Of a DNA stretch of 64,000 bases, positions 1 through 64,000 are shown piece after piece. The notes under the pieces were generated by a model, which saw nothing but the letters and a program-made list of their open reading frames with translations, made no database searches and was not told the DNA's origin. Origin of the DNA: an uncultured Gammaproteobacteria bacterium (GTDB lineage Bacteria; Patescibacteriota; Patescibacteriia; SBBC01; CAIJZX01). A program made the position numbers and the translations under genes. Numbering within the stretch: the first letter of the stretch is position 1; the number at the start of each line of letters is the position of its first letter. The stretch spans positions 54,597 through 118,596 of the forward strand of contig CAZFGG010000001.1 of assembly GCA_964518425.1 (NCBI GenBank), given 5' to 3'.

Positions 1-2
1 GG

Positions 3-2425
<2,423 letters not shown>

Positions 2426-2429
<4 letters not shown>

Positions 2430-3046
2430 GGCGCCGGTCGTCAGAAATGCTGGCGAGCCACGAGATGTTTGCCTACCCCACCGAATCTTTCTACGCCCTT
2501 GGTGTTGATGCGACAAATCCGCTGGCTATCCGTCAATTGTTCCACCTGAAACATCGGGAGAAGGGGAAGCCAATCGCGCTTATTGCAGGGGATCTGGAGC
2601 AAGTCAGAAAGTTTTTTTACTTGTCGAAGGAAGAATCAAAACTAGCAAGGAAATACTGGCCCGGGGCGATGACGATATTGTTGCGGCCCAAGAAACAAAT
2701 CGCGGCGCGGGCGCTGGTTGGGACCACCCCGTCCCGTCATCCGGCGGGCCACCCCTCCTTTGCTAAGGAGGGGACGTTATGGGGTCCGCGCCGCATCGGC
2801 GTGCGTGTTCCAGCCCACGCCCAAGCGAGGGCGCTGGCGATGTCTATTGGCGCACCCATCACCGCCACGAGTGCCAACATCTCCGGCCAACCACCGACGA
2901 AATTAGCGGCCAAGGTGAAAAAGGATTTTCCTGGTATACTGGTCATGTCCGGCCGCTGCGGCCGGTTGCGCCAGCCCTCAACAGTTATCGAAATGCGAAA
3001 AAGCAAAATTCATATCCTCCGTCATGGCAGCGTCCATCTTTCGTAA
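2426..3046 (+). CDS. tsaC: YrdC/TsaC-family L-threonylcarbamoyladenylate synthase (t6A37 pathway); alternative ATG start at 2447
   Basis: 206-aa product with YrdC-domain hallmarks (FAYPTESFYALGVDATNPLAIRQLFHLKHREKGKPIAL...; VRVPAHAQARALAMSIGAPITATSANISGQPP). GTG at 2426 overlaps leuS stop; ATG at 2447 also possible. Too short for Sua5 two-domain form. Confidence 0.75.
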
Positions 3047-4196
3047 GTTTTCCCACTTCACGCCCCACTACTTCCAGAAGCACTTGAGTCGGCAACTCGA
3101 GGAGCTCTATGCGTCCGTGGCGATTTTAGATTTCGCCTTGGCCGCGGTGGCATTATTCGAACCGGTCTATATCTACCAACTCGGCTACTCGCTCCAGCAT
3201 GTTTTGTTGTTCTTCCTGATGACCTACGCCGCCTATTTCTTTACCTTACCGCTGGGTGGAAAATTCGTGGCCCGATTCGGACCAGAACGGAGTATTGCTC
3301 TCAGCACAATCCTCCTCGTCGGCTACTACGGTGGCTTAATGTTACTGAAATCGGTTGATTGGATGTTTTGGGTGACGCCATTTTTCCTGACGTTACAAAA
3401 AACGTTTTACTGGCCGGCCTATCACACGGATTTTATCCTGACCTCGGACCAGGGCCAGCGGGGGAAGGAGTTCTCTGGACTGTGGTCATTGTCGATCCTG
3501 ATGAACATCATTGGGCCATTAGTCGGAGGAATCGTTGTCACGACACTCGGATTTCCCACGCTTTTCCTTGGTGTTATCGCAGTCATTATCCTGTCGAACA
3601 TTCCGCTCTTCGTTCAACCGATTAACCATATTCCCCAGCCCTACTCGTACTGGCAGAGCCTGATCATGCCCTTCCAACGTCGCCACATCAAAACCACCTT
3701 GGCCTACTTAGGTTTTGGCGAGGAATTCGTTATGCAATTCGTCTGGCCGATTTTCATTGTCTTGGTGGTCAAAAGCTACGTCGAATTCGGTGGATTGATT
3801 GCCCTGGCCACGCTCGTCACGGCTTTTGCCACGTTGTACATTGGCAAAGTCGTTGATCGGAACCAACCCCGTCGGGCCCTGGCTTGGGGCACGATCGTCA
3901 CCGCTGTCGTCTGGCTGACCCGGCCATTCATGAAATTGGTGGCGCCGGTCCTGATCAGTGATACGCTCGGCCGGATTGCCAAGAACACGACGTTTGTTCC
4001 CATGACCGCGATGACTTACGAACGAGCTCTTCAAGAAAAGAATATCATTCCGCGGGCCGTGTTCTACGAACAAGGTTTCGCCTTGGCCAAATCGCTGGCG
4101 CCGGCACTGATCATCGTGGCCAGCCTCATCATGCCGACGTTCACCGCTGCCTTCATCATTGCTGGCGTTGTCAGCTTGCTCTATTTCTTGCTCTAG
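3024..4196 (+). CDS. Polytopic membrane protein, MFS-transporter-like
   Basis: 390 aa, about 10-12 hydrophobic helices; MFS motif-A-like loop GGKFVARFGPERSIAL between TM2/TM3. Confidence 0.5.
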   Translation: MAASIFRKFSHFTPHYFQKHLSRQLEELYASVAILDFALAAVALFEPVYIYQLGYSLQHVLLFFLMTYAAYFFTLPLGGKFVARFGPERSIALSTILLVGYYGGLMLLKSVDWMFWVTPFFLTLQKTFYWPAYHTDFILTSDQGQRGKEFSGLWSLSILMNIIGPLVGGIVVTTLGFPTLFLGVIAVIILSNIPLFVQPINHIPQPYSYWQSLIMPFQRRHIKTTLAYLGFGEEFVMQFVWPIFIVLVVKSYVEFGGLIALATLVTAFATLYIGKVVDRNQPRRALAWGTIVTAVVWLTRPFMKLVAPVLISDTLGRIAKNTTFVPMTAMTYERALQEKNIIPRAVFYEQGFALAKSLAPALIIVASLIMPTFTAAFIIAGVVSLLYFLL

Positions 4197-4197
4197 C

Positions 4198-5013
4198 ATG
4201 ACGACCGAACAGGTTCAGCGAATTGTAAAAAAAATTGGTCTCCGTCCGCAACAAGCCGCTGGACAGAATTTTTTGCTTGACCGTTCCGTTGCCGCCAGCA
4301 TGGTCAGCGCAGCCGACATCACGAGCAACGACACGGTGCTGGAAATTGGAGCAGGCTTAGGAATATTAACCGAGGAGCTCTTAGCGGCCGGCGCGAACGT
4401 CATTGCGATCGAACTTGATCATCGTTTAGCCGCATATCTCGAACGAAAGTTTTCCGGGCAGCCAAAACTGAGACTGATCGAAAGCGACATCTTCAAAGTG
4501 AATTTGCCCACCCTGCTTCGGGATGGTCAGTACAAGCTGGTCGCAAATTTGCCGTACAGCGCCACGTCACTCGTCTTTCGCAACTTCTTATCGCTAGCAC
4601 CCCGCCCGTCATCGCTGACGGTCATGATTCAAGCTGAGGTGGCTGAACGGATTACTGCTGAACCAGGCCAACTCAGCGTTTTGGCGGTCATGGTCCAGTC
4701 TTACAGCCAGGTCGAAAGACTCTTTGATGTTCCGCCGGCCAGTTTTTACCCAGCCCCGAGTGTCCAATCGGCTGTAGTCTATTGCCACGACCTCCGCCCA
4801 GTCAACCCCGAGGTTGACAAACAACTTTTCCGGCTTGTCCGAGCTGGCTTTGCTGCCCGACGAAAATTCGTCGTCAAGAACTTAGCCGCGGTTACCCATC
4901 GCCCGGTCGAAGAAATAGCTCAAGGTATTGAGTCTCTAGGCCTAAAAACAACGGTCCGGGCACAAGAAATTCCGGTTGAACTCTGGCCAAAAATTCAGAA
5001 AATTCTGAGTTGA
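4198..5013 (+). CDS. rsmA: 16S rRNA (adenine1518/1519-N6)-dimethyltransferase RsmA/KsgA
   Basis: SAM-binding VLEIGAGLGILTEEL, catalytic NLPYSATS motif; ATG at 4198 immediately after upstream stop (4194-4196). Confidence 0.85.
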   Translation: MTTEQVQRIVKKIGLRPQQAAGQNFLLDRSVAASMVSAADITSNDTVLEIGAGLGILTEELLAAGANVIAIELDHRLAAYLERKFSGQPKLRLIESDIFKVNLPTLLRDGQYKLVANLPYSATSLVFRNFLSLAPRPSSLTVMIQAEVAERITAEPGQLSVLAVMVQSYSQVERLFDVPPASFYPAPSVQSAVVYCHDLRPVNPEVDKQLFRLVRAGFAARRKFVVKNLAAVTHRPVEEIAQGIESLGLKTTVRAQEIPVELWPKIQKILS

Positions 5014-5038
5014 CGAATGATCAAAACTCTGCTATAGT
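5010..5038 (+). promoter_or_regulatory. Sigma70-like promoter TTGACG-17-TATAGT upstream of the giant-protein operon
   Basis: TTGACG at 5010-5015, 17-nt spacer, TATAGT at 5033-5038; lies in the 179-bp gap between rsmA and ORF 5193. Confidence 0.45.
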
Positions 5039-5192
5039 AAAAGAGCTTTTTTTATGATATTTGAGGCTAAAATCGCCTGGGGAAAACTTCAAAGAATTTT
5101 GTGAAGATCAAGACCTACAATCACACGTATTTTTCGAAAAATAATGGAGGCGCTACGTTTATTGGTCAGCGCTGATTTCTTTTACTGTTGCC

Positions 5193-5969
5193 ATGTCATT
5201 CCTGTCCCGAATTCGTCAGGCCACGACCAATGGCGTTGTGCACGTGGGACAAGGAACAACACCGCATCAATCACTCGACAGCCCGAAAGCTTTCCGTCTG
5301 GTCGCCGCGATTGCGGCGGTCACCATCATCGGTAGTGGCTGGCTCGTGGCGCACAGTATCCGGAATGCCACCCGCGCACCAGTTGCTACCGTCACCAATA
5401 ACAGCGCTATCGTTCAACTGAATGCACTGAAGCAAAAAGATACCGACGGTGACGGACTGTCCGACTACGACGAGCTCTTTTCATACCACACCAGTCCCTA
5501 CCTGAAAGATAGTGATGGTGACGGCGTCCCAGATAGTCAGGAGGTAGACAAAGGATCAGATCCGAATTGTCCGCAGGGAAAAATCTGTTCGTCATTTACC
5601 CTGCTGACCTCACCGGTTGACGCTAACGGCAACCTGACCCCAGCTTTCCTGAGACAAGCCCTGAAAGATGCTGGCGTGCCACAAGCTCAACTTGATAAAA
5701 CCGATGACGCGACCCTTCTAAAAATTTATCAAAGCGTCGTTGGTCAGGCACCGGTGACGAATACGAACCAAGTTGCGACCAACACGAATAACACGCAAAA
5801 CACGAATGTTTCTTCCTCGCTCAGCCAGTTCACGAATCTCTCGGCCGCCGATATCCGACAACTTCTCATTAAGAACGGTGTCGATCAGAGTGTTCTGAAC
5901 AGCGTCGACGACGCCACGTTGAAACAAATTTTCCAGCAAGCCTACCAATCCAACCAGACTACTCCGTAA
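5193..5969 (+). CDS. Membrane-anchored/secreted hypothetical protein with DxDGDG Ca-binding-like (thrombospondin type-3-like) motifs and an internal C-terminal duplication
   Basis: N-terminal hydrophobic anchor (AAIAAVTIIGSGWLVA); DTDGDGLSDYDE and DSDGDGVPDSQE motifs; duplicated segment ...LKDAGVPQAQLDKTDDATLLKIYQ / ...IKNGVDQSVLNSVDDATLKQIFQ. Confidence 0.5.
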   Translation: MSFLSRIRQATTNGVVHVGQGTTPHQSLDSPKAFRLVAAIAAVTIIGSGWLVAHSIRNATRAPVATVTNNSAIVQLNALKQKDTDGDGLSDYDELFSYHTSPYLKDSDGDGVPDSQEVDKGSDPNCPQGKICSSFTLLTSPVDANGNLTPAFLRQALKDAGVPQAQLDKTDDATLLKIYQSVVGQAPVTNTNQVATNTNNTQNTNVSSSLSQFTNLSAADIRQLLIKNGVDQSVLNSVDDATLKQIFQQAYQSNQTTP

Positions 5970-5972
5970 GGC

Positions 5973-8900
5973 ATGTCCCGTCGCTCTCGCTTCATCTTCA
6001 TCTTGTTGACCAGCTTCATCCTGCTGGGCCAATTTGGATTTTCCGTTCGACCAGCCCAGGCCATTCTGGGAGTTGGCGATGTAACATTTAACACAACGGT
6101 TGAGGATATCCCTCGTAAAATTGCGGCGACAATAACGAAGGTCACCGACACGCTCAAAGGGAAACTGAAGACGGTGACTGACATCACATTTAAAAATTCA
6201 TTACAGCTCTTCACTAGCCGGTTGCTTCGAGAAGCGGCCACCCAAATCGCGACGGCTGGCCCTGGACAAAAACCACTCTTCCTGACGAATCCGAAGACCT
6301 TCTTCCGAAATGTCGCTAACTCAGCGGCCGGAGATTACATCGATAATTTTACCCGTGGCATTACCGGACAAACCGCGGCCTCGGTCGGCTCAACACGGAC
6401 GCGCTTTCTCATTTCCCGATTCTTGCGATCCTCACTTCCGAACCCGCTCAATTCCTGTCAGGACGATTGTCGAACGAACTACTCCGTCCGTTCGGACTTT
6501 TCACCCGGCGTCAGTAAACGCCCATCCGCGGAAAACGACCACGAAACAAAAATCAACGATGTCTTGGGCGTGTATCAAGACATTAACGGGAGTACCGTGC
6601 AACTTGCCAGTACTGATCCGAATCAACTGATGACTTGCCGCGAGGTCAACACGAAAGTCCCGTTCACCGGCAGTGTCCAACCCTACATTATCTCGCCGGG
6701 ATACCCTGGTACCCAGACCATTCCTCAAATCCAGGCCCAGCAATGTAAAAACCATCAAGAAGAAGCGATCAATAATGAAAAATCTGACGCCTACGCTGAA
6801 ACACTGCAGTGTTACAAAGACTGCCAAAACGGTTTAGCCGGCGTCGCAACCGGGGCCATCAACGCAGCTACGGCGACTGATGTTTTCACCGCAGTCAATA
6901 ACATTGAACCATCAAAAGTTCCTGGCGCTATAGCCAACGCCTTGTCCAACGATAAAAGCGATGTTGGGCAACTCCTTGGTGCGTTTGCAGGTTTAACGAC
7001 GGCCGTTCAAGACCGGATCACGGGTGAACAGACCAACCTCCAGCCGAACGTTCTCCCCCGGACGTCGACGGTCAGCGAGCAAGTCGCGAGTCCAAGCACA
7101 GTTACGACAGCGACCTTCTACGGTTTATTCCAAGTCAGTTCCAACGGCCAGTTTGTCTACACCGGCAGCGGTTTAGCTGACATTCTCAAAGGTATCGCTT
7201 CCTTCATCAATAGCCCGATCGGACAACTCTTCACTCAGTCATTCCGTAACAAGTGTGGCTTCAATCCGGATGCCTGTCGCGGACCGTCCAACCCGCAATC
7301 AGCTATCGGCCAACTCTTATTCGGCACAGGACTGCCGAGCGGCATAGCCGGCGCCCAAATCCAATTATCGTCACTTGGTCAACCGCAGTTGATCAGCGGC
7401 AACCCGGGGCAAAACGACATCCCGGTCACCGACCAACTCTCAACGAACGGTTTAATTGATAGTGGCTTCCGACAGGCTATTGAAGAAGAACTAACCGTTC
7501 AAGAAGCGCTGAATAAAAAACTACTCGATAGCCAGAAAGTTTTCGGCTTTGACCGCAACGGTGTTGAGCCACGAGACGGCTATCCGTATCGAGCCTTGCA
7601 GTACCTCCGAAAGTTCCGGGTGATTCCTGTTGGTTGGGAACTGGCGGCCAAGTACAAACAACAATTTGATAACCGTAACCTGACGCTCGGCAAGCTCGTT
7701 AAGGCTTTCAATATTTGTGGCCAAGACCAGCTTCTGGGAACGTGCACCAATGATCCCACTAGAACGTGCGTGACTAATCCAGACTGCACGTTTACACTGC
7801 CAAGCGGGACACAGAGCACTGGGCAATGTACGAATATCAAATTTTCGGGAACCCACGAAGTCTGCACCAATAATCCGGAGCAGGCCTGTCAGCTCGATGC
7901 CGATTGTGGTGGCGGCACGTGTGGCGCTAGCCCGTACTGTGGGCTCGTCGATCCGAACTGGGTTTTGAAAGCCCCGCAATCGTTCTGTCGACGACAAGGC
8001 GCAGGCGAAGAAATCTTAACCAAAGAATTCGTCTGTGATGAGAACAACGTTAACGGAACAACGAACGCGTCTATTCCACCGGGAACAATAGCACAACAAG
8101 CTGGTGATTCCGGCTCGCCGAATTGTGTTTTCGATGGGACAAATAACCAACATCCCGATATCGGTCACTGGGTAATCAGCCGCAATACCGATACCTGTGC
8201 TGATGTTCAATCGTGTATCGCCGAGAACGATGACGGATCGTGTATTGCCTACGGATACTGCGTTCAAGAGCGACAAACATTCAAGTTTAGCGGAACGCAG
8301 TGCGACGCTCAGAACGTTTCCTGTACAGCCTATACCGATAGTCAAGGCCAACCGCGAAGTTACCTGGCCAACACCCTTGATTTTCGGAATTGCACGGCCG
8401 ACAACGCTGGTTGTCAGTGGTACTGTCATAAGGTCTGCAGCGACGACCCTTCTCGATCCTGTAGTGTCGATGTCGATTGTGCTACTGGTAGCGGTACAAA
8501 TACGGCCACTTGTACCGGAGGATTTGATGCGAGTACGAACAGTTGGCTCTGCGCTGATCCGACTCTCGCGAACACTCCGGCCACCAACCCAACGATCAAC
8601 TTCACGAATAAAGTTGCGAAATGTGACCAGACGCAAGCTGGTTGCCAACAATACCTGCGAACGACCAATGGCACCAATCTCTTACCGAATAGCGGTTTCG
8701 AAGTCATCACCAATGGTGTCCAGGTTGGCAGCGGGGCTGACGCGATTTATGCCGACTGGCAGAATAGCAGCGGACTCCACGCGGTCCCAGTGACACCCGA
8801 TGACCCATTGATCACAGCCAACAACAGTGTCGCGGTGAACCTCAGCGGCTCAGGGGTGATCAGTCAAACGATAGATACCGGTGCCCATATCTACGAACAG

Positions 8901-11609
8901 ACGTTCACGGCCAGCGTTCGTGCCAAAGCCGCGGCTGCTTGTACCACCCGCCTCATTGTCAGCACGAATCTCGGCGGGAGCAACGTTTCATCCGACCAAA
9001 TGAGCGTCACGACCGATTGGCAGACATTTACGACAACCCTGGTTCTGCCGACGCAGCTCCAAGCTGGTACGGCCGACGACGGAAAAGTCGGCGTGGCCAT
9101 CCAAGTCGGAGGGTGCGCGAATCTCATTATCGATAACGCCCAACTCGAGCACGATGGACCGACGACCTATAAAGATTACGGCGCCATCAACGCTACCTAT
9201 CTCGGGGCCAAGCGCCAACAGTGCACCAAGGAAGATGTCGGCTGCCAACTCTACACCCCAACCGATGGCTCGCCCGCGGTGCCTGGACAAATTCTCAATA
9301 GCAATCGCTGCGACGCGCAAAACGTCGGTTGTAACCTCTACCACCTTGAACCGATCACGACGGTCCCCAAACGCAGCGGCGGAGATGTCACGGTCGTGGC
9401 GACCAAGGGCGAACAGTGCAGCGCCTCTGACGTCGGCTGCGAAGAATATACCAACCTTGATGAGGTGGCGAAAGGCGGCGAAGGGAAAGCCTACTTCAAA
9501 TCGGTGAAACAGTGCGTCAAGCCGAATGGCGACCCGGTCGTTGCCCCGCAGCAAACCTACTACACCTGGGTTGGAGATCCGAAAGCGGGATTTGTGCTCC
9601 GCGCCTATGACTTATTGAAATCAAATCTCGACGGAAACCCCTGCACGAATCTGACCGTTGGAACGGTTGGCACAACCCCGGCTTGTGATGATGCGAACCG
9701 ACCCGACCCGCAAAGCACCCTGTGCAATGCCTCGACCTTCGCTACGAACCCTGACTGTGGTCAGTACTATGATTCCAGTTTGAATGTCTACTACCGTTTG
9801 CGCCAAGCAACGGTCTCGGTCACGCCGGATTGTCATCCTTTCCGAAATACCATTGACCAGGATGATCAGAACGCTAAGAACAATATTTACTACCTGGCGC
9901 CGGAAGAAAATGTCAGCTGTTCAGCCGCCGCCGCTGGCTGCCGGGGCTACACCGGTAATGCGGCCCAGACGAGTCGACAAATTTTCCGCGATGATTTTGA
10001 AACCGCGACAACCAGTAACTGGGTTGGTGGCAGTATTTCCTCGGCCTCAATCAGTTTGGGCGGACATTCCATGCACATCCCTGGTAATAGCGCCGCCTAC
10101 CTGACGACAGCGGCGGTCAAAGGTAAACTTTTCAAGGGGAAGACATACCAGGTGACGCTCTTAGCTGCCGCGGCCAGCTCAACGGCGCCGCAACTCGGTG
10201 TCTGGCTTGGTCCGGTGACGAACGGAAAATTTGATGGTATTACGCCTTTCCAGCGCGATGCTAACGGGAATCCATTGACGGTCACGCCAACCTACAGTTC
10301 CTCGATTACGCCGCCTGGTCCCGAGTGGCACACCTATTCGTTTGGCCTTCTCACACTGACCCGCGATCCGACGAGCCTGACGCTTGGTCTGACTGTTGAT
10401 GGCGGTGACGCCTTCGTTGATAATGTTACCTTAACGGAAATCAACGACAGTCTCTACTTGGTGAGTTCGACAGTCCCGGCCTGTCCGGCCAGCGAGGTTG
10501 GTTGTGCCGCCTACACTGATCGCGATGGAAATACGGTCAACCTTAAATCATTCAGCCGGATCTGCTCGGAACAGGCCGTGAACTGTGAAGCCTTGATTGA
10601 CACGCACAACAGTACGTCGCCTGACGCCGAAACGATTAAAAATATTAGTACGCCGGCTGACAACGTCGTCCAAGTCGTCAATGATCCGGCCGTCAGTTGC
10701 CAAGCCGAAGCTAAGGGCTGTCAGGCCGTGGGCTTGCCAACCTACAATACCGACCACCTCCTGACGGGGTACCAGACGACGTATTTGAAAAATAACCCTG
10801 ACCTCTACTCGACAAACCTCTGTACGGATGGACGGAATGGAACACCGAACGAGCTCTTCTGCAGCGCCTACTCAACCTCGAGCGGGACAGTGGCTTTCTT
10901 CAAAGATCCAACCAATCAGACGTGTGAATTCCGAACGGATAATTCCACAGCTGGGGGACAATGGTATGTCACGGGAACAACGACCTTATGTCCGACGGTC
11001 ACGCCGCCTGAAGTCGGACGACCAGTCGGCGCGTCATGCACGCCGACCTGCGACGGGGGCCAGCGACTAGGCCGGGCCTGCGTCTCGAACGCTGACTGCC
11101 CGAGTGCAAAATGTACTGGCGACGCTGCGACGACCGGGCGGATTAATGACGGCTCCGGCAAAGCAATTATTGGTCAGTGCGGCTCGGATAGCAATTGCTT
11201 GGGCGGTAATAAGTGTCTGTACCAGGTTGGGACCTGTCCAGCCGAACAGAATTCCTGTACCGAATACCGCGACCCCACTGATCCAAAGAGTTGCCGCTCG
11301 GAATGTCCACTTGTTCAACAAGGGGGCAGCGCGGTCTTCGTAGACAGCACCTGTACCCCGACGGTCTGTCAGGGTGGCGACCAGGCGGGCAAAGGTTGCC
11401 AAACGAGCACCGATTGCAGCGGCGGAGGACAATGCGTTGGATTTGGCAGCACCCCGGCACTCGGCGCCCCTGGTTGCCGGCCATATTACTACCTGAGCTC
11501 GAGCGTCGAAGACACGGCCAAAGAGTGTAATGGCCAGGTCAACTTAGCTACCGGTTGCCGTCCATTCAATGATACCTTAAACCCAGTCCTTAACTTCCGC
11601 GGCCAATGA
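5973..11609 (+). CDS. Giant (1878 aa) secreted cysteine-rich surface protein, hypothetical
   Basis: Signal peptide MSRRSRFIFILLTSFILLGQFGFSVRPAQA; uninterrupted 5.6-kb ORF; >=10 copies of a C-x5-(G/S)-C-x-x-Y motif in C-terminal half; 3 nt after upstream stop. Confidence 0.7.
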   Translation: MSRRSRFIFILLTSFILLGQFGFSVRPAQAILGVGDVTFNTTVEDIPRKIAATITKVTDTLKGKLKTVTDITFKNSLQLFTSRLLREAATQIATAGPGQKPLFLTNPKTFFRNVANSAAGDYIDNFTRGITGQTAASVGSTRTRFLISRFLRSSLPNPLNSCQDDCRTNYSVRSDFSPGVSKRPSAENDHETKINDVLGVYQDINGSTVQLASTDPNQLMTCREVNTKVPFTGSVQPYIISPGYPGTQTIPQIQAQQCKNHQEEAINNEKSDAYAETLQCYKDCQNGLAGVATGAINAATATDVFTAVNNIEPSKVPGAIANALSNDKSDVGQLLGAFAGLTTAVQDRITGEQTNLQPNVLPRTSTVSEQVASPSTVTTATFYGLFQVSSNGQFVYTGSGLADILKGIASFINSPIGQLFTQSFRNKCGFNPDACRGPSNPQSAIGQLLFGTGLPSGIAGAQIQLSSLGQPQLISGNPGQNDIPVTDQLSTNGLIDSGFRQAIEEELTVQEALNKKLLDSQKVFGFDRNGVEPRDGYPYRALQYLRKFRVIPVGWELAAKYKQQFDNRNLTLGKLVKAFNICGQDQLLGTCTNDPTRTCVTNPDCTFTLPSGTQSTGQCTNIKFSGTHEVCTNNPEQACQLDADCGGGTCGASPYCGLVDPNWVLKAPQSFCRRQGAGEEILTKEFVCDENNVNGTTNASIPPGTIAQQAGDSGSPNCVFDGTNNQHPDIGHWVISRNTDTCADVQSCIAENDDGSCIAYGYCVQERQTFKFSGTQCDAQNVSCTAYTDSQGQPRSYLANTLDFRNCTADNAGCQWYCHKVCSDDPSRSCSVDVDCATGSGTNTATCTGGFDASTNSWLCADPTLANTPATNPTINFTNKVAKCDQTQAGCQQYLRTTNGTNLLPNSGFEVITNGVQVGSGADAIYADWQNSSGLHAVPVTPDDPLITANNSVAVNLSGSGVISQTIDTGAHIYEQTFTASVRAKAAAACTTRLIVSTNLGGSNVSSDQMSVTTDWQTFTTTLVLPTQLQAGTADDGKVGVAIQVGGCANLIIDNAQLEHDGPTTYKDYGAINATYLGAKRQQCTKEDVGCQLYTPTDGSPAVPGQILNSNRCDAQNVGCNLYHLEPITTVPKRSGGDVTVVATKGEQCSASDVGCEEYTNLDEVAKGGEGKAYFKSVKQCVKPNGDPVVAPQQTYYTWVGDPKAGFVLRAYDLLKSNLDGNPCTNLTVGTVGTTPACDDANRPDPQSTLCNASTFATNPDCGQYYDSSLNVYYRLRQATVSVTPDCHPFRNTIDQDDQNAKNNIYYLAPEENVSCSAAAAGCRGYTGNAAQTSRQIFRDDFETATTSNWVGGSISSASISLGGHSMHIPGNSAAYLTTAAVKGKLFKGKTYQVTLLAAAASSTAPQLGVWLGPVTNGKFDGITPFQRDANGNPLTVTPTYSSSITPPGPEWHTYSFGLLTLTRDPTSLTLGLTVDGGDAFVDNVTLTEINDSLYLVSSTVPACPASEVGCAAYTDRDGNTVNLKSFSRICSEQAVNCEALIDTHNSTSPDAETIKNISTPADNVVQVVNDPAVSCQAEAKGCQAVGLPTYNTDHLLTGYQTTYLKNNPDLYSTNLCTDGRNGTPNELFCSAYSTSSGTVAFFKDPTNQTCEFRTDNSTAGGQWYVTGTTTLCPTVTPPEVGRPVGASCTPTCDGGQRLGRACVSNADCPSAKCTGDAATTGRINDGSGKAIIGQCGSDSNCLGGNKCLYQVGTCPAEQNSCTEYRDPTDPKSCRSECPLVQQGGSAVFVDSTCTPTVCQGGDQAGKGCQTSTDCSGGGQCVGFGSTPALGAPGCRPYYYLSSSVEDTAKECNGQVNLATGCRPFNDTLNPVLNFRGQ

Positions 11610-14600
11610 CACGTTTTATCCAATCGCTCTCGTCACGAATCGCCCTCAGCGGAGTATCCGTGGTGATCATGGTTTTCCTGGCCCTCCATCTTTCACCGGT
11701 TGCTTGGGGTGCGCCGATATGTCTGGCTGGAGACTGCTCGGGAGGGGAAGTGTGTGTTTCAACCCAAGGCTGCGTGGCCATTAGCATGTCAGTCAACACC
11801 ATCGTGACGGCCACAACAGTTGGATACAACGTTGATGTGAATGGCGTTGATCCATGGACGCTCTACGCCTGCCTCGGGCCCCGTACGGTCTGCGACACCA
11901 AACCGCACTCGGATACAAATTTTTGGAAGCAGGTTGGTGCCGTCGACCTCAAGACGAAGTTCGCGGTTTATAACGTTCGTCCGGGTAAGACCTATACTGC
12001 TTCACTCTTTGTTCAAACCGATCCAACCACAACGCTTGAACAGGAAGCCACGGCCACGACCTGGCCAGCTTTTCCCGCCCCTCCGACAATCAGCAACATT
12101 GGCCAGAATACAGCCACGATTAATTGGGCGCTGCCATTCTCAGCCGATTCAAAAGTGCGTTATGGTATTTTCCCCCAAGACTGGCAAAGTGAATATTCTT
12201 TGCCAGCCGGACAAACATTCTCAGCCGTCGCCGGGCTCAGTTCGGGAAAATCCTGGGCCGTTGGCCAAAGTGGCGCCATTGTGAATCGAACTATTTCGGG
12301 CTGGCAAGTACAAAATAGTCAGACGACCGCTGATCTCATCACGATTGATGGCTACGACGATAATTCTTTATGGGTCGCGGGAAAAGCCGGAGTAGTGCTC
12401 CGTACAACGAATGGGGGCGGATCCTGGGATTCACAAAGCGCACTCTATTCAAACCCAGCCGATGATATTTATGGCATCAGTACCTCAACCGACTCGACGG
12501 CCTGGATTGCTGGTACTCAAGGGGTCCACTTTTTTGACGGCAGCCTGTGCCAAACACGAACACCGCCAGTCTCCGGTTCTTTCTATTCAGTCTTAACCCT
12601 CAATAATCATGAAGTGTGGGTTGGAGGCAGCACCGGCAAGGTCTATCATACTATCAATGGTGGAACGATCTGGACGACGCAAAACACCGGAGGAGCTGGT
12701 ACCATTAATACTTTAGCTAGTCTTGATGGTAAAACGATTTGGGCTGGAGGCGCGAACGGTGGACTCTGGCGCTCAACTGACAGCGGGCAAACGTGGTTGA
12801 CGATGACGACGGGTACGGCGCAGCAAATAAATAGCCTATCCATGCTCTCACCATCGGAAGTCTGGTTCGGAGCCGCAAATGGAATAGGTAGTTCAACGAA
12901 TGCCAATGGTGCAAACCCTACATTCACGTTTGACGCGAGCGTCCTCGGCGCAGTCCCGTCTGTACAGAGCATTGCCTTCGCGAATGGATCAAGTCTGATT
13001 GCCGTTGGCCAGAATAAGCTGGGGGCCTATCGCTGTCACTCGAGTCCGACCTCGTGTGCGAATGTTCAAAGCGATTCAAATATTATTGTTCCGCCCAGTA
13101 GCCATAGCGTTCAACTCAACGGTCTATCGCAAGGCCAGCCATACTTTTTCTCGGTCGAATCCGTTGGTTCGGGAGTCGGCTGGGGAGCTTTTGGAACATT
13201 CATGACCGGCCAACCGGATACTATTCCTCCCGTGACCGCCTTTATCAATCCACCCTCTCCCGGCCCGACGTATACGAATACCACGCCATTCGCGGTAACT
13301 GGGACAGCCAGCGATACCCCGCCTGGTTCCGTCCAGAGTGTCACGTTAACAAAAAACGGCACACCGCAAAGCGTCAGCGGTACGACCTCGTGGTCATCAA
13401 ATGTGGCTCTATCACCTGGCCTGAACGCCTTGGTGGCGACGGCGACTGATGGCGGCAGCAATACCGCCACCGCCAATAGCAGTCTCTTCTACGACGCGAC
13501 AAAGCCAGTAGTTTCTATTACTGCACCGACCAACGGCTCAACAGTCAATACCAATCCTTTTAACGTTACCGGAACCTCAACCGATAATGCGGCCAACGAC
13601 TCGGGCCTAGCCTCCATTGTGATGACGGTGAATGGTGGAAGCCCACAAAGTATTGCGGTCGCGGCCGGTACGGGATCATTCAACTGGAATGCTTCAGCCA
13701 GCCTCAACGTTGGATCGAACACCGTCGCCGTCACGGTCGCTGATCGAGCGGGGAACACGCAAACGACTCAAGTGACCTTCACCTATGTTGCCCCGAGTTT
13801 TAATCTGACTGTGACCCCGGCCAGCCAAACAGCATTTTCTGGAGATATTGTGACCTACACCGCAACGCTGACTTCGCAAAATGGCTTTGCCGGCTCGGTC
13901 AATTTGTCGGCCGTTGTTGCCCCCGGCGGCCCGACCGTCTCATTCAGTCCAAGTGTTGTTACCTTGACTGCCGGTTCAACGGCTACGAGCACCCTGACGG
14001 TTGCGACGGCCGGCGCTAACGGGAATACGTATACGATCACCACGACCGCTACCGGCGGTAGTGTTACAAAAACAGCCAGCGTCCAACTCATTCTCAAGGC
14101 TGCTCCTGACTTCAGCATCTCCGCCACCCCCTCGCCGCTGAGTATCATCGCCGGACAATCAGGTAGCTACACGGTCACCGTGTCGGCCAATAATACGTTT
14201 GCTGGACCAATCACCTTTTCAGTTACCGGTATCCCATCGAATGTGACCGGAACATTTAGCCCCCCCTCAGTTACCTTAGCGAACTCTCAAATTACGACGG
14301 TCAGTCTCAATATCGTGACCCAAGCCACTGCGGCCAATGGTGATTACCCATTAACCATTACCGGTAACGGAACGAATGCCGCCAACGGCCAGATTATCAC
14401 GCCCGCGCCAACCACATCAGTCATTCTCCATATCAGTCCAGCTCCGGATATTGGCCTCAATTTTACGCCAGCCAGCCAAACGGCTAATGCCGGAGGATTA
14501 GCGGTCGTGTACTCGGGGACCGTCACAAGTATGAACGGTTTTGGAGGAACGGGGACGCAGGTCAACCTGACGGTGACGAGTGATTATGCAGGCTCTGGTT

Positions 14601-15757
14601 TAACCATGACGCTCCAACCAAACCAAGTCATTCTCGCTTCAGGTGATGTCAAAACGACAGCCTTGAATGTCATCGTGGCCAATAGTGTTCCGGGTGGTAC
14701 GTATCATCTGACAGTCACGGCCAGTGGCGGCAGTGTCACGAAGCAAGCCACTGTCAACCTGGTCGTCAATGAAGATACCTCTCCACCGATCATCACGAAT
14801 ATCGTGCCCACGCCGAACTTCGATCGTGTCCGCATTACCTGGACGACGGATGAACCGGCGAACTCGGCCATAAAAATCTATACGGATGTCGCCCGAGCTA
14901 ATCAATATGGACAGAACGAGACGCTCAGCACATTCTGCACCTCCGCTTGCCATGATTTGGTCTACGCGACCTTGGCGCCATTGACGACCTACTACTTCAC
15001 CGTCACCTCAACTGATACCGATCCTACGCCCGGTGGACCGCGGACGACGATCGCTACGACCGATGCCAGCGGAAACCCTTTGCAGTTCACGACACTCGAC
15101 ACTCCAGACACGACCCCTCCGGATGTTACCCTCGTGACGCCGGCTGATCAGACGACGGTCACTGGGAATACTGATGTCACTGGGCACGGCCATGATGATA
15201 AGAAAGTTGATCATATCAAGCTGGCCATTGATAACCTGACCCCTGGCACAACGGAGCCGCCGATCGCCACAACTATTGGATGTAGCGGACAGGACTGCGA
15301 TTATTCGTATACCTGGAACACTGGCGCCTTCGGTGCCGCCGGAAATGGTGTCCACACGGTCACGGTCACCGCTGTTGATGGTGCTGGCAATCCATCCTCG
15401 CCAGTCACGCACACGGTCACCGTCGACAATGACTTCACCGACCCACAGCTGACCAGCGGACCAGACGCCATTAATCTTGTCTGCACGACGACTTGCAAGA
15501 TCACGATCGTCTGGACGACCGATGACCAGTCGACGAGCGAAGTCGGCTACGATACTCCTGTTCCGCAGTACTGCGATCCAGTCTCGGGCGCCTGTACCTA
15601 CAGCCAGCATCAAGCCTACGACGATGCCGCCCCGAGTGATTCGTCACCAGCGTATACCAGCCATAGTGTTACCTTAACGAACCTCAACAAGAACGTTCTC
15701 TACCATTATCGCGTCTTCAGCTGTAATAAAACTGGCCGCTGCCTGCAAAGTGGCTAA
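11606..15757 (+). CDS. Giant (1383 aa) secreted protein with BNR/Asp-box repeats and multiple Ig/FN3-like beta-sandwich domains
   Basis: ATGA overlap with upstream gene; signal peptide; BNR-like SxDxGxTW repeats (TTNGGGSWDSQ, TINGGTIWTTQ, STDSGQTWLTM); repeated about 95-aa T/S-rich Ig-like modules (e.g. FNLTVTPASQTAFSGDIVTYTATLTSQNGFAGSVNLSAVV). Confidence 0.7.
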   Translation: MTRFIQSLSSRIALSGVSVVIMVFLALHLSPVAWGAPICLAGDCSGGEVCVSTQGCVAISMSVNTIVTATTVGYNVDVNGVDPWTLYACLGPRTVCDTKPHSDTNFWKQVGAVDLKTKFAVYNVRPGKTYTASLFVQTDPTTTLEQEATATTWPAFPAPPTISNIGQNTATINWALPFSADSKVRYGIFPQDWQSEYSLPAGQTFSAVAGLSSGKSWAVGQSGAIVNRTISGWQVQNSQTTADLITIDGYDDNSLWVAGKAGVVLRTTNGGGSWDSQSALYSNPADDIYGISTSTDSTAWIAGTQGVHFFDGSLCQTRTPPVSGSFYSVLTLNNHEVWVGGSTGKVYHTINGGTIWTTQNTGGAGTINTLASLDGKTIWAGGANGGLWRSTDSGQTWLTMTTGTAQQINSLSMLSPSEVWFGAANGIGSSTNANGANPTFTFDASVLGAVPSVQSIAFANGSSLIAVGQNKLGAYRCHSSPTSCANVQSDSNIIVPPSSHSVQLNGLSQGQPYFFSVESVGSGVGWGAFGTFMTGQPDTIPPVTAFINPPSPGPTYTNTTPFAVTGTASDTPPGSVQSVTLTKNGTPQSVSGTTSWSSNVALSPGLNALVATATDGGSNTATANSSLFYDATKPVVSITAPTNGSTVNTNPFNVTGTSTDNAANDSGLASIVMTVNGGSPQSIAVAAGTGSFNWNASASLNVGSNTVAVTVADRAGNTQTTQVTFTYVAPSFNLTVTPASQTAFSGDIVTYTATLTSQNGFAGSVNLSAVVAPGGPTVSFSPSVVTLTAGSTATSTLTVATAGANGNTYTITTTATGGSVTKTASVQLILKAAPDFSISATPSPLSIIAGQSGSYTVTVSANNTFAGPITFSVTGIPSNVTGTFSPPSVTLANSQITTVSLNIVTQATAANGDYPLTITGNGTNAANGQIITPAPTTSVILHISPAPDIGLNFTPASQTANAGGLAVVYSGTVTSMNGFGGTGTQVNLTVTSDYAGSGLTMTLQPNQVILASGDVKTTALNVIVANSVPGGTYHLTVTASGGSVTKQATVNLVVNEDTSPPIITNIVPTPNFDRVRITWTTDEPANSAIKIYTDVARANQYGQNETLSTFCTSACHDLVYATLAPLTTYYFTVTSTDTDPTPGGPRTTIATTDASGNPLQFTTLDTPDTTPPDVTLVTPADQTTVTGNTDVTGHGHDDKKVDHIKLAIDNLTPGTTEPPIATTIGCSGQDCDYSYTWNTGAFGAAGNGVHTVTVTAVDGAGNPSSPVTHTVTVDNDFTDPQLTSGPDAINLVCTTTCKITIVWTTDDQSTSEVGYDTPVPQYCDPVSGACTYSQHQAYDDAAPSDSSPAYTSHSVTLTNLNKNVLYHYRVFSCNKTGRCLQSG

Positions 15758-15763
15758 ACGACT

Positions 15764-18700
15764 ATGGTGACCCGACCCTCAACTCATAAACGATTCACGC
15801 TGATTTTCTTGGCGGTGGCTTTAGCCGTGATGAGTTACGTTCGATCATCATCAGCCCAAACCAGTGGTCCTCAAATTACCTCGATCACTGTCTCGAATGT
15901 TTCCTCGAATAGCGCCGACATTGGCTACACCATAAACCCAGCGGCGGGCAGTCGGATTGTTTACGATTTGTCCGCTCATGCCCAAGCAAGTGACTATCAG
16001 TTTGCCTGCGACGGTAATGCCTGCGGAATCCCGCCCTCGTCGGCCACCTACACTGCCGATGTCACCAGTAACGTCCTGACGATTACCGGCCTTCAGATCA
16101 GCACCACGTATCATTTCCGCATCGAGGCAAAAAACGCCAATGGTACGACCGCCAGCGCCGATCGCACCTTCGCCACAACTGGCGCTGGCGGTGGCGGAGC
16201 AAGCGTGACCATCACCGACATTAGCTATAGCTGTGACGGATCTCAGTGCCGAGTCGGATTTAGTACCAATATTGACGCTATCGTTGAGGTTCGTTGGATG
16301 GATAACGCGGCGTACCAGGCCAATCCGCCGGCTGATTGTGATAGCTACCCAAATTCGACTGCCGAATCCACCGCGGCCAAAGGCCTGCGATCATTGCTCG
16401 TTGCTGCGCCGGGGCAACCAAAGTTAGCTCTGGATACGAAATATCATTATTGTATCAAGGCCACGGCTGGGGCCAGCCAATCGCATACCAATGACCTGAT
16501 CTTACAGACGCCAATTTCTAGTTCTGACCACACCTTCTCGACCGGGGCTTGCCCGGATGGAACGGCCATTGGTTCGTGTAACAAGGATCGGAAATATTGT
16601 GATAACAACGGTATTCTTGTCACGAGCTGTACATCAATCTGCGGCTTGATTTGCCCGAGTAATTCGACCTGTAACCAAAGCGGGCAATGCGTTGTCGATC
16701 CAACCCTAGGGACTTCGCCATACCAGTGTAATCAAGCCAGCTGCTATAACAAGAATGGACAACTCATCATTCCGGCTCCATCCGGCTGCTATGCCTCCTG
16801 GCCGCGATGTAACGCCAATACTATTTTGAAGGTCCGGAAAGACCGGGGATGTAACCTCTGGCTGACCTGCTCAACGAGTCTTCAGACCGAACCGACGGCT
16901 AACGCACCAGCCGAAAACCTCTGTCTGAGCCTGGCGGCTTGTAATAGTTTAGGGATCGAAGGTCAATGTAATAAATATCTTCCCCAAGGGCAGTGCAGCA
17001 ACGATCCGTTACGTTTCTGTTCGTCCGATACCGACTGCTTGGCCGGCGGAACGTGTAATATCTCGCCGACGGAGAACCCGACGAAGACATTACAGAACAT
17101 CACCTATCAGACGCCGGAAGACATCAGCCATATTGCCGACCTGTCTGGAAATGTTATTGCTGGCCTGGACTGGCACCAGCAAGGCGGCTCCAATGTTATC
17201 CAAGGATTCTTGCCATGGCAACTCATGCGCCAAGTTGGTGGCAACGCCGAATTGAAGAATGGAGACTTCGAGTACAATCCGCCGAGCGTTAGCCCGTGGG
17301 AAGTCGCGCCGCTAGCGAAGAATGGCGATAATCCAGGCTCAACATCAATCAACATTGATTTTGAAGACCGTGACAACAGCATCAATCATGTCTTAGTCGT
17401 CAGCCCGGTCGTGGAGAGCGCGCTAGCCACAAAACACTGTCAGGTAACGACGTATGCTAGTGGCGCGCAACAAGGCAAACCAGTTGACTGCAGCGCAACG
17501 GATAGCGTTTGTACCGCCGCCAACGATCAATGCGTAACCGATACGACAAATGTTAAGTTCTCGGGCGCTGTTTCAGGAACATTCACCGCGGCCCCATCAG
17601 AATATTACTATGCCGAAGCTCGGATTAAATCTCCTTCCGGCAACCCGCGCGTTCGTTTCCAATTTGGCTACGCCGGATATACGAAATTTAACGTCCCCAA
17701 TGGAAGCGGCTCAACGAATACCTTTGTCGACGTTCCGGTAACGAATGCCTGGCAACGGGTAACACTAGGCCCACTGAATGGCATGTCCGGTGAAACTCGA
17801 TTTGGCGCAGTCTGTGCGGAGACCGATCCAGCGACCTGCAGCACCTTCTGGCTGGATGATGTTCAAATCCGACCGGTCCTTCAGGTCGACACGAACCCCA
17901 CGTTCATCACGCCGAGCTGCCGGCTCTACCCGAAAGATGACTCACCGTCATGCGATTACGTCGATCAGAACAATGTCGTCTACAAAGGCTGGCATGGTTA
18001 CTGCCTTGAACACGATTCACAAACCGGGACCTGCTTATCCTGGTGGCCAGTTGATATCATCAAAGGTGAATCGAATGTCTTCGGCGCGGACACACCGGCT
18101 GGATATAAAGACCGGGCTCCGTTATTCATGTGTGCCGAAGCAGCCGGGTTGAATGGCTTAAATGAATTTGATGTTTCCAAGTCGTACACCGCGGGATTTG
18201 ATTACCAAAACTTCGTCGCATTTTCTCCGGCTTCCGGAAACTGTGACTCGGCAAAGGCCTCCCATTTCACCATTGCCACCTGCACTCGTGACGAGTCTGG
18301 AAATTTATTACCAATCTGGTTTGTCAAACAGGGCGCTAATCGGGCTGATGCCGGGATATCAATGGACCAGATCGTCAGCATTCATTGGAATTCGGTTGGA
18401 CAGTTCGCATCCGAGAATCCAACGTTTGTCGTTCATAATAACGATGCTCTGCGCGGCTCGACAGCATTAAGTCCAGCAGAAACCGGAACGGATGGAGGTC
18501 ATGATTGGAGAATATGGCAGAGTGTTGATGCAGCGGCCAATGAAACATCCTGGATTTTTTCTAACGTTACTCCGTGTCAGCGCGTCGGATTGAGTAATGG
18601 GGGACAAAACTGCGTCTACGGCGGGATCGTCTTTGATTCAACAACGAAGTTAGTGAAGCGGTACGAGCTGATCGAAAATGACCGCACCGATGGTGTCGAT

Positions 18701-20128
18701 GGGACAGGCGTTGCTGAGCCCGCCACATATCAGGTGGTTTTCGACCTTAAAGAATCATGCAGCACGTTAGTTGAGGTCGTCGACCCACAGGGTGATAACC
18801 AAGCCTTTGCCTCGCGAATTAATTCTTCTTCATACCAAGTACCGAACCTCCAGTATGGGAGTGGTGCCGATTTGCCACCCTACGGAGGAGCCGTTGCTCC
18901 GGCCAATGGGAACGCGTTACCAGTTGATTGGCCGCTCTTACCGATCGTCAAGCCCGATTATGTTACGTTTACACCGCCGGGCCAAGCTCGGGGAGGATCA
19001 CCATATGGCTGCAAAGGAAAATGTGATGCCTTGGTCTGCACAACCAACCCAGCCAATACTTGCTCAACACCCCAGCTCATTGACCAGTGTCAACATCCTG
19101 ACCCGACCTCAAATATTCAGCCGGGGGATTGTACCGGCACCGGCAGTGGGTTCAATGGTTCGAATCTTGGAGTCCAGAAATATACGGCGGCAGACCAGTT
19201 GACCACGGATAAACAATATTTTGCTCAAGAGCGCATCCGGCGTATCTTTGCGGCTTCGTTCGGTATTTACGCCTGGGACGCCACGTCACAAAAGTATGTC
19301 CTCTCGGGCGCCCATTTTGATAGCCCTACCCAAGTCTGCCCAGTCCAACAAGTTGCAGGACTTTGTGCCACGGTTTCCGCTACATGTAACGCCACAGCAC
19401 CCGTGACGGGTAACGGCACGTCGGCTCAGGCCGCCAAGGATAATGCGAAGTCCAAATGCCAACAAATCGTGGCCTGCGATGGGACCAAAGCCGAATGCCC
19501 GAGCAGCGGCGATCAATTAAAATACAACGACATTGCTTCCCCAACGTGCAGTGGCAGCGGTACGAACTTTACCTGTACAGCAAGCTGCATCTTTGACCAG
19601 GGTACGAATACCTATAGCAAGGCTACCACCGTTACACAGCCAGGCGGCCCGCGACCCGTCCGCCCAGCCTATCCAAATGACTTTTGTGCGGTTCCGCCGA
19701 CAGTCAGTGGATCCGCCTTCCTGAATTCGCCCGCCACGACTGCTACGATCGATAGTGGCAGTGGCACCGTCGGGATTAAGTTCAATTCCAACGCTGATGC
19801 CGACCAGGTCCCGCTGCGAACCATCAGCATTGACTGGGGTGATGGTCCGGCCTTGTCGTATAGTTACACCTTCGCCCCTCGGAACGATCCATCGAAACCA
19901 CATATCTTTGCTCACCCCTATGTGATCGGCGGAACCCCATCACCTGGATCATCCTGTGGCACTGACAGCAGTGGTCGCTTCGTCTGCGCGTATCATATTA
20001 AGATTCAGGTCCAAGACCATTGGAACTGGTGTAGCGATACCAAAACCGATGCCAGCTCGGTCAAGAATTGCAGTACCAATTCAGCCAACTGGTTCGACAC
20101 CGGCTTGACGGTCAAAGTCGCGCAATAG
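15764..20128 (+). CDS. Giant (1454 aa) secreted protein with N-terminal FN3-like domain and Cys-rich regions
   Basis: Signal peptide MVTRPSTHKRFTLIFLAVALAVMSYVRSSSA; FN3-like segment (SGPQITSITVSNVSSNSADIGYTINP...YHFRIEAKNANGTTAS); many paired cysteines. Confidence 0.7.
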   Translation: MVTRPSTHKRFTLIFLAVALAVMSYVRSSSAQTSGPQITSITVSNVSSNSADIGYTINPAAGSRIVYDLSAHAQASDYQFACDGNACGIPPSSATYTADVTSNVLTITGLQISTTYHFRIEAKNANGTTASADRTFATTGAGGGGASVTITDISYSCDGSQCRVGFSTNIDAIVEVRWMDNAAYQANPPADCDSYPNSTAESTAAKGLRSLLVAAPGQPKLALDTKYHYCIKATAGASQSHTNDLILQTPISSSDHTFSTGACPDGTAIGSCNKDRKYCDNNGILVTSCTSICGLICPSNSTCNQSGQCVVDPTLGTSPYQCNQASCYNKNGQLIIPAPSGCYASWPRCNANTILKVRKDRGCNLWLTCSTSLQTEPTANAPAENLCLSLAACNSLGIEGQCNKYLPQGQCSNDPLRFCSSDTDCLAGGTCNISPTENPTKTLQNITYQTPEDISHIADLSGNVIAGLDWHQQGGSNVIQGFLPWQLMRQVGGNAELKNGDFEYNPPSVSPWEVAPLAKNGDNPGSTSINIDFEDRDNSINHVLVVSPVVESALATKHCQVTTYASGAQQGKPVDCSATDSVCTAANDQCVTDTTNVKFSGAVSGTFTAAPSEYYYAEARIKSPSGNPRVRFQFGYAGYTKFNVPNGSGSTNTFVDVPVTNAWQRVTLGPLNGMSGETRFGAVCAETDPATCSTFWLDDVQIRPVLQVDTNPTFITPSCRLYPKDDSPSCDYVDQNNVVYKGWHGYCLEHDSQTGTCLSWWPVDIIKGESNVFGADTPAGYKDRAPLFMCAEAAGLNGLNEFDVSKSYTAGFDYQNFVAFSPASGNCDSAKASHFTIATCTRDESGNLLPIWFVKQGANRADAGISMDQIVSIHWNSVGQFASENPTFVVHNNDALRGSTALSPAETGTDGGHDWRIWQSVDAAANETSWIFSNVTPCQRVGLSNGGQNCVYGGIVFDSTTKLVKRYELIENDRTDGVDGTGVAEPATYQVVFDLKESCSTLVEVVDPQGDNQAFASRINSSSYQVPNLQYGSGADLPPYGGAVAPANGNALPVDWPLLPIVKPDYVTFTPPGQARGGSPYGCKGKCDALVCTTNPANTCSTPQLIDQCQHPDPTSNIQPGDCTGTGSGFNGSNLGVQKYTAADQLTTDKQYFAQERIRRIFAASFGIYAWDATSQKYVLSGAHFDSPTQVCPVQQVAGLCATVSATCNATAPVTGNGTSAQAAKDNAKSKCQQIVACDGTKAECPSSGDQLKYNDIASPTCSGSGTNFTCTASCIFDQGTNTYSKATTVTQPGGPRPVRPAYPNDFCAVPPTVSGSAFLNSPATTATIDSGSGTVGIKFNSNADADQVPLRTISIDWGDGPALSYSYTFAPRNDPSKPHIFAHPYVIGGTPSPGSSCGTDSSGRFVCAYHIKIQVQDHWNWCSDTKTDASSVKNCSTNSANWFDTGLTVKVAQ

Positions 20129-20129
20129 T

Positions 20130-23100
20130 ATGAAACGATTTCTTTCACGCTTGCGCCGAATCCCCCATCGCTGGGCGCTGTTGAGTAGCCTGGTTATCGT
20201 CGTAGTACTCATAGTTATTTGGCCGAGTCCGGCCCGGGCTGATGTTCAGCAGGTCATCTTCAGTGATATCTTAAGCCCGATCGTGACGGCCATGATCCGG
20301 CTCTTCGCCTTATTGACCGCCTACATCGTCGGACTCCTCATTCTCGTCGCCCAACAAAATAATTTCATCAATTCCGCGCCCGTCGTGACGGGCTACCCGA
20401 TCGTCCGCGACTTAGCGAACATGATCTTCATTATCGCTTTGTTGATTATTGCCGCCGGTACGATTCTACGCTTAGAGAATTACCGCTACAACCGCTTGCT
20501 CGGCCGGCTGATTGTCATGGCGTTCTTGGTCAACCTGGCGCGCTTCATTACCGGATTCTTCATTCAAACCTCGCAGGTGTTCATGCTGACGTTCGTCAAT
20601 GCGTTCAAAGACATCGCCCTTGGTAACTTTGCCAACATGTTCGGCTTAGATGTGGTCTTGAAATTCAGCCAACAGAACCCGACGGCGACAGATGCCTCGT
20701 TATTCATGACCTTGGTTGGCGGCCTGGCCATGATGATTATCGCCTTCTGTGTCATCTTAGCCGTTGTCGTCATCCTGATCGTCCGGATCGTGGCCTTATG
20801 GATATTGACCATCTTATCGCCGCTGGCCTACGCCTTACGCATTATCCCGAACACCGAACGGTATGCTTCCCAGTGGTGGAGCGAATTCGGAAAGTACGTC
20901 GTTTCCGGTCCGGTCCTGGCCTTCTTCCTCTGGCTGGCACTTGCCTTGAGCGCCGGTTCGGCCAACCAAAGTAGTGTCCTTTTCCAGAGCGTCAACGGCA
21001 CGAGCGGCGCGAATGCCAATCTCACGAATCAGGTCCAACAGCAACTCGCTCCGATTCAGAAGGATTTTGTCACGGAGATTTTCTCGATGCCCCGGCTGAT
21101 GACCTTCATCGTCTCGATCATTTTCCTGATGATGGGTATGCAGTACGCCAGTAAATCGGGCGGCGCGGGAGCCGGATTTGCGAAAAGAATATATGAGAAA
21201 GGACTTGGTGTCGGCGCGACGGCTACTGGGTTGAACGCTATCCGCAGCCAAATCAACGAACGAGCGGTTGCTCCGGTTCAAGGCTGGATTAAAAACCGTC
21301 AGGCGGCTCGGCAAGGGAGGATTCAGGAACGAACGGCGGCCCTCGAGTCGGCCGGCGCCCGTATTCGATCGCAGGCCCCGGTCATGCCCGGTATTCTTGG
21401 CCGCGAAGGCCGCGAACGGGCAGCCGCGAGTGCCCAGAATATTGAAGGACAACGGACCCAGCAATTCATCCAATCCCGCGGTTTACAGAATTTGCCGCAT
21501 GACGACGTTATGACTCGTTTCTTGACGACGACCGGTCGCGAACAATTAGCGGCCATGACGGTCTTAAAAGACCGCGGGCGGATTAATCTCCAAGACCCCA
21601 ACCAAGAAAAAGCCTTCAACCAGGCTATGGCCTGGAACCGTGTCCCAGAAGGCGATCGCCTAAAGATGCGTGAGGAGATTTTTCGATCCAATATGGGAGG
21701 TATGGATGAGAATAGTATTCGCGCCCGCCTGGGAGCTTCAACCGATCCGGAACAGCGGATCCAATTTGCTCAAGAGCTCCAGCGCCGGCAACTGTTAAAA
21801 GTAGGACGAGCCGAAGATGAACAAATTTCAGCCGGACTGCTGAACGATTTGGCGGCTAACCCGGAACGGTTGCAAGCTGCTCGTGAATCAATGATGAAAA
21901 CCAATCCGGACATGGCAAAAAAAGTCATCTTCGGGAGCCTAGCGGATTCATCAAGTCGGAGAGCGTTCTTGAGCGCCATTCAACAGAAGCAAATGAACCC
22001 GTCGGCTTTAAATCATGCAGTTCAAGATACTTTTGCCCGAGCGGGTGAAGCTGCCGCAATAGGTAATTTCCTGAATCAAATCAGCCCGGATGCAGAGACG
22101 CTGAATTCGTATAGACGTCAGATGGATCCAGAAGCGGCTCAGGAAATTTTCAGTCACCTCACGATTGCCGATGATGCTTCAGCTGAAGAACGGCAGAAAG
22201 TTGCCCGTGTAACAGGAGAATGGGGCAAGGCATTTACGCAATCCAATGGCACCTTCTTAACCGCAAAAAACTCTGATGGCACATCAAAGAAAAATTCTGA
22301 TGGAAGCGATGTCACACTTGCACAAGAGTTTGCCAGCAAACTAGGTGGAGAAGAAATCAGTAAGAATATTTCTCTGCAAGCTCTGAAAGATCAGAATGTC
22401 TTACAGTCCTTGAGACGATCAGATAATATGAAGGCCTCTCATTGGGAAGCCCTTCGCAAACGGAATAAGGAAACACGTGCGGCGCTTGAGGAAGGTTTGA
22501 AAGGTTATGCTGATCACCTGGGTGCCGAGGCTTATGATAAGCAAGGAAATATTATTCTGGATCTCGAGAAGCTCGGGGGGAATGAAGATCGCTTTAAAGA
22601 AAATGAATTTGTTGTTCGTAACTTGATGTTGGCTAGTAAAGGCAAAGAGAATCGGTACAACTTGGCTGATGAGAAAGCCCGCCAAGCGTTTGAGCGCTTA
22701 GTCAGCGGTGCCAGCGCTGCAGACTTAAGTGACATAACAAAGTCGCCAGTTTATGCGGCTCATACTGATACCGTTAATCTCCTCTTTGGTTGGAAGGGAA
22801 AGATGAACGAGGTAGCTGAAATGTTAACCGAAAACTATCAGTTTGCGGTGGACGCCATGAAAGAAACGGAAAAAACACTGACTGAAAAAATCAAAGCTGG
22901 CGGTCGAGAAGGAAGTATTGCCTACAACCGACTGAAAGAGATGTCCAAGCATCCAATTTTGAGTAATTATATTGCCTACCCTGAAAAGCCATCAGAAGGA
23001 GGAGGTAAGGGAGGTACGGCAGCGGCAGCTGCTGCTGGGGTAGCGGCGGGGGTAGCGGGTATGGCCGCTGCTGGTGGTATGGGAGGAAGTAGCCAGCCAG

Positions 23101-23720
23101 GACCCGAGTCTAGCGGTCCGAGTGGATCGACGCCCCCTCCACCGAATGGACCATCAGGCGGAGGAGCGGGGCGAGCTGGCCGCCGACCCTCTGGAGGAGG
23201 ATCTGGCCAAGCCTATCGGCAAGCTCAGCGAGCTCAACCCCCATCCCCGGGATCACCAATTGTTGTCCCAAGCGATGCGGATTTTCCATCCGATGAAGAA
23301 CGAAGCCGTGATCCTCGAATCGAACGACTCTCGCCAAAGCAAAAGGAACTTCGTAACAAAGTCGTTCAGCTCAGAGACGTTGTGGCCGGGGACAACGCGC
23401 TGACGTCGGATGATCGCCGCAACCTGAGAGAAGCTTTTGAAACAATCTTGAGTGAGCGCGATCAGGCACGGTTCCAAGCATTGATTCAATACGCTAACAA
23501 GGGCGGCAAACTCTCGGCTACAGAGAAGAAACAGTTTGAGGATCTTCTCGTAACCCTGGGGGCTGCTGATACGACGTATCAACAACCCGGCGCTGCTCGT
23601 AGTAGGAGCAGTAATCTAGGAGCTTCAACACCTTCCGAAAAAAGAACGATTCGTGATGCCGAGGCTGAAATTATTGAAGAGCCGCCAAGTCCTCCTCAAC
23701 AACCGAAGGAGAATTCATGA
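20130..23720 (+). CDS. Large polytopic membrane protein, VirB6/TrbL-like (Gram-positive PrgH/TcpH/ConG-type architecture) with long low-complexity C-terminal domain
   Basis: Starts 2 nt after upstream stop; about 8 predicted TM helices in first about 330 aa, followed by about 850-aa hydrophilic domain with coiled-coil, Gly/Ala-rich (GGGKGGTAAAAAAGVAAGVAG) and Pro-rich tracts. Homology call by architecture/genomic context only. Confidence 0.45.
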   Translation: MKRFLSRLRRIPHRWALLSSLVIVVVLIVIWPSPARADVQQVIFSDILSPIVTAMIRLFALLTAYIVGLLILVAQQNNFINSAPVVTGYPIVRDLANMIFIIALLIIAAGTILRLENYRYNRLLGRLIVMAFLVNLARFITGFFIQTSQVFMLTFVNAFKDIALGNFANMFGLDVVLKFSQQNPTATDASLFMTLVGGLAMMIIAFCVILAVVVILIVRIVALWILTILSPLAYALRIIPNTERYASQWWSEFGKYVVSGPVLAFFLWLALALSAGSANQSSVLFQSVNGTSGANANLTNQVQQQLAPIQKDFVTEIFSMPRLMTFIVSIIFLMMGMQYASKSGGAGAGFAKRIYEKGLGVGATATGLNAIRSQINERAVAPVQGWIKNRQAARQGRIQERTAALESAGARIRSQAPVMPGILGREGRERAAASAQNIEGQRTQQFIQSRGLQNLPHDDVMTRFLTTTGREQLAAMTVLKDRGRINLQDPNQEKAFNQAMAWNRVPEGDRLKMREEIFRSNMGGMDENSIRARLGASTDPEQRIQFAQELQRRQLLKVGRAEDEQISAGLLNDLAANPERLQAARESMMKTNPDMAKKVIFGSLADSSSRRAFLSAIQQKQMNPSALNHAVQDTFARAGEAAAIGNFLNQISPDAETLNSYRRQMDPEAAQEIFSHLTIADDASAEERQKVARVTGEWGKAFTQSNGTFLTAKNSDGTSKKNSDGSDVTLAQEFASKLGGEEISKNISLQALKDQNVLQSLRRSDNMKASHWEALRKRNKETRAALEEGLKGYADHLGAEAYDKQGNIILDLEKLGGNEDRFKENEFVVRNLMLASKGKENRYNLADEKARQAFERLVSGASAADLSDITKSPVYAAHTDTVNLLFGWKGKMNEVAEMLTENYQFAVDAMKETEKTLTEKIKAGGREGSIAYNRLKEMSKHPILSNYIAYPEKPSEGGGKGGTAAAAAAGVAAGVAGMAAAGGMGGSSQPGPESSGPSGSTPPPPNGPSGGGAGRAGRRPSGGGSGQAYRQAQRAQPPSPGSPIVVPSDADFPSDEERSRDPRIERLSPKQKELRNKVVQLRDVVAGDNALTSDDRRNLREAFETILSERDQARFQALIQYANKGGKLSATEKKQFEDLLVTLGAADTTYQQPGAARSRSSNLGASTPSEKRTIRDAEAEIIEEPPSPPQQPKENS

Positions 23721-24442
23721 CCCAGGATCCAAAGCTCTATCTCGAAGCCATAAAACGTCTTCCCCCATTGATGCGTCAGATTTTGAATAACGAAGCACTG
23801 GTCAGCCAAGCAATCACTCTTGGTGAAAAATACCATCTTTCACCTCAGCAAGAAACAGCCCTTATGGAGATTGAGCGAGAAGTCATTGCCCAAAATCTCA
23901 AAGTAATTGATATTGAAATGCGAATTCGAAACTCTCTACAAATTGATGCAACGTTGTCACAACAAATAGCTCGAGATTTCTTAGGAATGATCATTCTGCC
24001 GATGGAATGGTACCTTGGTCCAGTACAACCATTAATTCAGAAACTTGGGGGCCAGACTGAAATCTATTTCGATCAGGCCAAGAAAAATTTCCCGGAGATT
24101 TATCGTCAGTCTCCGACCAGCCAACCGATTCAAACTGAACAAGGTATTCTTTCAAAAGCTACTTCGACTATTTCTCCTGCTATCTTGGAAAACTTTGATG
24201 ACCGCCTGACCTCCTTTAAGGGCCGGGCCGAAGTTCTTCTGCGCTTGACCGGACTGTCGTCTCACTTGGAAGAGATGATGAAAAATAAGCAGGTCAGTAC
24301 GGAAGAAGGACAACAATTGATGCAGCAGCTCGACAGCATTTCCTACGCCGTCAACACCCAGGACCTCAACCAGTTCGAGGTTCAGTCAATCAAGCGTCAT
24401 TTGACGAAAGTTCTTGATCGGATCGGGCAGGCCCAAGCGTGA
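23717..24442 (+). CDS. Hypothetical cytoplasmic protein, translationally coupled to VirB6-like gene
   Basis: ATGA overlap at 23717-23720; 241 aa, no TM segments; no recognisable motif. Confidence 0.45.
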   Translation: MTQDPKLYLEAIKRLPPLMRQILNNEALVSQAITLGEKYHLSPQQETALMEIEREVIAQNLKVIDIEMRIRNSLQIDATLSQQIARDFLGMIILPMEWYLGPVQPLIQKLGGQTEIYFDQAKKNFPEIYRQSPTSQPIQTEQGILSKATSTISPAILENFDDRLTSFKGRAEVLLRLTGLSSHLEEMMKNKQVSTEEGQQLMQQLDSISYAVNTQDLNQFEVQSIKRHLTKVLDRIGQAQA

Positions 24443-24732
24443 TTCTACGATTGCCAGTAGTAACTCTTCAACCTCGGATGCTGATGCAGCGCGCCGGCTA
24501 CGTTGAGTTTCACGATCCGCGGAGTGGGGAAGTGTCCTATGTCCGTCGCCTCGGCACCCACTTCTACCCCCGGTTCCATGTGTACCTTGAATCGAAAACT
24601 GATCACCTCCGTTTGAACCTTCATTTGGATCAAAAACAACCGTCATACCCCGGCTTTACGAAGCATAGCGGTGAATACGATGGAATAACGGTTGAGGCCG
24701 AAGCTGAAAGGTTGAATAGGGCCTTAACTTAA
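24439..24732 (+). CDS. Small hypothetical protein (97 aa)
   Basis: 4-nt overlap with upstream stop; His/Arg-rich; no recognisable motif. Confidence 0.35.
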   Translation: MILRLPVVTLQPRMLMQRAGYVEFHDPRSGEVSYVRRLGTHFYPRFHVYLESKTDHLRLNLHLDQKQPSYPGFTKHSGEYDGITVEAEAERLNRALT

Positions 24733-24741
24733 ATCAAGGCT

Positions 24742-24775
24742 TGACAAATACCGTAGACTATGGTAGTCTCCGTGG
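24742..24775 (+). promoter_or_regulatory. Candidate promoter/operator: TTGACA followed by palindrome TAGACTA-TGG-TAGTCT
   Basis: TTGACA at 24742-24747; 7-bp inverted repeat tagacta/tagtct(c) with 3-bp spacer 17 nt downstream; sits in an unusual 186-bp gap inside an otherwise gap-free operon; strong SD AAGAAAGAGGTGA 6 nt before ATG 24919. Confidence 0.35.
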
Positions 24776-24918
24776 TTATTGTTGATACCTAAAGAGCTCT
24801 AGATGCTTTGGGGCCCTTTGAAAACTAAATAGGTTTCGAATCAAAGAAATCCGCGAGCCGCACAGACCGTGCGTCTCCTTGCGTTTGACCGCTCACCCCA
24901 AGAAAGAGGTGAACCAAA

Positions 24919-26010
24919 ATGGCTACCAAGGAGAAGAAAGGCTTACCCGAAGGATGGGAAGTCCCAATGGGAGCTGCCGCACAGGCCATCCTGAAGAGAA
25001 TCGTCAACGCCTCACTCGACTGGGTCGAGCGGGTCGATCGTGATCTCTTCTTGTCGGCCGCCTGGATCTACACTAACGAGTCAGCCGATAACATCAAGCT
25101 CTGGACTCAGGGTTCGTTTCTGGCGGGAGCGACGCTCCTCGAAAACATCGCCGACCATTTGCCAGTCTGGGAATGGATGCGGGAGGTGATCGAACGCGCC
25201 GGTCCCGACTTGCCGAACCTGGTCAGTCAGTACTTCAAGCTTCGTCAAGCACGCGGAACGCTCAACTTCCCGCCGGACTTCAAACCTCTGACGAGCGACG
25301 AAGCCAAGAAGAAATTGGCCCAGTTCGGAACAAAGGTCCAGGAAGCGTTCAGGGCAAGGTTGGAAAAATCCATACCGATCTTTGCGCGTCTTCGACAGCG
25401 CTGGGATGACCTGGTCGCCCGACTCAAGGGCGACGGCGAATTCCGGCACCATAGCTATAAAGCTTTCCGTCAAGCCTTTCTCGACGCCAATGATGAAGAA
25501 CGAGAACTGATCGTGGCCGCCTTCTGGGGCCCGCCCAACGCGGAAGAAGATCAACGGCTTCTTTCCGAACAGGAACTCTGGAACTTCAAGAAGGCTCACG
25601 AGTACTTCGGCGACAAGGAGAAGTTGGAGAAAATGGCCCGAATGAAACGGCGCCACCTTCGCTTCTTCCTGGCTATGGAAGATCAGGACGACTGGTTTAA
25701 TTTCCTGTCGCCTGATCTGAAAAAGAAATTCAAGGCCATCGTCACCGATGGCTATCAAACAACTGGTCACTTAGCCGACGACCTGGGCGGATGGAACGAC
25801 CGAATGGAACGGCGTTTGGACATCAGAAAGACCAATCAGCAGATTCAGCAAGGTGTTACCACGGGAATACTGCTGATGATCGGAGCAATCGCCTGTTTCA
25901 TGGGTGGCCGCCCCCTACCGGGCACCATCCTCTCGGTCGTCGTAGTCGCGATGGCCATATACTTCCTCTTGGCTCTGCGCAAGCAGCATAAGGAGACAGC
26001 CAATGGCTGA
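24919..26010 (+). CDS. Hypothetical protein, cytoplasmic domain with C-terminal double-TM anchor; first gene of a compositionally distinct 2-gene cassette
   Basis: 363 aa; strong SD; C-terminal hydrophobic stretch GVTTGILLMIGAIACFMGG...ILSVVVVAMAIYFLLAL; codon usage visibly shifted to AAG/GAG and C/G-ending codons relative to flanking genes. Confidence 0.55.
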   Translation: MATKEKKGLPEGWEVPMGAAAQAILKRIVNASLDWVERVDRDLFLSAAWIYTNESADNIKLWTQGSFLAGATLLENIADHLPVWEWMREVIERAGPDLPNLVSQYFKLRQARGTLNFPPDFKPLTSDEAKKKLAQFGTKVQEAFRARLEKSIPIFARLRQRWDDLVARLKGDGEFRHHSYKAFRQAFLDANDEERELIVAAFWGPPNAEEDQRLLSEQELWNFKKAHEYFGDKEKLEKMARMKRRHLRFFLAMEDQDDWFNFLSPDLKKKFKAIVTDGYQTTGHLADDLGGWNDRMERRLDIRKTNQQIQQGVTTGILLMIGAIACFMGGRPLPGTILSVVVVAMAIYFLLALRKQHKETANG

Positions 26011-27160
26011 CGAGAAGAAGCCGGAGGCCGCTGAGACGAAGGGTTCTTCAACCCATCGCGCTTGGTGGCAAGAAGTGCTGCTGAACATTCCGAAGGAACT
26101 CTATGGGTTCCTTAGCCTCGGACCGTTTGTACTCCTGATCTGGGGGATCTACCGTGACGAAAACGGTCGACGCCTGACAAAGGAGATGATCCGCAGCGGC
26201 AAGATCCTCTGGAAGTGGACGAACGAGGAATTCAACCGTTTGATCGGCGTGATCAACGTCGCGCTGCTGTTCATCGTCGCGATCAGCGGACTGCTTCTCT
26301 TCGGCATCTCGACCCCCAGTCAGTATTCATTCTGGGGAAGCGTCTGGCCCAACACCGTCCTTAACCGGACCTACCTCGGCTTGCCACTGATGCTGCTGGT
26401 GGTGTTCTGGATCGTCCAGATGATCTTCACCTTTTCCCGGCCGCTCATCGCGATCGGCTTGGCGGAGAAGTGGCTGACCAAGGACCGCAAGGACGAAGTC
26501 TTCGCCATTCGGTTCGTCCGGATGCAATTCAAGTTCGCGGGATGGTACGCCTTTGGGTTTACCGTTCTGAACGCGGTCACCTGGTACCACGAACCTGGCG
26601 CTCTGGCCATCGCGGTCCCGGGCTTACTCATCTACCCGCTGTTCTGCAATGCCTGGCGGCGTGGAGACTCGGAACATGTCCGGCGGACGGTCCTCATCGG
26701 GAACGCCTTCCTGGAAATGTGCTGCGTCATCTTCGCTTCTGTGCCGGGGTCATGGCATGGCCTGACGTCATTGGCCATCGGCGACAAAGTCATCGGTCCT
26801 TACGTCGCCCTGATCCTATTCTTCTCACTCGGCCTGCTGGCGGTTTCCCTCGGTCGAATCAAGACTGGGGAAGACAAAGCCCGCATCGCGAAAGCACAGT
26901 ATGACGAGCTCAAGGATGTTGACTTGGGTCGTGTAGCGGCCATCAAGTCATTGCTGAATGATGATTCCAAGTCAAACCGGACTGCCGCGTCACCAATGGG
27001 GTACTCGTACTCACAACCAGACACAGCCTGGGGGCGTCCGGTCCAGCCGCTCTCGCGCACCTCGGAGATTTTCCAGGCGATAATCGGCATCTTGCTTCTG
27101 TCCGCCGTCTTCATGGGTGCTGTCTACATGTTCAACCTGTACATGACCCGCAAGCCGTAA
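26003..27160 (+). CDS. Hypothetical polytopic membrane protein (about 8 TM), second gene of cassette
   Basis: 8-nt overlap (ATGGCTGA) with upstream gene; multiple hydrophobic helices; same AAG/GAG-rich codon usage; followed by a clear intrinsic terminator. Confidence 0.55.
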   Translation: MADEKKPEAAETKGSSTHRAWWQEVLLNIPKELYGFLSLGPFVLLIWGIYRDENGRRLTKEMIRSGKILWKWTNEEFNRLIGVINVALLFIVAISGLLLFGISTPSQYSFWGSVWPNTVLNRTYLGLPLMLLVVFWIVQMIFTFSRPLIAIGLAEKWLTKDRKDEVFAIRFVRMQFKFAGWYAFGFTVLNAVTWYHEPGALAIAVPGLLIYPLFCNAWRRGDSEHVRRTVLIGNAFLEMCCVIFASVPGSWHGLTSLAIGDKVIGPYVALILFFSLGLLAVSLGRIKTGEDKARIAKAQYDELKDVDLGRVAAIKSLLNDDSKSNRTAASPMGYSYSQPDTAWGRPVQPLSRTSEIFQAIIGILLLSAVFMGAVYMFNLYMTRKP

Positions 27161-27177
27161 CGCTCTTTCATTCTTTT

Positions 27178-27226
27178 GCCCAGTACCAATTCGCATTCGC
27201 GAAAAGGTACTGGGCATTTTCTTTTC
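27178..27226 (+). terminator. Rho-independent terminator
   Basis: GCCCAGTACC(27178-27187)...GGTACTGGGC(27206-27215) perfect 10-bp stem followed by ATTTTCTTTT. Confidence 0.7.
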
Positions 27227-27263
27227 CCCAGAAAACACAAAGAAAAACTGTTAATCAACCCTT

Positions 27264-27292
27264 TTGCTTGTTTGGCCGATTTGTGCTATAAT
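27264..27292 (+). promoter_or_regulatory. Sigma70-like promoter TTGCTT-17-TGcTATAAT (extended -10)
   Basis: TTGCTT 27264-27269, 17-nt spacer, TGC immediately 5' of TATAAT 27287-27292; 24 nt upstream of ATG 27316. Confidence 0.55.
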
Positions 27293-27315
27293 AAAGCCAC
27301 AAAAACAGACTGGAC

Positions 27316-28800
27316 ATGGAAGATATTTGGCAACAATTCCACCGTTTGCCGAAGACGATACGCGACTCCGTCGCTACGCCGGAAGCCTTGGCGACAGTGG
27401 ATCAACTTGAGCGCCAGCACCCAGGCCTTGATTTGGCTGGTTTTATCATGCGCGCCATGGTCAAGGAATTTCCTATCAATGAACTCAGTCAGAAGATGAG
27501 TCAGGAGGCTAAGCTCGATCAGCCAACCGCGGACGCGGTTACCCAAGAGTTAACGGCTAAGGTTTTTGGTCAACTCAGGGAATATCTTGGACTTCCGGCT
27601 AAGGTATCAGCACCAACAGTCATTCCGCCCACGCCACCACCGGCTCCGGTTCAACCTAAGACTGTTCCACCAATCCCGACAGCAGTACTAAGCCCGCTGG
27701 ATCAACCGAAAAAGGTCGTGCCAGCACCCCCAATCCAGCCGCTCGTTCCACTCGTCACGACCATGGCGGCTCCCCGGCCGGCCACGATGACGAATGTCGC
27801 CCCGACCCAAAATTACTCTGAAGATGATGACCAGGAGATTGCCCAGCAGGCCCGCCGCGTCAAAGATATCGCCGCCAGTTCAGAGACCATCGACCTTGAT
27901 ACGATCGTCGAACAAGTCATGCGCCAGCACAATTTGGCTTTCCGTGATGAGCTGCTGCAAAAGCGCGTCGTGTCCCTGTTGAAAGCTCGACTAAAAGGTA
28001 TCCGCGATTCTGATGACACGAAAGCGATGCTCATGCGGACACCGAAAGTCGGTGGCCTCGGCCTCGATCCAGATGTATCAGCCAACGTTGTGACGAGTCT
28101 TGACCAGGCGGCTGGACGTTTGAAAACGCGGGGCGCAGTTACCCCGCCACTACCAATCGCCCCGCCGCCTCCGCCGGTGGTTCCCCGCATTGAGCCAGAG
28201 CGTCCTGCTCCGAAACCGCCCCTGACGCGAGGCCTACCGCCAGAGAACCTACCGCTGGCGGCCAGCACGCCGCTCCCGAACGTGACCGATCAGCCGCGGC
28301 CGGCCCCGCTCCTGAAACGGCCGGCTGATATTCCCGCGCCGCCCCCAATAGCTGCAGGTCCCGCTCCGTTTGCCCCCAGCCCCCGACCGACCGCTCCGGC
28401 GAACCGACCGCTCATCACCCGGGAACGGTTGCCAGAACGACAAAACATTTCCGATATTACCCGCCCGAATATTCCGGTCATGGGGCCGGCTGGTGAAATG
28501 AGTAGTTTAACCCTGATGGAATTCCGTCGTCTTGGCCAGGGGGCATCCGACTCAGCCAATCGTTTACTCGAAAAATTCAAGCACTACCAAAAAGAATCCT
28601 TTCCGCTCTGGGCCGAAGCGATCGCTGGCTGGCGGCAAAGCGAAGTCCATCGGATCTATCTTGACATGGGCCGACAAAGCCTTGACCAGGGCACGCCGAT
28701 TACGCAAGTCATTCAACAACGGGCCAAGTCCGGCTTGCCATATTTATCCGAACACGAATTCGCTATTGTCTCGGATCTCAACCGTCAGCTCCAACTCTAA
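27316..28800 (+). CDS. Proline-rich hypothetical protein (494 aa)
   Basis: Long PPxP/PxP-rich central region (TPPPAPVQPKTVPPIPT..., PPLPIAPPPPPVVPRIEPERPAPKPP), structured N- and C-terminal domains; first gene after promoter; antisense Gly/Arg-rich ORFs are mirror artefacts. Confidence 0.55.
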   Translation: MEDIWQQFHRLPKTIRDSVATPEALATVDQLERQHPGLDLAGFIMRAMVKEFPINELSQKMSQEAKLDQPTADAVTQELTAKVFGQLREYLGLPAKVSAPTVIPPTPPPAPVQPKTVPPIPTAVLSPLDQPKKVVPAPPIQPLVPLVTTMAAPRPATMTNVAPTQNYSEDDDQEIAQQARRVKDIAASSETIDLDTIVEQVMRQHNLAFRDELLQKRVVSLLKARLKGIRDSDDTKAMLMRTPKVGGLGLDPDVSANVVTSLDQAAGRLKTRGAVTPPLPIAPPPPPVVPRIEPERPAPKPPLTRGLPPENLPLAASTPLPNVTDQPRPAPLLKRPADIPAPPPIAAGPAPFAPSPRPTAPANRPLITRERLPERQNISDITRPNIPVMGPAGEMSSLTLMEFRRLGQGASDSANRLLEKFKHYQKESFPLWAEAIAGWRQSEVHRIYLDMGRQSLDQGTPITQVIQQRAKSGLPYLSEHEFAIVSDLNRQLQL

Positions 28801-28803
28801 GCT

Positions 28804-29283
28804 ATGCCTAACCAATTCGTCGTACCACAATTTATCGACGTCGAGGATAAAATTCTCGGACCAATTTCCGTTCGCCAGTTTATTATCGTCTTAACCGGTA
28901 CGGGCTTGGTGGTTGGCGCTTACCAGATCCTCTACAAGCTGGCGAATCAGTTCATTCTCTTTATCGTCAGCGCCCTGGGTATCCTGGCCGGTGTCCTGAT
29001 GTTCGCCTTTATCAAGGTCAACGGGCGACCGTTTCACCTCTTCGTCCTCAACCTTCTCCAGTCAGTCAAAAACCCCCATCTTCGTATTTGGAATAATCAA
29101 ATGGCCGAAATATTGCAATATCGGAAAGAGCCGCCCCCGCCACCTCCGCTGCCCTTAAAACAACCACTGACGAAAACAAATCTGGCAAAATTGGCGTTGC
29201 TGGTTGATACTGGCGGGGCCTATCACGAAGACGACGATCTGCTCTACATCGGCCAACCTCTCGCCCCCTCACCTCCACGTTAA
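28804..29283 (+). CDS. Small two-TM membrane protein, PrgI/VirB3-like (T4SS)
   Basis: 159 aa; N-terminal PQFIDVEDKILGPISVRQFIIVLTGTGLVVGAYQI + second TM LFIVSALGILAGVLMFAFIKVNGRPFHLF, the PrgI-family pattern; located directly upstream of VirB4-like ATPase as in Gram-positive conjugation loci. Confidence 0.45.
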   Translation: MPNQFVVPQFIDVEDKILGPISVRQFIIVLTGTGLVVGAYQILYKLANQFILFIVSALGILAGVLMFAFIKVNGRPFHLFVLNLLQSVKNPHLRIWNNQMAEILQYRKEPPPPPPLPLKQPLTKTNLAKLALLVDTGGAYHEDDDLLYIGQPLAPSPPR

Positions 29284-29286
29284 ATC

Positions 29287-30028
29287 TATGGCCACGACCT
29301 CTGCCAAAAATAAGAATCTGGTTCGGAAAAAAACGGGTATCTCTACCCAGCAGTACTTAGATATTTTAGAAATTCGTGACGACGCCGTCATTTTGAAGAA
29401 CGGAACGATCTTAGCGGTGATTCTCGTGGCCTCGATCAATTTCTCGCTCAAATCGGACGAAGAACAAGACGCGGTTATCGAAGCCTACGTTTCGTTCCTC
29501 AACACCATCGATTTCCCCCTGGAAATCGTCATTCAATCGCGTCGCTTGAACATCGATGAGTATTTGGAAATGCTCAAGAAAGTCGAGAAGCAGCAGACGA
29601 ACGAACTGCTCCAGATTCAAACCCGGGAATACCGTCAATATGTGGCCGAACTTGTCCAAATCGCTGACATCATGACCAAGCGGTTCTATGTCGTCGTTCC
29701 CTTTTCATCGAAAGTTGATCGCCCCGGGAAATTCTTTAGCCGATTAGCCGATATTCTCAATCCTACATCGACTATCCATCTCAAGCAGAAACAGTTTGAA
29801 CAATACCGTCTAGAATTGTACAAGCGAGTGGATAACGTTTCGAACGCCTTAGCTTCAGCCGGATTGAAATCGGCGGTCTTGGACACCCAAAGCCTGATCG
29901 AACTGTACTATAATTCCTATAATCCCGAGACGGCCCGCCAACAACAAGTCGCCGATGTCGATAAACTGAGCCTGGAAGACGTTTCCAGTATTAAAGAAGA
30001 TGTCCCGGGTAAAGAAAAACGAACCTAA
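29287..30028 (+). CDS. Hypothetical soluble protein between VirB3-like and VirB4-like genes; weak resemblance to VirB4 N-terminal-domain pattern
   Basis: 247 aa from ATG 29287 (MATTSAKNKNLVRKK...); segment DILEIRDDAVILKNGTILAVILVASINFSLKSDEEQDAVIEAYVSFLNTIDFPLEIVIQSRR resembles CagE/TrbE/VirB4 N-domain consensus; no Walker motifs. Confidence 0.35.
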
Positions 30029-30039
30029 TCTCGAACGGA

Positions 30040-31962
30040 ATGCCTGATATTAACCTCTCCAGTCCAAAAATTTTCCGCGACCAGCCTTCTCCGGCCACGC
30101 GAGAATTACCGCGGGCCCCATCCGACGAACGTGAACTGATCGAAGCCGAACGGATTTACCGCCAAGGAGTTGTTACGGTTCGCGACTTAATCGCGCCGGC
30201 CGCTCTGAAGATTGACGCTCGGTACCTTCAGTTGAATGGGCAATTCGTCCGGACGCTGTTTGTTATTAGCTATCCTCGCTACATTTCCGTTGGGTGGTTC
30301 GGGCCGATCATCAATTACAACGCCCCGCTCGACATTTCTATGTTCTTTTACCCCATCCCCTCGGATGTTATTTTGAAGCAATTGCGGAACAAGGTTGGGG
30401 CTTTAGAAGCCCAGCTCTTGGCTGATAGCGAAAAAGGTGCGCCGCGCGACCCTGTTCGGGAAACAGCGCTCCGAGACATCGAGAAACTTCGGGACGACTT
30501 AACACAAGGCACTGAACGTTTTTTCCAGTTCGCCTTGTATGTCACGCTCTACGCGCCGTCGGCAAAAGCCCTTGATGATTTGACAAGCAAAGCCGAAGCT
30601 ATCTTCGGTTCACGTTTAGTCTTTACGAAACGAGCCTTTTTCCAGGCTGAACAAGGATTCACGTCAACCCTGCCGCTTGGCCTTGACCAGCTTCAGGTGA
30701 CGTTCAACATGAATTCGTCACCGATTGCTTCGAGCTTCCCGTTCGTCTCGGCCGATCTCTCGAGTGACAGCGGTATCCTCTACGGCATCAACCGGCACAA
30801 CAATTCGCTCATCCTGTTTGACCGGTTCGGCCTACAAAACCCTAACTACACGGTCTTTGCGACGGCTGGATCTGGTAAATCGTATGCCGTGAAATTAGAG
30901 GTTTTACGGTCAATGATGTTCGGAACGGACATTATTATCGTTGATCCGGAGCACGAGTATAAATACCTGTCTGATGCTGTTGGCGGAACCTACATTAATA
31001 TCTCCCTCAATTCCCAGACAAAAATTAATCCGTTCGATCTGCCCCGCCAGGCAAGCGGCGATGAAACCACGGCCGACATTATTCGTTCAGCCGTCATCAC
31101 CCTCAAATCTATGTTCCGGTTGATGCTGGGCGATGTCACTCATGAGGAAGATTCCATTATTGACCGCGCTCTGCTTGAAACCTACGCCAAGAAAGACATT
31201 ACGCCTGACGCCGATTTAGCCAACGTCGTTCCGCCGGTCATGACTGATTTCGAAGAAGTTTTGTCCGGCATGACCGGCGCCGAAGGGCTCGTTGAACGGT
31301 TGAAAAAATATACCCAAGGCACCTTTGCCGGACTTTTCAATTCACCGACCAACATTGAATTGAATAATCAACTGGTCGTTTTCTCTGTCCGTGATCTCGA
31401 AGACGAACTTCGACCGATCGGTATTTCGATTATTATCTCGTACGTCTGGAATATTGCTCGCTCGAAACTGAAGCGGCGTATGCTCGTGATTGATGAAGCC
31501 TGGTGGTTGATGCAGCACGAAGACTCGGCTAAATTTATCTACGGCCTGGTTAAGCGCTCACGGAAATACTACCTGGGTGTGACGACGATTACCCAGGACG
31601 TCAACGACTTCCTCCTCTCGCCATATGGCCAAGCGATTATCAATAACTCAGCCTTAGCGCTCTTGATGAAGCAGTCGCCGGCAGCCATTGATATCGTGAC
31701 GAAAACGTTCCTCCTGACCCAACAGGAACGTTACCTTCTGCTCGAGGCCGGTGTTGGCGAGGGCATTTTCTTCGCTGGCACGAAACATGCAGCGATCAAG
31801 GTGGTCGCATCATACGCGGAAGACCAAATCGTTACGACCAATCCGCAACAGTTACTGGAAATAGAAAAAGCCAAAAAAGAGTTTGAGCAGTCCGTGGCGG
31901 CCGGTACAGCCACGAACGCCGGTACGGCCATTCGCTCGCCCGAGGAATTGAACAGCCTGTAA
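30040..31962 (+). CDS. virB4: VirB4/TraC/PrgJ-like T4SS ATPase
   Basis: 640 aa; N-terminal Gram-positive VirB4 pattern (YLQLNGQFVRTLFVISYPRYISVGWFGPIINYNAPLDISMFFYPI); Walker A FATAGSGKSYAV (about 30853-30888); VirB4-typical Walker B hhhhDEAW (MLVIDEAWWLM, about 31480-31512). Confidence 0.8.
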   Translation: MPDINLSSPKIFRDQPSPATRELPRAPSDERELIEAERIYRQGVVTVRDLIAPAALKIDARYLQLNGQFVRTLFVISYPRYISVGWFGPIINYNAPLDISMFFYPIPSDVILKQLRNKVGALEAQLLADSEKGAPRDPVRETALRDIEKLRDDLTQGTERFFQFALYVTLYAPSAKALDDLTSKAEAIFGSRLVFTKRAFFQAEQGFTSTLPLGLDQLQVTFNMNSSPIASSFPFVSADLSSDSGILYGINRHNNSLILFDRFGLQNPNYTVFATAGSGKSYAVKLEVLRSMMFGTDIIIVDPEHEYKYLSDAVGGTYINISLNSQTKINPFDLPRQASGDETTADIIRSAVITLKSMFRLMLGDVTHEEDSIIDRALLETYAKKDITPDADLANVVPPVMTDFEEVLSGMTGAEGLVERLKKYTQGTFAGLFNSPTNIELNNQLVVFSVRDLEDELRPIGISIIISYVWNIARSKLKRRMLVIDEAWWLMQHEDSAKFIYGLVKRSRKYYLGVTTITQDVNDFLLSPYGQAIINNSALALLMKQSPAAIDIVTKTFLLTQQERYLLLEAGVGEGIFFAGTKHAAIKVVASYAEDQIVTTNPQQLLEIEKAKKEFEQSVAAGTATNAGTAIRSPEELNSL

Positions 31963-31965
31963 TTT

Positions 31966-32526
31966 ATGTCCCGCCGCCTCATTATCATCATCAGCGCCTC
32001 TGTCATTTTGATCGTCCCAGCGATCGTCATTATCTTATTGGTCAATAGAAATCCGAAACTGCAAAACACCATTCTGAAAGTGGCAAACATCAATCAGGCC
32101 GTGACGAACACTACGACCACAAACACCAATACCCCGGCCAACGCCTTAGCCAAAGACCGCGAGGCGGCCGTCTTCGTGGCCCGCTCGTTTGCTGAGCGAT
32201 TTGGCAGCGGCTCAAATCAGAACAACTTTTCCAATCTCATTCTGGCCGAGACCTACGGAACAAAGAGTTTTAATGACAGTCTGAATCGGAGCATTGCCCA
32301 ACAAAAACTCACCCTCAAGACCACGCCGTTTCAATCGACCATCACCAAAGCCATGAGTATTTCTGTCGGCAGCTTCACGACCACCAGCGGGCACCTGACC
32401 GTCACGGCTCAGCGCCAAGAGACCATTGATCGAGCGGTGCGCGTCTACTATCAAGATCTGATTCTCGAGATGTTGAAAGTTGGAGCTGACTGGAAAGTCA
32501 ACGCCGCCAGCTGGAAGGTTTCCTGA
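31966..32526 (+). CDS. Bitopic membrane protein, possibly VirB8-like (N-terminal TM + about 150-aa extracytoplasmic domain)
   Basis: MSRRLIIIISASVILIVPAIVIILLVNRN anchor then soluble domain; position right after VirB4; call based on topology/context only. Confidence 0.3.
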   Translation: MSRRLIIIISASVILIVPAIVIILLVNRNPKLQNTILKVANINQAVTNTTTTNTNTPANALAKDREAAVFVARSFAERFGSGSNQNNFSNLILAETYGTKSFNDSLNRSIAQQKLTLKTTPFQSTITKAMSISVGSFTTTSGHLTVTAQRQETIDRAVRVYYQDLILEMLKVGADWKVNAASWKVS

Positions 32527-32529
32527 TTC

Positions 32530-33198
32530 ATGGCCGATCTTGACCAAGCCACTCTCGATAGCCCCGAACTCCAGCAGCAGGCTGCTCGGGAACTCCGTCG
32601 ACAACAGTTCGCCGAACTGAAAACTGGCCGTTTACCAACGGCAAAAGCGACGACTGAGGAAAATACTTTTGGCCGACCGGAGTACGTCAAACAAGCTGAC
32701 CGACAAGCGCGATTACAGGGCCTACGTTCAGCACGAAAAACAATAGAACGAGTAGGATCAACCACGCCGGGAGAAGAGCTTCAAGCCCAACTATCATCGG
32801 TTGCCCTTCAAGCCTATACCCGTCTATGGCAGCAAGGCCATGAACTGGTCGAAGGCCTGGCCTTCCAATTCTTCATGGTCGGCGCGTTTCTCGTGGCGCC
32901 AATCGCCGACCTCATGTTTGGTGCCCGGTTGCTCATCGGTAAAGCTATGAACGGCGGTTTTCAGATTGAGTTCCAAGGAATTTCCGTACCGGCCGTCCCG
33001 GATATCAGTGCTGTTGAATCAGCCTACCGTGGCGGAAAGTTAATATTTATCTCTTTGATCGGTCTTCTGGAATGGGCGATTATCGTCGTGACCATCCAAA
33101 TCGTGACCCATCCGACGGACGCCATAAAACTTGGCTTTCAGGCCATTGTTCAAGCTCTCGGTTTAGCCGGTTCAACGACTCCATCTTCCGGCCAATGA
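32530..33198 (+). CDS. Hypothetical membrane protein (hydrophilic N-terminus, hydrophobic C-terminal half)
   Basis: 222 aa; C-terminal TM helices (FQFFMVGAFLVAPIADLMF..., LIFISLIGLLEWAIIVVTIQIV). Confidence 0.4.
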   Translation: MADLDQATLDSPELQQQAARELRRQQFAELKTGRLPTAKATTEENTFGRPEYVKQADRQARLQGLRSARKTIERVGSTTPGEELQAQLSSVALQAYTRLWQQGHELVEGLAFQFFMVGAFLVAPIADLMFGARLLIGKAMNGGFQIEFQGISVPAVPDISAVESAYRGGKLIFISLIGLLEWAIIVVTIQIVTHPTDAIKLGFQAIVQALGLAGSTTPSSGQ

Positions 33199-34160
33199 TC
33201 CTTCGTCGCGCCATCATTCTGATCCTTCTTGGCTTGGCTTTCTTCACGCACCCAGTTCGAGCCGCCAACGTTATCACTGACCCGCTTCAAGCCGCCCAAA
33301 AACCAATTACCATTACTCCCGAGGTCCCTATTCCCGGGGTCTACACCGGTCAGCAAACAATTGATAATAATGGTATTGCTCGCTACATCCGAGCGATCTA
33401 CGTCTATTTTATTTGGACGGTTGGTATCCTCGCCGTGGTGATGATTATGTTCGGTGGCATCAGCTGGATCGCCGCCGCCGGTAATGCTGGTCGGATCAAT
33501 GATGCTCGTGAGACGATTAATAACGCCATCATTGGGTTGATTATTGCCCTGACCTCGTACGCCTTACTCTACGTCATCAATCCGGAGTTGTTAAATCTGT
33601 CTTTGCCCCCGGTCGGTTCGCTGACGAATGAATCCATTGCTGGTCTGCCGATTGTCGACTTTTGTGATCCGGCGAATCACCTTGATTGCGGGTCTGTTGG
33701 TAAGCTGGGAAGCGCATTTGATAAGAATGGCAAGGCCGTTGATGTTTTTTGCGCCGGGACCATCTGCCCGAGTGACAGCCTCTGTCAACTCAACCAGGCA
33801 GCGGTTCCCGTTGCCGATCAGTTGACGACGAGTAAGACCGGATTTTCGACGACGTATACAAGTTACTATCCCGCCGTCGGATGCCAAAAAACCGTCCAGG
33901 TGGATAATCCAGCCGGAATATACACGACCTCCGGTCCGCTGAAGGTGGCCTTCGATACAACCTTTAACCTAACGACATTCGGGGGCAGCTTAAACTGTGG
34001 CCGGGCCTATGGTAATATCGATATTCTGGGGAATAATTGTGACACCTCCGACGCCGCGCTCAATACGAAGAGCATTTGTATCATGATTGGCGCGAAGGCT
34101 AAGCTGCAAACAACAACCGGCAACAATGATAAGGTATCGAATACCCAGTGCACCCCCTAA
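33195..34160 (+). CDS. Pilin-like (VirB2/TrbC-like fold) N-terminal module fused to Cys-rich C-terminal domain
   Basis: ATG 33195 overlapping upstream stop; signal peptide MILRRAIILILLGLAFFTHPVRA; two hydrophobic helices separated by basic loop (ARYIRAIYVYFIWTVGILAVVMIMFGGISWIAAAGNAGRINDARETINNAIIGLIIALTSYALLYVINP); about 60% identical over this module to ORF 35426. Confidence 0.5.
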   Translation: MILRRAIILILLGLAFFTHPVRAANVITDPLQAAQKPITITPEVPIPGVYTGQQTIDNNGIARYIRAIYVYFIWTVGILAVVMIMFGGISWIAAAGNAGRINDARETINNAIIGLIIALTSYALLYVINPELLNLSLPPVGSLTNESIAGLPIVDFCDPANHLDCGSVGKLGSAFDKNGKAVDVFCAGTICPSDSLCQLNQAAVPVADQLTTSKTGFSTTYTSYYPAVGCQKTVQVDNPAGIYTTSGPLKVAFDTTFNLTTFGGSLNCGRAYGNIDILGNNCDTSDAALNTKSICIMIGAKAKLQTTTGNNDKVSNTQCTP

Positions 34161-34176
34161 ATAACCGCTTTCCCTC

Positions 34177-35424
34177 ATGAACCCTAACCTCCGCCGCTTA
34201 CTGCTCATCGCCGGCTTCGCCCTAGTCACGGTTGGCTGGTTCTTCGCGATTTACTTCATTTTCTTCCGGCCGTCCGCCCCGATTGCTCGAAACAACGCCA
34301 ACGGGTTTGTGAATGGTCTTCCCGTGCCGACGAACGGGAACGTCAACCGGGTCGTTCTGCCCGGGAATGTTAATGCTCTACCGAACATCAACGGTACTAT
34401 TGCTGGCCCGAGTCTCGTCGCGAATGGGGGAGCCACCATCACAGAAACGATTACCAGTCAATCAACCAGCGCCCTAACCTCGACGGCCGATCACTTAGCT
34501 TTGCAGTACTATGATCGGCAAACCGGTCAGCTCTATACTCTCTCCTCCGATGGAACACAACGGACTTTGCTGACCTCGGATACCTATCCCGGCGCCCAAT
34601 CGATCAGCTGGTCACCCGACGGTCACCAAGCCATTCTGACCTTCCCCGATGGATCGAAAATTCTCTATGACTTTACCCTGAAAAAGCAAATTACCCTTCC
34701 GAAGGAACTGAATGATTTTTCCTTCTCTCCGCAATCTGATCAAATCGTTTCAAAATATCTTGATCCAACAAACCAGGATAACCAATGGTTGGTCATCAGC
34801 CAACCCGACGGATCACAGTCAGTCAGCGTTGAGCAGCTAGGCGCTAATGCCGGCGCGGTGACGCCCGACTGGTCGCCGAATAATCAAATCGTCGCGACCT
34901 ACGAAAAATCAACGAACGCCGACCAGTCAGATATTTTCTTCCTGGGCAACCAAGGCCAAAACTTCCCCTCCGTTTCGGTTCAAGGACGCGGTTTTACCCC
35001 GAATTGGTCGCCCGATGGTCGACGCCTGTTATTCAGTACCTACAGCACCTTAACTGATGATAATCCCCATCTTTTTATTATGACCGGCAGTCCGGATCAG
35101 CTCGGGGCCAGCCAAATTGATCTGGGCCTCGACACGCGAGCTGATAAATGCACTTTTTCACAGAACGGCTTCAATATTTACTGTGCCGTTCCTTACTACC
35201 TCAATCCGGGATCAGGGCCGCAGCCGGGCCTGTCAGCCAATATTCCGGATAATATTTATAAAATTGACTTGCTGACCGGGAACTCAACCCTCGTCGCTCG
35301 CCCGGTTGACCAGCAGAATAGCCAACGGTTCAGCGCGACGAACCTCCAACTCTCGGCGGCCGAAGATTCGCTCTTCTTTACTGACAACCAGACCGGCTCG
35401 ATTCAGCGAATCCGTTTGCGGTAG
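34177..35424 (+). CDS. Membrane-anchored TolB-like beta-propeller protein (PD40/WD40-like WSPDG repeats)
   Basis: N-terminal TM (LLLIAGFALVTVGWFFAIYFIFF); repeated ...SWSPDGHQAIL..., ...DWSPNNQIVA..., ...NWSPDGRRLLFS... blades typical of TolB C-terminal domain. Confidence 0.55.
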   Translation: MNPNLRRLLLIAGFALVTVGWFFAIYFIFFRPSAPIARNNANGFVNGLPVPTNGNVNRVVLPGNVNALPNINGTIAGPSLVANGGATITETITSQSTSALTSTADHLALQYYDRQTGQLYTLSSDGTQRTLLTSDTYPGAQSISWSPDGHQAILTFPDGSKILYDFTLKKQITLPKELNDFSFSPQSDQIVSKYLDPTNQDNQWLVISQPDGSQSVSVEQLGANAGAVTPDWSPNNQIVATYEKSTNADQSDIFFLGNQGQNFPSVSVQGRGFTPNWSPDGRRLLFSTYSTLTDDNPHLFIMTGSPDQLGASQIDLGLDTRADKCTFSQNGFNIYCAVPYYLNPGSGPQPGLSANIPDNIYKIDLLTGNSTLVARPVDQQNSQRFSATNLQLSAAEDSLFFTDNQTGSIQRIRLR

Positions 35425-35425
35425 T

Positions 35426-36601
35426 ATGATCGAGCGTCGTCATCGGTTTTCTCTCCTGGTCGGCTTGGTTCTGGCGGTCTTCGTTTTCCTGGTCTCACCG
35501 GTCAAGGCCGCCAATGTATTCACTGACCCGGGGAATGCGGCCAGCAAGCCGATCACGTTTACTCCGGAAATCGTCATTCCGACATTCAGCGGAAATGGGG
35601 AAATTACCGTCACCGGCCAAACGATTGCTAACTACATTCGAGCTATTTTCGTGTACTTTATCTGGATCGTTGGTATTCTGGCCGTCGTTATGGTGACGTA
35701 TGGCGGCATTCGCTGGGTTGGTGCGGCCGGTAATCCGGGTCGGATCAACGACGCCCGGTCAATCGTCAACAATTCTTTGATCGGCCTGATCATCGCCCTG
35801 ACCTCAGTCGTCCTGCTGAATACGATCAATCCAGACCTAACGAAGTTTCAAGGCATCACGATCGCCTCGGTGTCGCAAGAACAGCTCGATTTTTTGAAAG
35901 ACATTAAGACCAGCGCCGGTCCGTTCTCACAATGTTCAAATACCAAAGTTGCGGGTCAACCGAGTCAAGTCTGCAGTGGGCCAACCGTTGGGGCCGGCCC
36001 GAACGGTGACGTGACCGCCGGCTGTCTTGACCTCAATGCCTTGGTCAATAAGTCGGCCTTCGGTCAACTCGATCCCTTTGCCATTAAGGCCATCACCATG
36101 ATCGAAAGTCCGAAACAGAATGGGCAACCATTTTCTGGTCCGAACCCGAGTTCTGCCTCGTCGGCGTACGGCGTTGGACAGTTCTTAGAGCCGACCCTCA
36201 AGCAGGTTTTGGCTCATGTGAATAATGGTGGTTTACCGCCCGGCTGTCGCGACAACGAAATTTTGGCTCCCGATGGTTTTCACGTTAGTCAAGCCTGTAA
36301 AGCCTGGCTCGATAAACGGACCGGCGGAGCGCTCGGATCGGGAGTATCGGGCCTGGAAGCCCAGATCGGCATGATCGCCAGTTACTTTGGGCAACAGCTT
36401 AACGATCAAAAGTGCGTCAAAGGCGATTATGAACTTGCCGCGGCGGCCTACAACCAAGGCTTAGGCGGAGCTTCAGACGCCTTCTGTTCAACTAGCTACC
36501 TCCGTGATCCCAACAAGAAAGCTCAAGTCAAAGCCGACGCGCTCGATTATATTGCTAAATTCAAGCAATATTACGCCCAGGCCTGCAGCAGTGGTCAGTA
36601 G
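35426..36601 (+). CDS. Pilin-like N-terminal module fused to a lytic transglycosylase (SLT/VirB1-like) domain
   Basis: ATG 35426 2 nt after upstream stop; N-terminal 150 aa paralogous to ORF 33195 (ANYIRAIFVYFIWIVGILAVVMVTYGGIRWVGAAGNPGRINDARSIVNNSLIGLIIALTS); C-terminal SLT motifs: ...MIESPKQNG (catalytic E-S), ...AYGVGQF (GLMQ-like), ...AAAYNQGLGG (AYNAG-like). Confidence 0.6.
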   Translation: MIERRHRFSLLVGLVLAVFVFLVSPVKAANVFTDPGNAASKPITFTPEIVIPTFSGNGEITVTGQTIANYIRAIFVYFIWIVGILAVVMVTYGGIRWVGAAGNPGRINDARSIVNNSLIGLIIALTSVVLLNTINPDLTKFQGITIASVSQEQLDFLKDIKTSAGPFSQCSNTKVAGQPSQVCSGPTVGAGPNGDVTAGCLDLNALVNKSAFGQLDPFAIKAITMIESPKQNGQPFSGPNPSSASSAYGVGQFLEPTLKQVLAHVNNGGLPPGCRDNEILAPDGFHVSQACKAWLDKRTGGALGSGVSGLEAQIGMIASYFGQQLNDQKCVKGDYELAAAAYNQGLGGASDAFCSTSYLRDPNKKAQVKADALDYIAKFKQYYAQACSSGQ

Positions 36602-38659
36602 TTACTCCGGGTGAAACTGTACGGACACATCTTCCGATGCATGAAGTTGGTGTTGCAACTCTAGCTGCTGTTTCGGGCTAAGTTCTCGACTAAAAGCCGT
36701 TACTTTTTTGAAGAGGTCAGTATCCGACAGGCTGGCGAGCTGCCACGATGGTAGACCGGATTGACGTTGTCCATAGAGGTCGCCACCGCCGCGTTCGTGT
36801 AAATCAATTTCGGCGATCGCTAAGCCGTCGGTTGTGTCGGCAACTCGCTGTAATCGCTGGCGGATAGCGCTCGACGACTGATCGGTCACGAGGAGGCATG
36901 AGCTCGGGAGACTGCTCCGCCCAACCCGCCCACGTAGCTGGTGAAGTTGGGCTAGGCCAAAACGCTCTGCTCCCTCGATGACGATCAGTGTGGCGTTGGG
37001 CACATCAACCCCGACTTCGATAACAGTCGTGCTGACAAGAACATCGAGATCGCCTTGACGAAAATGGTTAAGAATCGCCACTCGGTCTCGGCTGGGCATA
37101 GCCCCATGCAGAAGGCCTAAGCGGAGATGAGGAAACATCTCTCGTAACCGTTGATATTCGGTCGTCGCCGCCCGAACACCCAAGCTGTCCGATTCCTCAA
37201 TCAGGGGGGTAATGACATAAACGTGTTGTCCGGCGCTGGCCGTACGCTCAATTTGTTGGTCAACGGTGGCCCGGTCAGACGGACCCATGACCGACGTCGC
37301 AACCGTTACCCGCCCCTGAGGCTTGGTCTTGATTGTGCTGACAGACAATATGCCAGACAGCCACAAGGCGAAGCTGCGAGGGATGGGGGTCGCTGATAAA
37401 CTGAGAAAGTGCGGGCTATTGGCGTGGCCATCGAGTAGCGCTTGGCGCTGTTCAACTCCAAAGCGCTGTTGCTCATCAATGACAACCAAGCCAAGCTGGT
37501 GCCAGGGAACATCTGGTTGAAGCAGGGCGTGGGTTCCGATGGCAATTTGAATATCACCGGACGACAGGCGTTCAAGAAACTCTCGGCGAGAGATTGATCG
37601 ATTGTTTGCTTTTGCTTGCTGCCCAGTCAGCAAGGCAATCGTGAGCTCGCGTCCTGCCAGCAGCTGCGTTAATGTCTGCCAATGCTGTTCGGCTAAGACG
37701 ACTGTTGGCGCGACCAGGGCAACTTGGAGATGGCTCAGGACGACGTTGTAGCTGGCTAGCGCGGCCACGACGGTTTTTCCTGAACCGACGTCACCCTGGA
37801 CCAGCCGTGACATCGGTTTGGTTTGAGTGATATCTTGAAGAATTTGCCATGCGGTAACTCGCTGGTCGGCTGTCAGATCGAAGGGTAAATGCTGGACAAA
37901 AGACCGCACCTCAGTTTCTCGAAACGGGATCGCAGGTGCCGGCTTGAGCACTGCGGCGCTTTGAGTTCGAACTAAGTTGAGATGCCAAGCCAAGAGCTCA
38001 TCGAATTTCAACCGCTGAACCGCCTCATGTCCTTGCTCAGGAGTTTCAGGAAAATGAATGTGACGCAAAGCCTCAGGTAAGGACATCAAACCAAATTCTT
38101 TGATGGCCGTGGATGGTAAAGGATCAGGGATGAGGCTGACCAGGCCCACCGCATGTTTCATGACAATCCGGAATTGACGTTGTGAAAGTCCCTCGGTCGT
38201 GCGATAGACGGGAACAAGCTTTTCGTGCAAAGGCTCGGCTGACGACAACTTTTCAAACAAGGGGTTACTCAACTGCAACCGGCCATCGCTTCCGCTGGTG
38301 ACCGTGCCCGAGAGAAAAAGACGGTCGTTGACCTTCAGCGTCTTCGCTAAGAACGGCAAGTTGAACCAGGCCACCTTGAGCTTTGCCCCGGATTCATCAG
38401 TCACGGTCACGTCGGTGACGGTCATCCCTCGCCGCCGCCATGATCGCCGGGCCGATAACCGAGTAATCGTCGCTTCAATCGTCACGTCCTGACCGATATG
38501 GAGATCACGAATCAGGCTGCGTTTTCGCCAGTCTTCATGACGGAAGGGGAACGTCAACAGGGCATCGTGCAAGGTGACGATACCGAAAAGTTCAAATTTC
38601 TTAGCAATCGGCAACTGCATTCGAGGCAACTGGCGAATCGGTGTCTGGAGGCCAAGCAT
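36602..38659 (-). CDS. recG: ATP-dependent DNA helicase RecG
   Basis: 685 aa; Walker A DVGSGKTVVAALA, DEQQ box VVIDEQQRFGV, helicase C-terminal motifs (LHGAMPSRDR..., VSTTVIEVGVDVPNA, QLHQLRGRVGR); N-terminal wedge/OB region. Confidence 0.9.
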   Translation of the reverse strand: MLGLQTPIRQLPRMQLPIAKKFELFGIVTLHDALLTFPFRHEDWRKRSLIRDLHIGQDVTIEATITRLSARRSWRRRGMTVTDVTVTDESGAKLKVAWFNLPFLAKTLKVNDRLFLSGTVTSGSDGRLQLSNPLFEKLSSAEPLHEKLVPVYRTTEGLSQRQFRIVMKHAVGLVSLIPDPLPSTAIKEFGLMSLPEALRHIHFPETPEQGHEAVQRLKFDELLAWHLNLVRTQSAAVLKPAPAIPFRETEVRSFVQHLPFDLTADQRVTAWQILQDITQTKPMSRLVQGDVGSGKTVVAALASYNVVLSHLQVALVAPTVVLAEQHWQTLTQLLAGRELTIALLTGQQAKANNRSISRREFLERLSSGDIQIAIGTHALLQPDVPWHQLGLVVIDEQQRFGVEQRQALLDGHANSPHFLSLSATPIPRSFALWLSGILSVSTIKTKPQGRVTVATSVMGPSDRATVDQQIERTASAGQHVYVITPLIEESDSLGVRAATTEYQRLREMFPHLRLGLLHGAMPSRDRVAILNHFRQGDLDVLVSTTVIEVGVDVPNATLIVIEGAERFGLAQLHQLRGRVGRSSLPSSCLLVTDQSSSAIRQRLQRVADTTDGLAIAEIDLHERGGGDLYGQRQSGLPSWQLASLSDTDLFKKVTAFSRELSPKQQLELQHQLHASEDVSVQFHPE

Positions 38660-38714
38660 AATTGTAGTGTAGCAAAAAATAGCCCCAGGAGTTATTCGAT
38701 CTTGGTTAGCCTTT

Positions 38715-39047
38715 TTACGGAGAAAGGGTCGTGCCGGTCACATTCTGACTGCTTTGCCAGAAGAAATGGATCGTGACCCATGACAGGCCGGCGATGATAA
38801 CACTGATGACCGCCCAGGTCATGGTCACTTTCGCTGCGCCAACGCGTTCCTCGTTCTCGTGTGATGTCATCCACAGAAACCCCGAAAAGATAATGAACGC
38901 TACGGCGACGAGAGGGACGAACCCAAGAACAAGGTCAATAATAGTCAGGACAGCCGATGTTGACGAACTTGTTGGATTGGCTGCCGGGCCAACTATGCTT
39001 GTTGATGCTGTCGCCACGAGGTGCGACACAAAAACATGATTGGTCAT
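38715..39047 (-). CDS. Small membrane protein with two hydrophobic helices (possible pilin-like architecture)
   Basis: 110 aa; IIDLVLGFVPLVAVAFIIFSGFLWMTSHENEERVGAAKVTMTWAVISVIIAGLSWVTIHFF mirrors helix-basic loop-helix layout of ORFs 33195/35426 N-modules; upstream of recG on the same strand. Confidence 0.35.
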   Translation of the reverse strand: MTNHVFVSHLVATASTSIVGPAANPTSSSTSAVLTIIDLVLGFVPLVAVAFIIFSGFLWMTSHENEERVGAAKVTMTWAVISVIIAGLSWVTIHFFWQSSQNVTGTTLSP

Positions 39048-39218
39048 ATATTGTTAGCAGACGATTCGGTGGGCAAATAGTGACAACCGCCTACATTTCT
39101 TGATTTTCAGCGGTGATGTGGTACGATAGGCCGGCTATATATGCGCCCCCTTCGGCCACTGCTGGGGCTCAGGATAAACTCTGCTCAGTCCAAATCTCGC
39201 ATCAGCTTGACAATTCGC

Positions 39219-39325
39219 ATGCATCTCAGCCTGGGCGCCCGTAGCTCAGTCTGGATAGAGCATCAGCTTGCGGAGCTGAGGGTCGTAGGTTCAAATCCTG
39301 CCGGGCGCACCAGGCTGAGATGCAT
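39219..39325. repeat. Perfect 16-bp inverted repeat (ATGCATCTCAGCCTGG / CCAGGCTGAGATGCAT) immediately flanking tRNA-Arg
   Basis: Arm 1 39219-39234 abuts tRNA 5' end (39235); arm 2 39310-39325 begins with the encoded CCA; together they would extend the acceptor stem by 16 bp in the primary transcript. Confidence 0.8.
39235..39312 (+). tRNA. tRNA-Arg (anticodon GCG as encoded), CCA encoded
   Basis: Manual fold: acceptor GCGCCCG/CGGGCGC, D-arm GCTC-AGTCTGGATA-GAGC (E. coli tRNA-Arg-like, A20), anticodon stem TCAGC/GCTGA loop TTGCGGA, 5-nt variable loop, T-arm GTAGG-TTCAAAT-CCTGC, discriminator A, CCA. Confidence 0.75.
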
Positions 39326-39338
39326 CAATGTTCATTAG

Positions 39339-39491
39339 GGAGCTGAGGGGTCGCGGCAACAAGAAAACAGAACTGCTTCTGTTTTCGCGGACCGCGACGG
39401 GCGATTCGATGTTTCGAAGGAACCGAATCGCCCCGGACGTAGGTTCAAAACTTGTCCTGAGCCAAGCCGAAGGATCCTGCCGGGCGCACCA
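39339..39491 (+). other. Degenerate partial duplicate of the tRNA-Arg 3' half (att-like remnant) with hairpin-rich insert
   Basis: Ordered matches to tRNA segments: GGAGCTGAGGGGTCG (39339-39353), CGTAGGTTCAAAA (39438-39450), exact 18-mer ATCCTGCCGGGCGCACCA (39474-39491 = 39295-39312); no matching 5' acceptor strand, so not a functional tRNA. Confidence 0.5.
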
Positions 39492-39509
39492 GTCAAAGAA
39501 AAGAATATC

Positions 39510-39680
39510 GTGAATCCCAAACCTCTCATCTGGGTCGGTATCATTATCGGTTCAACCTTGGGTGGGTTGATCCCGAGCTTGTGGCACGCTTCATTCCTGT
39601 CGATATCTGGTATTATTTTCTCGACGATCGGCGGGGTTGTCGGTATTTGGGCTGGCTGGAAAGCCAGCCAAAATTATTAA
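39510..39680 (+). CDS. Possible small hydrophobic peptide (56 aa, GTG start)
   Basis: VNPKPLIWVGIIIGSTLGGLIPSLWHASFLSISGIIFSTIGGVVGIWAGWKASQNY; two Gly-zipper-like TM segments; below ORF-track size cutoff; weak RBS. Confidence 0.25.
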   Translation: MNPKPLIWVGIIIGSTLGGLIPSLWHASFLSISGIIFSTIGGVVGIWAGWKASQNY

Positions 39681-39695
39681 TCAGCGAGTATACCT

Positions 39696-40358
39696 ATGGA
39701 CACAAAACGGCTCGTTAGTTTTCTCCACGGCCTCAAAGCCAATAACAATAAACCGTGGTTCGATGCCCACCGGGACGACTATGATGCGCTGCGAAAAGAC
39801 TTTGCCGACTTTGTTCAGCAGGTCATTTCATTGATCGCCAAATTTGATCCGGCGGTCAAGCATGTGACGGCCAAGGAAGCAATGTACCGGATCAATCGAG
39901 ATATCCGTTTCGCCAAGGACAAACGACCATACAAAACGAACTTTGGAGCCGGGATTGAGCCGGGCGGACGTAAGGGCGCGGCGGCCGGCTATCACCTACA
40001 CATTGATGCTGACGGCCGCGTCATGGTCGCTGGCGGGCTGTACATGCTCATGCCGCCGCAGCTCAACGCGATTCGTGATTCAATCGTGCGTCACCCTGGT
40101 CAGCTCCGGCGGATTATTAACGCCCCCGCCCTGAAGAAAGTCTATGGCGGCCTGAATACGGAAGACCATCTTCAACGACCACCCCGCGGAGTCCCGGACA
40201 ATCATCCCGACCTCGATCTCCTGAAATTGAAACGTTACGTCGCTTGGACCGAGTGGCCGGTTACGAAAATTCCGCCGGCCAAACTACCTCAAACTATCGC
40301 CGACGCGGCTAAGGCGCTCTACCCGCTGAACGCCTACTTGCGCCAAGCGGTCTCCTAG
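39696..40358 (+). CDS. DUF2461 (TIGR02453-family) conserved hypothetical protein
   Basis: N-terminal FLHGLKANNNKPWFDAHRDDYDALRKDFADFV and central YRINRDIRFAKDKRPYKTNFGAG match the family signature. Confidence 0.65.
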   Translation: MDTKRLVSFLHGLKANNNKPWFDAHRDDYDALRKDFADFVQQVISLIAKFDPAVKHVTAKEAMYRINRDIRFAKDKRPYKTNFGAGIEPGGRKGAAAGYHLHIDADGRVMVAGGLYMLMPPQLNAIRDSIVRHPGQLRRIINAPALKKVYGGLNTEDHLQRPPRGVPDNHPDLDLLKLKRYVAWTEWPVTKIPPAKLPQTIADAAKALYPLNAYLRQAVS

Positions 40359-40867
40359 ATCTTCAGGATCCGGGTAATCTGGTCGCCAGTTGGCTCTTCT
40401 TCCAACTCGGTGTTTTCGAGTAACCGATCACTTAAGACCTGGCGGATTTTTATCGGATTCTGCTCCATTAAAGCGATATCAAGTGCCGGACGGATCGCGC
40501 TCTTGAAGTGGAAGTAGATTTTTTTCACCTCCGGCGGTTGGTACAAAATCCAGAATTCTTTTAATTCGTTCCAAGCATAAAAACGTTGGCTTACCTCAAT
40601 CCCTTCTTCGCGGATAGCACAGTGGACCGGCGGCGGGACACGGCGGATACGAATTAAAAGAATCAGCGAAAAGAGGACAATCAACGCGACAAACGTGTAG
40701 TTGCGACTGAAGAGCGCAATCACGATCGAGACCAGGAATACAATGAAAGCGGAAATATACCATGTCCGCGAACGGTCATGTTGTTCGAACTCCGGAAAGG
40801 TCCATTCCAGTAAGATGTCGCCCCGGTTTTGTTGATTTTCGGCCATAGCTAGTGTATAGTCTAGCAC
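40355..40867 (-). CDS. Hypothetical membrane protein (two adjacent TM helices)
   Basis: 170 aa; WYISAFIVFLVSIVIALFSRNYTFVALIVLFSLILLI; 4-nt convergent overlap with DUF2461 gene. Confidence 0.45.
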   Translation of the reverse strand: MLDYTLAMAENQQNRGDILLEWTFPEFEQHDRSRTWYISAFIVFLVSIVIALFSRNYTFVALIVLFSLILLIRIRRVPPPVHCAIREEGIEVSQRFYAWNELKEFWILYQPPEVKKIYFHFKSAIRPALDIALMEQNPIKIRQVLSDRLLENTELEEEPTGDQITRILKI

Positions 40868-40895
40868 GATTCTTGAAAGTTCAAAATCTTTCTAT

Positions 40896-40985
40896 GGAGG
40901 CGTGGCTGAGTGGTCGAAAGCGACGGTCTTGAAAACCGTTAGGGGTGCAAGCTCCTCGTAGGTTCGAATCCTACCGCCTCCGCCA
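40896..40985 (+). tRNA. tRNA-Ser (anticodon TGA), long variable arm, CCA encoded
   Basis: Acceptor GGAGGCG/CGCCTCC, anticodon stem ACGGT/ACCGT with loop CTTGAAA, long variable arm TAGGGGTGCAAGCTCCTC, T-arm GTAGG-TTCGAAT-CCTAC, discriminator G. Confidence 0.85.
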
Positions 40986-41011
40986 GTAAATTGGTAAGAT
41001 ACATCTGATCT

Positions 41012-41105
41012 GGAGAGGTGGCCGAGTGGCTGAAGGCGGCAGGTTGCTAACCTGTTATACGGGGTTAAACTCGTATCGAGAGTTCGAATCTCTCCCTCTC
41101 CGCCA
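41012..41105 (+). tRNA. tRNA-Ser (anticodon GCT), long variable arm, CCA encoded
   Basis: Acceptor GGAGAGG/CCTCTCC, anticodon stem GCAGG/CCTGT loop TTGCTAA, long variable arm, T-arm GAGAG-TTCGAAT-CTCTC, discriminator G. Confidence 0.85.
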
Positions 41106-41205
41106 TCGCCCGCGATCGACCGTTGCGGTCGAGCGCCAAGGCGATTGAGAAACAGTGATTCGAAGGGTGACAGCAGTGTTCTAAAGAATCGCTTGCGTAG
41201 TACCC

Positions 41206-41234
41206 TTGACAAATGGGCGGCTTTGTGCTAGAGT
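41206..41234 (+). promoter_or_regulatory. Sigma70-like promoter TTGACA-17-TGcTAGAGT for NHL-repeat gene
   Basis: TTGACA 41206-41211, 17-nt spacer, TAGAGT 41229-41234 with TG at -15/-14; strong SD GAGGAGG 7 nt before ATG 41313. Confidence 0.5.
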
Positions 41235-41312
41235 CCCCACCGTTTTCGAATTCCTTGAAATCTTGATAGCGCATCTTTCTGATAGTCTCGTGTCTCACCT
41301 GAGGAGGTTGTC

Positions 41313-42251
41313 ATGTTTCGCTGGGCAAAGATTCTGCTATTGGTCGTCGGGTCACTGTACGCGACATCGATCACTGCCGCCCCGAAGCTGTCGTCCGTAG
41401 AATGGACGACGTTGTCCGCCACCTTCGATGGTCCGCGGGGGATCGCGGTCACCTCGAGTGGTGACTTGTTCGTTACCGATGCTCATCGCGTTCAGCACTT
41501 CGATCGTGATGGTCAGCTGGTCAACCAGTGGGGCTTCGCGCTGATCTCCCCGATCGGCATCACCGTCGATCGCGGCCGGGTCTACATCGTCGATCCGCCG
41601 AATGCCACGGTCAACGTCTTCACCGAGTCCGGCCAGCTGGTCAACCAGTGGGGCTCGCAAGGATCCGGTCCAGGTCAGTTCGACGACCCATACTTCGTCG
41701 CTGTCGATGATGACGGAAATGTCTACGTCGGTGACAACGGTAATCAGCGGATCCAGAAGTTCACTTCGGACGGGGTCTACCTGACCACCTGGGGTCTGGA
41801 TGGAACTCCGTTCGGAATCGTGGTCAGTAAGAACGTGGTTTCGGTTATGATCGCGACGGGTCATGTTCAGCAATTCACCACCGCGGGTGCCTTACTCGGT
41901 GTCTGGGCTCCGGGAAACGATCAGCTGATTGGACCCTTTGGCCTGGCTGCCAGCTCGCGTGGTGATCTGTACGTGGCCAACCGATTCGGTTACAACCTCA
42001 AGCAATTCACTGGCAACGGTGATCTCCTGGGTAGCTGGGGCAGTTTCGGAACTGGCCTTGGCCAGTTCAACCAGCCGTTTGGTGTCGCGGTCAGCCCGAA
42101 CCAGACGGTCTACGTGACCGACTGGGGCAACAACCGTGTCGAAGTCCTCAGCCACCGGTCTGCACGGCTGGGCAACAACCGTGGCGGGCCTGATCCCTCG
42201 ACCGCCATCCTGACCCCGACCTGGGGCCAGTTGCGGACCCGCTATCGCTAG
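41313..42251 (+). CDS. Secreted NHL-repeat beta-propeller protein
   Basis: Signal peptide MFRWAKILLLVVGSLYATSITA; six NHL-like repeats (e.g. GPRGIAVTSSGDLFVTDAHRVQHFDRDGQLVNQWG; QFDDPYFVAVDDDGNVYVGDNGNQRIQKF; QFNQPFGVAVSPNQTVYVTDWGNNRVEVL). Confidence 0.75.
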   Translation: MFRWAKILLLVVGSLYATSITAAPKLSSVEWTTLSATFDGPRGIAVTSSGDLFVTDAHRVQHFDRDGQLVNQWGFALISPIGITVDRGRVYIVDPPNATVNVFTESGQLVNQWGSQGSGPGQFDDPYFVAVDDDGNVYVGDNGNQRIQKFTSDGVYLTTWGLDGTPFGIVVSKNVVSVMIATGHVQQFTTAGALLGVWAPGNDQLIGPFGLAASSRGDLYVANRFGYNLKQFTGNGDLLGSWGSFGTGLGQFNQPFGVAVSPNQTVYVTDWGNNRVEVLSHRSARLGNNRGGPDPSTAILTPTWGQLRTRYR

Positions 42252-42269
42252 TTCGTTCCTTGTTTCTCC

Positions 42270-42302
42270 CACCCCCATCTCGTTGAGATGGGGGTGTTTT
42301 TT
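42270..42302 (+). terminator. Rho-independent terminator
   Basis: 12-bp perfect stem CACCCCCATCTC / GAGATGGGGGTG, 3-nt loop, followed by TTTTTT; the ORF-track ATG at 42288 lies inside this hairpin and is not a real start. Confidence 0.75.
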
Positions 42303-42371
42303 GGTTTTCACTATCCCTTGAAAGAACCACTCATTCGCGGTACTCTACGACTAGTGCCATTACAACACCCT

Positions 42372-45200
42372 ATGAACACCGATACGAATGTTGGAACAAA
42401 GTCGCGTGTTTCGCTCAAGTCAGGAGTGCTTGTTGTTGGCTTGGCCCTGAGCGCCACTATTTTTGGCCTGGTCCTCTTTTTGACCGGCGGCGGTGACGAA
42501 GGAAGCGGAAATGAATCAGCCCCCCTTGATGTCAGCGGCCGCTGTCCTGGACGTTTTAGCACCAATATTCGGCTGACCGGACCGATTGACTTGCCAACCC
42601 TTGATCAGGGTGCCGGCGGCGGCTGCTTTGCTCCAACTGCTGATAACCTGATTATTGATGGCAACGGTTTTACCGTTAAAACCGGCGGCGGTAATTTGGT
42701 CTACAGCGCCTATGGAGCATCACACTTGACCGTAAAAAATATTTTCTCCGACGGCGATATTTACTACTTCGGTCCGGCGGCCGGACTGACGATCGACAAT
42801 GTTTGGATCCGGGGCGTCCTCGCTGTCGGCGGTTCGGATGACGCGGTCTTCAAGAACAGTGTTTTCACTGGCAGCGTAGCCATGGATGGCGGATTACGTT
42901 TTCAGTTCACGAACAATACCGTTGATGGGCCGAGTGACCGATTAGTGAACTTTGGCGGACCCGGAACAGCCACCAGCGTTGAAGAGGCTTATCTCAATCC
43001 GCCCGAGCCGGACTCTTTGCGACAATGTTTGTTGACCCGCGACACGATTACTGACAATACCATTATTAACACGGTCGACAATAATTTTAACAACCCGCTG
43101 ACCTTTTTCTATCATTGCCGCCGTGGCGGCACCATCGCCCGAAATACAATCATCGCCACTGACGAATCCCAAGGTGTCTTTATTCGTGATGGCGCGCATT
43201 TCAATACCTTTAGTGATAATATTGTTCGGGTCAATAAAGCGACCGATGGCAATCGGGGTGCCTTCAGTGTGACGGCGGGCACGCCATTCTTAGCTTTGCC
43301 AACCTACAATACCTTCACCCGTAACGCCATCGTCGCTGACAACGCCGCGGCCATGTGGTTGCAATCGTATTCAAACAATAATACCTACACCAACAACATT
43401 GCTTGGTCAAAAACTGGGTATGGGAGCCAACTGTATGTTGGCGAAAACAATGTTTTTGACCACAATACCTTCTATACTGGTGGTAGTGGGAAGAGCGTTT
43501 TGTATGACAGCGATCCACTGAATACGGCCATTGGTTCGCCCGGAAAGAATACCGTCACGAATAATATTTTCAGTAACGCGAACGACAGTATTCTGAAACA
43601 CGACCATTCGGCTGGGTACATCGGCTACGTCGCTCACCATAACATCTATAACACCCGCAGCGGCGCCGCGAATTTTTACGGCACGATGAACCTAGCCCAA
43701 TGGAAAACCACCAGCGGCGAGCAGGCTAGCTCCTTTGAATCATCGCCGGTCTCCACCTCACTCTTCACCAATGCCGCGACTGGGGATTTTAGTCTGGCCA
43801 CGAGTTCGCCCGCCCGCGGAGCGGGGGAAAACGGGAGTGATATCGGCGCGGCGCCGCTTGATTTCAATAAAACCATCTTCCCAAATGTCACGATTTCCTC
43901 ACCGGCCAAGAATACACGCGTCGCTGGACTCGTCACGATTATGGCCGACGCGACGGACACGCTCGGCGTAACCAAAGTTGAGTTCTACCAAGGTTCCACG
44001 CTGCTTGGAACGGACACGACGGCCCCGTACTCTTTTGACTGGAACACGGCTGGTCAACCAGAAGGGCCGCAGATGCTCATTGCCAAGGCCTACAACGGCG
44101 TTAATGTCCGAGTAACGGGCAATCTCGTGACCGTTGATAATATTCCGGATACTGGCTGTACGGAAAACTGGTCCTGTGGCAGCTGGTCGGCCTGCGTTAA
44201 TGGCACGCAAACCCGAACGTGTACTGACGCCAATAGCTGCGGTACCACGCTCAACCGCCCGGCCCTCAGCCAATCCTGCACGACTGGTGGTGACACTGTA
44301 GCACCAACGGTATCTGTCACGGCCCCCAGCAATAATTCCACGGTCAGTGGCACAACCACGATCGCCGCTACCGCGAGTGATAATGTTGGCGTAACAAAAG
44401 TCGAATTTATCAAGGGCTCAACTATTCTCGCTACCGATACAACTGCTCCGTTCGCCTACAGCTGGAACACGGCCGCCGAGACGAATGCCGCCTACACGTT
44501 GACGGCCAAAGCCTACGATGCAGCGGCCAACACTGCCTCGGCGGCGGTGAATGTGACCGTTAGCAACGCCCAAAGCTGTCAAACCTGGCAATGCAGCCCG
44601 TGGGGATCCTGCGTCAACAATGTCCAAAGCCGATCGTGCAATGATATCGGCTACTGGTGCCCGGCTTTAAGTCGTCCGCCGTTAACACAAGACTGCACCT
44701 CCTGCAGTCTCTACAACCAAATCTCTGCACCAGGGGTCCAATTACCAGATGTCCTCTGTGCCCCTCGAAATAAGTGTAACGCTCAGAACCGGATTCAAGA
44801 CATGACTCTGAGTGCGACGTCAATCCAAGCCACCAAACCGCTGACCGTCACGATCAAGTACTTGTGCAATTACAACGCCTCAGACAATGTGACGCTATGG
44901 TACTTTGACGGGAAGAGCTGGAAGACGAGCCCACAACTGTACCGCGGTCCAGCACCAGCCACGCCGCTGACGAATTGTGACGGCACAACGGTTGGGACCA
45001 TCACCTATACCTTCACGCCCAACGCTGCCAACGTCAATATTCCGCAGTACGTTCGAGCGATCGAAGCCGCTGGGACAAACGTCCACGCTGACCAAAATAT
45101 TTGCCCAGACTTCGGCCTGACCGGTGAGGGGGGCGTCATGGATAAGTCGTTCACTGTCACCCCGGGCGGACCAATAAAAAATCCACCGCCGAGATTCTAA
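42372..45200 (+). CDS. Secreted surface protein with right-handed parallel beta-helix region and two Ig-like (Big-type) domains
   Basis: Start moved to ATG 42372 (MNTDTNVGTKSRVSLKSGVLVVGLALSATIFGLVLF, TM/signal); repetitive NxxV/I beta-helix-like rungs (NNTVDG, DNTIINTVDNNF, NNIAWSK, NNIFSNAND); duplicated Ig-like module TISSPAKNTRVAGLVTIMADATDTLGVTKVEFYQGSTLLGTDTTAPYSFDWNTAG / VTAPSNNSTVSGTTTIAATASDNVGVTKVEFIKGSTILATDTTAPFAYSWNTAA; C-terminal Cys-rich part. Confidence 0.55.
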   Translation: MNTDTNVGTKSRVSLKSGVLVVGLALSATIFGLVLFLTGGGDEGSGNESAPLDVSGRCPGRFSTNIRLTGPIDLPTLDQGAGGGCFAPTADNLIIDGNGFTVKTGGGNLVYSAYGASHLTVKNIFSDGDIYYFGPAAGLTIDNVWIRGVLAVGGSDDAVFKNSVFTGSVAMDGGLRFQFTNNTVDGPSDRLVNFGGPGTATSVEEAYLNPPEPDSLRQCLLTRDTITDNTIINTVDNNFNNPLTFFYHCRRGGTIARNTIIATDESQGVFIRDGAHFNTFSDNIVRVNKATDGNRGAFSVTAGTPFLALPTYNTFTRNAIVADNAAAMWLQSYSNNNTYTNNIAWSKTGYGSQLYVGENNVFDHNTFYTGGSGKSVLYDSDPLNTAIGSPGKNTVTNNIFSNANDSILKHDHSAGYIGYVAHHNIYNTRSGAANFYGTMNLAQWKTTSGEQASSFESSPVSTSLFTNAATGDFSLATSSPARGAGENGSDIGAAPLDFNKTIFPNVTISSPAKNTRVAGLVTIMADATDTLGVTKVEFYQGSTLLGTDTTAPYSFDWNTAGQPEGPQMLIAKAYNGVNVRVTGNLVTVDNIPDTGCTENWSCGSWSACVNGTQTRTCTDANSCGTTLNRPALSQSCTTGGDTVAPTVSVTAPSNNSTVSGTTTIAATASDNVGVTKVEFIKGSTILATDTTAPFAYSWNTAAETNAAYTLTAKAYDAAANTASAAVNVTVSNAQSCQTWQCSPWGSCVNNVQSRSCNDIGYWCPALSRPPLTQDCTSCSLYNQISAPGVQLPDVLCAPRNKCNAQNRIQDMTLSATSIQATKPLTVTIKYLCNYNASDNVTLWYFDGKSWKTSPQLYRGPAPATPLTNCDGTTVGTITYTFTPNAANVNIPQYVRAIEAAGTNVHADQNICPDFGLTGEGGVMDKSFTVTPGGPIKNPPPRF

Positions 45201-45215
45201 AGAGAGAAGCATGTT

Positions 45216-45884
45216 TCACCCCTTGGCCAGAGCCAAGGCGGTGATGCTTTGTACTCCTCGACGACGAAGAGCGACTGCGCATTCAGCGATGGTTGAGCCC
45301 GTCGTGATAACGTCGTCAACAAGAACAACGGACCGGGGGATTGAAGCACGTCGTGACGACGAGGCAAACGCGCCAAGAATATTCTGCCGTCGCTGGTGTG
45401 CCGTTAACAGTGCTTGCGGGGTGGTGTAACGTTGACGCGCGAGTATCTGGACAATTGGTCGGTTCATGATCATTGCCAACGCGCGACTGACCAGATCCGC
45501 CTGGTTGAACCCTCGTTCACGTTGCCGACGCGGGTGAAGCGGTACAGGAACAATAGCGTCAGCCTCAAGAGCGCCAATAGGCTCAAGCAGTATCGGCAAA
45601 CCCTCCCTTAGCCCTGACCAGTAGTGGTACTTCAGTTTTGTAACGATGTTTTGTAAGGGTAGACAGTCATATGAACCCCGAGCGACGACCTGATCAACGC
45701 CTGCGATGTCCAGTGGATTGTGAATGACTGGTTCGTTGTGAAGAATGGTTAGGCTATGTGAGCATAGCCAGGCGCCCTCGGCGCCACAGTGAACGCAGAG
45801 AGGAGGGAAGAAGGTTGGGATAATCGTTGAGAAAACAGAAGGCATGAATTCAGCGTTACCGCTGTTCGGCGGACGCCAAGCCAC
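45216..45884 (-). CDS. comF: ComF-family protein (phosphoribosyltransferase-like competence protein ComFC); likely start at internal ATG 45845
   Basis: N-terminal Zn-ribbon-like PTFFPPLCVHCGAEGAWLCSHS; PRTase motif VVLVDDVITTGSTIAECAVALRRRG. Confidence 0.7.
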   Translation of the reverse strand: MAWRPPNSGNAEFMPSVFSTIIPTFFPPLCVHCGAEGAWLCSHSLTILHNEPVIHNPLDIAGVDQVVARGSYDCLPLQNIVTKLKYHYWSGLREGLPILLEPIGALEADAIVPVPLHPRRQRERGFNQADLVSRALAMIMNRPIVQILARQRYTTPQALLTAHQRRQNILGAFASSSRRASIPRSVVLVDDVITTGSTIAECAVALRRRGVQSITALALAKG

Positions 45885-45895
45885 TGAACGACGAA

Positions 45896-48451
45896 CTACT
45901 TTTGTTTTTTGTCGAGCCGCTCGACGGTCACCTTATTTTGGTGGACCCCGACCCGAATTGTCTGACCTGATTTGACTTGGTTGCTCAACATCAGCCCCGC
46001 CAAAGGGTTTTCCACGTGCTCTTGAATAACGCGGCGGATGGCTCGGGCGCCATAGTCCGGGCTAAATCCCTGTTCAGCAATCAAGCGGCGGGCTTTTGGA
46101 GATAATGATAATTTCAACCCTTGCTGCCGCAGGCGGACGGCGACTTCCTCAATTTGCAGGTCAACAATCTTCTCGACCGAGTCAAGATTGAGCGGCTTAT
46201 AGACAATAATTTTATCCAGGCGGTTGAGGAATTCCGGCCGGAAACGCTTCTGTAAATCGGCCAGAACGCCAGCCTTGAGTTGATCGTACCGCTGATCAAG
46301 TTGCTGACGATCTTTGCTTCCGGTGACTTCAAAGCCGATCGACTGGGCTTGGTTAAACGTTTGCAGCCCAACATTCGACGTCATGATGACGATGGTGTTC
46401 TTGAAGTTGATTGTCTTCCCGATGGCGTCGGTCAGGTGGCCCTCATCCAGCACCTGGAGGAGTAAGTTGAAAACGTCAGGATGGGCTTTCTCAATTTCGT
46501 CGAACAGAACAACGGCGTACGGTTTCCGTTTGACCGCGTCGGTCAGCTTCGTCCCTTCTTTATAGCCAACGTATCCAGCTGGCGCGCCGATAAGTTTACT
46601 GATGTTGAAGCTCTCCTGGAATTCCGACATGTCAATGCGGATTAAGGCGCTCTCGTCTTCAAACACGGTCCGGGCGATTTCCTTGGCCGTCTCTGTTTTT
46701 CCGACGCCGGACGGACCGAGGAAAATGAACGAAGCAATCGGTTTATTCGGATTACTCAAGCCGACGCGTGACCGCCGGACAAACTCGGCAATGCTATGGA
46801 TCGCCTCGTCTTGACCGACGACGCGACGCTGTAAGAGTTCTTCGAGATGGAGGAGCCGGTCCCGCTCTTCTTTAATCAAGTCGGTTAATGGAACGCCCGT
46901 CATGCGCGAGACAACATCGGCGATTTCTCGCTTGGTGATTGATCCGACGAAGGCGATTGAGCCCTTACTCTCCCGTTCACGAAGTTTCTGGATCTTATCC
47001 GTCAGCCGCTCTTCTTGAGTTTTAAGTTGGAGGGCACGGTCGAACTGCTCGTGTTGGACGGCCTGGTGTTTCTGGGTATGAACGTGTTCCAGCTCCTCCT
47101 GGAATGCTCGAAGTTGTTTGGCCGCGGTCGAACCGCCCTTTCCAACCTTGACTTTAGAGGCGGCCTCATCAATTAAATCGATAGCCTTATCGGGTAAGAA
47201 GCGGTCCTGGATATACCGTCCGGACAGTTGCACGGCCGCCTCAATCGCTTCGTCTGTAATGTGGACATGGTGGAACCGCTCGTAATTCGTTTTAATGCCC
47301 TTCAGGATTTGGACGGTTTCTTCCGGGCTTGGTTCATCAACGACAACCGGCTGAAAACGGCGCTCTAAGGCGGCGTCAGACTCGATGTGCTTCTTGTACT
47401 CTTCCATTGTTGTCGCGCCGATCGTTCGGATTTGGCCTTTGGCTAGAGCTGGTTTTAACAAATTAGCCGCGTCCATGGATCCCGAGGCTGACCCGGCGCC
47501 GATGATCGTGTGCAATTCGTCGATGAACAGAATGATATTCGGGTCAGCTTTGATCTCGTCGACGATCTGTTTCAATCGCGATTCGAATTCCCCTCGGTAC
47601 ATCGTTCCGGCCACGACCAGACCTAAATCGAGCGCTAAGATTTTCTTATTCATCAGTGCTTCGGGCACTTCGCCGTGGACCATTTTTTTAGCCAGACCCT
47701 CAACAATGGCTGTCTTACCGACACCCGGATCGCCAATCAGCACCGGATTATTCTTGGTCCGGCGGGAAAGAATATGAATCACTCGCTCGATTTCTCCTTG
47801 TCGTCCAACAACGGGGTCGATGGTTTTCTGGACTTTCTGGTTTGTCAGATCAGTCGCGAAGAAGTCCAGGGCCGGCGTTTTACTGTCGCCGCCGTGCGGC
47901 CGTCCGCCGGTCGGAATAGCGACCGCTTCGTCTGGACCGACTTTGCCGGTTTCAAAGAAACCGGAGATATCAGGAAAACGCGAAGTATTCTTTAAGACTT
48001 TGAGTAGCTGTCCCTTGGCCTCTTGAGCATCAATGTTATTCTCTTTCATGATTTGCTCCAGGGTCGGGTCGCCGATTTCAAGCAACCCCCAGAACAGATG
48101 CTCCGTGCCGACGTACTTATGTCGGTAATTGGCGGCGCAGAGAACGGCTTTTTCGAGGGCCCGCTTTGAGGGCAGCGAGAATTGCAAATCAGTCATGGTC
48201 AAGGTCTGCCCGGGTTTCAGGACAGGTTCGTTGCGAACACTAATCAGATCACGTAAAGCGTCGAGTTTGAGGCCGGATTTTCGAAGAATCTCATACGCCA
48301 CTCCGCCCTTGGTTTCAGCCAAACCAAAAAGGAGATGTTCCGGGTTAACGTAGCGATTTTTTAACTCCAAGGTCAGCTCAGCCGCAAAGTTCAGCGAGCT
48401 TTTGAGGTGGGATGAAAATTTACTATAAATCTCTGGTTCCAGCTGGTCCAT
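45896..48451 (-). CDS. clpC: ATP-dependent Clp chaperone ClpC/ClpB family (two AAA+ modules, short middle domain, ClpC-like)
   Basis: 851 aa; double Clp_N; Walker [16 protein letters not shown] and [15 protein letters not shown]; short coiled-coil linker (about 60 aa) rather than long ClpB M-domain. Confidence 0.85.
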
Positions 48452-48480
48452 AGTCGTTCAATTGCCGTTCAGCCTAGCAA

Positions 48481-49419
48481 TTATTTTGAAGTTTTGTCAA
48501 GTCCACCCATCTGTCGCAATGCCTTGATTCGTTCATCAATTGGCGGATGGGTACTAAAAAGTTTTGCTAGTCCGGTCGAGACTGGACCAAATGGATTGCT
48601 GAAAAACAAATGGGCGGTGGCATGATTGGCGGAATGCAACGGTTCGGCCGTGGTGTCGCGAATTTTCTCCAAGGCTCGGGCCAATCCTTCCGGATAGCGC
48701 GTGAGCAGAGCGCCTGAAGCATCGGCCAAAAACTCGCGCTTGCGCGAGACGGCCAACTGGATCAGCTGGCCGATCAGTGGCGCCAGGATGAGGAGAACTA
48801 AGCCGACAATCATCAGGACAGCCTGCAGTTGGTTCCCATTATCGTTATTGCTCCGCCTCCGCCCGCCCAACCAGCTCCACCGCCAGAAATAGTTTGAGAG
48901 CAAGGTGATCAGACCGACCAGAATTGCGACCAAGGTCATGTACCGGACGTCCTCGTTCTTGACATGGGATAATTCATGGGCCAGGACGCCTTCCAGCTCT
49001 TCATTTTTGAGTTGTTCGACCGCGCCGACTGTCACCGCTAGGGAACTGTGTTTTGGGTCACGGCCGGTCGCAAAGGCGTTGATTTGCCGGTCGGGAATAA
49101 CGTAGATCGCCGGCGTGGGCTGGCCGTTGGCGATACATAAATTCTCGACCAGGTTGTACAGCGCGGGGCTGTCTGATTTTTGAATTGGTCCTTGGGCGCC
49201 AGCGGTGGCCAGGGCGATACGGTCACCGGCGAAATATCCGGTCAGGCTGGTGGCGGTCGCGAAGGCAATGGCAATAATCAGCCCGCCTGGCCCGGCTTGG
49301 AGCAATCGTGTGAATACCCAGCCGATCAAAACCACCACCGCCACGAAAACGATGACCAAAACGATCGACTTCCGTCGGTTGGCCGCTACGAAATCATAGG
49401 TCGTTGCCATCAGCGGCAA
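48481..49419 (-). CDS. htpX: Membrane zinc metalloprotease HtpX (M48 family)
   Basis: HExxH motif HELSHVKNED; N-terminal TMs; conserved pairing with upstream lemA. Confidence 0.85.
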   Translation of the reverse strand: MPLMATTYDFVAANRRKSIVLVIVFVAVVVLIGWVFTRLLQAGPGGLIIAIAFATATSLTGYFAGDRIALATAGAQGPIQKSDSPALYNLVENLCIANGQPTPAIYVIPDRQINAFATGRDPKHSSLAVTVGAVEQLKNEELEGVLAHELSHVKNEDVRYMTLVAILVGLITLLSNYFWRWSWLGGRRRSNNDNGNQLQAVLMIVGLVLLILAPLIGQLIQLAVSRKREFLADASGALLTRYPEGLARALEKIRDTTAEPLHSANHATAHLFFSNPFGPVSTGLAKLFSTHPPIDERIKALRQMGGLDKTSK

Positions 49420-49423
49420 CGCC

Positions 49424-49978
49424 TTAGAACTGGACCTTGACTGGTTCTTTGGCGGCTTCGTCAGTCAGCCCAAAGAATTCACGGGTGGTAAAACCGAGGT
49501 TCCGGGCGAAGACGTTGGTCGGGAATGACTGAATCCGAGTGTTCAGATCACGGACGTTGCCATTGTAGAACCGCCGGGCGGCCTGAATCTTATTTTCGGT
49601 GTCAGACAGTTCGTCCTGGAGCTGGGAAAAATTCTGACTGGCTTTCAACTCGGGATAGGCCTCAGCCACGGCAAAAAGCGTCTTCAACGTCCCGGCCAAT
49701 TGGTTTTCCGCTTGGGCTTTGGCTTGTGGTCCCTGAGCGGTCATGGCGGCCGATCGGGCGGCCGTCACATTTTCAAAAGCTTGGCGCTCATGCGTGGCAT
49801 ACCCTTTGACTGTCTCAACTAAGTTCGGAATGAGATCGTAGCGGCGTTTCAGCTGGACGTCGATATCAGACCAGGCTTCGTCCGTTTGGTTCTTGAGCCT
49901 GACTAAACCGTTATAGGCTCCCCAAATCCAGAGTAAGATGAGAACGATCAGTCCGACGATAACCCAGAGAATAGGCAT
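49424..49978 (-). CDS. lemA: LemA family protein
   Basis: 184 aa; N-terminal TM MPILWVIVGLIVLILLWIWGAYNGLVRLKNQ...; typical LemA length and lemA-htpX arrangement. Confidence 0.8.
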   Translation of the reverse strand: MPILWVIVGLIVLILLWIWGAYNGLVRLKNQTDEAWSDIDVQLKRRYDLIPNLVETVKGYATHERQAFENVTAARSAAMTAQGPQAKAQAENQLAGTLKTLFAVAEAYPELKASQNFSQLQDELSDTENKIQAARRFYNGNVRDLNTRIQSFPTNVFARNLGFTTREFFGLTDEAAKEPVKVQF

Positions 49979-49987
49979 AGAGAAAGA

Positions 49988-50452
49988 TTACGAAGTAAGC
50001 AGTTTAAAAATTTTGGTGGCCGTGCAATGATCGGTCAGGGCTAAGTTGACATCCGATGCAACTTGAACCTGGTCACCCGCACGCAGCTGGTCCTGGCTCA
50101 GGTCACTCAGCCGGTCACCAGTGAGAGATTTGATGATCGTGTGCTCGTCGACGCTGACGGTGTAGAGACGATGGTGCGGTTGTCCTGAGTCATCAGTAAT
50201 AATGACATCGATGGAGAGCGCCGAGCCTTGAACTGCGGTTACACTCCCGATCATGTCTTGAAACGAACGAGGAGTAGCGGTTGGCGCGACGGTCTGCACG
50301 CGCGGGGTTCGTCGTTGATGCTGCTGGACATAGTTGACCACCAGGGCCACGACCACCAGACCAGCCGCCAGGCTCAGAACAACCCAGAACAGGCGGACCT
50401 GCTGACGATGTTCTTCGACCGATGAGGGGGTGGGTGACATAACGTGGATCAA
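49988..50452 (-). CDS. Hypothetical membrane-anchored protein
   Basis: 154 aa; single TM LFWVVLSLAAGLVVVALVVNYV then soluble domain. Confidence 0.4.
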   Translation of the reverse strand: MIHVMSPTPSSVEEHRQQVRLFWVVLSLAAGLVVVALVVNYVQQHQRRTPRVQTVAPTATPRSFQDMIGSVTAVQGSALSIDVIITDDSGQPHHRLYTVSVDEHTIIKSLTGDRLSDLSQDQLRAGDQVQVASDVNLALTDHCTATKIFKLLTS

Positions 50453-50499
50453 GTATACCGTGGTCAGGAGAGAGAAGCAAAACCGGTCGCATGCCGAGG

Positions 50500-50528
50500 T
50501 TGCGAATCGAGGAGAAGTATGGTATAGT
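50500..50528 (+). promoter_or_regulatory. Sigma70-like promoter TTGCGA-17-TGgTATAGT (extended -10) for the tandem secreted-protein array
   Basis: TTGCGA 50500-50505, 17-nt spacer, TATAGT 50523-50528 preceded by TGG. Confidence 0.55.
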
Positions 50529-50584
50529 ACGAGAGTCCTCTTCGGTCCAATCCTCCAAAAAAATTCATCGGAATATCTAAGGAT

Positions 50585-51460
50585 TTGGTCTTGTCACGAA
50601 ACCGAAAAAATACAGACCGACCATCAACCCTGCGACGCACAACCTTGCTGGCAGTTTTCTTCATGGCTGTCGCGACTATGCCGCTTGTTTCGCGGGCCTT
50701 CACTGAACCAAAGGGGTATCCAACAAACTATGTTTCAGTCAACGGTGTCGGTGAGGTACCGCAGTTCCTCAATGCCTCAAGCGTCAACCAGTTAAAAGAA
50801 GGTTCGCTCCTCATTGGTGATCGAAGCGGAAAAATCGCGAACTGCAATGGGGGCACGACAACCGGATGCAGCCGCCTCTGCTTGAACGCCGATCCAGCAA
50901 AAGGCACAACTGATAGTACCTGTATTACCACCTGGCAAGACCTCAACGGTTCGGTCAGTGGTTCTTTCTTGCGACGCTTTGCCGACAACTCGGCTGGTCT
51001 TGATATCGGCTATAGCCGACTGCAAGGCAATAGCGCCTCTGGCCACCTTGTCTCGTTGATTGTTGAACCGAATGCCGCCGCCGGGCACAATGCTCTGCGG
51101 GCCAATGGTCTAGCGGACACGAACTACGCTGCTCAGTTCGGCGGAACGCTCTTCATCGGCAATAAAACGAACGATGCCAAGCTCTGCTTGAACGACGCAG
51201 CAAACGATGGCAATCCAGTTGGGACATGTATTACGAAGTGGTCCGATCTCATTTCGACCACAACGAACATTATCCGTCTCCAAGAGCTCAGGACGTCCAT
51301 TGCTCCGGTTCCCGACCAAGGCAACGCCGGGGTTGTTGGGCCGGTTGAGGTCCCCTCGTTGATCCTCGGACAACCAGCCACCACATTAAATCCTACATTA
51401 AGCTGTGGCGATGGTCTCTGCAGTGCCAGCGAAATAGGGCAATGTCCGCTTGATTGCTAA
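50585..51460 (+). CDS. Secreted protein, member 1 of tandem CLN/C-I-T-S-W-motif family
   Basis: Signal peptide (…LLAVFFMAVATMPLVSRA); motifs SRLCLNADPAKGTTDSTCITTWQDL and AKLCLNDAANDGNPVGTCITKWSDL; C-terminal CGDGLCSASEIGQCPLDC. Confidence 0.6.
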   Translation: MVLSRNRKNTDRPSTLRRTTLLAVFFMAVATMPLVSRAFTEPKGYPTNYVSVNGVGEVPQFLNASSVNQLKEGSLLIGDRSGKIANCNGGTTTGCSRLCLNADPAKGTTDSTCITTWQDLNGSVSGSFLRRFADNSAGLDIGYSRLQGNSASGHLVSLIVEPNAAAGHNALRANGLADTNYAAQFGGTLFIGNKTNDAKLCLNDAANDGNPVGTCITKWSDLISTTTNIIRLQELRTSIAPVPDQGNAGVVGPVEVPSLILGQPATTLNPTLSCGDGLCSASEIGQCPLDC

Positions 51461-53036
51461 ACGCATGCCCCGAACGCTTCCGATCTTCATTTCTTCCGCG
51501 GCCCTCTTACTCTTCAGCTTGATCGTGATTGGTCGGACCGCAATAGCCGGACCAATAACCGGCGGCGGGGGACAACCGCCGTTTGTGAAGCTGGGTGTCT
51601 ATCAGGGAGTAATTTCGGTCGTCCCGCCCGGTGGAGCTGACGTGATGGAGATTGGTAACCTTGGCCGGGATATCGCGAGTAGCACGACGATTTACCTCCG
51701 CCCGGGGAGCCTGCCCGAGAAGATGTGTATCGGCGGGGTGAATAATGGCCAAGCCTGTCCGCCAGCAGCCTGCACTGGTGGGGTCTGCAGTAATGTTGCC
51801 CCGCGATTCTATAAATACGCGACATATGCGGAATCCGTACTTGATCTCGGAACTGGGCGACTCTGTCTGAATCCAAACGGCGCAGGAGTTTGGGATTGCC
51901 GGGGCTTATGGCCAAGCACCGGCGGGGCGGGCGATACGAACTGGCAGACGACCACGGTTGGCAGCATGACTGATCTCCAACCAATTTCCGGTTCGCCGGT
52001 GGTTGACTCAATTCGCGCCGGCACGCTGGCCAATCCGGTTCCGAGTGCGAACGGGACCGGCCTTGACGTCGAAACCAATGCTAACGCTCCGGCCGTTATT
52101 TTGAACGGGTTTCAGGGATTGACGACCGGATATTACAATTCCGGGCTGGGCTCAACCGTCGGCGGCCGAGTTGATATTTTCGGGAAACTACGGGCTCTCC
52201 TCTACGCTGGGAATGACTTGGAAATCGGCGCAAATGGAGGCGTGACGCCCTACAATGCGGCGAACGTCTATAGCCAGCTCAATAACATCAAAACCCACAT
52301 TGACGCTGATACCTTTGATGGGACGACCCCCATGCTGTTCCCAACGAATGGGAATTTGTTCTGGAAGGCCCAAACGGCCGGCCCATCGACGATCCACCGG
52401 ATGTGCTTACGAACGACGTCCGGTTACCTTTGTGTCGGTGGAACGAATCCGGGCACGAATGCCGGAACCCCCTGTCCTAATGGCAACAACACCGGTCCCG
52501 ACGCGACCAAGTGCATCGGCGGCGCGACATGTCAAACAATGTGCAGCACGACCGATTCAATCTGCGCCGCCAGCCCGGCAGCGAAGCATTGTGTGAGTAC
52601 CGGAGCAGCCTGTGTGACCTCACTCAACTGTCCAGGGGGCGACGCCTGTGTCCGCGGGCACTTAGTGACGGTAGCTGGCGGAACCGGTGTTTCGCCGACG
52701 TGTACACAGAACTGTCAAACAGTCTGCGCTGGATCAGCGTTTGATTTTGGCGCTGGTGGTGGGTCGCCAGCAGCTGGAAATAATATCATGTGTGATGGCC
52801 AAGCCGGCGCTGGAACCTGTAGCGCCTATGGGGAATATGCGACGGCCGATAGCGGCCAGACCGCAGCGCTCAACAACGCTTATGGGTCGTGCCAGCCGTT
52901 TCTCGACCTCGGCGGTGGAGTATTCTCTTGGCGCCAAATCTGCGATTGTTATTTGAGCGCTCCGAAGAACTACCTCCGAGCTAACCCGCCGGGCACGGGG
53001 GGCGATCTGTGCTCGAAACCGCTAACCGCTTCATAG
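51450..53036 (+). CDS. Secreted Cys-rich protein, family member 2
   Basis: Signal peptide; shared N-module PFVKLGVYQGVISVVP...LGRDIASSTTIYLRPG; RLCLNPNGAGVWDCRGLW; Gly/Cys-rich C-terminus; 11-nt overlap with upstream gene. Confidence 0.6.
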   Translation: MIAKRMPRTLPIFISSAALLLFSLIVIGRTAIAGPITGGGGQPPFVKLGVYQGVISVVPPGGADVMEIGNLGRDIASSTTIYLRPGSLPEKMCIGGVNNGQACPPAACTGGVCSNVAPRFYKYATYAESVLDLGTGRLCLNPNGAGVWDCRGLWPSTGGAGDTNWQTTTVGSMTDLQPISGSPVVDSIRAGTLANPVPSANGTGLDVETNANAPAVILNGFQGLTTGYYNSGLGSTVGGRVDIFGKLRALLYAGNDLEIGANGGVTPYNAANVYSQLNNIKTHIDADTFDGTTPMLFPTNGNLFWKAQTAGPSTIHRMCLRTTSGYLCVGGTNPGTNAGTPCPNGNNTGPDATKCIGGATCQTMCSTTDSICAASPAAKHCVSTGAACVTSLNCPGGDACVRGHLVTVAGGTGVSPTCTQNCQTVCAGSAFDFGAGGGSPAAGNNIMCDGQAGAGTCSAYGEYATADSGQTAALNNAYGSCQPFLDLGGGVFSWRQICDCYLSAPKNYLRANPPGTGGDLCSKPLTAS

Positions 53037-53040
53037 TTCC

Positions 53041-53946
53041 ATGCGCTCAATTCCGATTATTACGCTCATCGTCAGCTTCGTCAGTTTTGTTGCTCTGGCG
53101 TCACGACCCGCGATCGCCGGCCCAATCACGAACGGGCCATCGAGCGCGCCGTTCACGAAACTTGGTGTCTATCAAGGCGTCGTCAGTGTTGTCTCGAATG
53201 CCGACAATGCTGCTCTTGAGCTCGGCTACCTCGGCCGCGATATTGCCAGTACGGGTGACCTCTATTTCCGGCCATCCTTCACCGCCCGGGCGAATGGCGC
53301 CTACTTTACGCGGAATGGGAACAGTGCCGACTTTTACCTGAGCGGGAAACTCTGCCTGTTTAAACATGTCAGCAACATTATTGATCTGAACAGTATGTCC
53401 TGCAGTGACGGTTGGCCATCGGGGAGTGGTTCCGGCTCAAGTCTCTGGACGATCGTGGCCGATCCGGTAGCCGACCCCTTCACGAACGCCGTCAACGGCA
53501 ATTTCCTCCAGCCGATCAATACGAACTATGGAGTGCATATCGGCAGCTCCTTATCACCGGTGACCGGCGGGACAGCGCTGACTCTTGATGGCGCATCGTA
53601 CTCTTACCCACTCGGTGTCGCGAACCTTGGCTCCGGCGCAGCGCTCCAAACTCAAGGTCAAGTGAATTTAAACGCCTATGGCTACGTCAATGGTTTGATC
53701 TACATCAACGGTCAAGAAGTCTGGCATCGGCAGGGATTTTTCGGCGGGCCCGCTGCTCATGAAGGCCTTGGCTCGGGGCTGGATGCCGATATTGCTAATG
53801 GCAACAATGTCACGCTTGAACCCGCGACGTCCTGTAATGATGACGATACGAAACCCCGGGCCGCCTGTATTTGCTTTACCATCTTCCGAGTCGGATCGTC
53901 GCCGAATCCTTCAAAGCACTGCGCTGCTTTTTCAAACGCTTTCTAA
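53041..53946 (+). CDS. Secreted protein, family member 3
   Basis: Signal peptide; PFTKLGVYQGVVSVVS...LGRDIASTGDLYFRPS; GKLCLFKHVSNIIDLNSMSCSDGW. Confidence 0.55.
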   Translation: MRSIPIITLIVSFVSFVALASRPAIAGPITNGPSSAPFTKLGVYQGVVSVVSNADNAALELGYLGRDIASTGDLYFRPSFTARANGAYFTRNGNSADFYLSGKLCLFKHVSNIIDLNSMSCSDGWPSGSGSGSSLWTIVADPVADPFTNAVNGNFLQPINTNYGVHIGSSLSPVTGGTALTLDGASYSYPLGVANLGSGAALQTQGQVNLNAYGYVNGLIYINGQEVWHRQGFFGGPAAHEGLGSGLDADIANGNNVTLEPATSCNDDDTKPRAACICFTIFRVGSSPNPSKHCAAFSNAF

Positions 53947-54818
53947 TGAAGAAATCTTCAATTATTGCCATAAGTTTCTTAGCCCTGATCGTTAGCTGGA
54001 CATTCTGGCGTCAAACCGCCTTGGCCAGCCCCTCTTCAGGTTCAAGTACAACCTCGCCGACGACCGTCTACGATGGCGTCATCAGCGTCGCTCCGGGCGA
54101 TGTTGGGTCCGGGATTCTCGAACTTGGTTCGTCGGGGTCAGACATCGCTAGTTCGAGCGATATCTACGTGCGTCCAGAGCGGTTGTCTGAAACGAATGCC
54201 GTACGATTTTCGCCGAACGGGAAGTCCACCGTCCACCTTTACGCCTACGGCGGCCTTTGTCTCGGCGGTCTGTGCCGTGACACGTGGCCGGCGGTCAGCG
54301 GCGGGACCTTTTGGAACCTGGTTGGAGGCCAGTACGTTGAACCGGCTACCCTCAGCCAAGGCGTAACGTTTACCAAGACCCGCGCCGGCGGCGGGGCGGC
54401 CATGGAAGTTTTTTCGAACAACACGACTGCGGCCGCCTATATCAGCAATGTCAGCGCTGGCGCTAGTGCGGCGGCCTTAACAATCAACGGCCCGGCGTAT
54501 ATCGGAGGTGACCTGAATGTCACGGCCAGCGGCGGAGATGAAATTACTCTGCACGGCGGCGTCTGCCAGGGCGGTCCGGCCGACGGTGTCATCTGCTCGA
54601 GTAGCCCCAATTGTTCGCCGGGAATATGCGCGATTAGTGATTACCGGGTCTGGTGGTCGGGTAATGATGGCCGTGGGTCGGGGCTTGACGCGTCAAAGCT
54701 CGACGGGATTGATTTGGACTTTAAATACAACATCAGCAATAGCTCATGTAATTCCGGCTCGCTCAATTGCTTGTGTGGACAGTTTCCGAGTTTCACCGAA
54801 TGCTTAAAACTTCAATGA
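53946..54818 (+). CDS. Secreted protein, family member 4
   Basis: ATG 53946 overlapping upstream TAA; signal peptide MKKSSIIAISFLALIVSWTFWRQTALA; VYDGVISVAPGDVGSGILELGSSGSDIASSSDIYVRPE; GGLCLGGLCRDTWPAV. Confidence 0.55.
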   Translation: MKKSSIIAISFLALIVSWTFWRQTALASPSSGSSTTSPTTVYDGVISVAPGDVGSGILELGSSGSDIASSSDIYVRPERLSETNAVRFSPNGKSTVHLYAYGGLCLGGLCRDTWPAVSGGTFWNLVGGQYVEPATLSQGVTFTKTRAGGGAAMEVFSNNTTAAAYISNVSAGASAAALTINGPAYIGGDLNVTASGGDEITLHGGVCQGGPADGVICSSSPNCSPGICAISDYRVWWSGNDGRGSGLDASKLDGIDLDFKYNISNSSCNSGSLNCLCGQFPSFTECLKLQ

Positions 54819-56857
54819 TTCGTCGCCGACAACTCTTACTCTTGGCGGGTCTCGGACTCGGTGGACTATTGTTGTCGAAGGTCGCCCTCGCCCAAACGTA
54901 CGTCAACCCGTCCACCTCGTTTACTGGCCCGGTCGCGCCGGCTATCAACTCGTCATTGAATGACCAGCGGAAACTTGGTTCGCTGGGCGTCGGGCGGGCC
55001 GTGAATCCACAAAAATTCTGTCTCAACGCGACGAGCCTGGCCGACGCTACGAATTGCATTTCTTCGTGGTCTGACCTGTCCGGTCAATTCGGCGGACCAT
55101 TTGTCAGTTTATCCCAAGATGCGTGGACGCTGGCAACGCCCAGTAGCGCCTGTGGAGCTGGTACCCCGAAATCTCTTTGTACCGGTGACTATGCCAGCCA
55201 AAGCGGCTTCGTTCATGTTCAAGCCTCCTCACTGACGACTCCCCAGCAAGCCTTTTCAACGATCGTTCAGGGTCCAAATCTCCAGCTCTGTGATTATCCC
55301 CGTAATGGCAGCAAGACTCCCGGCCATTGTATCGCCGGCAGTCCGATGGCTGGGCAGAGCTGCTTCTTCAATAATGATTGCGGTTACCGCTCAACAGCAA
55401 TTTATGGCAATGACGGAAGTCCCACTAATGCTCAAAATGCAGCCGGTTATTTTTCGGGCGTTGTTTATGTGACGAGTCCGACGAGCGATCCCCTCCTTCC
55501 GAAGGGTCGTATTTGCTTAAATGGAGCGACGGAAGATTATTTTAATGATGTTCCTGGTGGAACTTGTATTACCTCTTGGTCTGAACTCGGCGCCAGTGGC
55601 TCAGGAACATATGTCAAACGTCAGCAAGGTACCCCGATTCTTCAGAACCCCGGGGCCGTGATCAGCGGAGTGATTGTCATGTCCTCGGCGACGACTGGCT
55701 CAACGGACGGATTACCAAGTACCTTCACCTGCGGCGACAGTTTTTGTAACGCGACGGCCGTCCCGCCCGAAACAGCAGCCTCTTGCCCGATTGATTGCTT
55801 TGCGATTCCTACGCCGCAGTTGTCAGTGGCCATTGCAAGTGACAAGGTGAACATGACAATTACCACGAAAACCCAACAACCGGCTGGACCAGTGAATATT
55901 ATTGTGGTCCGATCTGTTGGCCTGACTTCAAGTTTTGTTCCGGTCAATGGCGTGGCCTATACGATTGGCGAAACTATTGGTAGCGACATTATTGTTTATG
56001 CCGGCAGTGCTACGCAGAATAACACTTTTGTACAACAGGATACCACCTTGCCCGGCGCCGGGACGTACAGCTATCGCGCTTATCAAGCGAACAGCTATCC
56101 CCGGTACGGCGGCCCAGCTGACGCCCCACTTGGTCAAATTTATAAACTACAAACCTCGGTTAGTCCGAACGGCTCGGCCTTCATCAGTAGCAACGATGGA
56201 CAGATTGTCCACTGTTCAGCCAGCTCCGGCACCGGGTGCGTGGCCTACTACCTCTCCAGCAATACTCCGACGGTTGTGATCAGTTTTGATTCGATCGTCA
56301 CGACCAATACCTTTAATGGATGGACCGGATGTAACTCGACGGGTGGCTCTGGAGCGGGGAGTACGTGCACCGTTATCATGAGCACAAATAAATCGATTGT
56401 GGCCAGCTTCTCCAGTGGCGGTCCCAAAGGATGTTTCACCGGATCAACCTTGGTTGATACGCCGGCTGGACCTCGGCCGATAGTTGACCTTCGGGCTGGC
56501 GACGACGTTTTCACCTATGATCAAGCCACTGGTCAAACCGTGGTGAGTCCGATCCTTCGAACCTTCGTGCACTCTGATCAGGCATATGGCGTCGTGACCT
56601 TTACCGACGGAACAACCATTAACGTCACGTCAATTCACCCCTTCTACGACGCCCGGTGGAAAATGTGGCGAGAGATTGGTCACATGCGACCCGGTGATAT
56701 AGTTCTGCAAGGCCGAGGTCTCTCTGCCCGCCCAATCCGCATCGTCTCTCTCGAATTCTCGAGCGGGCAGGGAACGGTCTATAATATTGAAGTCGGCGGC
56801 CACCATTCCTACTACGTCAACGGCATCCTGGTTCATAATAAAGGCCGCGAGGGATAA
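54815..56857 (+). CDS. Secreted protein, family member 5, with C-terminal Hint (Hedgehog/intein-like, BIL-type) autoprocessing domain
   Basis: ATGA overlap at 54815-54818; signal peptide MIRRRQLLLLAGLGLGGLLLSKVALA; QKFCLNATSLADATNCISSWSDL and GRICLNGATEDYFNDVPGGTCITSWSEL; C-terminal about 140 aa GCFTGSTLVDT...VTSIHPFYD...VYNIEVGGHHSYYVNGILVHNK (Cys1, TxxH, terminal HN). Confidence 0.65.
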   Translation: MIRRRQLLLLAGLGLGGLLLSKVALAQTYVNPSTSFTGPVAPAINSSLNDQRKLGSLGVGRAVNPQKFCLNATSLADATNCISSWSDLSGQFGGPFVSLSQDAWTLATPSSACGAGTPKSLCTGDYASQSGFVHVQASSLTTPQQAFSTIVQGPNLQLCDYPRNGSKTPGHCIAGSPMAGQSCFFNNDCGYRSTAIYGNDGSPTNAQNAAGYFSGVVYVTSPTSDPLLPKGRICLNGATEDYFNDVPGGTCITSWSELGASGSGTYVKRQQGTPILQNPGAVISGVIVMSSATTGSTDGLPSTFTCGDSFCNATAVPPETAASCPIDCFAIPTPQLSVAIASDKVNMTITTKTQQPAGPVNIIVVRSVGLTSSFVPVNGVAYTIGETIGSDIIVYAGSATQNNTFVQQDTTLPGAGTYSYRAYQANSYPRYGGPADAPLGQIYKLQTSVSPNGSAFISSNDGQIVHCSASSGTGCVAYYLSSNTPTVVISFDSIVTTNTFNGWTGCNSTGGSGAGSTCTVIMSTNKSIVASFSSGGPKGCFTGSTLVDTPAGPRPIVDLRAGDDVFTYDQATGQTVVSPILRTFVHSDQAYGVVTFTDGTTINVTSIHPFYDARWKMWREIGHMRPGDIVLQGRGLSARPIRIVSLEFSSGQGTVYNIEVGGHHSYYVNGILVHNKGREG

Positions 56858-56860
56858 GAC

Positions 56861-58219
56861 ATGATTACGACCCGACTCCATCATCGCTCGTCCCGCTCAG
56901 TCTTCATTGTGGCTATTGTTGTCATGACATTGTTGTCGATATCCCGTCCGCTCTCCGCCCAAGTCTACATCGACCCAACTGGTCCGGCTGTTGGCGGTCG
57001 CTCGGCCACGCCGCTTGATACGTCGGCCACGACCCAACAAAAGCTCGGTTCCTTGCTGATTGGCCAGACCGGTCTTCCGGCCTCGCGGATTTGCTTGAAC
57101 GGGACAGGCAACCTCGTGGGTGGTGATGATGCGTCTCCCGGTAACCCAGGCGGCCACTGCGTGACCAGCTGGGCGAATGTGGTGAATTCCCTTGGCGCTC
57201 CCTTCGTTGATCTCGTCAAAACTGCGCCGAGTGGAGCGGCCGGAAATATCTCCAGCTACAACGCACCGAACTCGGGCTATGCTCGTCTGAAAGCCAGCGG
57301 CCCGGGAACGGCCAGCACGTTTTTGACGGAAGCCAATAACGCCGTTGGCGCCGGGACGACGACCGCTCTCTACGCCAGTACAGGGTATATTGAAGACTAC
57401 GCCGGATATTTTTCCGGAAAGTTCAGTATTGAACCGACGGCCATTAACCGAGGACGGCTCTGCCTCAATAGCACCTGTAACTACAACGCGGGCGATCCGG
57501 CTTGTCAGAACTTGATTAACAATTTCGGCTACTACTGCGTCTCTGACTGGTCACAAATCATCTCGAACACGAATGATCGACTCTCGCTACAAACATCCGT
57601 CAGTCCAACAATCGAGTCGGGCACGGTCTTGCTCAAAGAGGGGTTCAGTGCCGGCGCGGCGGTGATTGGGGTGCCCCCGTCGACTACGCCGCTCGGTACG
57701 ACCGTGCCATTCTGTGGCGATGGATTGTGTAGCCGGGAAATTCACGAAGATCAGTCAGGGAACGCGAACTACTGTGCCCTTGACTGCGAAACAATTCCTT
57801 TGCCCAATAACGTCACCGCCCAAACGATCACCTTTGGCATAGGGGTGACCGTCACGCCGACCGCTATTGCTTCAAGTAATACCCCGTATTTCCTCGTTGT
57901 TCGATCGTCGAATCCGAGCTTTGTCTTTGAGCCGCAAGACGGGGTGAAGTACAAAATCGGAGGAAATAGTACGTTCGCTATCGTTTACGCAGTGCAACGG
58001 CCAAATGCGAGCCCGTTCACCTTTTTGGACACCGCTTTCGGGATGATTGCAAATAAAGTCTACACGTACCATGTGTACGAAGCGAATCCTTATCCGCGGT
58101 ATCTGAAGGTCGCCAGTGGTTCGGGATTCAATTACACTTCAGTTACGGCCACGGCCGGACCAGCAGCGGTTGGCACCGGACCTGAGGAAAGTCCCGACGG
58201 CGGAGACATTCAACTCTAG
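56861..58219 (+). CDS. Secreted protein, family member 6
   Basis: Signal peptide; SRICLNGTGNLVGGDDASPGNPGGHCVTSWANV and GRLCLNSTCNYNAGDPACQNLINNFGYYCVSDWSQI; FCGDGLCSREIHEDQSGNANYCALDC. Confidence 0.6.
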   Translation: MITTRLHHRSSRSVFIVAIVVMTLLSISRPLSAQVYIDPTGPAVGGRSATPLDTSATTQQKLGSLLIGQTGLPASRICLNGTGNLVGGDDASPGNPGGHCVTSWANVVNSLGAPFVDLVKTAPSGAAGNISSYNAPNSGYARLKASGPGTASTFLTEANNAVGAGTTTALYASTGYIEDYAGYFSGKFSIEPTAINRGRLCLNSTCNYNAGDPACQNLINNFGYYCVSDWSQIISNTNDRLSLQTSVSPTIESGTVLLKEGFSAGAAVIGVPPSTTPLGTTVPFCGDGLCSREIHEDQSGNANYCALDCETIPLPNNVTAQTITFGIGVTVTPTAIASSNTPYFLVVRSSNPSFVFEPQDGVKYKIGGNSTFAIVYAVQRPNASPFTFLDTAFGMIANKVYTYHVYEANPYPRYLKVASGSGFNYTSVTATAGPAAVGTGPEESPDGGDIQL

Positions 58220-58224
58220 CGACC

Positions 58225-61200
58225 ATGGAACAACGACCACCAACGCATCAATCAACGCCTGACGCTTCTCGTCGAATGAGCTTAGCGCTGAAATTAGCGA
58301 TGGTGGGTGCTTTGTGCCTACCGCTGCTGATCAGCCGATCCTCTCAGGCCAGCTTTGAGGCGCCATCAATCAGCACCGTCAATATTATTCCGACCACGTT
58401 CTACGGGGTGTGGGGAAATGCCCGACATGCTCGGTTACCCACGGGAAACAACCTGGCGAATGATCCGACCGGAGACGAAGAAAACTTTTATGATATTTGG
58501 GCGGTCGGGGCAGACACGCGCGGTCTGGCGGGTGGGTGGCCGTGGCTCGACAAAGGGAGTATTTACCATTTCGACGGTACGCAATGGAGTAACGTCGAAT
58601 CAGATTCAGACAATAATTTCGACGGCCAGAATCAGCCAACAACATTCTATTCAGTCGTCGGCCAAGCCCCACCGGGAAATGGAAACGCTGAAATATGGTT
58701 TGGCGGCGAGGCTGATGCTCGGGACGGCTGCTCAACTATTCATTTTTTTGACACGAACGAGCACCTTGAACGCGTGCCCGAAACGTGGCGCAACCTCTAT
58801 CGCGCCCGGGTGCGTGACCTCAATAAATTAGACTGTACGCAGGCCGGCCACAACGTCAACTTGGACAGCGATGTCTACGCCATGGCCGCCGACCAGAATT
58901 TCGTCACCGGTATCGTGGCTGGTGGGGCCAACGGCATGTTGTACAGCCACTCAGTGTACTATGTGGCGGGAACAACAAAAGACACGTGGGATCAAATTTC
59001 CTTTCCGAACACTCAAAATATTACGGGTTTGGCCTACGCCTTGAACCGAACTGCATATGCCGTGGGCACGACCGCCACGACAACGGATATTAACGGCAAG
59101 CATCATCTCGATCGCGACTGTACAAATTCTGGCAGCCAAACAAGCGGTTTGTACAAAATTTCTGGCGGTGTTGTATTCTCATTGAAGTCACTTAGCGGGG
59201 CCTGTTTCTACGGCTTGACCGTTGGCAATCTTCCGTCGATCCGACCGGATCACAGCGCGAATTACGTCACGATTTGGATTGCCTCGTCCAAAGGAGTCTA
59301 TCGTTACGACGAAGGTTCCAACACCCTGACGGGGCCGCTCAGCGGCACGTCGGGCACGGTACTGCGAAGTATCACGAGCGTTGAACAACAGGGTGGAACC
59401 GGCCAAAATCTCCTGCGCAACCCGGATTTTGAATCCTGGGACTCGGATCCGAGTAATGCTGCTACCGATCTGCCGAATGACAATGCCACGACCTGGTTGG
59501 CCTCCGACTCATTCTTTGGTACCAATAACAGCGCCGGGAATTGTCTTGATGCCGTCAATAACAAGAACAGTAAAGACGTCATCGTTGAAGGCGGATCAAG
59601 TAATGTGGATCATGGCACCTATGCTCTCAAAGTAGCTCCGGCTGTTTACTACAATAGCCAGTCGAACTGTAATACGAACACCAATCCCCAATACACGGGC
59701 TTTGATGCGGTTTTCCAAACTGTCCCGTTGACGAACTGGGAGGGGCGAAAAATACACGTCACCGGAAAATACAAAGTGCAGTTCACGGGCGCCGCGAGCG
59801 CCCCGCACCCTCAAGGCGGAGTATCGATACTCTGCCCGACTGGCGGATACAGCGATCCCCAAGATGAACCGGACTGCAGTTATGAAAACCGTTCGGCTAT
59901 TCGGACCGCCAATCAAGGTAATACAACCGGCGATCCCAAGGCTGACGGCAAAGGTTTCTTGACCTTCGACTACACGATCTCGGTTAATAATACGCAGTTC
60001 TTCCCTCGAATTCTCGGCGGGACGAAAAGTCCCCGCCCGACGGATGCTGGCATGGTTCTGCAGATTCAATGTGAGGGTACGTATGGCGCTCAGGTCTGGT
60101 GTGATGACCTGCACGTTGAAGCGGTCGATGAGCCAGCCTTGCCGGCCTATGATCGCTTTGTCGTGACGGCCGTTGGCGAAGCGGGGAATATCATGTCGAC
60201 GTCCGACGGCCGTGCAGTGGGAATCGGTGGCGGTGACGCGAACGCATTTATCGTTGAGCGGGATGACGCGACGTCGACTGACCGACTTAATGGCGTCTGG
60301 GCAGTTGATCCTCAACATACCTACGCCGTCGGTCAAAACTCAATTATTGCCCAGCACCGCTCAGGCAACGTGACCGGCGGGATCTGGGTTGGCACGGCCT
60401 CACCGGTGTCATCGGGTAACGCTACGCTTGGCTGGATTTCCTCGAATTGTGCCAATCAACGCGACGCCAGCGGATCATCGCTCTGTACTCGGAGCCCGGA
60501 TACGTTTGGTCTTGATTTCCAAAACAACCAGCTCTCCGGCCGAGCTTGGTTTGGTAAGCAATACACGTCAGCCACACACGAAGACCAAGAAGCGACCAGT
60601 TTAGGCTCCTGCCAAGGCACTGCCCTGCTGGCTGGCCGACCCAATACCTACTCGATGACCGGCGCCTGTGATCGAACGAACCGCTGGTGCTTTAGCGACC
60701 ATAACCATGCCTGTAACCGCGATTTTGATTGCTATGGCCGCTGTCAAAAAGACCAGGGCGTTGTCTGTGCCGTCGATCTTGACTGCGAAGGAAAAACCGA
60801 CCTACCGGTCGGTACCCAAACGCCTCAGGCAACTAGCACGAAGTTATCCTCTCCTCCGGCCCTTCGACAAGTTTGTGGATCAAATAACGGCAGTCCCCAA
60901 GCATGCACCGGCTTAGGATGGTTGTCCTTTAATCAAGCTGACACCGGGGCCACGCCAGGGAGTTCCTGTGCTAGTAACGTGGATACCTGCTACCGGCTAC
61001 AAAATAACGGAGATATTATTGATGGTTGGGGTCAATTCCTGACGATGGCGAACCCCAATGATCCGAATCAGGATATCCCCAACAGCTGGGTCCATCTTCG
61101 GGGAGCCGATGTCTGCGGCGGGACAAGCGGCACCGCTTGCGCCAGCACCGCACCAAACTACGGGTATTACAACTGTCAAAACTGTACCGGTGCCTTATCG

Positions 61201-62457
61201 TGTAGTTTTTGCCAGGACAACCAGCAACACAGCTGTTTGTCCGGAACAAATTGTACCTACTATTGCCAGGGAACTGCCCAACCGTGCACGACGGATGCCG
61301 TCTGCGGTAGTGGGAAGAGCTGCGGCCCGAAGAGCGTCTGCTCGCTTGATCAAACAACAATTTGCTCGGGCGACCCCGATTGTACCGGGGGGAAGGGCCG
61401 ATGTGTCCAAGGCGCCGCCTGTCAGCAAGTGTCGAGCTGTAGTCAGTACGGAGTCAATTTTAATCCCCAGCGCCAACAGTTCAGCGGCTACGCCTGGAGT
61501 TCTGCCTTGGGATGGTTGGACTTCAGTTTTCTCCAGGTTGGTAACCCGCCGTACTTACAGACTCGTCTTGGCGATATCTACGCTAAGGGACGCGTTGGAA
61601 ATAGTTTAACTATTCCCGCGCCGGGAGGTTTATGCAACGCCACCTACCTCATCTCAGCCGGTAATTCCATCACCAGTTTCTGCTCGGTCCAAGGCGCGGC
61701 CGGTTTGCAGTCGCAAGCTCCAACTATCCCCTCCGGCGGTCCAACGAATAGCTACACGAACGTTCTCGGACGGCTTGATGTCACCGGGTTAGAAAAAGAT
61801 GTCGGTGGCGGGAGGAATAAATTTGGCACCCCGATCGTGGCGCTGGCTCCGGACGTGACCAACGACATAAGTTATAGCTTTCCTGACTATGGTCCTGATA
61901 CCCTTGGCGGTAATCACATCCCGCTCAATGGGAAGATCTTTACCGTTGGGACCGGGGGGAGCGATACGATTACGATCAACCAGCTCCTTCGATTCCTGCC
62001 AGGGACCACTTCACCCATCAGCAGCGGGGCGGGAGTGTTGATTGTCAACGGTAACTTACGCGTCAACAACCAATTGACCTATCACTCAGACAGTGTTTCT
62101 ACTATTTCTGACCTTCGTTCGCTCGCCTCATTCGTCGTCATTGTCAAAGGCAACCTCTTCATTGACCAAACCGTCACCAACATGGTCGGGACGTACTATG
62201 TACTCGGTACGGTTTGCACGGCTCCAGGGTCTCAAGCGAGCTGCACGTACGTATCGAACGGCAGTCAGTACCCCTTAACTATCCGAGGTCTCCTGATCGC
62301 GAAAGCCTTTGGATTTAATCGGACCTATGCTGGCACCATCGACAATCCGTCTCCATCGGAATTGATTATCTTCGATGGTCGTTTCCAGTCAAACCCCCTG
62401 CCGGGCATGACGGATTTCGCTAGCGCTTTGCCAAATACCTCAGGAGCCAATCAGTAG
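58225..62457 (+). CDS. Giant (1410 aa) secreted protein with Cys-cluster modules and GW(L/I)(S/D)F repeats
   Basis: Signal peptide (…LKLAMVGALCLPLLISRSSQA); Cys clusters (CDRTNRWCFSDHNHACNRDFDCYGRCQKDQGVVCAVDLDCEG; CSFCQDNQQHSCLSGTNCTYYCQG); LGWISSNC, GLGWLSFNQ, ALGWLDFSF. Confidence 0.65.
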   Translation: MEQRPPTHQSTPDASRRMSLALKLAMVGALCLPLLISRSSQASFEAPSISTVNIIPTTFYGVWGNARHARLPTGNNLANDPTGDEENFYDIWAVGADTRGLAGGWPWLDKGSIYHFDGTQWSNVESDSDNNFDGQNQPTTFYSVVGQAPPGNGNAEIWFGGEADARDGCSTIHFFDTNEHLERVPETWRNLYRARVRDLNKLDCTQAGHNVNLDSDVYAMAADQNFVTGIVAGGANGMLYSHSVYYVAGTTKDTWDQISFPNTQNITGLAYALNRTAYAVGTTATTTDINGKHHLDRDCTNSGSQTSGLYKISGGVVFSLKSLSGACFYGLTVGNLPSIRPDHSANYVTIWIASSKGVYRYDEGSNTLTGPLSGTSGTVLRSITSVEQQGGTGQNLLRNPDFESWDSDPSNAATDLPNDNATTWLASDSFFGTNNSAGNCLDAVNNKNSKDVIVEGGSSNVDHGTYALKVAPAVYYNSQSNCNTNTNPQYTGFDAVFQTVPLTNWEGRKIHVTGKYKVQFTGAASAPHPQGGVSILCPTGGYSDPQDEPDCSYENRSAIRTANQGNTTGDPKADGKGFLTFDYTISVNNTQFFPRILGGTKSPRPTDAGMVLQIQCEGTYGAQVWCDDLHVEAVDEPALPAYDRFVVTAVGEAGNIMSTSDGRAVGIGGGDANAFIVERDDATSTDRLNGVWAVDPQHTYAVGQNSIIAQHRSGNVTGGIWVGTASPVSSGNATLGWISSNCANQRDASGSSLCTRSPDTFGLDFQNNQLSGRAWFGKQYTSATHEDQEATSLGSCQGTALLAGRPNTYSMTGACDRTNRWCFSDHNHACNRDFDCYGRCQKDQGVVCAVDLDCEGKTDLPVGTQTPQATSTKLSSPPALRQVCGSNNGSPQACTGLGWLSFNQADTGATPGSSCASNVDTCYRLQNNGDIIDGWGQFLTMANPNDPNQDIPNSWVHLRGADVCGGTSGTACASTAPNYGYYNCQNCTGALSCSFCQDNQQHSCLSGTNCTYYCQGTAQPCTTDAVCGSGKSCGPKSVCSLDQTTICSGDPDCTGGKGRCVQGAACQQVSSCSQYGVNFNPQRQQFSGYAWSSALGWLDFSFLQVGNPPYLQTRLGDIYAKGRVGNSLTIPAPGGLCNATYLISAGNSITSFCSVQGAAGLQSQAPTIPSGGPTNSYTNVLGRLDVTGLEKDVGGGRNKFGTPIVALAPDVTNDISYSFPDYGPDTLGGNHIPLNGKIFTVGTGGSDTITINQLLRFLPGTTSPISSGAGVLIVNGNLRVNNQLTYHSDSVSTISDLRSLASFVVIVKGNLFIDQTVTNMVGTYYVLGTVCTAPGSQASCTYVSNGSQYPLTIRGLLIAKAFGFNRTYAGTIDNPSPSELIIFDGRFQSNPLPGMTDFASALPNTSGANQ

Positions 62458-62478
62458 CCGGATCGCAGCATCAGTACT

Positions 62479-62507
62479 TTGACTTGCGGTAGATTTTATG
62501 CTATACT
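62479..62507 (+). promoter_or_regulatory. Sigma70-like promoter TTGACT-17-TGcTATACT upstream of pilM
   Basis: TTGACT 62479-62484, 17-nt spacer, TATACT 62502-62507 preceded by TGC. Confidence 0.45.
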
Positions 62508-62587
62508 CAAAAGGTGGATAAGGCGTTCTTTCTAGCCCATGCTCTCGTTCTCAAGATTTCTGGGCTGATGGACTCTTCATTGACGCT

Positions 62588-63652
62588 ATGCCAGCATTTT
62601 CTCCAAAACAAAGCTTTCTCGGAATAGATATCGGCACTTCTAGCCTCAAGGTGGTGCAAATTGGCGACGATAACGGCCGCCCGCGCCTGATGACCTACGG
62701 CTACATTGAACAGCGGAACGACATCGTCAAAAGTGACGCCGCCGCTAGCCAACAATCGGTCACGGCTGCCCTAAAATCGCTCTTACGCGAGGCACGCGTG
62801 ACGACCACGAAAGTGATCGCGGCCTTGCCGAGCTTCACTGTTTTTAGTTCGATCATCAGCCTACCCCTGATGACCCGGAAAGAACTCAATTCGGCCGTTC
62901 GTTGGGAAGCAAAAAAATTTGTACCGATGCCGATCGATGACCTTGTCTTGGACTGGAAACTGTTAAAGGAAAGTCCAGTCAAAGGCCAGCCTGCCGATCG
63001 CGCCCCGAAGAACCTCCGCGTCCTGATTACGGCCGCCCCCAAGAGCTTAGTCAAGCGATACATTGATATTTTTAAAGCCGCCGACTTACAGCTCGAGAAC
63101 CTTGAAACCGAAGCGCTGGCTCTCGAACGCTCCTTAATCGGGAGTGATCCGGCGCCGGTCATGATCGTCGATATCGGTGCCGTCGCAACGAACATCGCTA
63201 TCATGGTCGACGGTATTCCCTTGATCAATCGCAGTATCGATGTGGGCGGAGATACGATTACGAAGTCGATTGCCCAAAGCATGACCGTTGATCACGATCG
63301 GGCCGAACAATTCAAACGCGACTTCGGTTTGAGTACCAGCCAACAATCAATTTCCCAGGTCCCAAAAACAATTGAATTCGTCCTGAGCTCGATTGTGAAT
63401 GAAATCCGCTTCGTCTTGAATCTCTACCGGAACCAGGGGACTGGTCCGATTGAAAAAATTATTCTGGCCGGCGGTTCAGCTTTTCTCCTCAACCTGCCAG
63501 CCTATCTAGAAAAAACCTTGTCGATCAAAACATTCATTGGTGATCCTTGGGCACGGGTCGTCTACCCGGTCGAGCTCAAACCCGTGTTGCAAGAAATTGG
63601 TCCGCGTTTCGCGGTCTCGATCGGATTAGCCATGCGAGAAATCGTCGCCTAA
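62588..63652 (+). CDS. pilM: Type IV pilus assembly protein PilM (actin-like ATPase fold)
   Basis: N-terminal FLGIDIGTSSLKVVQI; C-terminal ILAGGSAFLLNLPAYLEKTLSIKTFIGDPW; 354 aa typical for PilM. Confidence 0.8.
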   Translation: MPAFSPKQSFLGIDIGTSSLKVVQIGDDNGRPRLMTYGYIEQRNDIVKSDAAASQQSVTAALKSLLREARVTTTKVIAALPSFTVFSSIISLPLMTRKELNSAVRWEAKKFVPMPIDDLVLDWKLLKESPVKGQPADRAPKNLRVLITAAPKSLVKRYIDIFKAADLQLENLETEALALERSLIGSDPAPVMIVDIGAVATNIAIMVDGIPLINRSIDVGGDTITKSIAQSMTVDHDRAEQFKRDFGLSTSQQSISQVPKTIEFVLSSIVNEIRFVLNLYRNQGTGPIEKIILAGGSAFLLNLPAYLEKTLSIKTFIGDPWARVVYPVELKPVLQEIGPRFAVSIGLAMREIVA

Positions 63653-63656
63653 CATC

Positions 63657-64000
63657 ATGCCCGAGATTAATCTTCTTCACGATACGCAGCAGCCGGAGGC
63701 TCCGAAGAAACCTGAGGAACCGCGCCGGGAGTTTGCCGTGACCGACCCTTCGGCCGAAGAAAAACCGGGAATCGGGGGAATTTTCCGATCATTATTCCGC
63801 CGCCGTCCGAGCCCGAGCGGCCTTCCGCCGACCGTGGCGCCAACCCGGCCGGGGACAGGAAAAATGAGTCTCGGACGAACAACTGCGCCGGAACGTATCC
63901 TAAGTGAAACAAAAAAAGCTTCCCGCCCAGCGGTTATCCCACTGCCTGACGAAGAGGGCGGATATAATGTCAACCTCCTGACCGAGGACCTTGTTTCGAC
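63657..64000 (+). CDS. pilN: PilN-like pilus assembly protein, 3'-truncated at window edge
   Basis: Begins MPEINLLHD (PilN INLLP signature) 4 nt after pilM stop; Pro/Arg-rich N-terminal region; continues past nt 64000. Confidence 0.4.
   Translation, partial: MPEINLLHDTQQPEAPKKPEEPRREFAVTDPSAEEKPGIGGIFRSLFRRRPSPSGLPPTVAPTRPGTGKMSLGRTTAPERILSETKKASRPAVIPLPDEEGGYNVNLLTEDLVS

Follow-up and report, generated by a model that had tools for sequence, protein, structure and literature searches.

The window, a 64,000-nt stretch of a single contig, carries genes for giant, cysteine-rich proteins directly upstream of a VirB6-like gene, and across related lineages these giants stay linked to the secretion apparatus far more than chance would allow. 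The machine encoded here is the T4SS already described in Patescibacteria, and the giant family at the VirB6-like gene is what is new. On balance, we favour the reading that the region is the front part of a chromosomal, Patescibacteria-type (monoderm MPF-FATA-derived) T4SS locus of an ultra-small, Kerfeldbacteria-like (ABY1-class) bacterium, and that the extracellular module encoded there acts with the T4SS. The Kerfeldbacteria-like affiliation bears out the Patescibacteria origin proposed in an earlier, sequence-only reading of this DNA.

Layout of the locus

The genes starting at 5193, 5973, 11606, 15764 and 20130 all lie on the plus strand and are spaced by +3, -4 (ATGA), +6 and +1 nt, as claimed in the sequence-only reading. 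The four large products match identical gene products recorded for an NCBI contig of 176,935 bp, so the gene boundaries were called independently. The tight same-strand array proposed as an uninterrupted operon at 5193-23720 is present, but it does not end there: past 23720 the string goes on with PrgI/VirB3, TrsD, VirB4 and VirB2-like pilins, which were missed when the unit was first drawn, and reaches 36601. In the whole string, real gaps follow only positions 24732 (186 nt) and 27160 (155 nt). The claim of obligate co-translation was an over-reading; nearly all genes in this genome are packed as tightly, and short spacers, being the rule across the whole compact window and nothing peculiar to the giants, do not imply it.

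The best sigma-70-like promoter match (5010..5038, plus strand; TTGACG, 17 nt, TG-n-TATAGT), a putative site defined by consensus only, lies in the 179-nt gap 5' of the first gene of the string. It is the sole 10/12 match within 4700-24600, an interval in which terminator-like sites are rarer than in shuffled sequences.

One ancestral giant and an inserted gene

The proteins of 1878 aa (5973..11609, plus strand) and 1454 aa (15764..20128, plus strand) derive from a single ancestral giant of about 3000 aa, whose two halves this lineage makes as separate proteins. In most lineages they correspond to a single ORF of 2400-3200 aa, which ties them together: the 1878-aa protein is collinear with residues ~10-1880 of the fused giants, and aa 330-1452 of the 1454-aa protein align right after this part. 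In the giant of locus L016, for example, the first alignment ends at residue 1882 and the second begins at 1885. The ancestral part of the 1454-aa protein comprises aa ~330-1454, while the signal peptide and FN3 region in aa 1-330 are new acquisitions.

Between the two halves lies the gene of a 1383-aa exported protein (11606..15757, plus strand), in which a BNR/Ycf48-like beta-propeller (E 8.5e-10 against Ycf48 in PDB) is followed by Ig-like (Glucodextran_B, Big_7) and FN3-like domains (Pfam, NCBIfam, PDB). Its homologs are limited to seven Kerfeld-like loci of 80, plus L001, L003, L087 and L089, and it is a lineage-specific insertion. Three ORFs of 1878, 1383 and 1454 aa thus exist as first described, but not as three separate giants: they represent one split giant and one inserted gene.

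In the 1878-aa protein, the signal peptide is followed by a conserved, cysteine-poor helical region (aa ~30-600, with the motif GPGQKPLF) and then by cysteine-rich modules holding two CBM/jelly-roll-like regions; the protein matches Pfam DUF642 and CBM_4_9 weakly. Cysteines make up 83 of its 1878 residues, 75 of them being kept in at least 90% of 29 homologs, and the conservation is 0.93 for cysteines versus 0.51 overall, which favours a folded extracellular protein under selection. Conservation is lowest in the CBM-like regions, as expected of ligand-binding parts. The 1454-aa protein is likewise cysteine-rich (63/1454) and has at its C-terminal end a PKD-like motif, IDWGDG...HPY, read by eye. 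The family is large and undescribed (1219 clusters for the N-terminal domain of the giant), and its position before the VirB6 gene is kept in many related lineages.

All three proteins have hydrophobic N-termini with AxA-type sites (PAQA↓I, VAWG↓A and SSSA↓Q, read by eye). Together with the BNR, Ig, FN3 and CBM-like domains, this agrees with their earlier description as exported and adhesin-like, and the BNR and FN3/Ig modules named there were recovered by Pfam in the 1383-aa protein and, for FN3, in the N-terminal part of the 1454-aa protein. The cysteine counts given above confirm the cysteine-rich character. Neither a sortase signal nor a C-terminal TM helix was found in the sequences of the giants, and no toxin or enzyme domains were detected in them by Pfam and NCBIfam scans. 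We agree that no function can be assigned to any of the three.

The string opens with a gene for a 258-aa protein (5193..5969, plus strand) with one TM helix (aa 33-56), two TSP3 repeats of the bacterial, Ca-binding type (Pfam TSP3_bac, 3.2e-11) and two copies of a ~40-aa helical motif. Its homolog lies directly 5' of the giant in 23 of the 80 related loci, and also in L005, L087, L088 and L089. This protein is a candidate membrane tether for the giant.

The VirB6-like protein

The gene at 20130..23720 (plus strand) encodes an extended VirB6/TrbL-like protein of 1196 aa, as had been proposed. Pfam TrbL (PF04610) matches nine of its 23 relatives (best E 1.4e-7), also in precomputed annotations. 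The AF2 model of the protein (pLDDT 77) has TrwI/VirB6 as all five top Foldseek matches (prob 0.98-0.99), and the best natural structural match of its TM domain is R388 TrwI/VirB6. A polytopic domain (aa ~1-345, with about seven hydrophobic helices in the first 340 aa) is followed by a hydrophilic, cysteine-free C-terminal domain of ~850 aa with a Gly/Ala/Pro-rich linker. As the T4SS string of the window shows no other gene recognisable as VirB6-like, the VirB4 machine has no VirB6 candidate besides this protein.

Rickettsiales VirB6 paralogs and F TraG are among the extended VirB6 proteins. Like those treated in a review (PMC12857230) and like Southlakia SEML1_0013 and SEML1_0011, the 1196-aa protein combines an N-terminal polytopic domain (at least five helices) with a large hydrophilic C-terminal domain; the copy in the window itself stays below every Pfam TrbL threshold. 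The R388 VirB5-VirB6 stalk (PDB 7o3v, 8rt9) offers a further parallel, since virB5 precedes virB6 there and the gene directly 5' of the VirB6-like gene in the window encodes a predicted Sec-exported protein. The helical N-terminal part that the giant shares with VirB5 is a likeness of secondary structure only, taken from a model at pLDDT 48, and VirB5, at ~220 aa, differs from the giant in size.

The rest of the T4SS string

Two small soluble proteins, w241 and w97 (23717..24732, plus strand; 4-nt overlaps each), are encoded next; they belong to no Pfam family, have homologs in 5-6 of 80 loci, and only Kerfeld-like genomes keep them 3' of the VirB6-like gene. A two-gene insertion specific to this genome follows (24919..27160, plus strand), encoding w363, a protein with C-terminal TM helices, and the polytopic membrane protein w385. 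Homologs of both are absent from L001, L003 and all 80 loci, there is no Pfam or PHROGs match, and the two are unlikely to belong to the core of the system. The Pro-rich soluble protein w494 (27316..28800, plus strand; no Pfam match, no Walker A motif) has a homolog directly before PrgI in 53 of 80 loci and is a conserved T4SS-associated protein, always encoded 5' of PrgI.

Then come a PrgI family protein (VirB3 equivalent; 28804..29283, plus strand; Pfam PF12666, 2e-9; 67% identity to L001), a TrsD/TraC-like protein resembling the N-terminal part of VirB4 (29204..30028, plus strand; NCBIfam TrsD 5.7e-6, VirB4_plasma 2.9e-11) and the signature T4SS motor, a VirB4-type ATPase (30040..31962, plus strand; Pfam P-loop_TraG 2.4e-30, AAA_10; 84% identity to Kerfeldbacteria L001). 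Homologs of the TrsD/TraC-like protein align only from aa 29-47 on, and the ATG at 29288 is its probable true start. Two further genes (31966..33198, plus strand) were characterised by TM segments: w222 is a membrane protein, while w186, with an N-terminal TM helix and a globular domain, has homologs 3' of VirB4 in 38 of 80 loci and is a VirB8-like candidate. Two VirB2-like T4SS pilin paralogs (33072-34160 and 35306-36601, plus strand; Pfam T4SS_pilin 4.6e-7 and 4.4e-9) have cysteine-containing extensions and 48% identity to each other; between them an exported PD40/beta-propeller protein is encoded (34177-35424, plus strand; Pfam PD40). A third, short VirB2/TrbC-like pilin lies beyond recG on the minus strand (38715..39047; Pfam T4SS_pilin 4e-8, TrbC 5e-4). 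PrgI, TrsD, VirB4 and the pilins, together with the flanking recG and comF-like genes, identify the system as a T4SS.

Such a system is known from Southlakia epibionticum (Wang et al. 2023, PMC10633639), and Quinonero-Coronel et al. (2025, PMC12102498) surveyed them across the phylum and reported ABY1 loci with recG and comF nearby. The locus in the window shares with them VirB4, TrsD, PrgI/VirB3, an extended VirB6-like protein, several VirB2-like pilins, a chromosomal location, the ABY1-class neighbourhood of recG and comF, and the lack of a detected relaxase or coupling protein. Neither paper reports an adhesin or describes a giant family upstream of VirB6. The Southlakia cluster SEML1_0006-0019, the only experimentally studied CPR T4SS, has extended VirB6 proteins and no cysteine-rich giant; it encodes lysozyme/peptidase proteins. 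The block in the window includes the ~3000-aa giant, split here. Peregrinibacteria have been reported to encode large cysteine-rich extracellular proteins (PMC4736985), and Vampirococcus to encode giant membrane proteins (PMC8080830). By description only, these resemble our giants in size, signal peptides and cysteine-rich or adhesin domains, and attachment was proposed for them; the reports contain neither a VirB6/T4SS link nor a defined family.

Conservation of the linkage

Synteny was checked in 58 loci, each representing a species and having 6 kb or more of sequence 5' of the VirB6-like gene. A homolog of the 1878-aa or the 1454-aa protein was found upstream in 48 of them, all giant matches being on the strand of the VirB6-like gene; ten loci have no giant within 10 kb. 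The gap between giant and VirB6-like gene is at most 150 nt in about 20 of the 48 linked loci, and in 28 of them 0.7-7.9 kb of other genes intervene, including Met-tRNA synthetase-like genes. The giants are therefore "hard-wired" to the apparatus, as the sequence-only reading put it, in some lineages, but not in the many where housekeeping genes such as tRNA synthetases lie in between. Both flanks are available for 45 loci: the giant and the VirB4 module occur together in 30, the giant alone in six and the VirB4 module alone in nine, and no locus is without both. In the reverse test, starting from giant homologs, a VirB6-like gene was found downstream in 3/3 loci. The linkage persists across lineages although the giants share only 25-34% identity. 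The upstream LeuRS, Sua5, MFS and KsgA genes are likewise syntenic in relatives (ksgA even in Falkowbacteria), so that adjacency alone is weak proof of function.

Proposed role and alternative explanations

The giants most likely serve, alongside the T4SS, as a host-contact module that is rich in disulfides and exported by Sec. One long transcription unit, starting at ~5040, would encode first the extracellular module, then the extended VirB6 channel or platform, and then PrgI/VirB3, TrsD, VirB4, the VirB8-like candidate and the VirB2-like pilins. The module would consist of the membrane-anchored, Ca-binding TSP3 protein, the two-polypeptide giant and the BNR-propeller/Ig protein. The giants would leave the cell by Sec via their own signal peptides and fold outside into rigid, disulfide-stabilised structures bearing carbohydrate-binding-like, Ig, FN3 and propeller domains. 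Held at the surface by the TSP3 anchor, the outer face of VirB6 or both, and possibly coupled to VirB6 physically or functionally, they could serve in host recognition and attachment, comparable to PrgB-type adhesins.

Adhesins of the PrgB type have an attachment role in Gram-positive conjugation. In the prgQ operon of pCF10 from Enterococcus faecalis, the surface adhesins PrgA, PrgB and PrgC are encoded upstream of PrgH (VirB6-like), PrgI (VirB3) and PrgJ (VirB4). The window follows the same logic and order, from exported surface proteins to VirB6-like, VirB3-like and VirB4 proteins, in what would be one long same-strand operon of a monoderm T4SS. In sequence, however, the two are unrelated: the giants have neither an LPXTG anchor nor a PrgB domain, are 2-3 times larger and disulfide-rich, and belong to a system that is chromosomal and not conjugative. 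As no PrgB-type adhesin was found in Patescibacteria T4SS loci (PMC12102498), this component is missing there, and the giants, which keep their place before the VirB6 gene in many lineages, are the leading candidates for the host-contact component that the system still lacks.

There is an appreciable, though minor, chance that nothing links the giants functionally to the T4SS: they would be common proteins of the envelope or of a surface-layer type, and their position would reflect inherited gene order in slowly rearranging small genomes. This would fit the conservation of the unrelated ksgA, Sua5 and LeuRS genes beside the same block, the tRNA synthetase and other genes between giant and VirB6 in many Falkowbacteria-type loci, and the abundance of large cysteine-rich exoproteins in CPR genomes (PMC4736985, PMC8080830). 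The association nevertheless holds where the identity of the giants is only 25-30%, always on one strand and with immediate adjacency in about 20 loci, and the giant-VirB6 pairing outlasts separation from the VirB4 module in six loci. These six, which lack PrgI, TrsD and VirB4 within 7-10 kb downstream, suggest a somewhat less probable explanation, namely that the VirB6-like protein makes up a self-contained module with the TSP3 protein and the giant, for which it would be an anchor, platform or assembly factor independent of VirB4-driven secretion. In one of the six, the complete Falkowbacteria genome CP066698, metabolic genes come next. Canonical VirB6 is without the long C-terminal domain of the family. 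Yet all three parts stand in one string in 30 loci, nine loci have the VirB6-like gene and the VirB4 module with no giant detected, the 1196-aa protein is the sole VirB6 candidate in the string, and extended VirB6 genes are essential to the Southlakia T4SS cluster (PMC10633639).

The sequence-only reading had the giants "feeding into" VirB6, but Sec-type signal peptides and highly conserved cysteines mark them most simply as surface components, and they are probably not cargo passing through the T4SS. That they are substrates or effectors delivered to the host, directly or in two steps after Sec export, is improbable. Pertussis toxin is delivered by such a two-step route. Co-encoding with a T4SS would suit substrates, and protein export has been proposed for CPR T4SS because relaxase and coupling protein are lacking (PMC10633639); but the signal peptides, together with about 150 cysteines under strong conservation, imply that the giants fold and form their disulfide bonds extracellularly, which is hard to reconcile with passage through a monoderm T4SS channel. 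Moreover, 1400-3200 aa of Ig, FN3, CBM and propeller modules resemble adhesins and not enzymes or toxins, in keeping with the domain scans. Although T4SS genes are often carried by mobile elements and a tail fibre can be a giant repeat protein, it is highly improbable that the giant genes are phage or conjugative-element cargo: no PHROGs family matched, and tblastn of 50,697 phage and 72,556 plasmid records gave no match, which effectively refutes the tail-fibre reading and leaves the cell-surface reading in place. Relaxase, integrase and coupling protein are absent among the window ORFs scanned, the same housekeeping flanks occur in several genomes, and the GC content is even over the region.

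Five-gene string and its chromosomal setting

Five plus-strand genes follow each other in the window with spacings of +3, -4, +6 and +1 nt: those of a small membrane protein, w258 (5193-5969; 258 aa), of three giants, w1878 (5973-11609; 1878 aa), w1383 (11606-15757; 1383 aa) and w1454 (15764-20128; 1454 aa), and of a VirB6-like protein, w1196 (20130-23720; 1196 aa). The four large products have identical counterparts among the recorded gene products of a 176,935-bp NCBI contig, and thus gene calls made independently bear out the coordinates. The genes, sizes and short spacers described in an earlier sequence-only reading of this DNA are therefore correct. That reading also ended the operon at 23720 and assumed obligate co-translation. 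The same-strand string in fact runs on to 36601, and tight spacing is general across the window rather than special to the giants, so that obligate co-translation does not follow from it. No clear Shine-Dalgarno sequences were seen for the giants, which is compatible with translational coupling; clear ones precede the downstream genes of w241, w363 and w385. The sole strong promoter-like site in 4700-24600, a match to the sigma-70-like consensus, lies at 5010-5038 in the gap ahead of the first gene, and terminator-like sites in this region are rarer than in shuffled sequences. Both features fit a single transcript, short of proving one.

The genes upstream of the block are housekeeping ones (LeuRS, Sua5, MFS and KsgA) and are syntenic in relatives, and the GC content is even. 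None of the five proteins had a match in PHROGs, none was found by TBLASTN in the phage collection, and no plasmid similarity was observed. The housekeeping synteny, even GC content and lack of phage or plasmid similarity indicate that the block is a stable chromosomal locus; a mobile-element or phage origin was rejected on these grounds, and the suspicion that the giants could be phage tail fibres was not borne out by PHROGs or the phage collection. Many of the related loci, L009, L011 and L012 among them, come from MAG records titled "uncultured Gammaproteobacteria bacterium" despite their Patescibacteria-type block; in the deposited TPA assemblies this title almost certainly serves as a placeholder or results from mislabelling.

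Patescibacteria-type T4SS

Downstream of the VirB6-like gene the plus strand encodes two small proteins (w241 and w97, 23717-24732), a Pro-rich protein (w494, 27316-28800), PrgI/VirB3 (2e-9), a TrsD/TraC-like protein, the VirB4 ATPase (2.4e-30), w186 (31966-32526) and two VirB2-like pilins flanking an exported beta-propeller protein; a third pilin is found beyond recG. VirB4, PrgI/VirB3 and TrsD were all identified in the window with Pfam and NCBIfam, and the three pilins belong to PF18895. VirB2-like pilins are unusual for monoderm systems. For comparison, 80 loci were fetched from at least 500 relatives in species-representative genomes with an alignment of the VirB6-like TM domain, and the order w494, PrgI, TrsD, VirB4, w186 is kept in about 50 of them. 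Neither a relaxase nor a VirD4-type coupling protein was found among the window ORFs scanned with Pfam and NCBIfam, which comprised all but a few small ones. Judged by its gene content, the locus is a Patescibacteria-type (MPF-FATA-derived) T4SS; it matches those of Wang et al. 2023 and Quinonero-Coronel et al. 2025, including the recG/comF neighbourhood, which has been reported for T4SS loci of class ABY1 (PMC12102498). The nearest named relatives are Candidatus Kerfeldbacteria.

Several genes of the cluster deserve comment. The TrsD/TraC-like ORF (29204-30028, plus strand) is listed with a TTG start that overlaps PrgI by 80 nt, and its homologs align only from aa 29-47; the true start is probably the ATG at 29288. 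Similarly over-long ORF calls occur at 33072-34160 and 35306-36601. A split or frameshifted VirB4 (29204-30028 plus 30040-31962) was ruled out, the first ORF being the TrsD/TraC-like protein that normally precedes VirB4. The 186-aa w186, with a TM helix at its N-terminus, is encoded after VirB4 in 38 of the 80 related loci and is a candidate VirB8-like subunit; according to a 2025 survey, VirB8 homologs are found almost only in class ABY1 (PMC12102498). Two overlapping plus-strand genes at 24919-27160, between the VirB6 and PrgI-VirB4 modules, encode w363 (363 aa, with C-terminal TM helices) and w385 (385 aa, polytopic). They have no family match and no homolog in 86 related loci, so the pair is specific to the window genome and looks like a recent insertion. 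In two Kerfeldbacteria loci (L001, 22401-22904; L003, 22496-22865) the last pilin gene is fused to Peptidase_M23, which joins a VirB2-like pilin to a cell-wall hydrolase; the window counterpart (35306-36601) showed no match to Peptidase_M23.

VirB6-like protein

The w1196 protein has about seven hydrophobic segments in aa 10-341, at least five helices being taken as polytopic. It has no Pfam or NCBIfam match itself. At 35-70% identity, at least 174 relatives of 800-1900 aa have its N-terminal domain (about 350 aa) in common with it, and the precomputed annotation of some of them is PF04610 or PF19590. When 23 aligned relatives, 35-52% identical in the TM domain, were scanned singly, nine matched PF04610 (TrbL/VirB6; best E 1.4e-7). 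The AlphaFold2 model of aa 1-400 is all-helical, with a mean pLDDT of 77 and a core above 90, and the top Foldseek hits of this model were five TrwI/VirB6 chains of the R388 T4SS (probability 0.98-0.99, TM about 0.45); the alignment of the VirB6-like TM domain, used as a profile against PDB, found nothing. On its strand, 5-6 kb further downstream, come PrgI and VirB4, an association shared by 39 of 45 related loci. The relatives' profiles, the predicted fold and the gene context thus support the VirB6/TrbL-like identity proposed for the 1196-aa protein. Because about 850 hydrophilic residues make up its C-terminal region, w1196 is of the "extended VirB6" kind, like SEML1_0013 and SEML1_0011 of Southlakia, both of them essential (PMC10633639). 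Charge counts made by hand for this C-terminal domain are contradictory as to the membrane side.

Domains, export signals and cysteines of the giants

Searches of the giants and w1196 against Pfam, NCBIfam, PHROGs and PDB sequences returned peripheral domains or nothing, and BLAST found no internal repeats in the giants at E <= 1e-3. The adhesin-like modules ascribed to the giants (BNR repeats, FN3/Ig-like domains, Cys-rich regions) are present. The w1383 protein carries a BNR/Ycf48-like propeller (PSII_BNR, 1.3e-8 in Pfam; Ycf48, 4.8e-11 in NCBIfam; Ycf48, 8.5e-10 in PDB) with a visible Asp-box motif (SxDxGxTW, here STDSGQTW), along with Ig and FN3 domains; w1454 starts with FN3 at its N-terminus; and w1878 has two weak matches of the CBM/jelly-roll type. 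The preceding w258 crosses the membrane once and carries calcium-binding TSP3 repeats of the bacterial type (3.2e-11). Read by eye, the N-termini of all three giants are charged and then hydrophobic, with AxA-like sites after. LPXTG motifs or sortase signals and C-terminal TM helices are absent from all three.

The giants contain 83 (w1878), 19 (w1383) and 63 (w1454) cysteines, and w1196 has only one. Across about 30 full-length homologs the mean identity to w1878 is 0.51 and that of its 83 cysteines is 0.93, with 75 of the 83 kept in at least 90% of the homologs. Such a pattern is the mark of a protein that is exported, folded with structural disulfides and under purifying selection along its whole length. 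Conservation is lowest in the CBM-like regions (aa 901-1080 and 1381-1440) and in aa 181-240. An AlphaFold2 model of the N-terminal 620 aa of w1878, made with 18 homologs, reached a pLDDT of only 48, at which quality its Foldseek result carries no meaning; a PDB profile search likewise gave nothing meaningful on a VirB5/TraC-like helical bundle.

Fission of an ancestral giant

The sequence-only reading counted three giant proteins. There are indeed three ORFs; however, w1878 and w1454 correspond to halves of one ancestral giant, with w1383 inserted between them. BLAST aligned the first ~1650 residues of a Falkowbacteria protein of 2717 aa, encoded upstream of its own VirB6-like gene, with w1878 (7e-87), and the last ~900 residues with w1454. 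Both halves are found in a single ORF of 2400-3224 aa in 32 species-representative loci. In locus L016 the junction is sharp: the w1878 alignment stops at subject residue 1882, and residue 330 of w1454 begins at 1885. The split form, which has a w1383-like gene between the halves and a new signal peptide/FN3 region on the second half, was observed only in a Kerfeldbacteria-like set (seven of the 80 loci, plus L001, L003, L087 and L089). In the simplest reading of these alignments, an ancestral gene of about 3 kaa underwent fission by insertion in the Kerfeldbacteria-like lineage.

No Pfam model covers the N-terminal domain of the giants. A profile of the N-terminal 600 residues, searched against 1.84 billion representatives, identified 1219 clusters at 50% identity (974 at E <= 1e-10), the best matches being mostly 2400-3600 aa long with the domain N-terminal; a word-indexed search with a 21-sequence alignment of a short conserved N-terminal block retrieved only four fragments. 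Compared with the Kerfeldbacteria genome GCA_016193315, identities are 84% for VirB4, 75% for TrsD and 67% for PrgI, vs 52% for the C-terminal third of w1878, 43% for w1454, 42% for VirB6 and 36% for w1383. By this measure the motor evolves more slowly than VirB6 and the surface module.

Linkage of the giants to VirB6 and their possible role

Comparative synteny links the giants to the T4SS. Among the 58 loci whose sequence extends at least 6 kb upstream of the VirB6-like gene, a giant homolog precedes that gene on its strand in 48, at a distance of <=150 nt in about 20 loci and 0.7-7.9 kb in the remainder; in ten loci no giant was found within 10 kb, and the Southlakia T4SS cluster is without one. 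A TSP3 protein directly precedes the giant in 23 loci, and a reverse search from giant homologs identified a VirB6-like gene downstream in all three loci examined. When both flanks were available (45 loci), 30 had the giant and the VirB4 module, six only the giant, nine only the VirB4 module, and none lacked both. From these flank counts, the TSP3 position and the reverse search, the VirB6-like gene is, in terms of gene order, the hub between an extracellular module and an ATPase/pilin module.

On balance, we favour the view that the giants are a Sec-exported, disulfide-rich host-contact or adhesin module working with the CPR T4SS, to which the extended VirB6 would link them; the TSP3 membrane protein or VirB6 would be the obvious tethers. 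In pCF10, PrgA/B/C are encoded ahead of PrgH-PrgI-PrgJ. The likeness to PrgA/B/C is one of function: the giants are unrelated in sequence and stand outside that family, and, unlike a PrgB-type adhesin, they have neither LPXTG nor PrgB adhesin/polymer-adhesin domains (Pfam, NCBIfam). Gene order conserved without functional coupling is an appreciably weaker alternative, to which two observations lend weight: the housekeeping ksgA is likewise conserved beside the block, and in six Falkowbacteria-type loci (L045, L047, L048, L062, L063 and L084) the space between the giant and the VirB6-like gene is taken up by tRNA-synthetase-like genes together with a protein of about 410-430 aa that bears a signal peptide. 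In these Falkowbacteria-type loci, a conserved hydrophilic protein of 205-350 aa always immediately precedes the VirB6-like gene. The six two-flanked loci with the giant only would suit a self-contained giant/VirB6-like module independent of VirB4, which we consider rather improbable; the 30 two-flanked loci with both modules speak against it. That the giants are T4SS substrates is quite unlikely, as the predicted Sec signal peptides and the conserved disulfide cysteines argue against it, and mobile or phage cargo, given the chromosomal setting, is hardly credible.

A bolder version of the favoured host-contact reading, which we regard as speculative and doubtful, is that the giant serves the Patescibacteria T4SS as its stalk or tip outside the cell, in the role of VirB5 but on a vastly larger scale. 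The conserved, Cys-poor domain at its N-terminus would dock onto the oligomer of VirB6 with the help of the TSP3 anchor, and the variable CBM-like modules would bind glycans of the host envelope. If so, the giant would set the host range and provide the contact by which the epibiont draws on its host; in Kerfeldbacteria, splitting the giant and inserting the BNR/Ig protein would have re-tooled this tip in a way specific to the lineage.

The T4SS is essential in the sole genetically tractable Patescibacteria, and its role was called "completely unknown" in a 2024 perspective (PMC11665869); a 2025 survey detected no adhesins for Patescibacteria T4SS (PMC12102498). The T4SS, the extended VirB6 and "large Cys-rich exoproteins in CPR" are already known. 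In the literature searched we found no prior description of a defined giant family, of its systematic place in front of VirB6 in ABY1-type lineages, or of the Kerfeldbacteria fission. The family (~1200 clusters at 50% identity) provides a testable candidate host-contact component for Kerfeld-, Falkow- and Magasanikbacteria and relatives, which form a large portion of the phylum that is uncultivated, and the natural fission/fusion marks a domain boundary of use for expression and structural work. The result is a solid comparative-genomic lead with an inferred function.

Other genes of the window

In the LeuRS gene (156-2429, plus strand), which the window start truncates, the editing domain is separated from the remaining catalytic core by a NUDIX hydrolase domain (2.1e-15; aa 193-312 of the fragment); this insertion is annotated in L087 and not in L089. 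At 54767-62457 (plus strand), directly upstream of pilM (62588-63652), a 696-aa protein ending in a pretoxin-HINT domain (3.1e-13) comes ahead of two proteins, 452 and 1410 aa long, that have no family match; together they may constitute a polymorphic-toxin-like or another surface-protein cassette beside type IV pilus genes. After three tRNA genes, the plus-strand region 41313-45200 adds two more exported proteins of adhesin-like type that lie outside the T4SS block: one of 312 aa with an NHL-repeat beta-propeller and one of 970 aa with beta-helix and Big_7 domains.

Follow-up and report, generated by a model that had tools for sequence, protein, structure and literature searches.

The protein encoded by the giant protein 1 gene (giant 1) contains eleven copies of a short motif with two cysteines, C-[SPT]-A-x-x-[VA]-G-C-x-x-[YF], and the best explanation for this motif is that it is a small structural module. 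Profile alignments indicated that the eleven loops make up three triple-loop blocks, homologous to one another, with further copies standing singly, and that they bracket two CBM4/22-like beta-sandwiches. An earlier note on this DNA had described the motif as decorating a beta-rich stalk; instead, the loops themselves appear to be the connector modules. Nor is the motif a peculiarity of this one gene; it turned out to be the hallmark of a very large Patescibacteria protein family that comprises no fewer than 1090 clusters (50% identity). The features of the window, i.e., the whole stretch of 64,000 nucleotides that was analyzed, are summarized in Table 1.

Copies of the motif and their arrangement

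All ten peptides quoted in the earlier note were located in the ORF of giant 1. The pattern C-x5-[GS]-C occurs 10 times, with Tyr at position +3 in nine cases, and the first cysteines of the ten copies are at aa 777, 807, 884, 1084, 1113, 1149, 1316, 1504, 1576, and 1755 (nt 8301..11273). A further, eleventh copy is present at aa 1531 (CSEQAVNCEAL), and in most orthologues Gly precedes the second Cys also at this site. The spacing had been given as 50-130 aa; the start-to-start distances are in fact 27-45 aa inside the blocks and 77-200 aa across the inserted domains.

Giant 1 is rich in Cys (4.4%) and Gly (9.3%), and the motif might thus be a chance product of this composition. The comparison with composition had been named in the earlier note as one of two that could refute the repeat. 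In 2000 shuffles of the region from aa 561 to the end, C-x5-[GS]-C was found 0.67 times on average (maximum 5), compared to the 10 observed occurrences, and the version with an aromatic residue at +3 was found 0.05 times (maximum 2), compared to nine. The enrichment is therefore 15-fold to 180-fold. The Cys-rich neighbour giant 3 was considered as a second protein sharing the motif, and this was rejected, because it has zero copies in spite of its 63 cysteines. Indeed, no copy was detected elsewhere in the six-frame translation of the window, which shows that the motif is no compositional effect. Together with the column-by-column conservation of every copy among homologues and the pairing of the cysteines described below, these results refuted a chance origin, to which we assign practically no probability.

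Table 1. Positions of giant protein 1, its motif copies, blocks and domains, and of neighbouring genes (numbering of the window).
Feature	Position	Strand	Remarks
Small membrane-anchored TSP3-repeat protein	5193..5969	+	Ends 3 nt before giant 1
Giant protein 1 ORF	5973..11609	+	1878 aa, 83 Cys; 31 full-length homologues
Separate C-x6-C loop CGFNPDAC, aa 428-435	7254..7277	+	N-terminal half; without the Gly/Tyr signature
Block A, copies 1-3	8289..8678	+	hhalign versus block B: Prob 95.9, E 5.5e-9
Motif copy 1, CDAQNVSCTAYTD	8301..8339	+	Cys 777/784; both Cys kept in 211/211 variants
Motif copy 2, CTADNAGCQWYCH	8391..8429	+	Cys 807/814
Motif copy 3, CDQTQAGCQQYLR	8622..8660	+	Cys 884/891; directly precedes CBM-like domain 1; hhalign-aligned to copy 7
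CBM-like jelly-roll domain 1, aa ~903-1066	8679..9170	+	Pfam DUF642 weak match; pLDDT 80-90
Block B, copies 4-6	9168..9524	+	aa 1066-1184; also contains the invariant CEEYTNLDEVAxGGEGK...QC
Motif copy 4, CTKEDVGCQLYTP	9222..9260	+	Cys 1084/1091
Motif copy 5, CDAQNVGCNLYHL	9309..9347	+	Cys 1113/1120; C-x3-C instead in distant homologues
Motif copy 6, CSASDVGCEEYTN	9417..9455	+	Cys 1149/1156; both Cys kept in 230/230 variants
Motif copy 7, CSAAAAGCRGYTG	9918..9956	+	First Cys aa 1316; directly precedes CBM-like domain 2
CBM-like jelly-roll domain 2, aa ~1336-1490	9978..10442	+	CBM_4_9 weak match; pLDDT 80-94; homologous to domain 1
Block C, copies 8-10	10464..10724	+	hhalign versus block B: Prob 94.3, E 1e-7
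Motif copies 8, 9, 10	within 10464..10724	+	Cys 1504/1511, 1531/1538, 1576/1583
Motif copy 11, CPAEQNSCTEYRD	11235..11273	+	First Cys aa 1755; C-terminal Cys-rich region
Giant 2, 1383 aa	11606..15757	+	BNR/Ycf48-like, Big_7, fn3-like domains; start overlaps giant 1 stop by 4 nt
Giant 3, 1454 aa, 63 Cys	15764..20128	+	Zero motif copies
Giant 4, 1196 aa	20130..23720	+	8 N-terminal TM-like segments and a large hydrophilic domain
TraC-like/TrsD-like ORF	29204-30028	+	Type IV secretion system
VirB4-type ATPase	30040-31962	+	Type IV secretion system
Two VirB2-like T4SS_pilin proteins	33072-34160; 35306-36601	+	Flank a PD40-like ORF

Within the family, conservation is highest in block B; in block A, a variable insert with four cysteines (aa 818-860) separates copies 2 and 3. 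An hhalign comparison of aa 868-1190 with aa 1300-1600 revealed a colinear match (Prob 97.4, E 9e-12), and thus the supermodule loop, CBM, loop, loop, loop is internally duplicated. When the DNA of the three tandem copies in block B is compared, the identity is just 60-70% over 50 nt, indicating that their duplication is old. A recent DNA duplication or an assembly artefact was therefore rejected.

The sequence scores of both CBM-like domains are under the Pfam gathering thresholds, with 23.0 bits for DUF642 in domain 1 (threshold 27) and 17.4 bits for CBM_4_9 in domain 2 (threshold 25.9). For several orthologues of giant 1, a PF02018 match is precomputed. Foldseek aligned the models of both domains with structures of the families CBM4, CBM22, CBM61, and CBM16 with a probability of 1.00 and a TM-score to the target of 0.6-0.76, and the superpositions had an rmsd of about 4-5 Å over 165-185 columns. 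The two modelled domains thus share the jelly-roll beta-sandwich fold of these CBM families, on which they can be superposed, and they may also bind glycans. Giant 1 differs from the CBM families in its sub-threshold sequence scores and in that no glycoside hydrolase is attached, and the Cys motif falls outside the CBM.

The N-terminus of giant 1 is a predicted signal peptide, MSRRSRFIFILLTSFILLGQFGFSVRPAQA, with an AQA site, and no further TM-like segment is present. The protein is therefore predicted to be extracytoplasmic. An LPXTG anchor was not found in giant 1, the C-terminus of which reads ...NPVLNFRGQ. When the N-terminal 547 aa were used as query in a word-indexed search for homologues, a single fragment was returned and nothing else.

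Pairing of the two cysteines in each loop

Exactly two cysteines are present in each motif window in about 90-100% of the 140-244 unique variants. In copy 5, C-x6-C (267 rows) alternates with C-x3-C (126 rows), and the partner Cys is present in either form. In copy 8, loops that are longer and variable in length are tolerated, and in rare cases both cysteines are jointly lost at copies 2, 4, and 11. A similar behaviour was seen for the separate pair Cys 428/435 in the N-terminal half: 51 homologues have both cysteines, 84 have neither, and none has a single one at the two columns. Judged from these alignments, the two cysteines of each unit co-vary, i.e., they are kept, shifted, or lost jointly, which argues for a local disulfide and not for a knot or a metal site. 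The "disulfide knot" of the earlier note is thus better described as one single putative disulfide that closes an 8-residue loop, while the repeat itself is real and conserved, and the view that its two cysteines act as a local pair was borne out.

In the AF2 models, which have moderate confidence, the pattern of the loops is a strand, one helical turn between the cysteines, and a strand bearing the Tyr. The 3-residue helical turn is at positions +2 to +4 in 8 of the 11 copies, and in nine copies a strand begins at the second Cys or at most two residues past it. The mean pLDDT values of the two models were 67.6 and 66.4, and four of the eleven copies, including copy 6, the most conserved one, are in segments with a pLDDT below 55.

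The motif cysteines are presumably oxidised in vivo. Several observations were counted against this: the total number of cysteines in giant 1 is odd, no gene of the Dsb/VKOR type was found within the window, and anoxic groundwater is the habitat of many Patescibacteria. The frequently anoxic habitat would also fit metal ligands, e.g., Zn, Fe, or Cu sites built from two neighbouring motifs, and also the occurrence of the copies in adjacent pairs or triples would agree with such sites. However, the signal peptide predicts that giant 1 is exported, the motif has no His, Asp, or additional Cys ligands, and three copies per block are an odd number. Furthermore, the spacing within the pair varies freely among homologues (C-x3-C, C-x6-C, and longer) while the pair is retained, which is typical of disulfides and unlike metal sites with their fixed geometry. 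Metal binding by the Cys pairs is thus very unlikely.

Co-variation cannot discriminate between pairing in cis and symmetric swapped pairing, in which a loop cysteine would bond to the cysteine of another loop or subunit, so that the protein would become a cross-linked polymer or sheet. The poor modelling of the highly conserved copy 6 as a monomer would be in line with such an arrangement. The loop length, however, varies inside the pair while the flanking strands are retained, and the predicted secondary structure puts both cysteines at the ends of one short turn. We regard swapped disulfides as very unlikely, too, and a local disulfide in each loop is the preferred reading.

In this preferred reading, the two cysteines would close an 8-residue loop with one helical turn, the Gly ahead of the second Cys would make a chain reversal possible, and the next strand would bear the aromatic residue. 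A series of such stapled loops would probably form a thin, covalently linked connector or stalk that resists proteases and can do without a large hydrophobic core; its geometry may be rod-like. A hydrophobic core is also replaced in the antifreeze protein of Tenebrio molitor, a beta-helix with one disulfide per 12-residue coil. Giant 1 would share with it a short repeat with each unit locked by one local disulfide, but the period in giant 1 is 27-45 aa instead of 12, the predicted unit is a strand-loop-strand and not a solenoid coil, and the consensus is unrelated.

A widespread family of giant Patescibacteria proteins

The 31 full-length homologues are 28-68% identical, and each motif cysteine is either invariant among them or conserved to more than 90%. 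Of 338 aligned units, 94% have Gly or Ser at position -1, and 86% have Tyr or Phe at +3. A profile search of the kind that the earlier note had suggested was performed with the three copies of block B, and it yielded 1090 protein clusters (at 50% identity) with E<=1e-3, including 990 with E<=1e-10. The matches listed (150 of the 1090, 145 of them new) were giant Patescibacteria proteins, with a median of nine matches to the loose pattern C-x5-[GSAN]-C-x2-[YFWLMV]. The family members have sizes of 1.6-3.4 kaa. The motif thus marks a family of at least 1090 clusters that is unannotated rather than rare.

As had been proposed, the repeat is covered by none of the curated families, i.e., no Pfam-A, NCBIfam, or PDB sequence family. 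A Pfam-A 2025 scan (E<=0.1) over the motif segments gave nothing, and DUF642 and CBM_4_9 were matched on the beta-sandwiches only. NCBIfam r20 gave zero matches, a phmmer search of the PDB with full-length giant 1 returned nothing but a match to a ferredoxin that is spurious (E 0.38), and the block B profile found no PDB match at E<=10. Neither the family nor the motif is described in the open-access Patescibacteria/CPR literature that was searched. The block B profile could be used to annotate more than 1000 giant proteins that are now "hypothetical", and block B, with about 120 aa, is a small domain fit for a structural and disulfide-mapping study.

Foldseek searches of the PDB with both AF2 models found no match for the loop blocks or the helical N-terminal half. 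Apart from the CBM structures, only multidomain toxins with low TM-scores (Cry, CDTb/Ib) and Elapor1 were matched. Elapor1 was the top match, yet a globally poor one (TM 0.10-0.13). It is an example (9vqm) of the Furin-like/GCC2_GCC3/TNFR-type repeats, the units of which are also small and disulfide-stapled, show a strand-turn-strand build, and contain an aromatic residue and a conserved Gly, and which likewise are thin connectors between extracellular beta-sandwich domains. In contrast to the two or three disulfides per unit of these eukaryotic repeats, giant 1 would have only one, its consensus and spacing differ, and there is no match to their Pfam HMMs. Giant 1 also differs from eukaryotic Cys-rich ectodomains in that it is bacterial and has triple-loop blocks around CBM-like domains.

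Gene neighbourhood and possible role at the cell surface

The giant 1 gene is clustered with genes for VirB4, VirB3/PrgI, TraC-like/TrsD, and VirB2-like pilins of a type IV secretion system (T4SS); exceptions are the loci L003 and L084, in which giant 1 is present without T4SS genes inside 10 kb. From the TSP3 gene through giant 4, all genes are on the same strand, and the intergenic spacing is -4 to +6 nt up to the gene 3' of giant 4. KsgA, TSP3, giant 1, giant 3, and giant 4 are each present in 46-83 of 83 loci, in constant order wherever they occur, and the TSP3 gene is the most constant partner of giant 1 (74/83 loci). Of the 39 assessable metagenome loci, 28 have VirB4 downstream of giant 4, with the run continuing as PrgI, TraC-like, VirB4, and pilin; in 11 loci VirB4 was not found within reach. 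Giant 1 and VirB4 are on the same locus in 18 cases, and the linkage of giant 1 to the T4SS was likewise seen in L002 and L085. Giant 4 is possibly an extended VirB6-like component.

A large part of all bacterial diversity belongs to the Patescibacteria, which live in attachment to host cells. Taking fold and gene order together, giant 1 is probably a rigid surface stalk or adhesin, stapled by disulfides, that offers glycan-binding modules to the host cell and works with the Patescibacteria T4SS. The signal peptide would lead to export of giant 1, the gene of which would be co-transcribed with those of the small TSP3 membrane protein, other exported giants, and a polytopic membrane protein, and in most assessable genomes this operon leads directly into the VirB3/TraC-like/VirB4/pilin genes. 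The role in the T4SS is suggested by gene order only. The locus is also syntenic with the housekeeping genes LeuRS, Sua5, and KsgA, and thus gene order alone is no proof of a functional link.

A known protein with a role comparable to the one proposed here is PrgB of pCF10, one of the conjugation adhesins of monoderms. Like giant 1, it is large, exported, and encoded with a T4SS of the MPF-FATA type, and cell contact is expected. Sequence or domain similarity is lacking, giant 1 does not have the LPXTG anchor, and no Pfam match to the adhesin/polymer-adhesin domains of PrgB was found in giant 1. A survey of Patescibacteria T4SS reported no adhesin and no PrgB homologues (PMC12102498). The T4SS is essential in the sole species of Patescibacteria tested, and its function and the mode of host contact are unknown (PMC11665869, PMC12857230). 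A more speculative proposal, which we make only tentatively, is that the missing component through which this Patescibacteria-specific T4SS contacts the host is the giant 1 family, that its triple-loop stalk and surface glycan-binding domains set the choice of the host, and that giants 2 and 3, the VirB6-like giant 4, and the TSP3 anchor protein are its partners. The family is a concrete candidate for host recognition, and the C-x5-G-C-x2-Y triple-loop block is a conserved signature, easy to recognise, for giant, predicted exported proteins with CBM-like domains that head the T4SS cluster.

Alternatively, giant 1 could be a general surface or S-layer-like protein that binds glycans or captures nutrients independently of the T4SS, and its adjacency would then reflect only the unusually conserved gene order of Patescibacteria chromosomes. 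The equal synteny with the unrelated LeuRS, Sua5, and KsgA, the two loci L003 and L084, and the 11 loci without VirB4 within reach are in favour of this view, which is rather unlikely but has to be taken into account. Even if the link to the T4SS were incidental, the triple-loop blocks would still be a new and widespread extracellular repeat module. A role that is independent of the T4SS is, however, at odds with the overlapping or nearly abutting same-strand genes from TSP3 through giant 4, with the PrgI, TraC-like, and VirB4 genes directly after giant 4 in most of the assessable loci, and with the resemblance of giant 4 to an extended polytopic membrane component of a T4SS.

Repeated cysteine motif of giant 1 and its distribution

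All ten peptides that the earlier note had listed as copies of a cysteine motif were found in giant 1. The motif C-x5-[GS]-C occurs ten times from aa 561 to the end of the protein, compared to a mean of 0.67 and a maximum of 5 in 2000 shuffles of this region, and nine copies carry an aromatic residue at position +3 (shuffle mean 0.05, maximum 2). An eleventh copy, CSEQAVNC at aa 1531, has the canonical Gly in most orthologues; the copies are numbered 1 to 11 along the protein. The six-frame translation of the 64-kb window contains no copy outside giant 1, and the motif is absent also from giant 3, the next-but-one gene, in spite of its 63 Cys; thus, a Cys-rich composition is not the cause. In an alignment of 31 homologues all motif Cys are either invariant or conserved to more than 90%. 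The enrichment over shuffles and the conservation confirmed the repeated motif, and an origin by chance is unlikely. Three tandem copies (nt 9208-9452) share only 60-70% DNA identity over 50 nt, which rules out an assembly artefact and shows that the duplication is old.

The homologue search yielded 31 full-length relatives with 28-68% identity, and the named ones stem from Candidatus Kerfeldbacteria MAGs. The consensus derived from 338 aligned units, C-[SPT]-A-x-x-[VA]-G-C-x-x-[YF]-[TR]-[DN], has Gly/Ser ahead of the second Cys in 94% and Tyr/Phe at +3 in 86%. A profile of block B, i.e., copies 4-6 (aa 1066-1184, alignment A3), was searched against 1.84 billion representative proteins and matched 1090 clusters at E<=1e-3 (990 at E<=1e-10), so that the motif is not peculiar to giant 1. 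Nearly all matches are 1.6-3.4 kaa long and have 2-7 matching stretches apiece. Among the matches listed, 145 proteins were new; their medians are 93 Cys, 13 C-x6-C pairs and, for the looser pattern C-x5-[GSAN]-C-x2-[YFWLMV], 9 matches. In their source records they are called "hypothetical", "PA14 domain-containing" or "carbohydrate binding domain-containing" protein of Patescibacteria/Parcubacteria. When GTDB species genomes were scanned with the pattern GCEEYTNLDEVAxGGEGKxYFKxVKQC, 116 loci were confirmed, and the 80 that were kept belong to Kerfeld-, Komeili-, Kuenen-, Nomura- and Buchananbacteria, Microgenomatus and unnamed Patescibacteria. The motif is a genuine unit that is highly conserved and specific to its family; this family, to which giant 1 belongs, is Patescibacteria-wide.

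Many TPA MAGs with the locus (L004, L007, L014, L022 and others) are titled "uncultured Gammaproteobacteria bacterium" and one (L043) "Pirellulales bacterium"; mislabelling of the records or bin contamination is the probable cause.

With giant 1 as query, Pfam returned just sub-threshold DUF642 and CBM_4_9 hits, over two beta-sandwiches, and the NCBIfam search as well as PDB sequence and profile searches gave no match. Searches of the open-access literature turned up neither the motif nor the family; the motif is thus undescribed, as had been proposed. The closest concept is that of the disulfide-stapled hairpin repeats of furin-like, GCC2_GCC3 and TNFR ectodomains, to which the motif does not belong. 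We regard it as a variant within a type of module that is already known, the Cys-stapled repeats of extracellular proteins on bacterial surfaces.

Cysteine pairing, block architecture and predicted structure

Local pairing was judged by co-variation in 183 proteins plus 273 ORFs (each 400 aa or longer) from the fetched loci; these sequences were aligned to an HMM of block B and to one of full-length giant 1. From -3 to +10 of each motif, about 90-100% of 140-244 unique variants contain exactly two Cys. Copy 5 is found either as C-x6-C (267 rows) or as C-x3-C (126 rows), and the two forms exclude each other: Cys 52 and Cys 55 never occur together in a complete row, and both are missing from one such row. 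The loops of copy 8 are longer and of variable length in about half of the variants, with two Cys every time, and two are retained also in variants of copy 3 in which one is shifted. Joint loss of both was seen for copies 11 (n=3), 2 (n=1) and 4 (n=1). In a separate loop, C428/C435, both Cys were present 51 times, neither 84 times and only one 0 times (at two columns). The two Cys of the motif thus behave as a local pair that is kept, shifted or lost together, as expected of a disulfide within one loop. Fixed-geometry metal sites or long-range knots would not be expected to behave in this way. Metal binding is unlikely, as are intermolecular cross-links. The interpretation in the earlier note thus holds in part: a locally closed disulfide loop is supported, a knot is not. 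We infer that the loops are oxidised in vivo and form a rigid, protease-resistant connector.

The block B HMM matched giant 1 itself in register at aa 773-838 (i-E 3e-7) and aa 1498-1584 (i-E 6e-8). In hhalign comparisons, block A (copies 1-3) and block C (copies 8-10) matched block B with E 5.5e-9 and 1e-7, respectively, in agreement with BLASTP. Sub-alignments of aa 868-1190 and aa 1300-1600 were homologous over 252 columns (Prob 97.4, E 9e-12), and the duplication is colinear: copy 3 corresponds to 7, CBM 1 to CBM 2 (the two beta-sandwich domains), and copies 4, 5 and 6 to 8, 9 and 10. The order of modules in the C-terminal 1100 aa is therefore [loop loop][loop-CBM1-loop loop loop] X [loop-CBM2-loop loop loop] ... 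loop. Duplicated triple-loop blocks are organised around two CBM-fold domains, and the loops, instead of decorating a beta-rich stalk as the earlier note had it, are themselves the connector modules that bracket inserted sandwiches.

An AF2 model of aa 738-1878 (31-sequence alignment, mean pLDDT 67.6) contains confident beta-sandwiches at aa ~877-1067 and ~1337-1487, which in Foldseek matched CBM4, CBM22, CBM61 and CBM16 in the PDB (TM to target 0.6-0.76); there was no meaningful match outside them. In eight of the 11 copies the three residues +2 to +4, which lie between the Cys, form a helical turn, and in nine a beta-strand bearing the Tyr begins at or at most 2 residues past the second Cys. 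Seven copies lie in segments with a block-mean pLDDT of at least 64, and copies 1, 6, 7 and 11 in low-confidence segments. A second model (aa 1-1200, 51 sequences, mean pLDDT 66.4) is largely helical at aa 46-470 and has a well-predicted mixed domain at aa 480-760; Foldseek returned CBM matches only and none for the N-terminal half.

The search pattern used for the GTDB scan covers aa 1155-1184 (nt 9435-9524), the most invariant part of the family. Despite this, its pLDDT is below 50 in both models; it may serve for interactions, metal/Ca binding or processing. A second, different Cys module, with examples such as CTNDPTRTCVTNPDC...C and CDGGQRLGRACVSNADCPSAKC, recurs in giant 1, and orthologues acquire or lose it as a whole. 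In P0020 and P0021 it forms a 22-aa insert, GSSCTVSSDCPTGSTCTAGKCS, between copies 5 and 6, and the homologues P0003 and P0030 have extra copies.

Linkage of the giant 1 operon to T4SS genes

Giant 1 has a signal peptide and otherwise no hydrophobic segment, and is predicted to be exported. Its gene belongs to a series of genes on one strand that lie -4 to +6 nt apart, in the order TSP3 protein, giant 1, giant 2, giant 3, giant 4 and a 241-aa ORF. The TSP3 gene ends 3 nt before the start of giant 1 and precedes it in 74 of 83 loci; its product is probably a membrane anchor or partner of giant 1. Its repeats are of the bacterial, Ca-binding type, and its membrane anchor is N-terminal. Giant 2 has BNR/Ig/fn3-like domains and was detected in 21 of the 83 loci; giant 3 is Cys-rich. 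The first ~340 aa of giant 4 contain 8 TM-like segments and precede ~850 hydrophilic residues; the protein gave no Pfam match. The membrane part is the conserved portion (32-43% identity across aligned loci). In most loci giant 4 lies directly upstream of PrgI, TraC-like and VirB4 genes, and it may be the VirB6-like component of the Patescibacteria T4SS, either the "missing" one or an extended version. In the window, a TraC-like ORF is also located downstream of the operon on the same strand.

With a profile (A5) built on the membrane domain of giant 4, 80 metagenome loci were retrieved. Where at least 10.5 kb of downstream sequence was available (39 loci), VirB4 was present in 28; where at least 6 kb of upstream sequence was available (39 loci), giant 3 or giant 1 was present in 32. 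Giant 1 and VirB4 occurred together in 18 loci. The VirB4-bearing loci have the fixed order giant 4, ~400-aa protein, PrgI, TraC-like, VirB4, pilins. The same linkage was seen in L002 and L085, which were looked up individually. The giant 1 operon usually continues into T4SS genes.

A survey of the Patescibacteria T4SS reported VirB3, VirB4, VirB6, TrsD and VirB2-like genes and "no adhesins" (PMC12102498), and according to reviews the function of this essential system is unknown (PMC11665869, PMC12857230). Giant 1 would be a stalk or adhesin of a T4SS-associated surface complex, and its sandwiches would bind host glycans. As the main alternative, it could be a T4SS-independent glycan-binding surface protein, its neighbourhood being kept only through conserved Patescibacteria gene order. 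LeuRS, Sua5, MFS, KsgA, TSP3, giant 1, giant 3 and giant 4 each occur in 46-83 of the 83 loci, in identical order wherever present. This alternative is rather unlikely, and it stays alive because the housekeeping neighbours are equally conserved and because two exceptions, L003 and L084, have no T4SS gene within 10 kb of giant 1. The motif module gains interest from its phylum-wide distribution and its place at the head of the Patescibacteria T4SS cluster.

Other features of the window

Coordinates of giant 1, its cysteine modules and further genes of the window
Feature	Window position (nt)	Strand	Position in protein (aa)	Remarks
LeuRS ORF	156-2429		193-312	NUDIX domain match, inserted after the editing domain
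Small TM-anchored TSP3-repeat protein	5193-5969	as giant 1		~260 aa
Giant 1	5973-11609	+		1878 aa, 83 Cys
First Cys of ten motif copies	8301-11273		777, 807, 884, 1084, 1113, 1149, 1316, 1504, 1576, 1755	in giant 1
Second Cys module	7743-7922, 8424-8552, 11037-11216, 11352-11435		591-650, 818-860, 1689-1748, 1794-1821	C-x6-9-C-x5-(D)C-x4-12-C, in giant 1
Giant 4	20130-23720	as giant 1		1196 aa, 1 Cys
VirB4-type ATPase	30040-31962	as giant 1		further downstream
Two VirB2-like T4SS_pilin proteins and PD40 ORF	33072-36601	pilins as giant 1		downstream of giant 1 operon
696-aa ORF	54767-56857			C-terminal pretoxin-HINT domain (polymorphic-toxin type)
452-aa and 1410-aa ORFs	58225-62457 (1410-aa ORF)			after the pretoxin-HINT ORF; no Pfam match
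PilM (type IV pilus)	62588-63652

Both T4SS_pilin proteins are unusually long (362 and 431 aa, with 11 and 9 Cys), and a PD40/beta-propeller-like ORF of 415 aa lies between them. ORF calls in this region overlap (35306 versus 35424), and the predicted starts are provisional.

LeuRS appears to carry variable inserted domains in these genomes. In the window its editing domain begins at aa 34, and the usual N-terminal catalytic part is seemingly missing or encoded elsewhere. The LeuRS of L003 has a Ser_hydrolase/Abhydrolase insert in place of NUDIX.

Follow-up and report, generated by a model that had tools for sequence, protein, structure and literature searches.

We confirm that the gene cluster analyzed here is a genuine Gram-positive-type T4SS in the chromosome of an ultrasmall, Kerfeldbacteria-like Patescibacteria bacterium. 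The co-directional block at approximately 5193–36601 of the window (that is, the whole 64-kb stretch of DNA that was analyzed), together with a small pilin gene at 38715–39047, very probably represents the chromosomal T4SS typical of Patescibacteria, in its ABY1-class version, and very probably originates from the conjugation machinery of monoderm bacteria (MPF-FATA, with a CD1110-type VirB4) while not being part of a mobile element; we place the probability of this identity and origin, taken jointly, at roughly 0.88. As relaxase-less chromosomal T4SSs of Patescibacteria have already been described by Wang et al. 2023 (Cell, PMC10633639) and by Quinonero-Coronel et al. 2025 (Microbial Genomics, PMC12102498), the locus is best seen as a well-resolved instance of a known system and not as a discovery. 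For the same reason, the non-conjugative use of the machinery proposed in an earlier note on this DNA is right but known, and the novelty that the note implied does not hold, the first of these studies having covered Saccharibacteria and the second the phylum.

The block comprises 19 genes over ~31 kb (Table 1), for which the label "minimal" chosen in the earlier note is a poor fit, and 16 of its 18 gene junctions either overlap or measure at most 16 nt. Its left edge, at ~5193, lies further left than had previously been assumed: the TSP3-repeat protein is probably the first gene of the cluster, with a 179-nt gap separating it from KsgA and tight packing of the genes that follow, and the gene order KsgA–TSP3 protein–X–VirB6 is found also in the distant relative L081.

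Table 1. Genes of the T4SS cluster and its context, with positions in the window
Position	Strand	Product	Basis or remark
5193–5969	+	TSP3-repeat protein, one membrane helix	Pfam TSP3_bac 43 bits
5973–11609	+	Giant secreted protein 1, 1878 aa, 83 Cys	N-terminal signal/anchor
11606–15757	+	Giant secreted protein 2, 1383 aa	Pfam Big_7, Ig-like, BNR-like domains
15764–20128	+	Giant secreted protein 3, 1454 aa, 63 Cys	N-terminal FN3 domain; conserved VirB6 neighbor
20130–23720	+	Extended VirB6/TrbL-like polytopic membrane protein	Homologue sets/structure models
23717–24442	+	Soluble protein, 241 aa	Conserved only in close relatives
24439–24732	+	Small protein, 97 aa	52–73% identical in 8 loci (close relatives)
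24919–27160	+	Two membrane-protein ORFs, 363 and 385 aa	Insertion inside cluster, this genome only
27316–28800	+	Conserved soluble cytoplasmic protein g27316	Always just upstream of PrgI
28804–29283	+	PrgI/VirB3-like protein, two membrane helices	Pfam PrgI 38.3 bits (cut-off 27)
29288–30028	+	TrsD-like protein (VirB4 N-terminal domain as separate gene)	NCBIfam profiles
30040–31962	+	VirB4-type ATPase, CD1110 family	NCBIfam conju_CD1110 353 bits (cut-off 325)
31966–32526	+	VirB8-like bitopic protein	One membrane helix, linker, NTF2-like domain
32530–33198	+	Fast-evolving protein, charged N-terminus, two C-terminal membrane helices	Homologues in only 4 loci and L083
33195–34160	+	VirB2-type pilin module (signal peptide, two helices) fused to Cys-rich C-terminal domain of unknown fold	Pfam T4SS_pilin 30 bits
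34177–35424	+	Membrane-anchored TolB/PD40-like beta-propeller	PD40 just above cut-off; partial TolB propeller match, E 2e-10
35426–36601	+	VirB2-type pilin module fused to lytic transglycosylase (SLT/goose-lysozyme-like) domain	Pfam T4SS_pilin 37 bits
36602–38659	-	RecG helicase	Pfam; convergent with cluster; context typical of class ABY1
38715–39047	-	Third small stand-alone VirB2/TrbC-type pilin, 110 aa	Pfam T4SS_pilin 33.7 bits; TrbC E 5e-4
45216–45884	-	ComF-like phosphoribosyltransferase	Pfam Pribosyltran; context gene

The seven parts named in the earlier note (a VirB6/TrbL-like protein, a PrgI/VirB3-like protein, a VirB4-like ATPase with a DEAW Walker B, a possible VirB8-like protein, two VirB2/TrbC-like pilin-fold proteins, one of them carrying a VirB1-like lytic transglycosylase, and a TolB-like propeller) were all recovered where that note had placed them, whereas it had missed the TrsD-like gene, g27316 and the third pilin. 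The VirB4-type ATPase has the motifs ATAGSGKS (Walker A) and MLVIDEAW (Walker B) and also matches Pfam P-loop_TraG (2e-30), but lacks the first ~176 N-terminal positions of the model. The TrsD-like gene, whose ATG lies 4 nt past the PrgI stop, matches NCBIfam VirB4_plasma over positions 93–284 (E 3e-11), TrsD with 26 bits and VirB4_CagE over positions 6–163. The best 120 database matches of the ATPase are 71–93% identical to it, and those that are named belong to Patescibacteria, Kerfeldbacteria or Parcubacteria, with the closest named relatives (85–93% identity) being Candidatus Kerfeldbacteria. The nearest plasmid-encoded VirB4 proteins, from Firmicutes and Actinobacteria, are likewise of the CD1110 type, at ≤35% identity.

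Direct Pfam and NCBIfam scans returned nothing for the VirB6-like and VirB8-like proteins, the protein at 32530, the ORFs from 23717 to 28800 or the C-terminus of the pilin fusion at 35426, and these were resolved, where possible, via homologue sets and structure models. The VirB6-like protein consists of a membrane domain of ~340 aa followed by a hydrophilic tail of ~850 aa, with conservation in most related loci limited to the N-terminal ~400 aa; a metagenome scan with this protein singly yielded three loci. The VirB8-like protein combines an N-terminal membrane helix with an NTF2-like domain and is encoded within a T4SS cluster, as is characteristic of the VirB8 family.

All three pilin genes exceed the Pfam T4SS_pilin (PF18895) cut-off of 26.6 bits. 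The two large fusions are 55% identical to each other over their first 154 aa only, and the third pilin lies beyond RecG, on the strand opposite to the cluster. For the C-terminal domain of the fusion at 35426, Pfam SLT is matched by 11 of 18 family members (best E 1.5e-7), with the window protein itself falling below threshold. Searched by itself against the PDB with phmmer, this domain gave no match, and a six-sequence profile reached only E 0.26; the profile of all 18 sequences was needed to obtain goose-type lysozyme as the best PDB match (E 4.4e-5), aligned over the catalytic Glu. Residues E227, G249, Q252, Y342 and G345 are invariant in the 18 sequences, in keeping with the catalytic Glu in an ES motif and the GxxQ and AYNxG motifs of family 1 lytic transglycosylases. 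This fusion is probably the VirB1 equivalent of the system.

The comparison set consists of 80 related loci, of which all with an informative title are from Patescibacteria, among them relatives named Kerfeld-, Falkow- and Uhrbacteria (VirB4 66–86% identical). The core gene order is repeated across these 80 genomes: the TrsD-like gene is present in all 80, PrgI in 77, g27316 in 71 and the VirB8-like gene in 69 (and in 38/38 with enough downstream flank). Where the flank is long enough, g27316 and the order g27316–PrgI–TrsD–VirB4 are found in 47/47 loci, VirB6 in 35/47, and the pilin–propeller–pilin cassette in 18–19/38. The propeller gene adjoins or sits between pilin genes in ~20 loci and is retained in L081, where VirB4 is 53% identical. 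In one locus, L083, the whole 31-kb block is syntenic, from the TSP3 protein through the three giants to the pilins.

The link to giant surface proteins drawn in the earlier note is likewise supported. A homologue of giant 3 is the immediate upstream neighbor of VirB6, in every case on the same strand, in 21 of the 47 loci with at least 9 kb of upstream sequence, and giant 3 is 42% identical to its L083 counterpart; a 634-aa protein in the same position in L081 was considered as a further homologue and rejected, as the two are not homologous. The C-terminus of giant 1 is 55% identical to a syntenic ORF of L083, and giant 2 aligns along its entire length, at 30% identity, with a syntenic 1394-aa ORF there, with a metagenome scan for giant 2 returning no close relatives. 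The soluble 241-aa protein occupies the same position, at 36–46% identity, in seven loci as well as in L083 and L085. For the two membrane-protein ORFs at 24919–27160, homologues are absent from all 80 loci and from L083, in which the genes flanking the insertion site abut each other; the gaps on either side of these ORFs, of 186 and 155 nt, are the only long intergenic ones in the block. The g27316 protein is built from three helical modules joined by proline-rich linkers, with no membrane helix, and has no meaningful Pfam or PDB match, even when a profile of 21 sequences is used; the PDB entry that scores best is a succinyltransferase (E 0.015), aligned within the proline-rich part.

The cluster is chromosomal, since it is flanked by housekeeping genes (LeuRS, Sua5, KsgA, RecG, Clp and HtpX) and G+C is even across the window, with no compositional island. 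LeuRS, at the window start, had been considered as a split gene, but its reading frame is open from base 3, and the gene therefore simply runs off the window edge; an ORF at 40892–41212 (minus strand) that looked conserved in tblastn overlaps two tRNA-Ser genes and was rejected as spurious. In agreement with the earlier note, no large ORF of the 64-kb window matches a relaxase family, and neither a coupling ATPase (VirD4/TcpA), nor an integrase, nor long direct or inverted repeats or an oriT-like repeat were found in it. The hallmarks of a conjugative T4SS or ICE (a relaxase with oriT, VirD4 or TcpA, and an integrase with attachment repeats) are absent from these 64 kb, and the block, instead of being variably present, recurs among the 80 related loci. 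What the window does hold is a Patescibacteria-like, MPF-FATA-related VirB4 with TrsD-like and PrgI genes adjoining it, a VirB6 homologue and VirB2-like pilins nearby, and a chromosomal, relaxase-less setting with recG, comF and ksgA within 64 kb, as in ABY1, where these three genes are found near virB4 (PMC12102498). In the same survey, VirD4-like genes are reported from most Patescibacteria genomes (2,918), mostly distant from virB4; a distant coupling protein or relaxase may also lie elsewhere in the present genome.

The published ABY1 arrangement (Quinonero-Coronel 2025) resembles the locus in having VirB4 with an adjacent TrsD-like gene, PrgI/VirB3, VirB6, VirB2-like pilins and a VirB8 homologue, and in being chromosomal, close to recG, comF and ksgA and without a nearby relaxase or T4CP. 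Four features seen here are not mentioned in PMC12102498, namely the propeller between the pilins, the pilin–SLT fusion, the giants upstream of VirB6, and g27316; moreover, that study lists ~50 VirB8 homologues, almost only from ABY1, compared with the 69 of 80 loci here. The T4SS of Southlakia epibionticum ML1 (SEML1_0006–0019; PMC10633639) similarly combines Gram-positive-like subunits with pilins in a cluster without recognizable relaxase or coupling protein, and has been interpreted as non-conjugative. However, this organism belongs to the class Saccharimonadia, its system has six small pilins rather than two large fusions and one small pilin, a VirB8 structural homologue was not found there, and essentiality has been demonstrated only there. 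The MPF-FATA systems of Firmicutes (CTn2/CD1110 of Clostridioides difficile, pCF10 Prg and pIP501 Tra) share the CD1110-type VirB4, PrgI, TrsD, a VirB6-like protein, a VirB8-fold protein (PrgL, TraM, TcpC) and a membrane-anchored cell-wall hydrolase. They differ in that their VirB4 is ≤35% identical and that they lack VirB2-type pilins, whereas the present locus lies outside any mobile element, with neither a relaxase nor a T4CP, PrgB-type adhesin or oriT. Unlike the MPF-T systems (R388 Trw and Agrobacterium VirB), it has no VirB7, VirB9 and VirB10 outer-membrane core, VirB5 or VirB11, and its pilin modules are fused to large extracellular domains.

The data establish which parts are present, that their order is conserved and that the setting is chromosomal; we infer the assembly, substrate and transport direction of this machine as follows. 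VirB4, its separate TrsD-like N-terminal domain and the VirB3-like PrgI would dock on a membrane platform in which the extended VirB6-like channel protein is combined with the VirB8-like scaffold. The VirB2-type pilin modules would be pulled from the membrane by VirB4 into a tube or pilus, with the pilin-anchored transglycosylase domain opening the peptidoglycan locally, and the anchored TolB-like propeller and the giant Cys-rich secreted proteins may form wall-spanning or host-contact parts. Tn-seq has shown the Saccharibacteria system to be essential for epibiotic growth in Southlakia epibionticum (PMC10633639). By analogy, the machine described here most likely serves to exchange macromolecules with a host bacterium upon contact, although this function is carried over to ABY1 from Saccharimonadia, another class; it could export effectors, or import nucleic acids or proteins from the host. 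Possible T4SS pili have been reported at a parasite–host interface (bioRxiv 10.64898/2026.06.21.733656).

A more specific version of this explanation, which does not contradict it, is that the machine imports DNA or RNA together with the neighboring ComF and RecG, in the manner of Helicobacter pylori ComB or archaeal Ced, and so feeds a cell unable to make its own nucleotides. RecG converges on the end of the cluster and lies within 10 kb in 23/38 loci; the ComF-like gene is 8.6 kb beyond it here, and in 35 related loci ComF homologues occur a short way downstream of the VirB8-like gene (median ~2.5 kb from the VirB4 start). The linkage of both RecG and ComF could, however, be passive synteny. 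VirB4 weakly matches the CedB and CedD models, and both uptake (PMC11665869) and host-RNA feeding (bioRxiv 10.64898/2026.06.21.733656) have been proposed, but no DNA-binding or nuclease component was recognized in the cluster, and deletion of comEC in Southlakia epibionticum ended competence and not viability, with the T4SS still essential (PMC12857230). Taking both sides into account, we consider this version unlikely.

We regard it as improbable that the locus encodes only a surface filament or adhesion organelle, derived from the pilin-domain and giant surface proteins, that transports no substrate. Such an organelle would fit the presence of three genes with pilin domains, of a wall-cutting enzyme and of the three giants, as well as the absence from the window of a coupling protein, the normal recruiter of substrates; yet a complete VirB3/4/6/8 translocon has been kept, secretion without a coupling protein is known for some T4SSs (Ptl, Brucella VirB), and adhesion and motility are already served in the phylum by type IV pili, of which PilM is encoded at 62588. 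A decayed or cryptic ICE, with relaxase, coupling protein and integrase outside the window or lost, is highly improbable: the VirB4 family is named for conjugative elements (conju_CD1110), the search for mobility genes covers the 64-kb window, and 2.6 kb downstream there is a tRNA-Arg gene with partial tRNA copies close by, but synteny, composition and the lack of an integrase in the window led us to reject the reading that this tRNA gene prompted, as the core order, with RecG and ComF neighbors in many loci, recurs across Kerfeld-, Falkow- and Uhrbacteria, and only 109 relaxases were found among 3,035 Patescibacteria genomes (PMC12102498).

Within the chromosomal Patescibacteria T4SS that we favor, the roles suggested for the giants, the propeller, g27316 and the long VirB6 tail derive solely from conserved position. 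It is possible, if on balance doubtful, that the T4SS is larger here than the published core, with the TSP3 protein, up to three giants, g27316, the propeller and the enzymatic or Cys-rich pilin fusions being true parts of the apparatus that together form a host-contact and wall-crossing structure unmatched among known Gram-positive or Gram-negative T4SSs; the soluble g27316 might then act as a substrate receptor in place of the missing coupling protein. The conserved giants, the pilin–propeller cassette and the pilin-anchored transglycosylase are modest new details, and the accessory genes, g27316 included, are unannotated in published surveys.

The locus thus brings no new principle, but is a clean Kerfeldbacteria-like example in which every core part has been verified by profile or fold. 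Few machines have been linked to host dependence in this very large bacterial radiation, most of which is uncultivated; the Patescibacteria T4SS is one of them, and the conserved accessory genes described here could guide structural or genetic work on it.

The closest relatives of the VirB4-like ATPase encoded in the window are 85–93% identical to it and, where the source gives a name, belong to Candidatus Kerfeldbacteria or the Patescibacteria group, while the 80 related loci obtained from a scan of species-representative genomes carry, where their titles are informative, the names Kerfeld-, Falkow- or Uhrbacteria or Parcubacteria/Patescibacteria. Based on these sequence relationships, we assign the window to the chromosome of an ultrasmall Patescibacteria (CPR) bacterium. 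The Kerfeld-, Falkow- and Uhrbacteria-type lineages of the related loci we take to belong to GTDB class ABY1. We note that records L006, L007, L013, L016 and many more hold a Patescibacteria-type locus under the title "uncultured Gammaproteobacteria bacterium", and these titles on such MAG assemblies look like systematic mislabelling.

An earlier note had proposed a minimal Gram-positive-type T4SS-like locus at 20130–36601, and every part that it listed is present in the window and passes a test, with the features collected in the table below. Three of its calls lacked direct profile support and were tested further, among them the transglycosylase at 35426. The nearest plasmid VirB4s are of the CD1110 type, from Firmicutes and Actinobacteria, at an identity of ≤35%. 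In most related loci, a match to the VirB6-like protein is detectable over its first ~400 aa alone; the remaining ~800 residues (~400–1196) form a hydrophilic tail with Gly/Ala/Pro-rich stretches, resembling the "extended VirB6" proteins of a 2025 review (PMC12857230).

Features of the T4SS cluster and its surroundings, in window coordinates
Feature	Position	Strand	Evidence or remark
LeuRS	3–2429	+	Complete NUDIX hydrolase domain (Pfam, 57 bits; Nudix box GGVDDGEDIIKAAEREVREETG)
TSP3 protein	5193–5969		
giant1	5973–11609		Giant secreted protein, 83 Cys
giant2	11606–15757		Giant secreted protein, 19 Cys
giant3	15764–20128		Giant secreted protein, 63 Cys
VirB6-like protein	20130–23720		
Two membrane-protein ORFs	24919–27160	+	Inside T4SS block
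Hairpin	27177–27216		18-nt arms, directly after the two membrane-protein ORFs
g27316	27316–28800		Soluble, three modules, proline-rich linkers
PrgI	28804–29283		Pfam PrgI 38.3 bits (cut-off 27)
TrsD-like protein	29288–30028		Matches N-terminal part of VirB4 models
VirB4-like ATPase	30040–31962		NCBIfam conju_CD1110 353 bits (cut-off 325); P-loop_TraG 2e-30; Walker A ATAGSGKS, Walker B MLVIDEAW
VirB8-like protein	31966–32526		
Two pilin-module ORFs	33195–34160, 35426–36601		Both above Pfam T4SS_pilin cut-off
PD40/TolB-type propeller	34177–35424		Anchored N-terminally
Third pilin	38715–39047	−	Past RecG; ordinary size, 110 aa; T4SS_pilin 33.7 bits, weak TrbC match
tRNA-Arg	39235–39312		
Inverted repeat flanking tRNA-Arg	39219–39234 / 39310–39325		Perfect, 16 nt
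Partial tRNA-Arg copies	39183–39209, 39437–39499		5′ part; 3′ part with insertion
Rejected ORF	40892–41212	−	Spurious
Two tRNA-Ser genes	40896–40985, 41012–41105		
Large ORFs without family matches	50585–62457	+	Co-directional; 291, 528, 301, 315, 452, 1410 aa
Pretoxin-HINT domain protein	54767–56857		Within the 50585–62457 block
PilM	62588–63652	+	Type IV pilus assembly, E 8e-45; right window edge
Upstream flank of T4SS cluster			Housekeeping: LeuRS, Sua5, MFS transporter, KsgA
Downstream flank of T4SS cluster			RecG, three tRNA genes, ComF-like phosphoribosyltransferase, Clp ATPase, HtpX, LemA

Several further parts, the third pilin among them, had escaped the earlier note. The VirB4 gene matches the CD1110 model from position 177 onward and not before, and since the TrsD-like protein fits the N-terminal part of such models, the N-terminal domain of VirB4 is a separate gene. 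In 71 of the 80 loci, the gene for the soluble protein g27316 immediately precedes PrgI; neither Pfam nor the PDB gave a meaningful match for this protein, profile search included. As the two membrane-protein ORFs at 24919 have a homologue in none of the 80 related genome loci, nor in the syntenic metagenome contig L083, and as their flanking genes directly adjoin each other in related loci, these ORFs appear to be an insertion peculiar to the source genome.

The family to which the C-terminal domain of the 35426 protein belongs is very small: 1.84 billion proteins yield 17 cluster representatives. The pilin module is present in all 18 aligned members, and 11 of the 18 match Pfam SLT (best E 1.5e-7). 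Searched against the PDB, the family profile finds a goose-type lysozyme as its top match (E 4.4e-5), in an alignment that spans the catalytic Glu, and E227, G249, Q252, Y342 and G345, which correspond to the ES, GxxQ and AYNxG motifs, are invariant. The first 154 residues of the two large pilin proteins (33195 and 35426) are 55% identical and their C-terminal domains are unrelated, which suggests that a single membrane module may present differing extracellular domains. In a related Kerfeldbacteria genome (L001, 15433–18453), the pilin-transglycosylase homologue of 1006 aa has a beta-helix and Big_7 domains on the N-terminal side of its pilin module, and the module thus tolerates fusions on either side.

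The block is larger than first drawn. Nineteen genes, all co-directional, occupy 5193–36601, with 16 of the 18 junctions overlapping or ≤16 nt, and both long gaps bordering the putative insertion. Counting only loci with enough flank (47 or 38 of the 80, depending on the gene), VirB4 is accompanied by g27316, PrgI and TrsD in 47/47 and by the VirB8-like gene in 38/38, with the VirB6-like gene in 35/47, the pilin, propeller and second pilin each in 18–19/38, RecG in 23/38 and ComF in 17/38. A giant3 homologue stands immediately upstream of VirB6 in 21/47. In L083, where VirB4 is 84% identical, the entire order is conserved: giant1, giant2, giant3, VirB6, g23717, g24439, g27316, PrgI, TrsD, VirB4, VirB8-like, g32530, pilin, propeller (the g-numbers being ORFs named by start coordinate). 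Even in the distant relative L081 (VirB4 53% identical), the order runs KsgA, TSP3 protein, a 634-aa protein, TrbL/VirB6, PrgI, a TraC-like gene and VirB4, with pilin and propeller still downstream. This conserved order makes the originally proposed left boundary of 20130 too narrow, the co-directional block starting at 5193 and the giants being syntenic in L083. The position of giant3 and the presence of all giants in L083 also bear out, for the source lineage, the proposed tie to giant surface proteins.

Among the large ORFs of the 64-kb window, none gives a relaxase, VirD4/TcpA coupling-protein or integrase match, and repeats in 5000–39500 are short and at chance level, so that, within these 64 kb, profile and repeat searches bear out the reported lack of such genes and of an oriT-like repeat. 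The G+C content is even (0.49–0.56), with no compositional island. Taken with the housekeeping flanks and the conserved order, these observations support the chromosomal, non-conjugative reading of the locus.

Other features of the window deserve mention. In LeuRS, the NUDIX insertion separates the CP1 editing domain from the second half of the catalytic domain; the gene is not split and continues past the left end of the window. No integrase was found near tRNA-Arg, which is accompanied by an inverted repeat and partial copies. The tblastn conservation of the ORF at 40892 is due to the two tRNA-Ser genes that overlap it, and we rejected it. The pretoxin-HINT domain suggests that 50585–62457 is a polymorphic-toxin or surface-protein locus, and, with PilM at the right edge, a type IV pilus locus probably starts there.

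What the parts are, and that their order is conserved, is observed directly; for the mechanism, we draw on what is established for VirB-type systems. A VirB6-like/VirB8-like platform in the single membrane would carry VirB4 together with its separately encoded N-terminal domain and the VirB3-like PrgI. From this membrane, VirB4 would pull pilin modules to form a tube, and the pilin-anchored transglycosylase would open the wall. Parts that span the wall or bind the host may be supplied by the anchored propeller and the giant cysteine-rich proteins.

This kind of system has been described before. Wang et al. 2023 (PMC10633639) reported an essential T4SS in the Saccharibacterium Southlakia epibionticum that resembles Gram-positive conjugation systems, with pilins and without a recognisable coupling protein or relaxase, and suggested protein export or another role. 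A 2024 perspective (PMC11665869) calls the role of the T4SS "completely unknown", mentioning effector delivery or nucleic-acid uptake. Uptake would be consistent with the linkage to ComF and RecG, yet comEC is dispensable in Southlakia, where the T4SS is essential (PMC12857230). A 2026 preprint (bioRxiv 10.64898/2026.06.21.733656) describes tubular structures at the parasite-host contact, possibly T4SS pili.

Across 3,035 Patescibacteria genomes, the survey of Quinonero-Coronel et al. 2025 (PMC12102498) recovers VirB4 as a monophyletic clade inside MPF-FATA, a class of monoderm conjugation systems, with TrsD, PrgI/VirB3, VirB6 and VirB2-like pilin genes adjoining virB4, VirB8 homologues almost confined to class ABY1, 109 relaxases in total, and VirD4 homologues in 2,918 genomes, mostly distant from virB4. 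The ABY1 neighbourhood of virB4 holds comF, recG and radA, and ksgA is often near virB4 across Patescibacteria classes (PMC12102498); the 2025 review summarises the same overall picture (PMC12857230). The non-conjugative chromosomal locus described here agrees with these systems feature by feature. The survey (PMC12102498) does not mention that the VirB8-like gene is near-universal among the related loci obtained here, nor does it describe the cassette of pilins and propeller, the fusion of pilin and transglycosylase, the giant secreted proteins that are conserved, or the gene for a soluble protein that precedes PrgI. Such details bring no new principle, and are modest additions to a kind of system that is already known, class ABY1 included.

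Follow-up and report, generated by a model that had tools for sequence, protein, structure and literature searches.

The DNA that we analyzed, referred to throughout as the window, is a 64,000-nucleotide stretch of a Patescibacteria contig. Within its T4SS-like locus lies a complete transcription unit, at positions 24741-27225 (2,485 bp), that comprises a promoter, a leader of ~150 nt, two genes (A and B) and a strong terminator. We call this unit the cassette. Its features, and one promoter beyond it, are as follows.

24741-24769, plus strand: cassette promoter (-35 TTGACA, 17-nt spacer, extended -10 TGgTAGTCT), read from the sequence
24754-24769, no strand: palindrome TAGACTA-TGG-TAGTCT, overlapping the spacer and the -10 element
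24770-24918, plus strand: 5' leader of ~150 nt, with boxes GGTTA (24774-24778) and GGGGCCC-TTTGAAAACTAAATA (24810-24831)
24906-24911, plus strand: Shine-Dalgarno (SD) site of gene A, GAGGTG, within AAGAAAGAGGTGA at 24900-24912
24919-26010, plus strand: gene A, an ORF of 363 aa
25990-25995, plus strand: SD site of gene B, AAGGAG, inside the 3' end of gene A
26003-27160, plus strand: gene B, an ORF of 385 aa
27161-27169, plus strand: start of the 3'-UTR, CGCTCTTTC, identical in related locus L086
27177-27225, plus strand: intrinsic terminator (11-bp outer stem, inner 5-bp stem, T-tract TTTTCTTTT)
27264-27292, plus strand: promoter of the downstream T4SS unit (TTGCTT, 17 nt, TGcTATAAT), outside the cassette and given for context

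As the first-pass annotation had stated, a gap of 186 bp (24733-24918) precedes gene A; in the plus-strand gene run at 5193-36601, no other gap exceeds 40 nt apart from 5014-5192 and one of 155 bp just after the cassette. The TTGACA box claimed for this gap is present at 24741-24746. Together with TG at 24761-24762 and TAGTCT at 24764-24769, it gives a sigma-70-type layout with an extended -10 element (TTGACA, 17 nt, TGn plus TAnnnT) that fits a predicted promoter of the cassette. A consensus promoter scanner omitted this site because its -10 hexamer agrees with TATAAT at only three of six positions. The same architecture, TTGAC(A/T)-17-TGnTAnnnT, recurs 5' of the A-like gene in loci that carry relatives of A (L081-L089, L092 and L094). 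The palindrome noted earlier exists, but it is specific to the window; we estimate that about 0.3 such 6-bp inverted repeats occur by chance per 186 bp, and the palindrome alone is therefore not significant. Given this chance-level expectation, and given that its left half is not kept in homologous promoters, we rejected it as a regulatory signature. Judged from its letters, it may mark an operator or be coincidental.

The two genes overlap as annotated, by 8 nt in ATGGCTGA, which contains both the stop of A and the start of B. The cassette had been said to end in a perfect 10-bp-stem terminator. An intrinsic terminator is indeed present, but its outer stem measures 11 bp (27177-27187 pairing with 27206-27216; tail UUUUCUUUU) and is supplemented by the inner 5-bp stem. 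Its predicted fold has an energy of -29.7 kcal/mol (z = -7.0), which none of 200 shuffles equaled, and the repeat finder also recovered it (pair I3). Long two-part terminators of the same type are found 3' of the B-like gene in L083, L084, L086-L089 and L092, and close variants of the 3'-UTR start (GCTCTTT..) come right after the B-like stop codon in L084, L089 and L094. With a promoter and a terminator of its own, the cassette bears out the proposal of a self-contained, independently signalled two-gene module.

The leader is of particular note. Its boxes, which read GGTYA ... GGAGGGCnG-TTTGA(C/A)AAnTGAATA in related loci (alignment A3 and L092), are kept among loci whose proteins are just 20-45% identical; in the window copy, an insert of 22 nt separates them. 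The whole leader folds with z = -2.1, and a small inter-box hairpin has little thermodynamic stability. Rfam covariance models returned no relevant match in window 24600-27400, in L081-L087 or in L091. A metagenome scan with the leader motif GGAGGGCWGWTTGAMAA yielded 120 loci, all attributable to chance: none of them shows the promoter context, and none has an ORF resembling A or B. Conservation is stronger in the leader and UTR signals than in the proteins, which suggests an undescribed regulatory element. Some bacterial transcripts have 5' stabilizer elements with an SD-like sequence, such as the STAB-SD of Bacillus thuringiensis cryIIIA. The GGAGGG of the leader is similar in that it is placed close to the 5' end, a long way from the start codon, and is conserved while the proteins diverge. 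Unlike STAB-SD, the element is a candidate read from sequence and its hairpin is weak; the window motif reads GGGGCCC and stands after the 22-nt insert.

Protein A has no signal peptide and, according to hydropathy and AF2, its C-terminus is a hydrophobic two-helix hairpin. The N-terminal domain is presumed from the model to be all-alpha and cytoplasmic. An earlier description of A as a cytoplasmic protein with a C-terminal anchor thus holds for the C-terminal membrane part, which is a hairpin and not a single anchor. Predicted with 12 sequences, the AF2 model has a pLDDT of 67 overall and 80-92 for residues 20-160; from A alone, the pLDDT is 41 and the model unusable. In the A family, E75, D79 and E92 are invariant, D97, Y105, F106 and P118 are nearly so, and a C-terminal T-x-N-G is conserved together with the A/B overlap. 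Protein B, said to be an 8-TM protein, is polytopic, but hydropathy resolves 7-8 hydrophobic segments. The alignment of its family (A4) has almost no invariant residues. A relative, b82, matches B at E = 5e-26, with the common motif P(L/F)FCNAW-x-G-x-SEH-x-RRT.

The first-pass annotation found no recognizable motif in either protein, and profile and PDB searches agree: neither A nor B has a meaningful match in Pfam, NCBIfam, PADLOC, PHROGs or the PDB (for B, no Pfam or PDB match at all). Word-indexed searches of proteins, run with A, with B and with an alignment of the A family, gave only self matches and P0007; an exact look-up of the A sequence recorded no contig, and a scan of JGI metagenomes with A-family patterns found nothing. 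No viral relatives of A or B were found in IMG/VR or BFVD, no T4SS-family profile (VirB6, VirB8, PrgH, PrgL and similar) in Pfam or NCBIfam matched either protein, and neither is homologous to known Com proteins.

A full HMMER search of 1.84 billion representative proteins uncovered 11 distant relatives of A, the closest 44% identical. The family thus consists of 12 representatives, of which all but the window copy stem from raw-read (Logan) or ENA assemblies; L089, L090 and L091 share one A-like protein. Wherever a related locus continues past A, a B-like gene lies 3' of the A-like gene. All ten relatives with readable upstream sequence are directly downstream of a split comEC (Competence and Lactamase_B ORFs), and so the homologues reside in a genomic context different from that of the window, next to comEC and not a T4SS. 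This adjacency holds across ComEC divergence down to 44% identity, and the block glmS-comEC-A-B...rplT is syntenic in the home clade, a rarely sampled group. The unit always has the same build there: a promoter with a consensus -35 and an extended -10, a conserved leader, an A-type gene, a B-type gene overlapping or abutting it, and a long two-part terminator. The pairs linked to comEC have a conserved promoter of their own, 150-340 bp past the comEC stop. They evolve much faster than their neighbor, as the A-like proteins are 27-37% identical where the C-terminal domains of ComEC are 69-74% identical. Most A relatives continue with one TM helix and an extracellular Big_7 Ig-like domain; this domain is missing from A of the window, L081 and L082. 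In the window and L082, the Ig-less A is paired with a B of the "FCNAW..SEH" subtype; the B of L081 is cut after 67 residues, and the subtype pairing is readable only in those two loci.

The deviant codon usage that first drew attention to the pair is real. GC3 is 0.68 in A and 0.76 in B, against a median of ~0.59, and amino-acid-matched resampling gives z = +4.0 for A and z = +6.7 for B, the maximum in the window. The deviation is not unique, because an NHL gene at 41313-42251 also departs from the background (z = +4.8). The share of ATT among Ile codons is 0.06 in A and 0.10 in B, versus ~0.47, and that of AAG among Lys codons is 0.67 and 0.84, versus 0.38. Overall GC is 0.553 in the unit and 0.534 in the window, and the non-coding parts of the cassette are not GC-rich. 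The SD of gene A, in AAGAAAGAGGTGA, is one of the few strong ones, as had been remarked: its anti-SD duplex is worth -7.1 kcal/mol and that of B -8.2 kcal/mol, versus a window median of -2.4, and 3 of 40 window genes reach -8 kcal/mol or lower. High GC3 and a strong SD mark the A/B pair in every carrier genome, the comEC-linked site included. The signature is thus a trait of the family and not the fingerprint of a donor, and it can neither date nor orient a transfer; read earlier as foreign, it does not demonstrate a recent foreign origin. We also rejected ordinary expression-linked codon bias, as the ribosomal genes of L089 have a different pattern.

The neighborhood consists of chromosomal housekeeping and T4SS genes, not of phage or prophage genes. 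Upstream is a unit of giant surface proteins with genes for 241 and 97 aa; downstream is a unit encoding a 494-aa protein, PrgI (VirB3-like), a TrsD-like protein, VirB4 and pilins. The 494-aa protein has no hydrophobic segments and was rejected as a VirB6/PrgH equivalent. Seven Kerfeldbacteria-like relatives (L001-L007), with VirB4 83-86% identical, have the order 241-aa, 97-aa, a 77-303-bp gap, 494-aa, PrgI, TrsD-like and VirB4. The orthologous site is free of the cassette in all seven, and tblastn found neither A nor B in any of 80 related T4SS loci. The remnants left of the unit (8 nt) and right of it (~90 nt) together correspond to the 77-102-bp spacers of L002 and L005-L007. The fresh promoter reported to follow the cassette exists, but it is ancestral: TTGTGCTATAATAA and its flanks are conserved 5' of the 494-aa gene in L001-L007, which have no cassette, and we therefore rejected it as a cassette part. 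An insertion inside an operon, as first proposed, is contradicted by this conservation; since the downstream promoter is ancestral, the insertion entered a spacer that already separated two transcription units.

In a neighbor-joining (NJ) phylogeny of one protein, VirB4, the seven relatives exclude the window in just 4 of 200 bootstrap replicates, and 151 of 200 pair the window with L007. The window is thus nested within a cassette-free clade, where one gain is simpler than several losses, and the sequences favor gain of the cassette over its loss in the relatives. When the window is compared with the comEC-linked loci, the promoter, leader boxes, 3'-UTR start and terminator type show DNA-level conservation; as the ends of the unit are conserved, the whole unit moved. 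We therefore consider, with a probability of about 0.6, that an autonomous transcription unit was copied from another Patescibacteria lineage into the spacer between two units of a T4SS locus, and that its products are probably membrane-complex subunits. The donor would be that other lineage, with the direction of transfer deduced from these comparisons, and the landing site would be the short spacer described above. The transfer is not recent. Inspection of ORFs and profiles at the locus revealed no integrase, transposase or tRNA target within or beside the cassette, and a repeat finder detected no flanking direct or inverted repeats and no target-site duplication around it. Because such marks are absent, the cassette probably entered the cell by transformation and was then inserted by illegitimate recombination. 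In Patescibacteria, natural competence is mediated by ComEC (PMC10633639).

The cassette may also have been relocated within the genome from comEC, or it may be a second copy. Two other histories of the locus carry less weight. The cassette's position directly upstream of the T4SS core unit, and the polytopic nature of B, which recalls VirB6, could instead mean that it is ancestral to the T4SS locus and was lost in relatives, with A and B as accessory components retained in this lineage; some membrane components of Patescibacteria T4SSs, such as VirB6 and VirB8, are indeed unidentified or highly diverged (PMC12102498). We regard this as very unlikely, as it conflicts with the want of A or B in the 80 related loci, with the nesting of the window in a cassette-free clade, with the linkage of all other family members to comEC and with the lack of a Pfam T4SS match. 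Least credible of all is a chimeric assembly or binning error that joined foreign DNA into the contig. The contig is metagenome-assembled and the third-position composition of the pair is unlike that of its neighbors, but the insert coincides exactly with a single intact transcription unit, the leftover spacer has the length seen in relatives, both flanks continue in one 64-kb window with host genes intact, and the GC of the unit is near that of the window.

Phage "morons", or genomic islets, reportedly described by Juhala and colleagues in 2000 and by Hendrix and colleagues, are said to be autonomous promoter-gene-terminator units between conserved genes. The cassette resembles them in having its own promoter and terminator, in occupying a spacer between genes that are adjacent in relatives, and in being atypical in composition and devoid of mobility genes of its own. 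Unlike them, it is in the T4SS locus of a bacterial chromosome and not in a phage genome, it contains two translationally coupled genes, and its unusual composition characterizes the gene family in every host instead of tracing a donor. An MPF-FATA-like T4SS cluster has been described for class ABY1 and Kerfeldbacteria-like genomes of the Patescibacteria (PMC12102498), and the cassette's neighborhood shares with it PrgI (VirB3-like), a TrsD-like ORF, VirB4 and T4SS_pilin (VirB2-like). In contrast to the parts of that system, neither A nor B matches a T4SS profile or occurs in the 80 related clusters; they are only neighbors. The FESNov catalogue lists four novel Patescibacteria transmembrane families beside comEA/comEC, virB6 and pil genes (PMC10849945, Extended Data Fig. 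4). Like them, A and B are uncharacterized membrane proteins whose sole functional hint is adjoining DNA-uptake or secretion genes, but the A family is far rarer, with its 12 representatives.

What the pair does can be approached from this context. Most likely, albeit with low confidence, A and B are the two subunits of one complex in the cytoplasmic membrane that is tied to the machinery of DNA uptake or of the cell surface. In it, A would be a scaffold that has a cytoplasmic all-alpha domain and a helical-hairpin anchor, and B its 7-8-TM partner. The A/B overlap, and the apparent co-diversification of Ig-less A with the "FCNAW..SEH" subtype of B, speak for the pairing. Our best guess is that they serve as a non-enzymatic envelope accessory of that machinery; B has next to no invariant residues, and the pair outpaces ComEC in its evolution. 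A narrower and tentative idea is that the pair is a comEC-associated component of DNA uptake, for example a partner or gate of the ComEC channel, re-wired here beside another translocation machine. Its place directly after comEC in all ten informative loci, the membrane nature of both products and the precedent of novel transmembrane families beside comEC, virB6 and pil genes (PMC10849945) speak for this idea. It is weakened by the extreme rarity of the family relative to the near-universal ComEC of the phylum, by the distance of the window copy from comEC and by the lack of homology to known Com proteins. Further, the pair's own promoter and leader imply that it is not co-transcribed with comEC, and because the whole glmS-comEC-A-B...rplT region is syntenic, the adjacency may be inherited without functional coupling.

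An immunity, defense or exclusion pair, acting against T4SS-delivered effectors, phage or incoming DNA, seems to us improbable. Such a role, also raised by the first-pass annotation, would fit the fast evolution of the A-like proteins compared with ComEC, the atypical composition, the proximity of the pair, in either context, to machines that translocate DNA or protein, and the extracellular Ig domain of most relatives. It is opposed by the PADLOC search (0 matches at E <= 1), by the PHROGs and viral searches, which were equally negative, and by the presence of no toxin or nuclease partner; moreover, the pair holds one fixed syntenic site in ten of ten home-clade loci, in a housekeeping context instead of a variable defense island. 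Equally speculative is a hitherto unrecognized, fast-evolving two-subunit membrane module of Patescibacteria that couples a surface recognition domain (the Big_7 Ig in most members) to DNA-translocating machines, wired to ComEC at home and captured by the T4SS here, with GC-biased gene conversion at a recombination hot spot behind the high GC3 of every host. If this were true, A and B would be candidates for a gate that tells self from non-self, or recognizes hosts, when episymbiotic bacteria take up or transfer DNA.

These results hold a caution for genome scanning: a high GC3 and a strong SD in an SD-poor genome looked "foreign", yet they are a trait of the gene family everywhere. The insertion itself is an ordinary lateral acquisition, but an unusually clean one, in which a unit extending from promoter to terminator entered an inter-operon spacer without a mobility gene. 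It agrees with a picture in which naturally competent Patescibacteria gain genes by transformation. It also exposes a very rare pair of uncharacterized membrane-protein families for which adjacency to comEC and to a T4SS provides the sole functional hints, in a phylum where the membrane parts of the ComEC and T4SS machines are poorly defined.

The window carries an autonomous two-gene membrane unit (24741-27225), and there is good support for the view that this lineage acquired it from a comEC-linked family, with insertion at an operon boundary within the T4SS locus. The window itself is a segment of a Patescibacteria (CPR) chromosome with a GC content of 0.53. It holds housekeeping genes (LeuRS, Sua5, KsgA, RecG, ClpB and PilM), a run of giant surface protein genes, and a T4SS-like cluster of the MPF-FATA-like type known from Patescibacteria (PMC12102498). 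The features that concern us are these:

24733-24918, 186-bp gap
24741-24746, -35 box TTGACA of the cassette promoter
24754-24769, palindrome TAGACTA-TGG-TAGTCT
24764-24769, -10 box TAGTCT, preceded by TG, 17-nt spacer from TTGACA
24774-24778 and 24810-24831, leader boxes, with a 22-nt insert between
within 24900-24912, Shine-Dalgarno (SD) sequence of gene A
24919-26010, gene A
26003-27160, gene B
27177-27187 paired with 27206-27216, outer stem of the terminator
27264-27292, promoter TTGTGCTATAATAA upstream of the gene for a 494-aa protein
27316-28800, gene for the 494-aa protein
28804-29283, PrgI, T4SS-like cluster
29204-30028, TrsD-like ORF, T4SS-like cluster
30040-31962, VirB4, T4SS-like cluster
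at 33072 and 35306, T4SS_pilin genes, T4SS-like cluster
41206-41234, promoter of an NHL-repeat gene: TTGACA (41206-41211), 17 nt, TGcTAGAGT (41229-41234)

All of the features that the first-pass annotation listed for this unit were found in the window sequence, among them the 186-bp gap and the overlap of the two genes, which share 8 nt. Gene B, described there as an 8-TM protein, has 7-8 hydrophobic segments. The C-terminus of gene A's product is indeed hydrophobic, with two helices rather than the single anchor claimed. The terminator is strong (-29.7 kcal/mol, z = -7.0): its outer stem is 11 bp rather than 10, a second stem of 5 bp lies inside it, and UUUUCUUUU forms the tail. Strong SDs are rare in the window, as had been stated: anti-SD duplexes have a median of -2.4 kcal/mol, against -7.1 for A and -8.2 for B. 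Many of the 40 window genes lack a detectable SD, and in only three is the duplex at -8 kcal/mol or below.

Scanning genomes with VirB4 recovered 80 related loci, against which the window proteins were run by tblastn. In the nearest seven (L001-L007; VirB4 83-86% identical; labeled Candidatus Kerfeldbacteria or Patescibacteria), the gene order is that of the window: 241-aa, 97-aa, 494-aa, PrgI, TrsD-like, VirB4. Their 97-aa and 494-aa genes are only 77-303 bp apart, and the site is present in these relatives without the cassette; neither A nor B has a tblastn match in any of the 80 loci. Joined together, the remnants flanking the unit (8 nt on the left, about 90 nt on the right) would be as long as the spacer of the short-gap relatives. 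The promoter upstream of the 494-aa gene occurs in the spacers of all seven relatives and is therefore ancestral, not a fresh promoter brought by the cassette. Accordingly, the unit lies not inside an operon, as first proposed, but at the boundary between two transcription units. The 494-aa gene is kept in 71 of the 80 loci. It is the first gene of the T4SS core unit and sits at the PrgH/VirB6 position of pCF10-type clusters; its product lacks hydrophobic segments and matches no family.

The spacer hosting the cassette is a variable, permissive spot. Longer spacers at this site (284-303 bp; L003 6822-7106 and L004 6689-6992) are packed with GC-rich palindromes. In a neighbor-joining bootstrap of one protein, VirB4, only 4 of 200 replicates group the seven cassette-free relatives to the exclusion of the window, and 151 of 200 place the window with L007. 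On these sequences, a single gain of the cassette is more parsimonious than several losses. Gene content and a repeat search of the window revealed no integrase, transposase or flanking repeats at the cassette; transfer would have proceeded by transformation and illegitimate recombination, although the cassette might also be of intragenomic origin. Competence in Saccharibacteria depends on ComEC (PMC10633639).

As the first reading held, neither protein has a recognizable motif: A and B have no matches in Pfam, NCBIfam, PADLOC or PDB sequences, PHROG matches are insignificant, and word-indexed protein searches return only the query. When 1.84 billion representatives were searched in full with HMMER, 11 relatives of A emerged, all from Logan or ENA assemblies and none from NCBI genomes. 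Identity to A is 44% over the full length for the best of them and 24-38% for the rest, mostly across the N-terminal 110-300 residues. Downstream of every one comes a gene for a polytopic membrane protein, overlapping it or within 60 nt, and B can be aligned with these genes as a single family. In all 10 loci with readable upstream sequence, comEC lies immediately upstream of the A-like gene and is split into a Competence and a Lactamase_B ORF. The halves overlap in all loci of this home clade (L084, L088, L089/L090, L092/L093 and L094). An IS200-like Y1 transposase ORF precedes comEC in L094. Longer contigs show the order glmS-comEC-A-B...rplT-rpmI-infC, and the window's is the sole family copy away from comEC. 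In four loci, ComEC C-terminal domains are 69-74% identical and A-like proteins only 27-37%; thus, the pair evolves much faster than its flank.

The codon usage does deviate: A has a GC3 of 0.68 and B one of 0.76, where the median is about 0.59 (z = +4.0 and +6.7 by amino-acid-matched resampling, B being the top of a window whose GC3 background is overdispersed). ATT-Ile and AAA-Lys are strongly shunned. However, the shift is not a donor fingerprint, since high GC3 and strong SDs also mark the pair in the comEC-linked loci. There, A-like and B-like genes have a GC3 of 0.70-0.90 and adjacent comEC 0.48-0.68, and the pair has strong SDs where most neighbors have none. The signature is thus a trait of the gene pair in every host, and it is weakest in the window copy. 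GC3 stays high across these hosts despite protein identities of only 20-45%. In L089 the excess reaches +0.36 to +0.39, and codons ending in A or T are avoided in general, a shift unlike the ribosomal-protein gene bias on the same contig. The non-coding stretches of the window unit, at 0.47 and 0.41, are not rich in GC. The codon shift might stem from gene conversion at a recombination hot spot, from selection on mRNA stability, or from a special SD-led expression class.

The NHL-repeat gene (41313-42251) is as deviant (GC3 0.72, z = +4.8) and carries a cassette-like package of promoter type, strong SD and high GC3. Its SD, GAGGAGG (-12.1 kcal/mol), is the strongest in the window, and two tRNA-Ser genes (40896-41105) lie just upstream. 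Two small ORFs of L088, 10508-10768 (86 aa) and 14391-14636 (81 aa), have strong SDs and GC3 of 0.84 and 0.78, matching that part of the A-B signature on the same contig. The IleRS ORF of L088 (14643-end) contains a His_Phos_1 domain, and in the window LeuRS (156-2429) a NUDIX domain at residues 193-312 separates the editing from the catalytic portion; in both cases an enzyme domain is inserted into an aminoacyl-tRNA synthetase.

Window and related loci share the promoter layout TTGAC(A/T), 17 nt, TGnTAnnnT; the leader boxes GGTYA and GGAGGGCnG-TTTGA(C/A)AAnTGAATA; the opening bases of the 3' UTR (CGCTCTTTC is identical in the window and L086); and a long two-part terminator. L092 has the leader most like that of the window. 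These signals are better conserved than the proteins, and the entire unit, non-coding ends included, appears to have moved. No Rfam family matches the leader, whose boxes (window 24770-24835; L081-L094) may represent a 5' element, regulatory or stabilizing, that has not been described before. The hairpin between them is short, variable and thermodynamically weak; its few compensatory changes (CAG/CTG, CTG/CAG, AGTAC/GTGCT) make it a lead only. Two more distant relatives carry a similar motif, TTGACA ... TGCTAGTAT ... GGTTA ... GCCCTTTGA (L008 about 4842 and L009 about 5296, both minus strand), before a 554-aa histidine-phosphatase-like ORF, which hints at a promoter or leader type common to the group.

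An AF2 model of A from a 12-sequence alignment (pLDDT 67 overall, 80-92 over residues 20-160) predicts an all-alpha protein whose long helix leads into a two-helix membrane hairpin; Foldseek found nothing significant in PDB or BFVD. E75, D79 and E92 are invariant, and D97, Y105, F106 and P118 nearly so. Eight of the 12 family members (P0004, P0006-P0011, P0013) have a cytoplasmic domain of ~300 aa and then, at about residues 330-400, one TM helix and a Big_7 Ig-like domain in place of the hairpin; A, P0003 and P0012 lack Big_7. In P0004, P0006-P0009 and P0013, a lipobox-like but internal G-C closely follows the helix. The B family has almost no invariant residues, which argues against an enzyme. 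Among the Ig-less A proteins (window, L081, L082), B, where readable (window and L082), is of the "FCNAW..SEH" subtype. This co-occurrence and the start-stop overlap suggest that A and B form a complex.

For the proposed defense or immunity role we found no positive evidence. Novel transmembrane families adjoining comEC and virB6 have been reported in Patescibacteria (PMC10849945). A and B might, tentatively, act with the DNA-uptake or cell-surface machinery, although the adjacency to comEC could be mere inherited synteny and the pair has its own promoter.
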